DNA of 32,000 bases, from positions 1 to 32,000 of the forward strand of contig JACPWU010000063.1 in NCBI GenBank assembly GCA_016196885.1, read 5' to 3'. This DNA comes from Chlamydiota bacterium (lineage in GTDB: Bacteria; Auribacterota; JACPWU01). Of the stretch, positions 1 through 32,000 are shown piece by piece. A program made the position numbers and the translations under genes. The stretch's first letter is position 1; each line of letters opens with the position of its first letter. Below the pieces are notes generated by a model, which saw only the letters and a program-made list of their open reading frames with translations, was not told where the DNA came from and searched no databases.

Positions 1-518
1 AAGAAATGCGTATGGCTTTGGATATTATTTTAAAATGGACACGCTCTTTAAAAGAATCTGGTTTTGAAAAAGAAATTCTCACCGTTGGAAATCCTGTGGA
101 TGGAGTTTATCTTTATCTTAAGTTGAAAGAAGAAAAAGAAGGAGTTCAGGCGCAGGAGGTTTTAGATTTAATCAGCTTGAACGGGGGAGGCCAATTTGGA
201 TCCGGGGTGGGGCTAGGTTGTATTGATTTTTATGGGAATGTTCATCCAGATCAATTTTCCATGGGGGTCACCTTGGGCAATGTAAAAGAGAGACCTTTCA
301 GTCAAATCTGGATGGATCTTAACAATGAACTTCTGCGGGGTCTCAAGAATCGCTTGCCCTTATTAAAAGGAAAGTGCGAGTTGTGTGATTGGAAGAATCA
401 ATGCGGCGGGGGCTTAAGAACGCGTGCCCATCTTGCCTTTGGTGACCCTTGGGCAGAAGATCCCGGATGTTATCTGACTTCAGAAGAGGTTCATTCATCC
501 TTGGCAAGTCTTTCGTGA
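1..518 (+). CDS. radical SAM enzyme, C-terminal SPASM-type auxiliary Fe-S region (5'-partial, continues upstream of window)
   Basis: Frame of ORF 6..518 is open to the window edge. The tail GKCELCDWKNQCGGGLRTRA...DPGCY matches the Cys-rich C-terminal pattern (CxxC...CGGGxRxRA) of NirJ/AhbD/PqqE-type radical SAM proteins. Confidence 0.6.
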   Translation, partial: EMRMALDIILKWTRSLKESGFEKEILTVGNPVDGVYLYLKLKEEKEGVQAQEVLDLISLNGGGQFGSGVGLGCIDFYGNVHPDQFSMGVTLGNVKERPFSQIWMDLNNELLRGLKNRLPLLKGKCELCDWKNQCGGGLRTRAHLAFGDPWAEDPGCYLTSEEVHSSLASLS

Positions 519-572
519 AATTCTTTTAGCCTTTTCAAGCTGTTCTCTTTGGTGTATCTTCCTTTTAAAATC

Positions 573-650
573 GGAGTCAAGGGTCAAGGGTCAAGGATTT
601 AAAGGTGTTTGGCTTTTTCTTGACCCATACCTCTTGTATCTTGACCCTGC
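573..650. repeat. heptamer-array hairpin (GTCAAGG x3 / CCTTGAC-type arm)
   Basis: GTCAAGG repeated at 576-582, 583-589 and 590-596. Complementary tcttgaccc...cttgaccctg arm at 618-648. A/T-rich loop. Confidence 0.8.
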
Positions 651-696
651 CGGTGTCTCCATTTATATCCAGTGAGTCAAAGGCTTGTTGATAATC

Positions 697-3600
697 ATGA
701 AAAAATCATTGCTTTACTTCGCTCTCTTCTTTTATTTTCTAGCCTTAGGCATTGCTTGGACTTACCCCTTGATTCGATATTTCGATCGGGGGATGCCTTA
801 TGCACACGCCCCCTCTAAAGAATGTGAATTGGTTCAATTGGCCCAAGGAGACTACATTCAGCTCTTTTATTTGATGTGGCTTTTTAAGGATGCGATTCAG
901 GGGGGGACGCCTTTTTTTCGAGATCCATATCAACTAAATCTTCCTCAATATGGCATGCAGGATTGTTTCAATAATCAATACCTTCCTTTATCTGCCGTCT
1001 ATGCACTCTTCGCTTCAATTCTAGGAGATATACAGGGGTACAACTTTTTGGTTCTTATGACGTTTCCCTTAGCAGGATTGGGATTCTTTCTCTTAGCCTT
1101 TGCTTGGACAAAGTCACGCTGGGGGAGTCTGATTGGAGCCACGATTTATGTTCTTTATCCCTTTCGCGTGGCCCATCTTTTGGGAGGGCATCCTGGAGGA
1201 TTTATGTATTTTCTTATTCCCTGGCTCATTTATTTTTACGCAATCGGTTTAGAGCGGAAAAGCTGGGTCTGGGGGTTGGCTGCGGGTCTCTCATTTTTTG
1301 GGCTTGGAATGGATGAGCTTCACATTGCCTATTATTTGCCTCTTTTCCTAGGCATATTTTTAGTGCTCCCACTTTTTCAATACACTTTTAAATTATCCTC
1401 TTCCATTTCTTGGCCTTCTTTATCTAATGTCTCGAAAGGTATTTTTCGCAAAGAATTTGTTCCTTATGTTGCGATCGTTTCATTTTTAGGTAGTTTACTC
1501 GGCCTTTTCTTGAGTTTGTGGTTTCTACGTCGGGTTCAAGAAATATGGATATGGCTTTTAATCCCTTCTGGCGGACTTTTTTTAAATTTTTTCTGGATAG
1601 GTTATGGCTGGTTTTATACAAGATTGACAGGAATCTCTTGGAAAAATGCCTTGAAGGAAGATGTCATCAGTTATGCACCCTTTGTATTTTTACCGGCGTA
1701 CATCGCTCAATTCTATTTTGATATTCCGGCATTGGGTGCACGTCTTTTCAGTGGTTGTTTGGTAGCGATGGGTCTCATCAAAATTTTTCAACTTCTGAAA
1801 CACAGGAAAGAAATTTTAAAAAGATCAGGTTTTTCTGTCAAAGGGGTGAGGGGGCGTTTTAAGGTTTTTGTTTCTTTTGTCATTCCCATGATTCTTCTAT
1901 TTGCATGGCTCTTTTTCGAAAAGCGTACGAAGTTGGATTCATCTGTGGTTAGCGGTGGGCGCTCTTTATCTGTTGTGAAGGGATATTCTGCCCATTTATC
2001 AGATATCTGGAATCGTTCCCAGAATAACATGGAAAGTTTGCTTTATCCTGGAGTCGTTCCCATTCTTCTCTTCGTTTTAGGATTCTTTATTTACACCCGT
2101 TATTTTCGTAAGAAAATTTCCAGTCGCGATAAAATTATTTTTGCCGTCATCGCCTGTCTTTTTATTTTAACGTATTTGCTTTCTTTAGGGTCTACCTTAC
2201 CTCTCTACAATTTATTTTATACCAATGTCCCTCATTTTGATTATATCCGCGTTCCCAGCCGGATTCTCTATTTGAGCTTTTTTCTTTTGTCTTTGCTGGC
2301 AAGTTATGGTTTTAAAATGCTTCAAAGCAAAAAAACAGGTCATACGGCAGGCGTCGCTTGCCTTGTTTTAATAGGCATAGGAATAGATTATTTTCCTGTT
2401 TATCGACCCGGTATCAGTTTAATGCCCAGAGTTCATCCCATTTATGAATATGTTCAGAAGAACTTAAAATTAGATGAAAGAATTTTGGAAGTTCCTATTT
2501 GGCCGGGCGAAAGCTCCTGGTCTTCGATTTATCAATACAATGCAACCCTTTATCGAACCCCCATGCTCAATGGCTATCGCCCCGTTATTTCATCGGATTA
2601 TGTGAGCCATGTTTTTAAACCTCTTTCTCCCTTGAATGCTGGTTATTTTGGACTTGAAGAATGGGAGCTTCTCAAAAAATGGAATGTAAAATTTATCTTG
2701 GTTCATGAAGAGGCCTTCCCTAAAAAGGTGAGTTCTTTCCCTCCCCATTTTACAACTTTAAGTTTTAGACAATCTCCTTTTCTAAAGAATGTGATGAATG
2801 ATCAAAGCACTTACCTTTTTGAAGTGCTGAGTCAGACAAGTCAAATAGATTTGGGACGAGCCCCCGTTAGTCCGATGATGACAGTCATAGAAGGGGAAAG
2901 CTTGAAAAAGAGGATGGGCTCTGTCGTGGAGTTAGAAGCAGCTTCCATGGGGCAGGCCCTTTATGTTTGTGACGAGCCGGCCTTGGGTTGGTGGGCCTTT
3001 GGGAAATCGTGTGGCTTGACAAAAGGTTCTTTCACTGCATCTTTTCGCATGAAGGGTGATTTCCTCAGAGAAAGAAAAGGGGAGGCTGTAGAATTGGAGA
3101 TTTGGGATAAAGATAAAAATTTACTTTTGGCGGATCGCGTTTTAAAGATAGAAGACTTTAATGAGACAAAGGATTTTCAGGAGTTTCAAGTGTCATTTAA
3201 ACTCGATCGTTATAGAGAGGTAGAGCCTCGTATAAGATATGGGGGACGAGGGCCTGTTTGGTTGGACCGGATCCTGTTGGGGTTTGATCAAAAATTTGAA
3301 GGCAAAGATGTGTTAGAGGCAGAAGAACTGTTTCATCAGGGAGAAATTTTAGAGGATAAGAGTGCATCTGGCGGTGAGGTTATTAGAATGGGTAAGCTTG
3401 GAGAGAAACGTAATATTCTTTTTGGCCCTTATCGTTTCTATGATGACGGGCGTTATACCGCTCGATTTTACTTGAAGGCTTCTGAAGGCGTTGAACAACC
3501 CTCTGATCAAGTAGCTGGAACTTTACTTGTAACAACTCTAAGTGGAAATAAGGTCTTATTTAAAAAAGAAATTTCACTTAAAGAGTTAAATCAAAAATTG

Positions 3601-3726
3601 GGTTATCAATCTTTTGATTTGAATTTTGAATTAAAAGAGATTCATGACCTAGAATTTACGGTCCTCTCAGAGGGTCAAGAGGATCTTTATGTGGACTGTG
3701 TTGAGATATCGAGCAAGACAGAATGA
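697..3726 (+). CDS. large polytopic membrane protein, GT-C-like (putative glycosyltransferase; function uncertain) with duplicated soluble C-terminal module
   Basis: 1013-aa ORF in track (TTG at 685); ATG at 697 gives MKKSLLYFALFF. About 600 aa of consecutive hydrophobic helices are followed by a soluble C-terminus holding two ~140-aa tandem repeats. The stop overlaps the next start (ATGA at 3723-3726). Confidence 0.8.
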   Translation: MKKSLLYFALFFYFLALGIAWTYPLIRYFDRGMPYAHAPSKECELVQLAQGDYIQLFYLMWLFKDAIQGGTPFFRDPYQLNLPQYGMQDCFNNQYLPLSAVYALFASILGDIQGYNFLVLMTFPLAGLGFFLLAFAWTKSRWGSLIGATIYVLYPFRVAHLLGGHPGGFMYFLIPWLIYFYAIGLERKSWVWGLAAGLSFFGLGMDELHIAYYLPLFLGIFLVLPLFQYTFKLSSSISWPSLSNVSKGIFRKEFVPYVAIVSFLGSLLGLFLSLWFLRRVQEIWIWLLIPSGGLFLNFFWIGYGWFYTRLTGISWKNALKEDVISYAPFVFLPAYIAQFYFDIPALGARLFSGCLVAMGLIKIFQLLKHRKEILKRSGFSVKGVRGRFKVFVSFVIPMILLFAWLFFEKRTKLDSSVVSGGRSLSVVKGYSAHLSDIWNRSQNNMESLLYPGVVPILLFVLGFFIYTRYFRKKISSRDKIIFAVIACLFILTYLLSLGSTLPLYNLFYTNVPHFDYIRVPSRILYLSFFLLSLLASYGFKMLQSKKTGHTAGVACLVLIGIGIDYFPVYRPGISLMPRVHPIYEYVQKNLKLDERILEVPIWPGESSWSSIYQYNATLYRTPMLNGYRPVISSDYVSHVFKPLSPLNAGYFGLEEWELLKKWNVKFILVHEEAFPKKVSSFPPHFTTLSFRQSPFLKNVMNDQSTYLFEVLSQTSQIDLGRAPVSPMMTVIEGESLKKRMGSVVELEAASMGQALYVCDEPALGWWAFGKSCGLTKGSFTASFRMKGDFLRERKGEAVELEIWDKDKNLLLADRVLKIEDFNETKDFQEFQVSFKLDRYREVEPRIRYGGRGPVWLDRILLGFDQKFEGKDVLEAEELFHQGEILEDKSASGGEVIRMGKLGEKRNILFGPYRFYDDGRYTARFYLKASEGVEQPSDQVAGTLLVTTLSGNKVLFKKEISLKELNQKLGYQSFDLNFELKEIHDLEFTVLSEGQEDLYVDCVEISSKTE

Positions 3727-5360
3727 AAAGAGATGTATCCGTTTTTAATAATAATATCTATGACCTCCTCGTCATTGGAGGCGGGATTTACGGCGCCTTC
3801 ATTGCCTGGGATGCGGTCTTGCGAGGTTTTTCGGTCGCTCTGGTCGAAAGAGGGGATTTTAGCGGCGCTACTTCTGCGAACAGCCAGAAAATTATTCACG
3901 GGGGTTTTCGCTATTTACAGCATGGCGATTTTAAGCGGATGAGGGAGTCCATTCGAGAGCGGACGAATTTGATGAGAATTGCCCCTCATTTGATTCACCC
4001 GCTTCCTGTTTTGGTTCCAACGTATGGACACGGAATAAAGAGCAAAGAAATTTTAAGAATGGCTCTGATGATGTATGATGCAGTCGGTTTTGACCGCAAT
4101 CAACTGTCAGATCCCGAAAAAAGAATTCCAAGAGGACGGATTTTTTCAAAGGAGAAAGTTCTTCAACTGCTCCCGAATTTTCCTCAAGAAGCATTAACGG
4201 GCGCAGGTGTTTTTTATGACGCCACTGTTTACAATTCAGAGAGATTAGTTATTTCTGTCTTAAAATCAGCTGAGCAAAAAGGGGTAAACCTTGCCAATTA
4301 TGTTGAAACCATCGGATTTATTCAGAAGGGGGATCGAGTCACAGGGATCGAGTGTCGTGATGCTTTAACGGGATCTACCTTCCCCGTACAAGCTCGGACG
4401 GTGGTTAACGCCTCAGGACCCTGGTTGTATCGCGTTTTATCTCTTTTAGAACCTTATCGCTCGCGTGTGAAATTTCCCCTGGTGAAGTCCTTTAATGTGA
4501 TCACCCGTTTGCTTTTTGAGAAGTATGCGGTTGGTCTTTACGGAAAAAATTCCTATCAGGATCAAGATGCTTTGTTGAATAAAGGAACGAGACTTTTTTT
4601 TGTGACACCTTGGAGAAATCATTCTGTGGTGGGAACAGCGCTTTCTTATTTTGAAGGTAATCCAGATGAACTGAAGGTGACGTCTGAAGAGATTGAAAAA
4701 TTTTTGGAGGATTTTAATTTGGCTTGTCCTCAAGCAAAATTAAAACCAGAAGAGGTGACCTTTGTCCATCGCGGGTTTTTACCCAGTGCGGGTTTGGGTG
4801 GAAAAGCAGGGGATGTCCAAATCTCAAAAAAGTATCGTATCATCAATCACCGTACGGATGGTTTGAATGGGCTTATTTCCGTCATAGGTGTCAAATACAC
4901 GACGGCTCGAGATGTGGCCGAAAAAGTGGTGGATCATGTTTTTGAATGTCGGGGAGATAAAGCCCCGCAGTCTTTGTCTCGATTCACTCCGGTTTACGGA
5001 GGGCAGATTGAAAAATTCGATGATTTCCTGAAGGATCAGATTAAGAACCGCTTAGCTGGATGGGATGAGAATTTGGTTCGTTCCCTTGTTTATAATTATG
5101 GCTCTTCTTATTCTGAAATAAAGGCCTCAAGCCCTCAGGATTTGATGAGGCACGAGGTGATTCATGCGATTCAGGAAGAAATGGCTCAGAAGCTAGTGGA
5201 TGTGGTTTTACGTCGGACAGAATGGGGGACAGCGGGATGTCCTGAGGATTCTATTCTTGACCTTTGTGCGCAAACCATGGCTTTGGAGTTGGGTTGGGAT
5301 TCAGCGAGAATTCGGTCAGAAATTGAAGAGGTAAAAAAATTTTATGCTTGGAGTATTTAG
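3723..5360 (+). CDS. FAD-dependent oxidoreductase, glycerol-3-phosphate dehydrogenase (GlpD) family
   Basis: N-terminus DLLVIGGGIYGAFIAWDAVLRGFSVALVERGDFSGATSANSQKIIHGGFRYLQ closely resembles the GlpD dinucleotide-binding region. 545 aa. Confidence 0.8.
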   Translation: MKRDVSVFNNNIYDLLVIGGGIYGAFIAWDAVLRGFSVALVERGDFSGATSANSQKIIHGGFRYLQHGDFKRMRESIRERTNLMRIAPHLIHPLPVLVPTYGHGIKSKEILRMALMMYDAVGFDRNQLSDPEKRIPRGRIFSKEKVLQLLPNFPQEALTGAGVFYDATVYNSERLVISVLKSAEQKGVNLANYVETIGFIQKGDRVTGIECRDALTGSTFPVQARTVVNASGPWLYRVLSLLEPYRSRVKFPLVKSFNVITRLLFEKYAVGLYGKNSYQDQDALLNKGTRLFFVTPWRNHSVVGTALSYFEGNPDELKVTSEEIEKFLEDFNLACPQAKLKPEEVTFVHRGFLPSAGLGGKAGDVQISKKYRIINHRTDGLNGLISVIGVKYTTARDVAEKVVDHVFECRGDKAPQSLSRFTPVYGGQIEKFDDFLKDQIKNRLAGWDENLVRSLVYNYGSSYSEIKASSPQDLMRHEVIHAIQEEMAQKLVDVVLRRTEWGTAGCPEDSILDLCAQTMALELGWDSARIRSEIEEVKKFYAWSI

Positions 5361-6652
5361 AGAAAATCAAATAAAATGTCCAAACTTTCTGCAAGCAGAT
5401 ACCAAGTCAGAATTTTTCTGAACTGGAATTTGCGAGAAGTTGCTGTAGAACTTAAACGTTCATCTTGAAAAATTTGAGCGTTGAGTGCTTCCTCGTAAAT
5501 CCAAAAAAGGGTATGACCCTTTTGCTCCCAAGAAAAATGTTCAATGGCTCTCTTTTTGAGGAGAGGACTTATTTTTTGCCGTTGGGGCTCACTCTTTAAA
5601 ATTTCCACCATTTTTTTCGAAAAGTCATTTGGAGTAGATGGGGAAACATAAATTCCCAGATCTCCCAAAATTTCTCGGTTGACGGGCGTATCAAAAACAA
5701 CCGTTGGAAGACCTTCTGCCATGTAATTCATTAACTTTCCGTTTCCCTCGCTTTGAGAGAGCTTAGGAGAGACGGCTACGTCACAGATTCCAAGGTGGTT
5801 GGGAACGTCCTGATACTCAATTCTTCCGGTAAAGGTCACGTACGTTCCTATATTTTTTTTGTCGCAAATTTTCTGATAATGCTTTTCATGGGGGTAGCCC
5901 ATGATGAGGAAGTGAACATTTTTTATTTCTTGGATAACGTGGGGAATTGATTTTATCAAAAGATCAACTCCTTGATAGCTGTTAAGCAGACCCAGATAAC
6001 CGATCACAAATACATGATTGGGAATATTTAATTTTTGTTTGAGTTGAGAGGACTTTAGTGTACCAGGTGAAACAGATTGTGAGGAGATGCCGTCTGGTAC
6101 AACACGGGTTTTATCTTTAGGCACTTTGAATTGCTTCTCAAAAAGCTCAGCAAGCCGATTTGAACTAAGAATGGTAATATCCGGAATATGATTGATTTTC
6201 TTTTCAAAGAATTGAAATATTTTAAGAATCCAGAGGTTGTTACCAGCGAAACGATGACTTCGAATCTCGTCCGTTAGGCTACCTTGAAAGTCTCCAATGA
6301 TAGGAATCCCAAACTTTTTTCTGAGTCGGCTTGCAATGAAAACACCTTCATGCAAATGGGCATGAATAAGATCGTAAGACTTTTTTCGAAGAATCTTTTT
6401 TGCCTTAAGGTATAACAACACGTCTAAATAAAATTTATGCCAGGATGGACCTGCCTCCAACTTCTTGTACCAGGGAATTCTTACGATTCTTTGGATATCC
6501 AGTCCAGGAATGTTTTTGCCGAGTGAGTAGGTGCATAGGGTCACCTGATGTCCCATTTCTTGAAGGGTTCTCGCCTCTTCATAGATTCGGACGTGGCAAC
6601 CCCGATCTGCAAAAAACGGAGTAGGAGCAATCATTAATATTTTGAGACTCAT
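5357..6652 (-). CDS. glycosyltransferase, family 4 (GT-B fold)
   Basis: MSLKILMIAPTPFFADRGCHVRIYEEARTLQEMGHQV N-terminus and a C-terminal SQSEGNGKLMNYMAEGLPTV segment (the EX7E region) are typical of GT4 enzymes. Its stop overlaps the convergent GlpD-like stop by 4 nt. Confidence 0.8.
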   Translation of the reverse strand: MSLKILMIAPTPFFADRGCHVRIYEEARTLQEMGHQVTLCTYSLGKNIPGLDIQRIVRIPWYKKLEAGPSWHKFYLDVLLYLKAKKILRKKSYDLIHAHLHEGVFIASRLRKKFGIPIIGDFQGSLTDEIRSHRFAGNNLWILKIFQFFEKKINHIPDITILSSNRLAELFEKQFKVPKDKTRVVPDGISSQSVSPGTLKSSQLKQKLNIPNHVFVIGYLGLLNSYQGVDLLIKSIPHVIQEIKNVHFLIMGYPHEKHYQKICDKKNIGTYVTFTGRIEYQDVPNHLGICDVAVSPKLSQSEGNGKLMNYMAEGLPTVVFDTPVNREILGDLGIYVSPSTPNDFSKKMVEILKSEPQRQKISPLLKKRAIEHFSWEQKGHTLFWIYEEALNAQIFQDERLSSTATSRKFQFRKILTWYLLAESLDILFDFL

Positions 6653-6796
6653 GACCCCATTCTGATAGGCCAGGCCTGGCTTGTCAAGAAAATGATAGGA
6701 AATGGTCCTTAAAAATATTAGGGGATTCCCTGATATTTGTTTTGATATTCTTCTTGGGTGTTTTTAATGGGATTTAGCGATAGATCATACATTACA

Positions 6797-6826
6797 TTGT
6801 CAAATGCCTTAGAGATTTGATATATT
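6797..6826 (+). promoter_or_regulatory. possible sigma70-type promoter for tRNA-Leu
   Basis: TTGTCA (6797-6802), 18-nt spacer, TATATT (6821-6826) preceded by TGA. Lies about 40 nt upstream of the tRNA. Confidence 0.35.
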
Positions 6827-6865
6827 GACCGAAACTTTTTTTAATGGATTCGATAAGAATTTGAA

Positions 6866-6951
6866 GCTGGGATGGTGGAACTGGCAGACACACTAGCTTG
6901 AGGGGCTAGCGCCCGTTACAGGGTATGGGGGTTCAAATCCCCCTCCCAGCA
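6866..6951 (+). tRNA. tRNA-Leu (anticodon GAG), class II with long variable arm; CCA not encoded
   Basis: Acceptor GCTGGGA/TCCCAGC. Anticodon stem CTAGC/GCTAG with loop TTGAGGG. Variable arm CGCCCGTTACAGGGTAT. T-arm GGGGG-TTCAAAT-CCCCC. Discriminator A. 86 nt. Confidence 0.9.
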
Positions 6952-7135
6952 ATTGCATGTAAAACTTTCAAAGGATGAGGAACTGAACGAGCAAAAAGTC
7001 CTTTCAAGGGCTTGGGGATTTGAACAGGAGGCCTGACCTAATATTAGCAAATCTGCCAGTGGCAGATTTGCAAGTCCCTAAGAGGGCCGGGTGGCCGACC
7101 GGAGGTCGAGTCCTCAAGGCCGAGACCGTAGGCGC

Positions 7136-7154
7136 CAAATCCCCCTCCCAGCAA
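7136..7154 (+). repeat. 19-nt exact direct repeat of the tRNA-Leu 3' end (att-like)
   Basis: caaatccccctcccagcaa occurs at 6934-6952 (inside the tRNA) and again at 7136-7154. The second copy lacks the 5' half of the T-stem. Confidence 0.85.
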
Positions 7155-7160
7155 GACATT

Positions 7161-7197
7161 TTAGATTTTGGATTTTAGATTTTAGAATATGGATTTT
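7161..7197. repeat. tandem heptamer array (TTAGATT-type), no complementary arm
   Basis: ttagatt ttggatt ttagatt ttagaat atggatt. Confidence 0.8.
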
Positions 7198-7357
7198 GAA
7201 ACATTTACCGGGACATCGGTGGTTGTTAAAACGTTTTTATTCTCATCTCACAAGTCGGTTCATTTAAGTTTTATTTTTAACATTCCGACAGCACTAAGGA
7301 TAAGGAAACTCAAGACTATAACAAGCAAGATTATCCATGTAAGAGAGATAGGCTTCC

Positions 7358-7702
7358 TTAGTGTGAAGATGAGAGATTGATCTCCTTCTTCTTTTCAAAT
7401 CTTTCGCAGGTGTCTGTTGCTGTAACCTCCTTGTTCCAAAGGATGCACTTTTGGGTCCAAGGGTTAACAACATAATTCTTACAGTATTGACAAATTTTTC
7501 TTTCCTCATTCGGATTAAAAATGTCCTGGCCTTTCCGTTGGCTATAAGGAATCTCTCCTTCTTGAAATTCAAGTTTACAAAAAGAGCAAATCTTTTTCTC
7601 TCCGATCAGGTTGAAGAAATCATCAAATAATTTTTCAACTTTAAGAGGGGTCTCTTGCTGGCATTTTGGACAGTAGATAAGAACCGGTTTTTTTTCTTGC
7701 AT
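7358..7702 (-). CDS. small Cys-rich (zinc-ribbon-like) protein, unknown function
   Basis: Internal ATG at 7702 gives 114 aa (MQEKKPVLIYCPKCQQ...) with CPKC, CSFC and CQYC motifs plus two more Cys. The longer 153-aa track ORF would run into the nuo promoter region. Confidence 0.55.
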   Translation of the reverse strand: MQEKKPVLIYCPKCQQETPLKVEKLFDDFFNLIGEKKICSFCKLEFQEGEIPYSQRKGQDIFNPNEERKICQYCKNYVVNPWTQKCILWNKEVTATDTCERFEKKKEINLSSSH

Positions 7703-7752
7703 GGGGTGTAGAATAGCATGATTTTGACGGTCAAACCAGGGACTATGATTAC

Positions 7753-7781
7753 TTGACAGTGCGTATGCACGATCGTAGAAT
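7753..7781 (+). promoter_or_regulatory. likely sigma70-type promoter of the nuo operon
   Basis: TTGACA (7753-7758), 17-nt spacer, TAGAAT (7776-7781). Lies about 40 nt upstream of the nuoA ATG. RBS GAAGGA at 7804-7809. Confidence 0.5.
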
Positions 7782-7818
7782 GGCGGTTCTAAAAAGGCGA
7801 CACGAAGGATCCCATTCA

Positions 7819-8172
7819 ATGATGGAATACGCGAGTTTATTGATTGTTTTTGCCTTTGCGGCTTTTGTTGCGGGCCTGCTTATTTTTCTGACCAGTATTC
7901 TGGGTCCGAGGCGGAAGTCCGAAGTAAAGGAACAGCCTTTTGAATGCGGTTTTGATCCTATTACTTTACCTCGAGGCCGCTTCGGAGTGAAATTTTATTT
8001 GGTCGCGATGTTGTTTATTATTTTTGATGTAGAATTGGTTTTCTTGTTTCCTTGGGCGGTTGTGTTTAAGAAGTTGGGAGCGATGGGTCTCTTGGAAATG
8101 ATCGCTTTTTTGGGTATTGTCGTCGTGGGTTTGGTTTATGCCTGGAAAAAAGGGGCATTGGAGTGGGAGTAA
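7819..8172 (+). CDS. nuoA: NADH-quinone oxidoreductase subunit A
   Basis: MMEYASLLIVFAFAAF..., three hydrophobic helices, and QPFECGF motif (ND3/NuoA YECGF). Start chosen at the ATG following the RBS, not the track start 7753. Confidence 0.9.
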   Translation: MMEYASLLIVFAFAAFVAGLLIFLTSILGPRRKSEVKEQPFECGFDPITLPRGRFGVKFYLVAMLFIIFDVELVFLFPWAVVFKKLGAMGLLEMIAFLGIVVVGLVYAWKKGALEWE

Positions 8173-8176
8173 AAAT

Positions 8177-8647
8177 ATGAAAATGTTGGAATCAGCAACA
8201 GGTTTTTTTACTTCTCGTCTTCAAGACGCCATCGGATGGGCGAGGAAATATTCTATTTTCCAATATCCTTTTGTAACCGCCTGTTGTGGGATGGAATACA
8301 TGGCGACGGCTGCTTCTCATTATGACATGGATCGTTTTGGGGCAGGTCTGGTGCGATTTTCGCCTCGGCAATCCGATGTGCTTTTTGTGGTGGGGACCAT
8401 CAGTCAGAAAATGGCGCCGATCTTAAAGAAAATTTATGATCAGATATGTGAGCCCAAATGGGTGGTGGCCTTTGGCGTATGCACCTGTACGGGCGGGTTC
8501 TATGATAATTACGCAACGGTGATGGGGATTGACACGATTATTCCGGTGGATGTTTATATTCCGGGATGTCCTCCCAGACCTGAGAATGTGCTGGATGGAC
8601 TGATGAAACTTCAAGAGAAGATTCAGAGGCAGAAACAAGAAGTATAA
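8177..8647 (+). CDS. nuoB: NADH-quinone oxidoreductase subunit B
   Basis: TACCGMEYMA, FGVCTCTGG and IPGCPPRPE (cluster N2 ligand motifs). ATG at 8177 lies just after the nuoA stop. Confidence 0.93.
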   Translation: MKMLESATGFFTSRLQDAIGWARKYSIFQYPFVTACCGMEYMATAASHYDMDRFGAGLVRFSPRQSDVLFVVGTISQKMAPILKKIYDQICEPKWVVAFGVCTCTGGFYDNYATVMGIDTIIPVDVYIPGCPPRPENVLDGLMKLQEKIQRQKQEV

Positions 8648-8650
8648 AAA

Positions 8651-8721
8651 CAGTTTTGAGTTTTAAGTTCTTAGTTTTAAGTTTTTGTAATTCAAAACTA
8701 AAAATTCAAAGTTTAAAACTG
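8651..8721. repeat. tandem-array hairpin (GTTTTGA/GTTTTAA units) between nuoB and nuoC
   Basis: cagttttgagttttaagttcttagttttaag pairs with cttaaa...aaaactg-type arm (cagtttt 8651-8657 with aaaactg 8715-8721). Imperfect stem of about 30 bp. Confidence 0.8.
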
Positions 8722-8732
8722 TTTTTGAAAAT

Positions 8733-9215
8733 ATGGACATCTTAAATCAATTAAAATCCAAATTCTCAGAATATGTGATCGAGACCCACTCCCAATGTGG
8801 TGATGCGACCCTTGTGATCAAAAAAGAGGGTGTGATACCCCTTTTTTCTTATCTCAAAACATCGCCTGAATTAGATTTTAATTTTCTAATGGATTTAACG
8901 GCGGTGGATTACTTGGGGCGAGAGGGTTCACGCTTTGAGGTGGTGTATCATCTTTATTCTTTGTCAAAGAATCATTGCTTGAGAGTGAAGGTGGACGTGG
9001 GTGAAGAAGATTCTTCTCTTGATTCTGTGAGTTCTTTATGGCCTGCTGCGAATTGGTATGAGCGAGAGGTGTGGGACATGTTTGGGATTAAGTTCAAGGG
9101 GCATCCCGATCTGAAAAGGATTTTGATGTACGAAGAATTTCAAGGGCACCCTCTTCGTAAAGATTATCCGGTCAATCGGCGCCAACCCCTTGTAAAACCT
9201 GTTCCGATGAACTGA
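8733..9215 (+). CDS. nuoC: NADH-quinone oxidoreductase subunit C
   Basis: AANWYEREVWDMFGIKFKGHPDLKRILM is the 30-kDa subunit signature. Confidence 0.93.
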   Translation: MDILNQLKSKFSEYVIETHSQCGDATLVIKKEGVIPLFSYLKTSPELDFNFLMDLTAVDYLGREGSRFEVVYHLYSLSKNHCLRVKVDVGEEDSSLDSVSSLWPAANWYEREVWDMFGIKFKGHPDLKRILMYEEFQGHPLRKDYPVNRRQPLVKPVPMN

Positions 9216-9228
9216 CTTGTAATTCTCT

Positions 9229-10575
9229 ATGCAAACACAAGAAAAAGAAAAACAGACAGAAACACGTCACATGCTTTTAAATGTGGGCCCGAGTCATCCG
9301 GCCATGCATGGCGTGATTCGATTTATTTTTGAGTTGGATGGAGAGACGATTGTCAGTGCGGATACAGAAATTGGATATCTCCATCGGGGTTTCGAAAAGA
9401 TGTGCGAGGTGGGCCCGTACAATCAGGCCATTCCTTATACGGATCGCCTCAATTATGTCTCTCCTTTAATCAATAATTTTGCCTATTGCCTGGCAGTGGA
9501 AAAATTGATGGGGCTTAAAGTGACAGAGCGCTGTCAATACATTCGCGTGATCATGAGCGAGATTTCACGTGTGACGGATCATCTCACCTGCATTGGGGCC
9601 ACCGCAATGGAGTTGGGGGCGTTCACGGCTTTTTTATACATGATGAAGGCCCGAGAATTTTTATACGAATTGGTGGAGCAGGTGACGGGTGCTCGCCTGA
9701 CTGTTTCTTACGGACGGGTGGGAGGTGTGAAGGCGGATTTACCGGAAGGCTTTGCGGACCAGACGCGGCAGGTTTTGAAAGAAGTTCGAAAGGTTTTAAA
9801 AGAGGTAGATAAACTTCTCTCCCGAAATCGGATTTTTGTGGATCGGGTGAAAGGGGTAGGTGTGATTTCGAAAGAAGACGCAATCGCTTATGGGATCACC
9901 GGCCCTTTTTTGCGTTCGACGGGGGTGAATTACGATGTCCGTAAGGCCCAACCTTATTTGATTTATGATCGCTTGAAATTTGAAATTCCTCTGGGAACAA
10001 ATGGAGACAATCTAGACCGTTATTATGTTCGAATGGAAGAAATGGAACAGAGCATGATCATGATCGAACAAGCCTTGGATCAAATTCCACCAGGGGTTGT
10101 GAGGATCCATGAGCAAGGGGAGCCGATGGTGGCTGCCCAAATGGTGGACGAGGCTAAAATGGGGCGCATTGCGGGAATTGCCCAGCGGAATGTTTTATTG
10201 GATCCAACACTTCAGGGGAGTACAAAGGGATTTCATGAGAAGGTGAATGTGGAGGACAAAAAAACAGTTCTTCCTCCGAAAGAGGCGACGTATGGCAATA
10301 TCGAGGGGCTCATGAATCATTTTAAATGGGTGATGTTCGGACATGGGATTCGTCCTCCCAAGGGGGAGGTTTATTTTCCTGTGGAAGGGGCCAATGGCGA
10401 GCTTGGTTTTTACATTGTGAGTGATGGAACGGAGCGGCCTTATCGGGTGCGGGTGCGGCCCCCTTGCTTTCCCATTATGGCAGCCATTGGAAAAGTATTG
10501 GAAGGGGGCATGATGGCCGACGTGGTCCCTACTTTTGGGTCTGTGAATATGATTGCAGGGGAGCTTGATCGATAA
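9229..10575 (+). CDS. nuoD: NADH-quinone oxidoreductase subunit D (with lineage-specific insertion)
   Basis: LNVGPSHPAMHGVIR, GYLHRGFEK, and C-terminal MIAGELDR. At 448 aa it is longer than typical because of an insert between PPGVV and LPPKE. Confidence 0.93.
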   Translation: MQTQEKEKQTETRHMLLNVGPSHPAMHGVIRFIFELDGETIVSADTEIGYLHRGFEKMCEVGPYNQAIPYTDRLNYVSPLINNFAYCLAVEKLMGLKVTERCQYIRVIMSEISRVTDHLTCIGATAMELGAFTAFLYMMKAREFLYELVEQVTGARLTVSYGRVGGVKADLPEGFADQTRQVLKEVRKVLKEVDKLLSRNRIFVDRVKGVGVISKEDAIAYGITGPFLRSTGVNYDVRKAQPYLIYDRLKFEIPLGTNGDNLDRYYVRMEEMEQSMIMIEQALDQIPPGVVRIHEQGEPMVAAQMVDEAKMGRIAGIAQRNVLLDPTLQGSTKGFHEKVNVEDKKTVLPPKEATYGNIEGLMNHFKWVMFGHGIRPPKGEVYFPVEGANGELGFYIVSDGTERPYRVRVRPPCFPIMAAIGKVLEGGMMADVVPTFGSVNMIAGELDR

Positions 10576-10607
10576 GTTCAAAGGTTTAAAAGTTCAAAGG
10601 TTCAAAG
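10576..10607. repeat. tandem octamer array (GTTCAAAG x4) filling the nuoD-nuoE spacer
   Basis: gttcaaag gtttaaaa gttcaaag gttcaaag lies directly between the nuoD stop and the nuoE RBS/ATG. No complementary arm. Confidence 0.85.
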
Positions 10608-10611
10608 GACT

Positions 10612-11100
10612 ATGCAAGCTAAATTTCAGATGTCTTCAGAGTTGAAAACAGAACTAGATAAGATTGTCTCCCAATACGAGACAAAACAAGCCGCACTTTT
10701 GCCTGTGTTGAATTTGGCACAAGAAAAATATGGCTCTATTTCTCCGGAGATTGAAAGCTGGGTCGCAGACTATTTGCAACTTCCGTTGATGAAAGTGAGA
10801 GAAGTGGTGAGTTTTTATACCCTTTTTCATGCCGAGCAAAAAGGAAAACATCATTTTCAGATGTGTCGCAACATGAGCTGTATGTTGAGAGGTTGTGAGG
10901 AAATGATAGAATATTTAAAAGAGCGGCTGAAACTGGAAGACGGTCAAACCTCTCAAGACCGTTGCTTCAGCCTTTCAACGGTGGAATGCCTCGCTGCTTG
11001 TGAAATGGCTCCGATGATGCAATTGAACGATCGTTATGTGGGGCCTTTGACGAAAGAAAGTATAGACCAGATTTTGAAGGAAATTGAAATTAATAATTAG
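10612..11100 (+). CDS. nuoE: NADH-quinone oxidoreductase subunit E
   Basis: 24-kDa subunit 2Fe-2S motifs CRNMSCMLRGC and VECLAACEMAPMM. Confidence 0.92.
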   Translation: MQAKFQMSSELKTELDKIVSQYETKQAALLPVLNLAQEKYGSISPEIESWVADYLQLPLMKVREVVSFYTLFHAEQKGKHHFQMCRNMSCMLRGCEEMIEYLKERLKLEDGQTSQDRCFSLSTVECLAACEMAPMMQLNDRYVGPLTKESIDQILKEIEINN

Positions 11101-11248
11101 AGCAGGCGGGTCCTGCCCCTCCTCACCCCCACCGATGGCATCGGTGTCGGGTAAGTCGGGAATGGAATGTAATATGCTGGACTCCACCTGCTGGCAGTCG
11201 GTGGGGGACCCCCAGTCGGGTCACCCGCTTTGTGAGCTCTAAGGAGTT
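11101..11248 (+). other. GC-rich structured spacer between nuoE and nuoF (possible structured RNA or degenerate repeat)
   Basis: 10-bp perfect pairing cccccaccga (11126-11135) with tcggtggggg (11198-11207). A competing local hairpin caccgat-ggc-atcggtg lies at 11130-11146. gcgggt (11106-11111) pairs with acccgc (11223-11228). (a)gtcgg(g) occurs four times. Composition contrasts with the A/T-rich spacers elsewhere. Confidence 0.5.
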
Positions 11249-11251
11249 GTG

Positions 11252-12544
11252 ATGAAATCCTATCCCAAAATTCTTTCAAAAAATTTTGAGGTTCCTCATG
11301 CCCAACACATAGGGGTCTATCTCTCTGGCGGTGGTTACGAGGCGGCTCGGAAGGTCTATACTTCTTGGAAGCCAGAGCAGTTGATTGAGGAAGTCAAAAA
11401 ATCTAATTTGCGAGGATTGGGCGGGGCTGGTTTTTCGACGGGGATGAAATGGGCTTTTATACCGAAAGATTCAACGCGGCCGCATTATGTGGTGGTGAAT
11501 GCGGATGAGGGAGAGCCGGGGACTTTTAAAGACCGCTATATTTTGTGCAAGGATCCGCACGCCCTTGTCGAAGGAATTCTCATCGCCTGCTTTGCCGTTG
11601 GGTCCCATAAAGCTTTCGTTTACATTCGAGGGGAATATGTGGAGCCCATTCGTATTTTTAGAGAGGCCGTGCGAGAAGCCCATGAAAAGGGTTTTTTGGG
11701 AAAAAATGTTTTTGGCACAGGTTACGAGGTTGAAATTGTGATTCATCAGGGGGCGGGTGCTTATATTTGTGGAGAGGAGACGGCGCTTCTAGAATCTCTT
11801 GAGGGAAAAAAAGGATTTCCTCGTCTGAAGCCTCCCTTTCCAGCAGTTAAAGGTGTTTTCGGATGCCCCACCGTTATCAATAATGTAGAGACTTTGGCCT
11901 GTTTGCCTCCTATTGTAAATCTCGGGGCCGAGTGGTTTGCCAAATTAGGGTGCGAGAAAAATGGGGGGACGCGGCTTTACAGTGTCAGTGGCCATGTGAA
12001 TCGTCCGGGCCTTTATGAATTGCCTTTGGGAACACCTTTGCGGGAAATCATTGAGGAACATGCAGGGGGTGTTTGGAAGGGACGTCAGCTCAAGGCAGTG
12101 ATTCCGGGTGGAATTTCTGCTTCTATTTTGAGGTCGGATGAAGTTGACATCAAAATGGATTTTAATTCACTGGCCCGAGTTGGTTCCATGCTGGGTTCGG
12201 CGGGTGTGGTGGTGATGGACGAGACCACATGCATGGTCACAACCCTTTTGGTGGCGGCTCGTTTTTTTGCCCATGAATCTTGCGGCCAGTGCAGTCCCTG
12301 TCGAGAGGGGACAGGCTGGGTTCTGAAAATGATCGAGAGAATTTATGAGGGCCACGGGAGGTCTCAAGACTTGGATAATTTATTAGACATTGGAAAAAAC
12401 ATGATGGGTAACACCATCTGTGCCTTTGGGGATGCGGCGCCGACTCCGGTGATCAGTTATATCACGAAGTTTAGAGCAGAATTTGAGTATCATGTGCGGC
12501 ATGGGAAGTGTGATTTAGAGGACAGAAGTCAGAAGTCAGAATAA
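11252..12544 (+). CDS. nuoF: NADH-quinone oxidoreductase subunit F
   Basis: GLGGAGFSTGMKW (FMN/NADH site) and ESCGQCSPCREG (N3 cluster). AAGGAG RBS at 11241-11246. A GTG at 11249 is also possible. Confidence 0.93.
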   Translation: MKSYPKILSKNFEVPHAQHIGVYLSGGGYEAARKVYTSWKPEQLIEEVKKSNLRGLGGAGFSTGMKWAFIPKDSTRPHYVVVNADEGEPGTFKDRYILCKDPHALVEGILIACFAVGSHKAFVYIRGEYVEPIRIFREAVREAHEKGFLGKNVFGTGYEVEIVIHQGAGAYICGEETALLESLEGKKGFPRLKPPFPAVKGVFGCPTVINNVETLACLPPIVNLGAEWFAKLGCEKNGGTRLYSVSGHVNRPGLYELPLGTPLREIIEEHAGGVWKGRQLKAVIPGGISASILRSDEVDIKMDFNSLARVGSMLGSAGVVVMDETTCMVTTLLVAARFFAHESCGQCSPCREGTGWVLKMIERIYEGHGRSQDLDNLLDIGKNMMGNTICAFGDAAPTPVISYITKFRAEFEYHVRHGKCDLEDRSQKSE

Positions 12545-12595
12545 AAAAATAAATAACATCCCTATTATTCTGAATTCTGTCTTCTGTATTCTGAG
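12517..12595. repeat. heptamer-array hairpin (CAGAAGT units) overlapping the nuoF 3' end
   Basis: cagaagtcagaagtcagaat pairs with attctgaattctgtcttctg. About 25 bp with 3 mismatches. 24-nt A-rich loop at 12543-12566. Confidence 0.85.
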
Positions 12596-12613
12596 TAACG
12601 AAAGTGATTTTGT

Positions 12614-14092
12614 ATGCCAATATTAAAAATTGATGGAAAAGACATAGAAGTTCCAGTCGGAACTTCTATCATTGAAGCGGCAAAAAAGGCCGGCATCGAA
12701 ATCCCTCATTATTGTTATCACCCTGGGCTTTCCGTTGCTGGAAATTGCCGTATGTGTTTGGTCGAAGTTGAGAAATTTCCCAAGCTTCAAATTTCTTGCT
12801 ATACGCCTGTGACTGAGGGCATGGTTGTTCACACGCAAAGTGAAAGGGTGAAGGACGCGCAGCAAGCCGTTCTCGAATTTCTCTTGGTCAATCATCCTCT
12901 CGATTGCCCCGTTTGCGATCAATCAGGTGAGTGCGAGCTTCAAAATTATTATATGAAATACGGTCTCTATGACAGCCGCCTCATGGAAGATAAGGTCAAG
13001 AAACACAAGGCCGTTTCTATTGGTCCAACTGTGATGCTAGACGGTGAGCGTTGTGTTCTATGTTCTCGTTGTGTGAGATTTTGTGATGAAGTCACGCATA
13101 CCCATGAAATGGGGATTGTGAATCGTGGAGATCGTGCGGAAATTGAAGTTGCCCCGGGTAAAGAGGTAGACAATGACTATTCAGGAAATGTGGTGGATAT
13201 TTGTCCTGTCGGGGCGCTTACAGACAAAGATTTTAGATTTAAATGTCGTGTTTGGTTTTTGGCCCAAACGCCTTCTGTATGCCCAGGCTGTAGTCGAGGT
13301 TGCAACATTGAAATTCATTGGAATAAAGAGAGACCTTATCAAACTCCGGGAGAGAGGGTCATGCGTTTGAAACCGCGTTTCAACGCAGACGTCAATAAAT
13401 TCTGGATTTGCGATGAAGGTCGTTACAATTACCATTGGATAGACCAGGGCCGGCTTTTGAAACCCATGCAAAAAAGGAGAGGTGTTCCCCATGAGGTTTC
13501 TTGGGAGGAGGCCTTCGGCACTTTGTCGGGTCTTTTTTTAAGACCTCAGGAAATGGGAGTGATTGTCTCCACCGATATGACGAATGGAGATCTTGCGATG
13601 GCCCAGCAGCTTTTTGTCAGCGAGCTCAAGGTTAAAAATGTTGCTTATCAATGGATAAGAAAATCGGGTAAAGAAGACGAGCTCCTGATGAAGGCGGATA
13701 AAACGCCGAACACCCGAGGAGCTCAAGCCTTAGGATTTGAAGACCGATCAGGAGAGATTTATGAACAAATCGAAAAAGGTCAAATTAAAATCCTTTTCCT
13801 TTTTGGGCATAACTTGATGGAAATTTTGGGAAAAGATCAGGCAGAAAAAATGAGGTCTCATCTCGAGACCTTGGTGATTCTTGGCCCTCATGCCCATGAG
13901 GGTATAAATTTGGCCGATTGGGCCTTGCCTTCGGCAGTTTACGCTGAAAAAAACGGAACTTTTACAAATTTTGAGGGAAGGGTGCAAAAAATTTCTAAAG
14001 CCTTTCCTCCTATGGGAATGGCTAAGTCTGAACGAGAAATTTTGAAAGAAATGGCCCGACAGGCTGGAATTCACATAAACTTGACCGTGTAG
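12614..14092 (+). CDS. nuoG: NADH-quinone oxidoreductase subunit G (short form, 492 aa)
   Basis: CYHPGLSVAGNCRMCLVEV, HPLDCPVCDQSGECELQ, CVLCSRCVRFC...CPVGALT and CPGCSRGCNI. The stop TAG (14090-14092) lies inside the REP-doublet repeat. Confidence 0.9.
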   Translation: MPILKIDGKDIEVPVGTSIIEAAKKAGIEIPHYCYHPGLSVAGNCRMCLVEVEKFPKLQISCYTPVTEGMVVHTQSERVKDAQQAVLEFLLVNHPLDCPVCDQSGECELQNYYMKYGLYDSRLMEDKVKKHKAVSIGPTVMLDGERCVLCSRCVRFCDEVTHTHEMGIVNRGDRAEIEVAPGKEVDNDYSGNVVDICPVGALTDKDFRFKCRVWFLAQTPSVCPGCSRGCNIEIHWNKERPYQTPGERVMRLKPRFNADVNKFWICDEGRYNYHWIDQGRLLKPMQKRRGVPHEVSWEEAFGTLSGLFLRPQEMGVIVSTDMTNGDLAMAQQLFVSELKVKNVAYQWIRKSGKEDELLMKADKTPNTRGAQALGFEDRSGEIYEQIEKGQIKILFLFGHNLMEILGKDQAEKMRSHLETLVILGPHAHEGINLADWALPSAVYAEKNGTFTNFEGRVQKISKAFPPMGMAKSEREILKEMARQAGIHINLTV

Positions 14093-14141
14093 TCGCCCGA
14101 TTTATCGGGCAAATCCATTGCCCCATAAATGGGGCGACTAC
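14089..14141. repeat. REPIN-like doublet (two inverted GTAG-headed palindromes), solo copy
   Basis: GTAGTC-GCCCGATTTATCGGGC-aaatccatt-GCCCCATAAATGGGGC-GACTAC. The same core sits in the centre of the two MITE copies. Confidence 0.85.
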
Positions 14142-14151
14142 AAATAAAAAC

Positions 14152-15228
14152 ATGTACTTCGACATTATCATAAAAATTATTTTAACAGGGGTCGTTTTAG
14201 GCGGTGCCCTCAACCTGGCGGGTTTACTCACCTGGGTGGAGCGTAAGCAGAGTGCCGTGATGCAGGATCGGATCGGGGCCAATCGAGCCTCTCTCTTTGG
14301 GCTGCGTATTTTGGGGCTTTTTCATCCCCTGGCGGACATGCTGAAGCTCATTCTCAAAGAGGATTTCACGCCTCGCTATGCCCATAAAATCTTGCATGCC
14401 CTGGCTCCTTTTGTGTCTGTCTTTTTTGCGTTAATTGCCTTTGCCGCGATTCCCATCGGCAATGATTTTGCCTGGCGCGGCCACGCAATCCATTTGCAGG
14501 TGGCCCATATCAATGTGGGGCTTCTTTATATTCTTTCCGTGATGTCCATGGGGGTTTACGGCGTCGTGCTGGCGGGCTTTGCTTCGAATAACAATTATTC
14601 TTTTTTAGGAGGCCTGAGGGCTTCTTCTCAAATGATTTCTTACGAGATCACCATGGGAGTTTCTATCATGGGAATCGTCATGATGGATGGCTCATTAAAT
14701 TTGCAAAATATTGTTCAGGCGCAGGGTCAGTATTGGCATCATCTACCGCTTTGGGGCATTTTTCTTCAGCCGGTGAGCTTTTTTCTTTTTTTGACAGCCG
14801 CCATGGCCGAAACCAAGCGAACCCCTTTTGATCTTCCCGAGGGAGAGTCTGAGATCATTGGATATTTTGTGGAGTACAGTGGAATGAAATTCGGCATGTT
14901 CTTTCTGACAGATTTTTTGGAGACAGTTCTGGCCTCGGCGCTTTTGACAACCCTTTTTTTAGGAGGTTGGCAAATCCCCTATCTTTTTCACGATGGCTTT
15001 CATTTCCCTTGGGGGACTGTATGGATCATGGCCCAACCCTGGGTCATTCTTTTAGGTGTGATTGCATTTAGCATCAAAGTGATTTTTTTCTGTTGGTTTT
15101 TAATGATGATTCGATGGACCTTACCCAGATTTCGTTATGACCAATTGATGAGACTGGGTTGGAAAATCATGTTGCCGATTTCATTAATCAATATTTTGGT
15201 GACAGGTTTAGTGATGGTGCTTTTATGA
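14152..15228 (+). CDS. nuoH: NADH-quinone oxidoreductase subunit H
   Basis: ND1-type motifs GLFHPLADMLKL and ETKRTPFDLPEGESE. Multiple TM helices. Confidence 0.93.
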   Translation: MYFDIIIKIILTGVVLGGALNLAGLLTWVERKQSAVMQDRIGANRASLFGLRILGLFHPLADMLKLILKEDFTPRYAHKILHALAPFVSVFFALIAFAAIPIGNDFAWRGHAIHLQVAHINVGLLYILSVMSMGVYGVVLAGFASNNNYSFLGGLRASSQMISYEITMGVSIMGIVMMDGSLNLQNIVQAQGQYWHHLPLWGIFLQPVSFFLFLTAAMAETKRTPFDLPEGESEIIGYFVEYSGMKFGMFFLTDFLETVLASALLTTLFLGGWQIPYLFHDGFHFPWGTVWIMAQPWVILLGVIAFSIKVIFFCWFLMMIRWTLPRFRYDQLMRLGWKIMLPISLINILVTGLVMVLL

Positions 15229-15737
15229 ATAGAAGTGAGTTAACTTTTATTGAACGCCTTTATATCTTCGAAGCCCTGAAGGGCATTCTCCTCACCTCTC
15301 GTCATTTTTTTTGGAATCTTTTTTTGCATACCACTCATCTTTTTGGCTTGTTAAAAAATAAAAGTGCAGCTGTGACTGTGCAATACCCTGATGAAATAAG
15401 GCCTTACGCGCCTCGTTTGAGAACACGTCATCACCTGGTTCCTCGAGCCGATGGAAGTCCTCGATGTGTAGCCTGCATGCTTTGTGAAACAGTATGCCCT
15501 GCCAAATGTATTTACATCATTGCAGGAGAGCATCCTGATCCCAACGTTGAAAAAGTGGCAAAGCGCTTTGATCTTGATTTAGGTAAATGTGTTTATTGCG
15601 GTTTTTGCGTGGAGGTGTGTCCTGAGGATGCGATTCGCATGGACACCCAAATCATGAATATAGCGGCGTACAGTCGGGAAGAAATGCTTTTGGATATCAA
15701 TGAACTTTTAAGACCGGGGAGCAGAAAGCAGTCGTGA
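15225..15737 (+). CDS. nuoI: NADH-quinone oxidoreductase subunit I
   Basis: Two 4Fe-4S ferredoxin motifs, CVACMLCETVCP and CVYCGFCVEVCP. The ATG at 15225 overlaps the nuoH stop (ATGA). Confidence 0.92.
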   Translation: MNRSELTFIERLYIFEALKGILLTSRHFFWNLFLHTTHLFGLLKNKSAAVTVQYPDEIRPYAPRLRTRHHLVPRADGSPRCVACMLCETVCPAKCIYIIAGEHPDPNVEKVAKRFDLDLGKCVYCGFCVEVCPEDAIRMDTQIMNIAAYSREEMLLDINELLRPGSRKQS

Positions 15738-15809
15738 GTCGTGAGGGGTGAGTCGTTAGTAAAAAATAATGCCTTTAGAACTCACGACCCACGACAGACG
15801 ACTCACGAC
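15729..15809. repeat. heptamer-array hairpin (GTCGTGA/GGGGTGA family) between convergent nuoI and murC
   Basis: gtcgtgagtcgtgaggggtgagtcgt faces ctcacgacccacgacagacgactcacgac. TGA at 15735, 15742 and 15749. Confidence 0.85.
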
Positions 15810-17182
15810 TATCTACATTTTTGAATTTTCCTAACTATCTGATGCGCCAGTTCTGTCAACGTATGATCTCTCGCTCCCATCACCACGATGTTGTCTCCCT
15901 TTTTAGCTTTTTTTCGCAGTATTTGAAGAAGTGTTTCACGATCTTGGCAAAAAAAAGTGGGGATTTTTTTCTTTTTTAGAACTTCCACAAAACTTTCTGA
16001 ACTGATGCTTCTATCTGCTGTTCCACCCGCATCATAAATGGGTAGGAGATAGAGTTGGTCTTGAGGGCGAATCATCTTTGAAAGAATCTCAATCAGTTCT
16101 TGCCATTGATGCTTTAAAGGGCCAAACCCATGTGGTTGATAGACAGCAATCACCCGATCACTTTTGTCTTGAAGGGCGTTTAACGTCGCTTCAATCTTGG
16201 CGGGGTTATGAGCAAAATCATCATACACTCGAATGTTGTTTGTCTTTCCAATCAATTCCAGTCTTCTTTCGACGCCTTGAAAGTTTTCAAGGCCCCTTTG
16301 AATGTGATGGATGGGAATCCCTATGATTTGGGCCGTGGCGATGGAGGCCAGGGCATTCATGATGTTGTGAACGCCCGGTATTTTTAAATGGTAAGGGGCT
16401 TCATCCACTTCAAAACGAGATCCTTCCTTCAATAAGCGAATGTGATCGGCCTTTGATTTTCCGAAATAAAAAGATTTTTCTTTGGGAAGAGATAAATTTT
16501 TTGTTTCAGGACAGTCTGAATTAATGACAATGGCTTTTCCCGTATGGAGGACGAGATGTTGAAAAAGATCATGGAGCTCTTTTAAGTCTTTATGGTCTTT
16601 GGAAATATTTGTGATCACAGAAATTTTAGGGCGATAATGAACGAGACTCCCGTCGCTTTCGTCTGCTTCTGCCAGAAGCCAAGGCCCTTTTCCAAAATGC
16701 CAATTGGAACTTTTTCCCTCCTCTGGAAAGTTTTTCACCTGGCCTCCGCATAGAAAGGAAAAATCCCAGCCTGCGGCTTTTAAAATGTGAGCCATCATGC
16801 CTGTCACGGTTGTTTTCCCGCTGGTTCCAGAAACAGCGATTCCCTCTTTTTGGTTAAAAATTTGGGCCAGCATTTCGGCTCGGGTGACCCGAGTGAACTT
16901 TTGCTTCTGGGCATGGACAAAATCAGGGTTGTCTGATTCAACGGCGCTTGAATAAATAACAGCCGTTAAATCTGAAGGCAAATGGGCTCCATCTTGGGGA
17001 ACCACAACGATTCCAGAGTTTTTGAATTGTTCTTGAAGCGATTCAGATTTCTTCTGATCAAAGGATCGGTCTGAGCCCATGACTTTATGCCCTTGGGCTC
17101 TTAGGAAATGAGCCAAAGAACTCATTCCTGTCCCTGCCATTCCAACGAAAAAATATTGAGACATAGGGGTGTATGGTAACAA
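15809..17182 (-). CDS. murC: Mur ligase, UDP-N-acetylmuramate--L-alanine ligase type (MurC; Mpl not excluded)
   Basis: FFVGMAGTGMSSLAHFLRAQGHKVMGSD N-terminal Rossmann segment and GTSGKTT P-loop. The track start is TTG at 17182; the ATG at 17164 (MSQYFF...) is equally plausible. Confidence 0.8.
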   Translation of the reverse strand: MLPYTPMSQYFFVGMAGTGMSSLAHFLRAQGHKVMGSDRSFDQKKSESLQEQFKNSGIVVVPQDGAHLPSDLTAVIYSSAVESDNPDFVHAQKQKFTRVTRAEMLAQIFNQKEGIAVSGTSGKTTVTGMMAHILKAAGWDFSFLCGGQVKNFPEEGKSSNWHFGKGPWLLAEADESDGSLVHYRPKISVITNISKDHKDLKELHDLFQHLVLHTGKAIVINSDCPETKNLSLPKEKSFYFGKSKADHIRLLKEGSRFEVDEAPYHLKIPGVHNIMNALASIATAQIIGIPIHHIQRGLENFQGVERRLELIGKTNNIRVYDDFAHNPAKIEATLNALQDKSDRVIAVYQPHGFGPLKHQWQELIEILSKMIRPQDQLYLLPIYDAGGTADRSISSESFVEVLKKKKIPTFFCQDRETLLQILRKKAKKGDNIVVMGARDHTLTELAHQIVRKIQKCR

Positions 17183-17273
17183 TTCAGCTTTCTTAATTCA
17201 AGTTGTCCTCTTTTTGTTGATTTTGAAGTCGGTGATAGATGCGTTTGAAAAAATTGTCAGTCGTATGTAGGGT

Positions 17274-17765
17274 TTAATCTTTATCCTCCAGCTTTTTAAA
17301 AAATTCTTCCGGACTGATGTTCTGGAGGTCTTTCCTAAATTTTTCAACATCTTCTTCTGAAATGGGTCTTTCGATTTTGGGACATTTCTCTAGAACCTTT
17401 TCGTCAATGAAAAGAGGGGTTTGCATGCGTACAGCGATGGCAATGGCATCAGAAGGTCTGGAGTCAATTTCAAAACGTTTGCCGTTTGCCTCAACTTCGA
17501 GAATGGCAAAATAAGTATTGTCTTTTAAATCAGAGACAATGACCTTGTTTAATTTGACTTCGAAAAGTTTAAAAAGATTAACAATCAAATCATGGGTGAT
17601 GGGGCGAGGCAGTTCTGCCCCCTGAAGTTGAAGGGCAATCGAACTGCCTTCGGAGGCACCAATCCAGATGGGAACCAATCGTGCATCTTCAATGGCCTCC
17701 AAAACAATCACATATTGTCCGATTTGGGGGATGAGCATGAGTGAATTGATCTTTGCCTTTTTCAT
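17274..17765 (-). CDS. bifunctional nuclease family protein (DUF151/BFN)
   Basis: PIWIGASEGSSIA, RPITHDL and DSRPSDAIAIAV motifs are characteristic of DUF151. Confidence 0.8.
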   Translation of the reverse strand: MKKAKINSLMLIPQIGQYVIVLEAIEDARLVPIWIGASEGSSIALQLQGAELPRPITHDLIVNLFKLFEVKLNKVIVSDLKDNTYFAILEVEANGKRFEIDSRPSDAIAIAVRMQTPLFIDEKVLEKCPKIERPISEEDVEKFRKDLQNISPEEFFKKLEDKD

Positions 17766-17883
17766 TCTTTTTTGATGTTGCCCTCGCTTTTTAGTATGAA
17801 ATAGTTTCTAACTTAAATCAAGCGAATTTGGCTTGAGGCAAAAACGAATGCGTTTGTATGGGTAAACATATGAAAAAAATATT

Positions 17884-18014
17884 AGGCATATGCACTTGAT
17901 TCCCCTAGTAGTCGCCCGATTCATCGGGCAATCCATGCAAGGGGCACAAGGCTGCCCCATAAATGGGGCGACTACAAATTCTTTCTATCTGAGGGGAATC
18001 AAGTGCATATGCCT
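17884..18014. mobile_element. MITE copy 1 (131 bp, 23-bp perfect TIRs, 10-bp TSD) with REPIN-like core
   Basis: The left TIR aggcatatgcacttgattcccct is exactly the reverse complement of the right end. Flanking direct repeat aaaaaatatt at 17874-17883 and 18015-18024. No ORF inside. Confidence 0.85.
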
Positions 18015-18162
18015 AAAAAATATTTATCCTTTTTATTTTTATTCTTTCATTGGGTCGAGCTTTCTCGGAAGAATTTTTGGTGAATCATGTTCAAAACACC
18101 TTTATGAAGTACCAGAATATGGTTTTTCATCTTATTATCCTGCATCTTGACGGGTGATAAGA

Positions 18163-18363
18163 ATGAGCGATCAGAGGCCTGCGATGCCTGTTTATATTGA
18201 AAGTTATGTGAAGTCTCTTCGGGAGGGGGCCAAGAAATTGAAAGGCTTTCAGCATTTGCGAATGTTTCCGATAGAAATCGGCGGAAATTTGACCATGGAA
18301 TATTCTTATACCTATTGGCGTGAGGCACGTGAAAGAGGTGGAGAGGTTGGTGAAGCATTTTAA
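18163..18363 (+). CDS. possible small protein (66 aa), unknown function
   Basis: ORF with ATG at 18163, followed 8 nt later by an array hairpin, as with other + strand genes here. It competes with an overlapping 116-aa minus-strand ORF. No recognisable motifs. Confidence 0.3.
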   Translation: MSDQRPAMPVYIESYVKSLREGAKKLKGFQHLRMFPIEIGGNLTMEYSYTYWREARERGGEVGEAF

Positions 18364-18370
18364 GTTCCAG

Positions 18371-18412
18371 GGTCGTGAGGGGTGAGACATGACTCACTCC
18401 TCACTCTCACGG
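18371..18412. repeat. heptamer-array hairpin (GTGAGGG family), short loop
   Basis: gtcgtgaggggtgag pairs with ctcactcctcactctcac. TGA at 18376, 18383 and 18390. Confidence 0.8.
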
Positions 18413-18429
18413 TTGTAGTACTTGTAGTA

Positions 18430-18467
18430 AAAAAACGGCCCCTTGATTGCTCAAAGGGCCGTTTTTA
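18430..18467. terminator. bidirectional intrinsic terminator (downstream of the porin gene)
   Basis: aaaaacggccc ... gggccgttttt is a GC stem flanked by an A-run and a T-run. It lies 26 nt beyond the porin stop. Confidence 0.75.
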
Positions 18468-18492
18468 TTTTTAAAAAACCATTCAACAGAAA

Positions 18493-19728
18493 CTAGAACC
18501 GATACAAAAGTTCCGTTGAAAGGGTGTTCTGAGTATCCGTTGCGGTGTCTCCGTCCAAGAAAGATGTGGTATCGGAATCATCATGCCGATATTCCAGACG
18601 ACCCCACAAGCCTTCTACGATCATGTAAGCACCGGTCGCTGTGATTTCCCACAAATCCTGAGCAGTGCCTGTTCTGGCGCCATCTTCATCGGAAAACCAC
18701 TCACCTCTAATGGCCAGATACAAGCGGTCCGTGAAATCATATTTCACATAGCCTGCAAATCCTTGCCATGTGGCATCGAAGGTGCTGGCAATGAATTCTT
18801 CCCCTGTTGTTGCATCTTCTGCAAAGACAGGCACATCCCCTTCCGTTCCATAATCATAGTTAAAGAGGAAGGTCAGTTGCGGCCAGGGTGTGGGCTTCAC
18901 GGTGAGGACTGCATCAATGATTCCGCGGATGTTGCCATCTTCGTCATCTTGTTCAGGTCCAACAGTTCCATTGATTCCCAGTGTCAACCATTCCCAAGGG
19001 CCAAGGGTTAAATTGCCCAAGAATGTTTTTCCATCATTGTTATCTTCGATGTTATCCCAACCGTTCACAACGCCTGCCGTTACACCTAGGTAATCTGTAA
19101 AGGTGTAAGAACCCAAAAGACCCGTGTGTGTGAAAGGAATGGCATAACCAAATAAGAAGCCCCTTGAAAAATTCCAATTGTCCCAAGGTTCGATCACTTC
19201 AGCGCCCAAGAGGGTGACAAATTTTCCACCTTTGAGGGTGAGGCCTTCGATCCAAGGAAAGTTATAATAGATGTAGGCTTGCTGAACGTCGAAATCATCT
19301 CTTGTGGTGCCCACAGGAGTAATGACCTCAGCGGTTTCGAGAAAATCAAGATCTACCCGACCGCCCAAACCCAGTGCTTCAGAGTTTTTCTCAACGGCCA
19401 ATTCAACCATTTCGACGTTGAATGTGTTTGCGTTTGAGTCAAAAACCCTCAATGCATTGGTTCGATCATCTGGGGAATCAAAATTCCATACAGAACTGGA
19501 AGAGATTCCACCGCTGATTTCAATGCCATTCACTACAGAGGCCACGGCACCCCCTTCGGCAGGTGCTGGAGCTCCAGCAGATATCTGAGATTCAAGTTGT
19601 TCAACCCTTTTCTCCAAGAACTCAACCTTTTGCATCAAGGCATCATTCGTCATTTCTGCCGAGACGGGTCGAATTTGCAAGGAGAGAAGGAAAGCCAGAA
19701 CAGTCAAACACGATGCGAACTTCCTCAT
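18493..19728 (-). CDS. outer-membrane beta-barrel porin with N-terminal coiled-coil segment
   Basis: Signal peptide MRKFASCLTVLAFLLSLQIRPVSA. Heptad-like QKVEFLEKRVEQLESQ. Alternating beta-strand pattern. C-terminal ...ELLYRF (terminal Phe OMP signature). Confidence 0.75.
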   Translation of the reverse strand: MRKFASCLTVLAFLLSLQIRPVSAEMTNDALMQKVEFLEKRVEQLESQISAGAPAPAEGGAVASVVNGIEISGGISSSSVWNFDSPDDRTNALRVFDSNANTFNVEMVELAVEKNSEALGLGGRVDLDFLETAEVITPVGTTRDDFDVQQAYIYYNFPWIEGLTLKGGKFVTLLGAEVIEPWDNWNFSRGFLFGYAIPFTHTGLLGSYTFTDYLGVTAGVVNGWDNIEDNNDGKTFLGNLTLGPWEWLTLGINGTVGPEQDDEDGNIRGIIDAVLTVKPTPWPQLTFLFNYDYGTEGDVPVFAEDATTGEEFIASTFDATWQGFAGYVKYDFTDRLYLAIRGEWFSDEDGARTGTAQDLWEITATGAYMIVEGLWGRLEYRHDDSDTTSFLDGDTATDTQNTLSTELLYRF

Positions 19729-19991
19729 ATTCCCCCTCCTTAATCAATGGTTAGACAAACTTATCAAAAACACCACTTTATATTAAGCAAAAATTGTACC
19801 AAGAGACGCTTCTGGGATGATAAAACAATTTTTTATAAGAATTTTCTTTGAATCCTTGTTAAAAATTGCTCATCTTGAGAAAATTCGGCCTTGAAATTTG
19901 CTTATCGAAACCCTTTCAATGTGAAAAGGCGTGTCAAAAACACGTGACAATATAAAAAATCTTATGGTATGAATACAAGGAAATAATTTAT

Positions 19992-20062
19992 AGCCTTCAG
20001 CTTTCAGCATTCAGCTAACAGGGAAAGCAGAGTTTTTGCTGAATGCTGTTTGCTGAACGCTT
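19992..20062. repeat. heptamer-array hairpin (CTTTCAG/CATTCAG units) upstream of pepA
   Basis: agccttcagctttcagcattcagc pairs with gctgaatgctgtttgctgaacgct. Located between divergent genes. Confidence 0.85.
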
Positions 20063-20079
20063 TATGAAAAGGAAAAACT

Positions 20080-21552
20080 ATGCAAATCGAATGTGTCAGT
20101 ACAAAAGAGAGTGCAATCAAAGAATGTGATGCGATTATTCTGGGGGTGACGGAGGGTAAAAAAGATTTAGGTTTTCTTCGCGATTTCTTAAGTGAAAATC
20201 TTGTTAAAAGGATTGAAAAATATTTTACCCGAGCAGGAGCCCCCATTCGTAAAAACGACATTCTTTCTTTTGATGGGGATGGACAAATTATTTACACAGT
20301 GGTTCTTTCCAAAGAGCCCTCCATGGAAAATATTCGCCAGGCTTGTGGGCACACGGTCGACTTTGTTTGTGGCCAAGTCCATCGAAATGTTGCTGTGTTG
20401 GCTGATTCTTTTGGAACGAAGGAAGGAAATCTGACGGATCGTGTGGAGGCAATGGCAGAGGTTATTGACCTGGCCCTTTATCGTTTTGATCCCTTTAAGC
20501 CAAAGGATCAAAAGAGGAAAGATTTAAAAACATGTCAGTTTATCTTTCGCGATGGCAAGGACGTTACGAAAGCGCTCAAGGCCGTTGAAATAGGCAGAAC
20601 AGTCTCTGAAAGTGTCAATTTTACCCGTGACCTGGTCAACACCCCTTCCAATGAACTTCCGCCCCGTGTTTTAGCGGACCGGGCTTCTCAAATGGCGAAG
20701 GAGTGCAATATTTCAATCAAGATTTACGATGAAAAAGAACTTCAGAAAATGAAAATGGGGGGGATTCTCGCCGTTTCTCAGGGAAGTGTTCAGGAGCCTC
20801 GAATGATTGTTCTGGAGTATGGAGATCCAAAGAAGCCGGTAGACTTTGCCTTTGTAGGCAAGGGCGTTACGTTTGACAGTGGCGGGATTTCGATTAAGCC
20901 CAGTGATGGAATGGAAAAGATGAAATATGATATGGCGGGAGGCGCTGCTGTGCTAGGTATTTTGAGAACGGCAGCTAAACTAAGTTTAGATGTTCATATA
21001 GTAGGAATTGTTCCTGCGGCTGAAAATATGCCCAGTGGGGCGGCTTATCGGCCTGGAGATGTGATTTGGATGGGTTCAGGAAAGAGTGTAGAGGTTTTAA
21101 ATACGGATGCCGAGGGACGTTTGCTTTTGGGAGACGGGCTTTTTCTTGCCGAGCGGTATAAGCCTAAAATGGTGGTGGATTTGGCCACATTGACTGGGGC
21201 CTGCGTGGTGGCCTTGGGAACAGTGGTTGTAGCGGTTTTGGGCAATGATCCAAAAGTGATTTTGAAAATTAAGGAGGCCGGTGAGCTTTCGGGAGAACGC
21301 GTTTGGGAACTTCCTCTTTGGGATGATTATTTTGATCAGATTAAAAGTGATGTGGCTGAGATTAAAAATGTGGGAGGTAAAGGAGGTGGGACGATTACAG
21401 CAGCCATGTTTCTCAAGCAGTTTGTGAATTATCCTTGGGCGCATTTGGATATTGCAGGGACGGCCTGGGCGGAAGAAAAGAAGCCTTATTTCCAAAAAGG
21501 GGCAACGGGTGTGGGGGTTAGGTTGCTGACGAAAATGATGAGAAAACAATGA
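20080..21552 (+). CDS. pepA: leucyl aminopeptidase (M17 family)
   Basis: VGKGVTFDSGGISIKP and NTDAEGRLLL catalytic motifs. 490 aa. Confidence 0.92.
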   Translation: MQIECVSTKESAIKECDAIILGVTEGKKDLGFLRDFLSENLVKRIEKYFTRAGAPIRKNDILSFDGDGQIIYTVVLSKEPSMENIRQACGHTVDFVCGQVHRNVAVLADSFGTKEGNLTDRVEAMAEVIDLALYRFDPFKPKDQKRKDLKTCQFIFRDGKDVTKALKAVEIGRTVSESVNFTRDLVNTPSNELPPRVLADRASQMAKECNISIKIYDEKELQKMKMGGILAVSQGSVQEPRMIVLEYGDPKKPVDFAFVGKGVTFDSGGISIKPSDGMEKMKYDMAGGAAVLGILRTAAKLSLDVHIVGIVPAAENMPSGAAYRPGDVIWMGSGKSVEVLNTDAEGRLLLGDGLFLAERYKPKMVVDLATLTGACVVALGTVVVAVLGNDPKVILKIKEAGELSGERVWELPLWDDYFDQIKSDVAEIKNVGGKGGGTITAAMFLKQFVNYPWAHLDIAGTAWAEEKKPYFQKGATGVGVRLLTKMMRKQ

Positions 21553-21644
21553 AGAATGAAGAATGAAGAATGAAAAGTGAAGAGTAGAAAATGAAAAACA
21601 AGGGAAGGTTGCGTTCTTCATTTTTCACTTTTCATTCTTCATTG
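21547..21644. repeat. heptamer-array hairpin (TGAAGAA units) between convergent pepA and the orphan gene
   Basis: caatgaagaatgaa (21547-21560) pairs perfectly with ttcattcttcattg (21631-21644). The stem extends to about 33 bp. TGA at 21550, 21557, 21564, 21571 and 21578. Confidence 0.9.
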
Positions 21645-23182
21645 TTTTTTTCTAGCCAGTTCTTCACATCAAAGCTTGCAGATATGTTGAGCTTGCCCTG
21701 GTCCATTCTTCCATAAGCGAGGATGTTTATCTCGTTGTCGGGATGGACGTAGAGGAGAAAATTCAGGCTTTTTGGAAAAGAGGCGGTCCTTTTTGAAAAT
21801 TCAGAATCGGAGGAGACCTTGCTTTCCTTCGTTTTTTCTATGGCCTTTAGGAAATCTTCTTCTGAATTAAATTGAAGTCCTATCCAGTGCTGTTCCTCTT
21901 GATTCTGAGATTCTTTTAAAAAAGTGCTGTACAAGGATTTTTCCTTCCATTGAATTTGATCACACGAGCTGCCTTCCCTTTTTGAGATTTGCGCCTGATC
22001 GGCCTCTTGGAAAAAGCGGTTGAAATCTAGTCTTGTCTTTGTCCCGTCTTCCCTTTTTAGAGTGGCGACCACGAGGGCCTTTGCCTTTTTCTCTCCAGGG
22101 AAAAAATAGAGACTGACAAGATTTTGAATGTGGGCCAGATAATTTCGGAAGAGGGCAGGGGGACCAGCATTTTCTTCCATGGAAAGAACCTTTTCAATTT
22201 CGACGGGTGTATTGAATGAAATTTTCATCAGACCCAATACATTTTCAGGAGGGTTCGTTTCTAGAAGATTTTGAGTGGGAACAGAATTTTTAAATTGAGA
22301 TTCTAATTTAGATCTTGTCACGGGTTCGATTTGTGTATTCAGGTCCAATTTATTATTTTCAAAATGAAATCTTGTGACGATATGGCGGATTTGGGGGAGA
22401 TTGTTTTCTAGGGATTCAAGGGCCAGACTCAGCAGTTTCGATTTGTCAGAGGAGAGAATGGGGTTCAGTTTCACTTTCAGGCTTTCGAGATCTTCATGAT
22501 AGGCTTCGTAGGCCTGCTGGGTGTTGAGAACCATTTCGCAGTCCATTTTTTCTGAAGACGCTTGGCCTGTCTGGGATGAAAGGAAGATCTCAGGTTGAAA
22601 TCCTTTCAAGATGTTCCGATCTCCTGAAACGATGACGAGACTCCCTCGAAAGGCCACATAATATTGAAAAAGCACTTTCTTTTGGAATTGCATCACATCT
22701 GTCTTGGGGTCTTTTTCAAGAGCTTTTAAATAGGCTTCTCTGTCAAATTGGGTCCTTTCTTCGGTGAATTCCTCAATCGGTTGATCTCGGGTCGCTTCCT
22801 TACGTGTAAAGCCACTCCCTCCAAAAAGTCCTTTTCCAAATCCCATGAGAAAAAGGGCCTTGTCCTTCAAGTGGGCAGAGTAGAGAAAGGGGTTGGGATG
22901 GGTTTTAGGGTCTAAGCGGATGTAGAGAATGTCTTGGGATAAATCAAAACTTTCCATTTTTGTGTTTTTGAAAAAGATGGAGAAAATGAGTCCCGTGAGG
23001 GTTTGGCTCGATCGGCCGATCGGTGATAAAAGGGCGTCTATGTGAGTCAGGGTGTCCGATAGATTTTGGAACGAGATGTAACCCAGGCACGTTTCAGGAA
23101 GGCCCGAGGCGTTCTCGCTTGAAGAGATCGGCGTCCAGGAGCAAAAGAGAAAGTAGAAGATTGGAAGAACGAATTTTTTCAT
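21632..23182 (-). CDS. secreted hypothetical protein (516 aa), no recognisable domain
   Basis: N-terminal signal peptide MKKFVLPIFYFLFCSWTPISSS. Long uninterrupted ORF. No motif I can assign. Confidence 0.75.
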   Translation of the reverse strand: MKKFVLPIFYFLFCSWTPISSSENASGLPETCLGYISFQNLSDTLTHIDALLSPIGRSSQTLTGLIFSIFFKNTKMESFDLSQDILYIRLDPKTHPNPFLYSAHLKDKALFLMGFGKGLFGGSGFTRKEATRDQPIEEFTEERTQFDREAYLKALEKDPKTDVMQFQKKVLFQYYVAFRGSLVIVSGDRNILKGFQPEIFLSSQTGQASSEKMDCEMVLNTQQAYEAYHEDLESLKVKLNPILSSDKSKLLSLALESLENNLPQIRHIVTRFHFENNKLDLNTQIEPVTRSKLESQFKNSVPTQNLLETNPPENVLGLMKISFNTPVEIEKVLSMEENAGPPALFRNYLAHIQNLVSLYFFPGEKKAKALVVATLKREDGTKTRLDFNRFFQEADQAQISKREGSSCDQIQWKEKSLYSTFLKESQNQEEQHWIGLQFNSEEDFLKAIEKTKESKVSSDSEFSKRTASFPKSLNFLLYVHPDNEINILAYGRMDQGKLNISASFDVKNWLEKNNEE

Positions 23183-23239
23183 CCTTGTAAGCTTAATTTA
23201 TATTTGCACTTCTTTCAAGAGTCTCATAAGATTTTGGTG

Positions 23240-24451
23240 ATGATAACGCCCTTTGTGTTCAGTTTTAGTCTTTTCGCATTGTTCATTGCCCTCCTGTATG
23301 TCTTTCTCGTCAAGCGCAGTCAAGTGACGCTGAAGTTGAAGCAGCTTGAGCTCCAGAGTTTCTACGAAAAAGAAAAGGAGATGTTGGATCGGATTATCAA
23401 TGCAGCAAGCGATACCCTTCTGTGTCTGGACCACGATAAGAAAGTCCTTTTCATGAACAAGAAGGGTGAGGAGATGACGGGATGGAAGGTGGAAGAGGTG
23501 ATTGGGAAGGCCTTCTGTCGAGAAGTCATTCGGGTGAGGGATTCGAAGGGTCATCTGATTTGTCATTCCGATTGTCCCTTGGAGAAGGCCTGTACTTTGG
23601 CCTCGAGAGAGGCTGTGTGCGAAGGAATGCTTCTGACAAAGAATGGGGCTCAGGCGTGGGCAGAACTTCGCTACAGTGCCCTGGTGGATTCAAAGGGGCA
23701 TTTGAGCTTTGGCATTTTGACGCTGAGGGATATTTCTCAGTTCAAGAAGGCTGAGCACATGCGTTTGCAATTGACTTCAAATATTGTTCATGAATTAAGA
23801 ACGCCCCTTACGTATATTCGGGGATATGTAGATTTACTTTTGATGAGAAAAGTCGGGGGTCTTTCTGAGGATCAGGAGAAATCCCTTCGGGTGATTCGAG
23901 AAAGTGTTTTTAAATTGATTGCGTTGATTGATAATCTCTTGGAGGTGGCCCGCATTGAAGAAGGTAAGTTTTATTTACGATTTGGTTCTGTCCGTTTAAA
24001 CCATTTGATTCAGAAGGTGGTGGATCTTGCAAAGGTCGAGGCCGATCGGAAAAATATTGTTTTGATTTGGGAAGCCCAAGATTCATTTCCTGAAATTTAT
24101 GCTGATGGAAAGAGATTGGAAGAAGTTTTGATGAATTTATTGAGCAATGGGTTAAAATATACCCACCCGGGAGGGAGGATTGAAATAGCATTGGGTGAAG
24201 AAGACGAGACGGTCTCAATTTTAGTGGCAGATACGGGGATTGGGATTGCTGCGGAATATGTGAAGGGTATTTTCGAGCGATTTGCCAGGCTCGATGATGT
24301 GGATGGCAACAAGCCGGGAGAAGGTGCGGGTCTGGGCTTGAACATTGTAAAGAGAGTGGTCGAGGCACATGGAGGAAAAGTGTGGGTTGAAAGCGAAATG
24401 GGGAAGGGGTCAACTTTTTATGTTCAGATTCCGAAAAGAAATGTAGCATAA
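23240..24451 (+). CDS. sensor histidine kinase (TM - PAS - HisKA - HATPase)
   Basis: TM helix MITPFVFSFSLFALFIALLYVFLV. PAS-like segment with a Cys cluster. H-box HELRTPLTYI. G-boxes DTGIGI and GAGLGLNIVK. Start taken at ATG 23240 (track TTG 23204). Confidence 0.88.
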   Translation: MITPFVFSFSLFALFIALLYVFLVKRSQVTLKLKQLELQSFYEKEKEMLDRIINAASDTLLCLDHDKKVLFMNKKGEEMTGWKVEEVIGKAFCREVIRVRDSKGHLICHSDCPLEKACTLASREAVCEGMLLTKNGAQAWAELRYSALVDSKGHLSFGILTLRDISQFKKAEHMRLQLTSNIVHELRTPLTYIRGYVDLLLMRKVGGLSEDQEKSLRVIRESVFKLIALIDNLLEVARIEEGKFYLRFGSVRLNHLIQKVVDLAKVEADRKNIVLIWEAQDSFPEIYADGKRLEEVLMNLLSNGLKYTHPGGRIEIALGEEDETVSILVADTGIGIAAEYVKGIFERFARLDDVDGNKPGEGAGLGLNIVKRVVEAHGGKVWVESEMGKGSTFYVQIPKRNVA

Positions 24452-24455
24452 CAAT

Positions 24456-24514
24456 GGTGAGAGGTGAGGGGTGAGTTTTAAAAGCATTTGTTTTTACTCA
24501 CCTCTCACCCCTCG
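24456..24514. repeat. heptamer-array hairpin (GGTGAGA/GGTGAGG family)
   Basis: ggtgagaggtgaggggtgag pairs with ctcacctctcacccctc. TGA at 24458, 24465 and 24472. Confidence 0.88.
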
Positions 24515-24542
24515 CGCTTGAATTTAAAAATGGAGGAATGTA

Positions 24543-25664
24543 ATGAGAAAGTTTCTTTTGGTTTTAGCTGTGGGTATGGGGCTGGTGATGGGTTGCGGTA
24601 AAAAAAGTGATGATGTCAAAATAGGTGTTTATGCTTCTTTGACGGGCAATACGGCGACTTTTGGAGAGTCCATGCGCAAAGGAATTGAATTGGCTTTTGA
24701 AGAGATCAATGCTCAGGGTGGACTTCTGGGAAAAAAGGTACGATTGATTGTGGAAGATGATCAGAGTAAACCTGAAGAGGCAAAGACGGCTGTGGTGAAA
24801 CTTATCAAACGCGATCGAGTGGTGGCGGTTTTGGGTGAGGTCGCGAGCTCCCGGAGTCTTGCGGGGGCTCCTGAGTGTCAACGTTCCTCAGTTCCTATGG
24901 TGACCCCGGCATCCACCAATCCAAAAGTCACAGAGATCGGAGATTATATTTTTCGCGTTTGTTTCATTGACCCCTTTCAGGGAGAGGTGATGGCCAAATT
25001 TGCTTATCAGACTTTAGGTTTGAGGAGAGTGGCTGTTTTTACGGATGTCAAAAATGATTACAGTGTGGGTCTGGCGAATTATTTTGAGAAAACTTTTCTT
25101 GAGTTGGGTGGAAAAATAATAGGGGAAGAATCCTATTCGGAAGGGGATATTGAATTTAGGGCACAGTTGACGACGATCAAGAGTCAGAAACCAGAGGCTA
25201 TTTTTATTCCGGGCTATTATACAGAAGTGGGCCTCATTGCCCGTCAGGCGAGAGAACTGGGCTTTCAAGGGCCTTTGCTGGGAGGGGACGGATGGGATTC
25301 ACCGAAGACAGTAGAGATTGGAGGCAGTGCGGTGGAGGGATGTTTTTTTAGCAATCATTATGCCTCTGATGATCCTGCCTCCGTCGTTCAAGATTTTATC
25401 CGCTCTTTTAAGGAGAAGTACGGAGAAGTTCCGGATGCCATGGCCGTTTTGGGGTATGATGCGGCTAGAGTTTTGGCGGATGCGATTCACAGAGCCTCTT
25501 CTTTCCAGGGGGCAAAGATTCGTGAAGCTTTGGCCCAAACCAAAGGCTATGAAGGGGTGTCCGGAAGAGTGACGATAGATCAAAACCGTAACGCGCGAAA
25601 AGCAGCAGTGGTTTTGAAAATCGAAAATGGACGGGTGAAGTTTTTTAAGAGGGTTGAACCGTAA
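24543..25664 (+). CDS. livK: branched-chain amino acid ABC transporter substrate-binding lipoprotein
   Basis: Lipobox LVMGCG. Leu/Ile/Val-binding-protein family sequence (GVYASLTGNTATFGESMRKGIELA...). GGAGG RBS. First gene of the livHMGF cluster. Confidence 0.85.
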   Translation: MRKFLLVLAVGMGLVMGCGKKSDDVKIGVYASLTGNTATFGESMRKGIELAFEEINAQGGLLGKKVRLIVEDDQSKPEEAKTAVVKLIKRDRVVAVLGEVASSRSLAGAPECQRSSVPMVTPASTNPKVTEIGDYIFRVCFIDPFQGEVMAKFAYQTLGLRRVAVFTDVKNDYSVGLANYFEKTFLELGGKIIGEESYSEGDIEFRAQLTTIKSQKPEAIFIPGYYTEVGLIARQARELGFQGPLLGGDGWDSPKTVEIGGSAVEGCFFSNHYASDDPASVVQDFIRSFKEKYGEVPDAMAVLGYDAARVLADAIHRASSFQGAKIREALAQTKGYEGVSGRVTIDQNRNARKAAVVLKIENGRVKFFKRVEP

Positions 25665-25669
25665 AGGCA

Positions 25670-25748
25670 GTTGTGAGGGGTGAGTCGTGAGTGGTGAGTA
25701 AAAAAAAACTCCGTTAAAACTAACCCCTCACGACTCACCCCTCACGAC
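25670..25748. repeat. heptamer-array hairpin (GTGAGGG/GTGAGTC family) between livK and livH
   Basis: gttgtgaggggtgagtcgtgagtggtgag pairs with cccctcacgactcacccctcacgac. TGA at 25674, 25681, 25688 and 25695. Confidence 0.88.
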
Positions 25749-25754
25749 AAATAC

Positions 25755-26654
25755 ATGCAATTCCTACAACAACTCATCAACGGCATCAGCTGGGGAAGCA
25801 TTTATGCCCTGATCGCCTTGGGATACACCATGGTGTATGGGGTTTTGCGCCTGATTAATTTTGCCCATGGCGATATTTACATGCTGGGGGCTATGTTTGG
25901 CTATTATGTGGCGGTCTTTCTCGGTGTGGCCGAACATGCCTCTGGTGTGAGAGTGCTGTCTGTTGTTCTGATCAGCATGCTTGGATGTGGATTGATCGGG
26001 GTCGGCATTGAACGATTTTGCTATCGTCCTTTGAGAAAAGCCCCCCGCCTCGCGGCCTTGATGACGGCTGTTGGAGTCTCTCTTCTTTTGGAAAATGGGG
26101 GACAGTTGATTTTTGGGGCCGATCCTAAATTTTTTCCTCCCCTCATTCACACCCGAGAAATTTTTAGGTTTCACGAAATTGTTCTTAATAACATTCAACT
26201 GATGATCTTTGCGGTTTCTCTCCTTTTGATGTTCCTTCTTCACTGGATTGTGATGAAAACTCGCATGGGAAAGGCCATGCGGGCCGTGTCTTTTAGCCAT
26301 GATGCGGCGGGTTTGGTAGGGATTCCTGTGAATCGGGTGATCAGTTTTACTTTTTTTCTAGGCTCTCTCTTGGCTGCGGCCGCTGGTATTTTGGTGAGTC
26401 TTTCCAATCCCAAAGTGGAGCCTCTCATGGGGATTATGCCGGGGCTGAAGGCTTTTGTGGCCGCGGTATTGGGCGGGATTGGAAACATGATGGGTGCGAT
26501 GATCGGGGGTTTGATCATGGGGATTTCTGAAGTGCTCGTCTCCGGCTACATTTCAAGCACGTATCGAGACGCCTTCGCCTTTTTTATTTTAATTTTTATT
26601 TTGCTTTATAAACCGTCTGGACTTTTGGGGAAGACGGGACCGGAGAAATTATAG
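25755..26654 (+). CDS. livH: branched-chain amino acid ABC transporter permease
   Basis: MQFLQQLINGISWGSIYALIALGYTMVYGVLRLINFAHGD is near-colinear with the E. coli LivH N-terminus. Confidence 0.92.
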   Translation: MQFLQQLINGISWGSIYALIALGYTMVYGVLRLINFAHGDIYMLGAMFGYYVAVFLGVAEHASGVRVLSVVLISMLGCGLIGVGIERFCYRPLRKAPRLAALMTAVGVSLLLENGGQLIFGADPKFFPPLIHTREIFRFHEIVLNNIQLMIFAVSLLLMFLLHWIVMKTRMGKAMRAVSFSHDAAGLVGIPVNRVISFTFFLGSLLAAAAGILVSLSNPKVEPLMGIMPGLKAFVAAVLGGIGNMMGAMIGGLIMGISEVLVSGYISSTYRDAFAFFILIFILLYKPSGLLGKTGPEKL

Positions 26655-26729
26655 CGTTCAGCGTTTAGCGTGCAGCGTACAGAAAAACCAGCATCACTCC
26701 TGTCCGCTATACGCTGTCCGCTGTCCGCT
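26652..26729. repeat. heptamer-array hairpin (AGCGNNN units) between livH and livM
   Basis: agcgttcagcgtttagcgtgcagcgtacag faces ctgtccgctatacgctgtccgctgtccgct. Pairing is mainly through the AGCG/CGCT cores. Confidence 0.7.
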
Positions 26730-26734
26730 AAATT

Positions 26735-27676
26735 ATGAAATCGATTCGACAAGTTCTTTTCTGTGTTGCTATTTTATGCTTTTTTTTCTTTCTCAATCAC
26801 TTCCTCACCCTTTACCTCAATCCCTATTACCTTCAAATCCTTATTTATGCCGGGATCAATGTGATTCTGGCGATCAGTCTTAATTTGGTGAATGCCCAGA
26901 CGGGCCAATTTTCAATGGGGCATGCTGGATTCATGGCGGTGGGGGCCTATGCGAGTGCTTTTTTTACTGATCGGGTGGGACCTCTCCTTCATTCTTTTTT
27001 CACGCACGTGCTCGCGTTCCCGGATTTTTTCTCTTCCTTTTTCATTTTTGGTTTTGCCTTGGTGATTGCGGGGTGCCTCTCGGCGGGTGCGGGCTTTATC
27101 GTAGGGTTACCCGTTTTGAGATTGCGCGGAGATTATTTGGCCATCGCGACGCTTGGGTTTGGCGAAATCATTCGGGTGATGATTTTAAACATGGATGTCG
27201 TGGGTGGGGCACGCGGCTTTACCGACATTCCTATCTATACGAATGTCTTCTGGTTGGGACTCTGTGTTTATGGGACTTGGATGGTGATTGGAAACCTCAT
27301 TCATTCAACGAAGGGCCGAGCCTTTTTAGCCATTCGGGAGGACGAGGTGGCGGCGGAATGCATGGGGATTCACACGACGAAATATAAAGTAGGGGCCTTT
27401 GTGATCGGCGCTTTTTTTGCAGGAGTGGGGGGAGCCCTCTTGGCGCATGAAGTCGGGTATTTGCACACGAATTCTTTTACATTTTTAAGGTCCATTGAAA
27501 TTGTGGTGATGGTAGTGTTGGGTGGGACGAGTCTCGTGGGTTCAGCCCTTGCAGCCATTGTTTTGACTCTTTTACCGGAGGTGTTAAGGTTTTTCAGTGA
27601 ATATCGGATGGTCGTTTATTCATTGGTTTTAATTTTTTTGATGTTGGCCAGGGCTAAAAAATGGAAAAGTACTTAA
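26735..27676 (+). CDS. livM: branched-chain amino acid ABC transporter permease
   Basis: LivM-type membrane protein (GQFSMGHAGFMAVGAY, LRGDYLAIATLGFGEI). 313 aa. Confidence 0.9.
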   Translation: MKSIRQVLFCVAILCFFFFLNHFLTLYLNPYYLQILIYAGINVILAISLNLVNAQTGQFSMGHAGFMAVGAYASAFFTDRVGPLLHSFFTHVLAFPDFFSSFFIFGFALVIAGCLSAGAGFIVGLPVLRLRGDYLAIATLGFGEIIRVMILNMDVVGGARGFTDIPIYTNVFWLGLCVYGTWMVIGNLIHSTKGRAFLAIREDEVAAECMGIHTTKYKVGAFVIGAFFAGVGGALLAHEVGYLHTNSFTFLRSIEIVVMVVLGGTSLVGSALAAIVLTLLPEVLRFFSEYRMVVYSLVLIFLMLARAKKWKST

Positions 27677-27722
27677 GTAAAAAAATCCTTCCTTGCTAAC
27701 TTAAGCACTTAGACACTTAGTT
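27670..27722. repeat. array hairpin (CTTAAGT/CACTTAG family); inverted homologue of 29246-29308
   Basis: cttaagtaaaaaaatccttccttgctaacttaagcacttagacacttag closely matches the reverse complement of 29246-29308. Confidence 0.8.
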
Positions 27723-27734
27723 AGTAATACGCAT

Positions 27735-28508
27735 ATGAACCTCTTAGAACTCAAAAATTGTACTTTATCTTTTGGCGGCTTAACGGCCGTCTCCCATTTA
27801 AATTTGAATGTGAATGAGGGAGAGTTGGTCGGACTTATTGGTCCTAATGGGGCTGGGAAAACAACGGTTTTTAATTTAATGACGGGAATTTACGCGCCGA
27901 GCGGAGGTGATATTTTTTTCAAAGATTCCTCATTGTCCTCCTTAAGGCCTTCTCAAGTTTGCAGGCTCGGAGTGGCCAGAACATTTCAGAATATTCGTCT
28001 TTTTGGAAACATGTCAGTTTTGGACAATGTTCGGGTGGCGCAGTACATTTATTTGAATCGGGGCCTTTGGCGGACGGTCTTAAGAACACGGTCGTTTTAT
28101 GAAGAAGAGGAGCAGGTTTTCAAGAAGGCCAGGGAAATATTGAATTGGGTGGGGCTTTCTCAAGATGAGGCGGATGAGGCGCATAATTTACCCTATGGAA
28201 AACAAAGGCGTTTGGAAATGGCCCGTGCCCTGGCCACTCGGCCACATCTTTTACTTCTGGATGAGCCGGCGGCCGGGATGAACCCTTTCGAAAAAGAAGA
28301 ATTGATGAAATTGATCGAGCGTATTCATCGGGAATTAAAGGTGAGTATTCTTCTGATCGAGCATGATATGAAGGTTGTGATGGGGATTTGCCATCGTGTG
28401 ATGGTGATGGATCATGGCGAAATGATTGCGGAAGGAACCCCCAATGAAGTTCAGAAAAATGCGAAAGTAATAGAGGCGTATTTAGGACAACAAATTAACA
28501 ATTGCTAA
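27735..28508 (+). CDS. livG: branched-chain amino acid ABC transporter ATP-binding protein
   Basis: Walker A GPNGAGKTT, signature LPYGKQRRLEMARAL, Walker B LLLLDEPAAG. Confidence 0.92.
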   Translation: MNLLELKNCTLSFGGLTAVSHLNLNVNEGELVGLIGPNGAGKTTVFNLMTGIYAPSGGDIFFKDSSLSSLRPSQVCRLGVARTFQNIRLFGNMSVLDNVRVAQYIYLNRGLWRTVLRTRSFYEEEEQVFKKAREILNWVGLSQDEADEAHNLPYGKQRRLEMARALATRPHLLLLDEPAAGMNPFEKEELMKLIERIHRELKVSILLIEHDMKVVMGICHRVMVMDHGEMIAEGTPNEVQKNAKVIEAYLGQQINNC

Positions 28509-28526
28509 TTATCAATTATTTTTCTT

Positions 28527-29243
28527 ATGCTAAAAATCAACAACTTAATCGTCTCATACGGCAACATCAAGGCCCTTCAAGGAGTTTCCCTTGAAGTAAA
28601 AGAAGGGGAAATTGTGACTTTGATCGGAGCCAATGGGGCAGGGAAGACCACTCTTTTAAAGACGATTTCGGGATTGATTGCGCCCGTTTCGGGAACGATT
28701 TATTATTCTAAAAATGAAAAAAATAGTTCTTTAAATCATATGGCTCCCCATGAAATTGTGAGGCTGGGTGTATCTCAAGTCCCGGAAGGGAGAATGGTTT
28801 TTGCGAATTTGTCCGTGGCTGAAAATTTAGATTTAGGGGCTTTTTTGAGAAGGGATGCGCGTGAAGTTAGAGAAAGTCTTGATAAAGCCTTTCAACTTTT
28901 TCCAAGATTGAAAGAGCGAGTGACCCAAAATGCAGGTACTTTAAGCGGAGGAGAGCAGCAAATGCTTGCCATTGCCCGTGCTTTAATGGCAAAGCCCAAA
29001 CTCCTTTTAATGGATGAACCTTCATTGGGTCTTGCACCCATTTTGGTAAAAGAAATTTTTGAAACCATTCGAAAAATCAATCAAGAAGGTCTAAGCATTT
29101 TACTCGTAGAGCAAAATGCGCATCTTGCATTGCAATTGGCCCATCGGGCGTATGTATTAGAGACAGGTAAAATTGTTCTTGAAGGTCCTGCACGTGAGTT
29201 GGCTATGAATGAAGAGGTGAAGAAGGCGTATTTGGGGGCGTGA
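28527..29243 (+). CDS. livF: branched-chain amino acid ABC transporter ATP-binding protein
   Basis: Walker A GANGAGKTT, signature LSGGEQQMLAIARAL, Walker B LLLMDEPSLG. Confidence 0.92.
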   Translation: MLKINNLIVSYGNIKALQGVSLEVKEGEIVTLIGANGAGKTTLLKTISGLIAPVSGTIYYSKNEKNSSLNHMAPHEIVRLGVSQVPEGRMVFANLSVAENLDLGAFLRRDAREVRESLDKAFQLFPRLKERVTQNAGTLSGGEQQMLAIARALMAKPKLLLMDEPSLGLAPILVKEIFETIRKINQEGLSILLVEQNAHLALQLAHRAYVLETGKIVLEGPARELAMNEEVKKAYLGA

Positions 29244-29244
29244 T

Positions 29245-29328
29245 TAAATGTCTAAGTGCTTAAGTGTCTAAGTGATTAAGTTATAAGGAAGGATTTGTTT
29301 TTACTTAAGCACTTGGTTACGCACTTAT
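29245..29328. repeat. octamer-array hairpin (CTAAGTG/CTTAAGTG units) between convergent livF and the hybrid kinase
   Basis: gtctaagtgcttaagtgtctaagtgattaagt pairs with acttaagcacttggttacgcactt. Loop tataaggaaggatttgttttt. TAA recurs every 8 nt. Confidence 0.85.
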
Positions 29329-30488
29329 TACCTGGGAATCTCCACACAAAAAACACTTCCGCCTTCTGGATTGTCTTCAATCCAGACCTTGCCCTGATGG
29401 AGTTCAACAAGGCGTTTAACGATGGCAAGTCCCAGGCCGGTTCCTTTAATCCCAAGTCTATCTGCCCTTTGAAAGCGTGTGAAGAGTTTAGGTTTGACAT
29501 CTTTGGGGATTCCACATCCCCAGTCCTTGACATAGATTTTCAACAGGGGTCCTTCCTCCGTAAGACCCACCTCAACCTTTTTGCTCTCCGGAGAATATTT
29601 GATGGCATTGCTGACGAGATTGGAAAAAACATTTTCGATCATCGAATGGGCCATGCAGAAAATGTCTTCGACTGCCCTCAGTTCTACTGTTATTTTCTTT
29701 TCTTTAGCTTGGACTTGAAAGTTATGAACAACATTTCTGAGAATCTCCGTGAGACTTATTTTTTTTCGGGTTAATTTTTGGACATCCTCCAGTTTTGCAT
29801 AAACTTGAGCACCCATGATCATCTCTGTGATTTTGTTGATGCTTTGATCAATGGCCAAAAGCGATTGTTTGTCTTCCTCTTTCTTTGAAGTGTCTTTCAG
29901 GAGTTGAGCAGCCTGCTTGATGACGGCCAGGGGATTCATGAGGTCATGACGCATAATGTCCATAAATAAATCTTTTAAGTGATTGGCTCCTTCTAGTTTT
30001 GTGGAATATTGTTTCAGAACTTCTTGGTGACGCTTTCGCTCGATGGCGTAGCGTAAGGTGCGTAGAAGCATGTGTGCATCAATCTTTCCCTTAATCAAAT
30101 AATCTTGTGCCCCTTGACGCAAGGCTTCCGCGGCCCATTGCTCTTCTTCAAAACTTCCCGTCATGATCACAATGGGGAGAGAAGGCGCATTTTTTTGAAG
30201 CTCAAGAAAAGTATCCAGCATGTGGCTGTCAGGAAGATTGAGATCTGATAAAACGACGTCTATGTTTCCAGTATGGAGACAAGCTAAGGCCTTTTTGAGT
30301 TCGTCTACCCAATGAAGGGATAGATCGTGAATATCCGCTTCGGTGAGCATTTCCTGGAGGAAACGAGCGTCTCCTGGATTGTCTTCAACCAAGAGAACCT
30401 GCAAGGGTTTTTCAGGCATAAGTACTCTCAAGTTATTCTCGAAACTACCTCCTGCCGTCATCCCCGAGTGCACTTGTCGGGGATCCAT
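29328..30488 (-). CDS. hybrid response regulator / histidine kinase (REC - HisKA - HATPase)
   Basis: REC: VLLVEDNPGD...VVLSDLNLPD...LIKGK. H-box RHDLMNPLAVI. G-box GTGLGLAIVKRLV. Start uncertain (ATG at 30488, 30461 or 30419). Confidence 0.88.
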   Translation of the reverse strand: MDPRQVHSGMTAGGSFENNLRVLMPEKPLQVLLVEDNPGDARFLQEMLTEADIHDLSLHWVDELKKALACLHTGNIDVVLSDLNLPDSHMLDTFLELQKNAPSLPIVIMTGSFEEEQWAAEALRQGAQDYLIKGKIDAHMLLRTLRYAIERKRHQEVLKQYSTKLEGANHLKDLFMDIMRHDLMNPLAVIKQAAQLLKDTSKKEEDKQSLLAIDQSINKITEMIMGAQVYAKLEDVQKLTRKKISLTEILRNVVHNFQVQAKEKKITVELRAVEDIFCMAHSMIENVFSNLVSNAIKYSPESKKVEVGLTEEGPLLKIYVKDWGCGIPKDVKPKLFTRFQRADRLGIKGTGLGLAIVKRLVELHQGKVWIEDNPEGGSVFCVEIPR

Positions 30489-30518
30489 TTTATTTCAAAA
30501 CTGGATTCCCACTTTATT

Positions 30519-30971
30519 CTAATCCGGAGGCAGTTTCACAACGGTCAGCCAAAAATTTTCAATCGATTGCACCACTTCGATAAATTTTTCAAGATCTACA
30601 GGTTTGGTGATGTAACAGTTGGCATGGAGATTGTAGCTTTTCAAAATGTCTTCTTCGGCTTTAGAGGTCGTTAGGATGACAACAGGGATGCGCTTCAAAT
30701 CCGGATCTTGTTTGACTTCGGCTAACACTTCTCGGCCGTCTTTTTTAGGAAGATTGAGGTCCAGTAGGATAATATCCGGCCTGGGCATATCTTTATGTTT
30801 TCCTTCCTTTCGCAGATAGGCCATGGCCTCAACCCCGTCTTCTACAACATTCATGCGGTTATGGACCTTGGCCTCCTTAAAAGCTTCAACGGTGAGCCTG
30901 ACATTGGCGGGACTGTCTTCAACCAAAAGAATTTCAATGGGTCTTCCGACGATATTTGAGGTACCCATCAT
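30519..30971 (-). CDS. single-domain response regulator (CheY/Rcp1-like receiver)
   Basis: [11 protein letters not shown]...[12 protein letters not shown]...VVILTTS...YITKP. Start taken at ATG 30971 (MMGTSN) because the track start at 31001 lies inside the MITE. Confidence 0.88.
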
Positions 30972-30989
30972 CTTCCCTTTCTCTTTGTT

Positions 30990-31123
30990 AGGCATATGCA
31001 CTTGAGGATTCCCCTAGTAGTCGCCCGATTCATTGGGCAATCCATGCAAGGGGCACAAGGCTGCCCCATAAATGGGGCGACTACAAATTCTTGCTATCTG
31101 AGGGGAATCAAGTGCATATGCCT
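30990..31123. mobile_element. MITE copy 2 (134 bp) with REPIN-like core, inserted between the HK and REC genes
   Basis: Nearly identical to copy 1 by eye. Differences are a GAG insertion in the left TIR, catcggg->cattggg, and ctttc->cttgc. The flanks tctctttgtt and attctttgtt match at 8 of 10 positions (degenerate TSD). Confidence 0.85.
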
Positions 31124-31144
31124 ATTCTTTGTTTTATTCTAACA

Positions 31145-32000
31145 TCATTTTTGAATTGTGAAATAAAAAGTCGAGCCCTGCCCTACTTGGGATTCAACCC
31201 ATATTTTTCCTCCTTGGGACTCAACAATTTTTTTGCAAATGGCAAGTCCGATGCCTGTCCCCTGATATTCACTCTGACTGTGAAGTCTTTGGAAAATCAC
31301 AAAGATGCGGTCATGGTATTGAGGATCAATCCCAATTCCATTGTCTTTGACAGAAAAAAGCCATGCACGATCTTCAGGTTTTGCCGAGATATGGATCTGT
31401 GGAGGTTGATCGCTGCGGTATTTGATTGCGTTCCCAATCAAATTTTGGAGCAGTTGTTTCATTTGTAGTTTTTCTACTTGAATTTGAGGAAGGGGATCGT
31501 GAGAAACGCCTGCTTTGCTTGGGTCAAGCGTTTCCTTAAGATTTAAAAGAATTTCTTCAAGGAGTTTTTCACAATCTACAATTTCTTTTTCTTTTCCACT
31601 TCTTCCAATGCGTGAATACTCCAAAAGGTCATTGATCATCTCATGCATGCGTTGGGCGCCGTCTGTCGCAAAATGAATGAACTCATTGGCATCTTGACCC
31701 AGTTTGTCTTTATAGCGTTTGGCCAAGAGTTGAACATAGCCTGAAACCATTCTCAAAGGTTCTTGAAGGTCATGGGAGGCGACGTAGGCAAATTGTTCAA
31801 GGTCTTGATTGGAGCGCCCCAGCTCTTTGGTTTTTTCGAGAAGAGCCTGCTCTGTCTTTTGATAAACAATCAAATGGTCTTGCAAGTCCTGATTGGCCTT
31901 TTTGAGTGCCCGTGTTCTTTCCGTGACGAGGTCCTCAATGCGGCTTGTTCTACCGGTCAAGATGAGAATGAATGCGCTGAGTAGCAGGGTCAAAACAAGG
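31145..32000 (-). CDS. sensor histidine kinase (HisKA - HATPase), N-terminus beyond window edge
   Basis: H-box ASHDLQEPLRMV. N-box LIGNAIKY. G-boxes DNGIGI and GTGIGLAICKKIV. The frame stays open to position 32000. Confidence 0.88.
   Translation of the reverse strand, partial: LVLTLLLSAFILILTGRTSRIEDLVTERTRALKKANQDLQDHLIVYQKTEQALLEKTKELGRSNQDLEQFAYVASHDLQEPLRMVSGYVQLLAKRYKDKLGQDANEFIHFATDGAQRMHEMINDLLEYSRIGRSGKEKEIVDCEKLLEEILLNLKETLDPSKAGVSHDPLPQIQVEKLQMKQLLQNLIGNAIKYRSDQPPQIHISAKPEDRAWLFSVKDNGIGIDPQYHDRIFVIFQRLHSQSEYQGTGIGLAICKKIVESQGGKIWVESQVGQGSTFYFTIQK

Follow-up and report, generated by a model that had tools for sequence, protein, structure and literature searches.

Most gaps between genes in the window, the whole 32-kb stretch of DNA from an uncultivated bacterium analysed here (32,000 nt), hold a stem-loop with each arm built from a short series of 7-base units. 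These elements are a palindromic form of the known bacterial heptamer repeats, and what is kept in them is position and shape, not sequence. The reading that we favor, at about an even chance, is that they are inverted heptamer simple-sequence repeats, renewed by slippage and arm-to-arm copying, and tolerated as looped-out RNA stem-loops at operon junctions, with a REP-like function that we infer.

Array-armed hairpins in the window

Of the 20 spacers in the window that measure 30 nt or more, 14 are occupied: 11 by clear hairpins, two by arrays without a partner arm and one by a truncated copy. An initial annotation had proposed 14 sites sharing a single design with variable sequence. All 14 are present at the coordinates that it gave, TRF finds a period-7 or period-8 array at every one, and the common design stands, with an inverted arrangement that is far from chance. 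At a strict score, a lag-match detector reports six arrays of period 7 and one of period 8 in the window; none of the remaining periods between 4 and 12 yields an array, 50 dinucleotide shuffles give about 0, and 7 is the sole short period in excess. Eleven sites fold as stable stems, with energies from -17.6 to -49.3 kcal/mol. The site at 27670 forms only a weak hairpin, and those at 7161 and 10576 are indeed arrays without a partner arm. The TGA positions reported before are all correct and spaced by exactly 7 nt. Hairpin loops have a median length of 19 nt, the stems are AT-rich, and mismatches in the stems recur 7 and 14 nt apart. The sites are as follows; none is assigned to a strand.

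573..650: hairpin between hyp170 and hyp1013 (both genes on the + strand), -28.5 kcal/mol; 5' arm GTCAAGG x3 (576-596), 3' arm of degenerate CTTGACC copies, T-run on the 3' side of the loop.
7161..7197: TTAGATT-type units in an array with no partner, within the 801-nt tRNA-Leu/nuoA gap; 78% matches at period 7 and 89% at period 21 (TRF); no stable fold, and a search for a partner arm found none.
8651..8721: nuoB/nuoC hairpin, unit AGTTTTA/GTTCTTA, -17.6 kcal/mol; begins 3 nt past the nuoB TAA, T5 after its end.
10576..10607: partnerless 8-nt array, GTTCAAAG x4, making up the whole nuoD-nuoE junction from the nuoD stop codon; 84% at period 8 and 94% at period 16 (TRF).
12517..12595: nuoF-nuoG hairpin, unit CAGAAGT / ATTCTGA, -27.7 kcal/mol; NuoF ends in residues read from the 5' arm (DRSQKSE), with the nuoF TAA (12542-12544) at the arm-loop junction.
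15729..15809: whole convergent nuoI / murC-like spacer, units GTCGTGA/GGGGTGA, -34.6 kcal/mol; the first unit contains the nuoI TGA (15735), and the murC-like TAG overlaps the last base.
18371..18412: short hairpin of the GNNGTGA family, -21.6 kcal/mol; perfect 12-bp stem (18375-18386 / 18393-18404), ending 88 nt downstream of the porin (-) stop.
19992..20062: hairpin in the divergent porin / pepA spacer, unit AGCNTTC, -31.4 kcal/mol; ends about 15 nt ahead of the pepA start, and is the sole hairpin of the window away from a gene 3' end.
21547..21644: whole convergent pepA / hyp516 spacer, AATGAAG x6-7 and complement TTCTTCA, -33.8 kcal/mol; arm units contain the TGA of both genes (21550; 21632-21634), followed by T7 on the + strand.
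24456..24514: PAS-HK/livK hairpin, unit GGTGAGN (the GNNGTGA family reversed), -33.2 kcal/mol; loop with GTAAAAACAAAT on the - strand.
25670..25748: livK/livH hairpin, the stablest of the set, -49.3 kcal/mol; four units per arm (GTTGTGA GGGGTGA GTCGTGA GTGGTGA), from 5 nt past the livK TAA to 6 nt short of the livH ATG.
26652..26729: livH/livM hairpin, unit AGCGTNC, periodic 1-2 nt internal loops in the stem, -32.9 kcal/mol; its first three bases are the livH TAG, and it stops 5 nt short of the livM ATG.
27670..27722: livM/livG, CTTAAGTG element in truncated form, oriented oppositely to the 29245-type copy, -3.9 kcal/mol; a single 5'-arm unit overlapping the livM TAA, loop conserved, 3'-arm array intact.
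29245..29328: whole convergent livF / RR-HK spacer, 8-nt unit GTGNNTAA, array 29240-29281 (88% at period 16, TRF), -22.7 kcal/mol; the first unit contains the livF TGA, and the loop carries GTAAAAACAAAT on the - strand.

Unit families and occurrence in other bacteria

The units of the 14 sites are not all independent: they fall into about nine families. The GNNGTGA family includes the sites at 15729, 18371, 24456 and 25670, the CTTAAGTG family those at 27670 and 29245, and AGCNTTC is common to 19992 and 26652. All four GNNGTGA copies and both CTTAAGTG copies are found in a 14-kb part of the window, in either orientation. Dispersed copies have arms or loops in common; five of them share the loop core GTAAAAA..AAAT..CC.TT..AAC, and in locus L162 an invariant 17-nt arm block is common to three.

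Outside the window, the same design appears in 25 of the 165 distinct loci that we retrieved for other uncultivated bacteria, with 59 array-armed hairpins under several phylum labels. In 1.22 Mb of other loci, 7 is the commonest short period, with 94 arrays compared to 22 at period 8, 7 at period 10 and 3 at period 5. Adjacent arrays of one unit are inverted in 23 cases and direct in none. Several arrays fit period 14, 16 or 21 better than 7 or 8 (TRF), as expected from repeated slippage. The preference for 7 nt is itself left unexplained by slippage.

Covariation at the livK-livH junction

In the relatives, genes are crude longest-ORF calls; for six of seven (LivH identity 73-78%), the livK-livH spacer contains an array hairpin. 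In three of the relatives (L163, L165 and L167) it is a collinear ortholog of the 25670 hairpin, which together with the window gives four sequences, each with four units per arm. In a hand-made register alignment of these four sequences, 75.9% of the in-register cells pair, versus 23-49% when the arms are slid, and both sides change in 16 of 29 pairs, a level matched by 0 of 500 shuffles. Unit position 7, for instance, is A in every unit of the window and C in every unit of L163, and the partner arm reads T and G. The G:C pair at each unit boundary is invariant in the four lineages and the inner positions vary; slippage does not explain this constant pair.

The same nuo junctions are found across relatives either empty, or with a heptamer hairpin, or with an ordinary hairpin. 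We see no target-site duplication when comparing filled with empty livK-livH junctions, and no strain-level polymorphism in unit number, the sole assembly pair being identical.

Placement relative to genes

Tabulated against gene ends, the hairpins are found at the 3' ends of genes and within operons; the nuo and liv operons contain 6 of the 14 sites of the window. In the typical layout, the upstream stop codon is at the 5' foot and the following start codon at the 3' foot. From upstream stop to arm start the median is 7.5 nt, and once the hairpin is subtracted, the remaining spacer measures 15.5 nt (median), versus 19 nt at hairpin-free junctions. The long stems 5-6 nt from the livH and livM starts might do harm rather than be neutral. 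Flanking genes are co-directional in 36 cases, convergent in 13 and divergent in 4. This avoidance of divergent spacers suggests a tie to transcript 3' ends; one hairpin (19992) does lie in a divergent 5' region.

Arrays also run into coding sequence. NuoF, NuoI, LivM and hyp516 have variable C-terminal tails that are array-encoded, and in L008 the NuoF ORF continues through an entire stop-free arm. As a strand test, we compared sense-strand G.U with A.C mismatches, and the counts (69:54, P=0.21; 46:29 in the window-like subset, P=0.064) give no firm signal at the RNA level.

Proposed origin and role

In the explanation that we favor, slipped-strand copying would multiply a 7-nt (sometimes 8-nt) unit, and blocks of two or three units would be recopied later. 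Either intrastrand template switching (quasi-palindrome correction) or selection for pairing would keep the arms complementary, and the units would therefore evolve in concert and small copy families would spread through the genome. The transcript of each element would be an imperfect stem-loop of 20-35 bp. An insertion of roughly 76 nt would thus be looped out, leaving the stop-to-start distance as in a hairpin-free operon junction, which would account for the persistence of palindromic arrays alone within operons. The likely role is of the REP type, with a 3'-end or intercistronic RNA hairpin that could protect the upstream mRNA, offer a site to a double-strand RNase or dampen read-through; a canonical terminator is improbable.

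Alternatively, the hairpins could be non-autonomous mobile elements of the REPIN/MITE kind, copied by an enzyme encoded elsewhere, with units as binding sites or the loop as cleavage site. The multi-copy families in both orientations are what such elements would produce, as is the variable presence at orthologous nuo junctions, and the genomic placement equals that of REPs (PMC3733652). An oriented loop motif on hairpins with different arms, such as the core shared by five copies, fits whole-element dispersal better than local growth, and the L162 arm block points the same way. We nevertheless consider this origin unlikely. The window has no transposase or RAYT-like gene, a GTAG or CGTC tag is found at 1 of 12 feet, which is chance level, and filled livK-livH junctions show no target-site duplication. 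The livK-livH hairpins persist in place, collinear unit by unit, which points to vertical descent, and the partnerless arrays and many singleton unit types suit local slippage better.

A neutral mutational by-product, in which slippage builds arrays, template switching at the DNA level within quasi-palindromes creates and maintains the mirror arm, and the result persists only where harmless, seems to us quite unlikely. It would account for arbitrary units that differ by locus and lineage, for gain and loss at orthologous junctions, for the lack of significant strand bias in wobble pairs and for arrays that run into coding ends, and concerted change of all units is expected from a copying process. 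It sits poorly with the retention of the livK-livH hairpin in six of seven relatives (four units per arm in four sequences), with the filling of 14 of 20 spacers in a compact genome stretch, and with the avoidance of divergent spacers (4 versus 13 convergent).

The initial annotation's reading amounts to a frame-independent stop trap, in which units are selected for a stop triplet and each arm stops ribosomes in all frames of its strand. The evidence for this stop-codon idea is weak, and we hold selection of that kind to be very unlikely. A stop in nearly every unit is borne out within the window (14/14 consensus units and 9/9 families have one on either strand, null 0.51-0.64), and so, nearly, is TGA or TCA in about 11 of 14, for which we find 10/14 (6/9 families) against a null of about 0.27; the chance rate for a cyclic heptamer, put earlier at about 0.2, is 0.25-0.28. 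The supposed exception at 26652 is not one, as the junction of AGCGTTC units yields TCA and the site opens with the livH TAG. Beyond the window the excess is mild: of 57 independent families of units (26 other loci), 20 have TGA/TCA (11.8 expected; P about 0.008) and 27 have any stop (20.7 expected; P about 0.05). The null is drawn from whole-locus heptamers and under-estimates stops in the AT-richer spacers. In 30 of these 57 families there is no stop on either strand. The claim of stops in all three frames and on both strands at each array fails, since this occurs at only 6 of 14 sites where shuffles expect 3.0, and over the sites there are 130 stop triplets versus 116 expected. The L163 ortholog reads TGC in every unit where the window reads TGA, and stop-free arms are translated as protein tails with no apparent harm. 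The gene's own stop is inside the site at 8 of 15 flanking gene ends, in several cases in the first unit. The stop triplets are mostly a by-product; they are better accounted for by the AT-richness of the spacers, by arrays that adjoin a gene's stop codon or contain it, and by selection, as a tolerance filter, against array-encoded junk tails of some length.

The arrays could be a periodic platform on which one copy per 7-nt unit of a single-strand nucleic-acid binding protein opens or closes the hairpin; an example would be a cold-shock-domain protein, since such a domain binds about one heptamer. The strict 7-nt period, the invariant boundary G:C (G-T start) beside variable inner positions in four lineages, and the 7- and 14-nt mismatch spacings would agree with this, and binding of CspB to heptamer direct repeats is discussed in PMC4679880. 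Hairpins of the same genome have completely different unit sequences, which a single sequence-specific protein would not match, and there is no linked candidate gene; we regard the platform as highly improbable.

That these are ordinary intrinsic (Rho-independent) terminators is barely credible despite their position downstream of stop codons, a hairpin in 3/3 convergent spacers of any length, T7 after 21547 and T5 after 8651, given that 6/14 sites are within operons, that loops are long and stems AT-rich, that most hairpins lack a U-tract, as noted before (TTTT within 9 nt at 6/62 hairpin ends over all loci), and that a terminator scan of 7000-26900 flags 0/10 array sites there.

Comparison with known systems

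The RNase III sites between cistrons of phage T7 early mRNA and REP-stabilised operon segments such as malE-malF are long imperfect hairpins with internal loops, lying between cistrons of one transcript, and can provide the upstream segment with a protective 3' stem. Those sites are sequence-conserved and experimentally shown, and their stems are without repeat arrays. REP/BIME/REPIN elements (Di Nocera 2013, PMC3733652; Ton-Hoang 2012, PMC3333891) are likewise imperfect palindromes with several families per genome, in both orientations, found downstream of coding regions at co-directional and convergent junctions, and REPs are probably transcribed as RNA hairpins. REPs are 20-40 bp, with an unpaired GTAG or CGTC tag and a link to RAYT transposases; here the stems have 20-35 bp per arm, built from tandem units, and we see neither tag nor transposase.

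The initial annotation did not recognise a described repeat class, wrongly: intergenic heptamer repeats have been published, including inverted pairs and three-frame stops. PMC4692102 and PMC4679880 describe over-represented intergenic heptanucleotide repeats (Mrazek 2007) as well as three tandem heptanucleotides of Calothrix, and also report the heptamer excess and slippage as the proposed origin. The cyanobacterial STRR (Mazel 1990 and Mrazek 2007, via the same two papers) resemble the present arrays in being head-to-tail heptamers, over-represented versus other periods, intergenic and occasionally within operons, with polymerase slippage as proposed origin. They comprise few fixed units per genome, mostly in single arrays, with few inverted pairs in Nostoc (PMC4692102), unlike the 23:0 prevalence of the inverted form among same-unit neighbours here. 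The TAACTGA repeats of marine Beggiatoaceae (MacGregor 2015, PMC4679880) are also intergenic heptamer arrays, in 2-6 copies, some overlapping the upstream gene's stop codon, and they supply stops in all three frames. They are a single unit, nearly always direct, just upstream of start codons, with one inverted case reported, and so are not hairpins, unlike the elements here.

A close likeness is also seen with the GGGAATC repeats of Xanthomonas (Rehm 2015, PMC4692102), with 70-75 convergent inverted array pairs per genome that have stem-loop potential, are transcribed, and are conserved in position and variable in length among related genomes. As here, tandem 7-nt units form facing arrays, mostly intergenic and in many cases flanked by co-directional or convergent genes. 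In Xanthomonas a single G-rich unit recurs across the genome, and it was investigated for G-quadruplex formation, whereas the window has many unrelated, mostly AT-rich units (about nine families in 32 kb) with no G-tract requirement. Beyond what is described for GGGAATC, we show arm-to-arm covariation and array-encoded protein tails.

The array sites and their setting

All 14 intergenic array sites listed in the initial annotation, called here by their start coordinates, are present in the window, and TRF finds a period-7 or period-8 array at each of them. A strict lag-match detector run over periods 4 to 12 returns six period-7 arrays, one period-8 array and none of any other period, and approximately 0 arrays in 50 dinucleotide shuffles. 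The 7-nt copies lie head to tail and period 7 is in excess, as in heptanucleotide SSRs. Eleven of the sites are inverted heptamer arrays, in which the units, an A/T-rich loop and the reverse-complement units form stem-loops with folding energies between -17.6 and -49.3 kcal/mol. The fold of site 27670, a truncated copy, is weak (-3.9 kcal/mol), and 7161 and 10576 have an array but no partner arm, as had been described. Most window units have no G-run, and G4 occurs only in the GGGGTGA variants, which alternate with GTCGTGA; a Xanthomonas-type G-tract unit (GGGAATC or GGGGAYT) with G-quadruplex potential was not found among the window units.

The arrays are mostly intergenic, some overlapping gene ends. 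The 14 sites add up to 942 nt, 25% of the non-coding bases in the window, and they occupy 14 of its 20 spacers of at least 30 nt. In a compact genome, then, non-coding DNA can be dominated by the palindromic heptamer form. Searching the whole window with Rfam 15 at gathering score, the only match is tRNA-Leu, and the array hairpins are unmatched. The genes of the window, which has a G+C content of 44%, are the following.

Genes of the window
two hypothetical genes and a GlpD-like oxidoreductase gene
minus strand, glycosyltransferase gene
6866-6951, tRNA-Leu, anticodon GAG
nuoABCDEFGHI, the full nuoA-I set
minus strand, MurC-like ligase gene
minus strand, BFN-domain gene
minus strand, BBP2 porin gene
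pepA
minus strand, hypothetical gene (hyp516) after pepA
PAS histidine kinase gene
livKHMGF
minus strand, three two-component genes

The best NuoH match among GTDB species representatives, at 71% identity, is a Candidatus Omnitrophota MAG, and PepA reaches at most 51% identity against metagenome contigs. NCBI gives the label "Chlamydiae bacterium" to the MAG with the exact LivH protein and to its nearest relative. With an Omnitrophota-nearest NuoH and a full nuoA-I set, this label seems uncertain, and the source is best called an uncultivated bacterium that probably belongs to the PVC group. Two long gaps hold little else than a site. Between tRNA-Leu and nuoA, 801 nt (6952-7752) have nothing but the TTAGATT array that lacks a partner and, on the minus strand, two weak ORFs without a Pfam hit. 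From the BFN-domain gene to the porin, a gap of 727 nt (17766-18492) contains only the short 18371 hairpin and a doubtful 86-aa ORF (17890-18150), also without a Pfam hit; at the matching place, the relative L163 has two Band_7 genes.

Placement at gene ends

The array hairpins are placed at gene ends, and 6 of the 14 sites are inside the nuo and liv operons.

Junctions occupied by sites
nuo operon: nuoB/C, nuoD/E, nuoF/G
liv operon: livK/H, livH/M, livM/G
convergent spacers, three of three filled: nuoI/murC, pepA/hyp516, livF/RR-HK
downstream of the porin: one site
divergent spacer: 19992, the only such site

Measured from the upstream stop codon, the 5' foot is 0-6 nt away, unless the stop is inside the site, as for nuoF, nuoI, pepA, hyp516, livH, livM, livF and, partly, nuoD. 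The distance from the 3' foot to the next ATG goes down to 5-6 nt. This is the case for livH and livM (25749-25757 and 26730-26737), where the hairpin is stable and no Shine-Dalgarno-like sequence stands between its foot and the start. Initiation at these two genes must involve either melting of the stem or reliance on the ribosome that ends translation of the upstream gene.

Both neighbouring genes are called for 24 co-directional hairpins. Without the hairpin, whose median length is 76 nt, the spacer there measures a median of 15.5 nt, compared to 19 nt for co-directional junctions of these loci that carry no hairpin. The stop and the next start would therefore be about as far apart in the folded RNA as at an ordinary operon junction.

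The nuoG-nuoH spacer (14093-14151) carries a non-heptamer hairpin, with outer stem GTCGCCC...GGGCGAC and two small inner hairpins, CCCGATTTATCGGG and GCCCCATAAATGGGGC, so that the operon junctions of the window hold more than one kind of palindrome. Ordinary long hairpins are also found at nuoD/E and nuoF/G in the relatives L008, L052, L006 and L013.

The same design in other loci

We looked for the design in loci from other uncultivated bacteria (labelled L002, L008 and so on). In 80 loci around NuoH relatives (1.22 Mb), the short-period arrays number 94 of period 7, 22 of period 8, 7 of period 10 and 3 of period 5, and array-loop-reverse-complement arrays with other units occur in loci labelled Omnitrophota, Planctomycetia and Acidobacteriota. 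A wider sample of approximately 2.2 Mb has 194 non-overlapping period-7/-8 arrays and, in 25 loci, 59 non-redundant array-armed hairpins with a median stem of 31 bp and a median loop of 19 nt. As to context, 36 of these hairpins are between co-directional genes and 13 between convergent ones, 4 are divergent and 2 fall within ORFs, and the arm starts a median of 7.5 nt from the stop codon of the gene. Neighbouring arrays with the same unit form inverted pairs in 23 cases and direct pairs in none. The unit consists of a paired core of about 5 nt plus one or two variable positions that are often unpaired, and stem mismatches are spaced 7 and 14 nt.

Some units recur across genomes: GTCCANN (L008, L162), AGCGTNC (window, L002) and GATTCCA (L032, L070). 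A rough calculation gives about 2% as the chance that two random heptamers match (at most one mismatch, all rotations, both strands); among about 70 families dozens of recurring pairs are thus expected, and we do not take recurrence as evidence of transfer. The GATTCCA / TGGAATC arrays and hairpins are in Acidobacteriota (L032 at 2918-2991 and other sites, and L070), and this unit is one mismatch from the Xanthomonas GGGAATC (reverse complement GATTCCC). Related GGGAT-type units are found in L031, L024 and L004. The livG-livF spacer of L162 (6013-6088) has a purine-rich AGTAAGN-type heptamer array with no partner arm and no predicted structure; operon junctions therefore also carry strongly strand-asymmetric arrays.

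Covariation and concerted change of the arms

The livK-livH spacer has an array hairpin in six of seven relatives with LivH 73-78% identical, and is 4 nt without a hairpin in L166. The hairpins of the window, L163, L165 and L167 are collinear, with four units per arm. For these four sequences in a hand-set register, 75.9% of the cells are standard pairs when the arms are in register, compared to 23-49% when the partner is slid by 1-3 columns, and 16 of 29 pairs have changed on both sides. In 500 shuffles, a control that ignores relatedness, the observed value was not reached for any of the pairing measures. The G:C pair at the unit boundary is invariant or nearly so. The array hairpins are maintained as pairing partners.

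They also evolve in concert. Between the window and L163, position 7 of all 5' units is A in one and C in the other, while the paired position of all 3' units is T and G, respectively. All units have changed together, with compensation. The palindromic form thus holds its position across considerable divergence, with compensatory and concerted change. Concerted unit change and the higher-order periods of 14, 16 and 21 that TRF sees in the arrays give indirect support to copy-number change by slippage. L163 and L164, the sole two assemblies of one relative, are identical and show no difference in unit number.

The nuo junctions of relatives are empty, or have a heptamer hairpin, or have an ordinary long hairpin, which indicates that the elements are gained and lost. 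Dispersed families have 2-5 copies within 14-32 kb. The loop core GTAAAAA..AAAT..CC.TT..AAC is common to five copies in the window, which lie in both orientations; the loop motif GTAAAAAMAAAT is restricted to one window superfamily and is not general in the other loci. Three hairpins within 14 kb of L162 (3052-3180, 5086-5185 and 9300-9407) have an invariant 17-nt arm block, CAAAAATCAAAATGACA, and unrelated loops, the reverse of the window superfamily, which has the same loops and different arms.

Stop triplets in the units

The initial annotation noted a stop triplet in nearly every unit. Its TGA coordinates are all correct, and in the window the enrichment stands: every one of the 14 consensus units (all 9 independent families) contains a stop triplet on at least one strand, with a null of 0.51-0.64, and 10 of 14 (6 of 9 families) have TGA or TCA, with a null of about 0.27. 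Site 26652, singled out as a clear exception, is not one. Stops in three frames on both strands, attributed to every hairpin, occur at only 6 of the 14 sites (shuffle expectation 3.0), and the sites contain 130 stop triplets compared to 116 expected. Beyond the window the excess is mild. For 57 independent families from 26 other loci, TGA/TCA appears in 20 (11.8 expected, P about 0.008) and any stop in 27 (20.7 expected, P about 0.05), using whole-locus heptamers as a null that is probably too low for stops in spacers. Thirty of the 57 are stop-free on both strands. The orthologous livK-livH hairpin of L163 has TGC at the TGA of the window, in every unit.

Stop-free arms are translated as protein tails. 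At L008 8304-8350, the NuoF reading frame runs through the whole 5' arm with its four units of GTCCACG type (KSTVHSPRTTEGSHA) and has its stop codon in the loop. In the window (12517-12544), the NuoF C-terminal DRSQKSE is encoded by CAGAAGT units, and the tails of NuoI, LivM and hyp516 are also lineage-specific. NuoD, LivK and LivH, which have conserved C-termini, end at the usual stop position with the hairpin directly after. The palindromic form also reshapes the C-termini of housekeeping proteins. The stops are for the most part a side effect of AT-rich spacers, of arrays that adjoin or take in the stop codon of the gene itself and, presumably, of a filter against long junk tails. Reading the hairpins as a stop trap is largely not supported, and they give no support for a new translational stop device.

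Origin and alternative readings

Template switching in quasi-palindromes is a mutational mechanism. The arrays would arise through slipped-strand copying, and the mirror arm would be made and kept by quasi-palindrome template switching or by selection on pairing. Within operons, looping itself out of the mRNA may be what allows the palindromic form to survive, and the stem-loop may then act in a REP-like manner as a 3'-end or intercistronic RNA hairpin. A wobble-pair strand test leans, without significance, to the sense strand, 69:54 overall and 46:29 in a window-like subset (P=0.064), which leaves an RNA-level role no more than plausible.

One rival is a mobile element, REPIN or MITE-like. 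The families and shared loops agree with it, as does the REP-like placement downstream of genes, between co-directional and convergent ORFs. Against this, an unpaired GTAG/CGTC tag is at the foot of only 1 of 12 hairpins (chance 0.096 per hairpin), no target-site duplication is visible when filled and empty livK-livH junctions are compared, the arms are internal arrays instead of terminal repeats of a longer element, and there is no RAYT (Y1 / HUH) transposase within the window. Further rivals are a purely neutral by-product and a platform for periodic protein binding.

We consider improbable a more far-reaching proposal: uncultivated bacteria of the PVC group, of Omnitrophota-like lineages and of the Acidobacteriota would share a widespread, as yet unnamed class of "heptad palindromes" that renew themselves, operon-junction hairpins whose arms would be rebuilt in concert by 7-bp steps around the invariant boundary G:C anchor, and which would be kept by selection via mRNA processing or translational coupling, or via a dedicated enzyme or periodic binding protein recognising the 7-bp step.

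The array hairpins are not canonical terminators, as the initial annotation had already argued: TTTT follows only 6 of 62 hairpin ends (all loci), a terminator scan flags none of the sites it covered, and the GC-rich stem, short loop and U-tract of an intrinsic terminator are not what these hairpins have, the median loop being 19 nt. Readings as CRISPR (no unique spacers between repeats), integron attC (no cassette context) or G-quadruplex (no G-tracts) were rejected, and so was a cyanobacterial origin (STRR), since nuoE, nuoF, nuoG and a BBP2 porin are encoded in the window.

Inverted heptamer arrays of the kind that we retain are a tractable case for two questions: why the period is 7 nt, and how an array and its mirror image stay matched. 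They are also a warning for annotators that repeat turnover shapes gene ends and operon junctions in such genomes.

Comparison with known systems

The design is absent from two surveys that deal with hairpins and non-coding elements, and heptamer repeats were without detailed study as of 2015, according to one cited paper. The kind is nevertheless known, and is not the undescribed repeat class first suggested, since Xanthomonas inverted heptamer pairs and TAACTGA arrays have been published. In Xanthomonas, 70-75 pairs of GGGAATC arrays per genome are convergent and inverted and could form a stem-loop (Rehm 2015, PMC4692102); the arrays lie between genes, keep their positions in two species and vary in length. 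The TAACTGA arrays place stops in all three frames, and some overlap upstream stop codons (MacGregor 2015, PMC4679880). Passages of these two papers trace both the over-representation of heptamers in bacteria and the idea of a slippage origin to Mrazek 2007, and a passage of PMC4692102 cites Calothrix heptanucleotides. Unlike REPs, which are defined by GTAG or CGTC tags (PMC3733652), the window hairpins do not have such a tag as a feature. What is new here is that one genome has many unrelated units, the predominance of palindromic arrays, the occurrence in uncultivated PVC-like and Acidobacteriota lineages, the covariation of the arms with concerted unit change, and the array-encoded protein tails.
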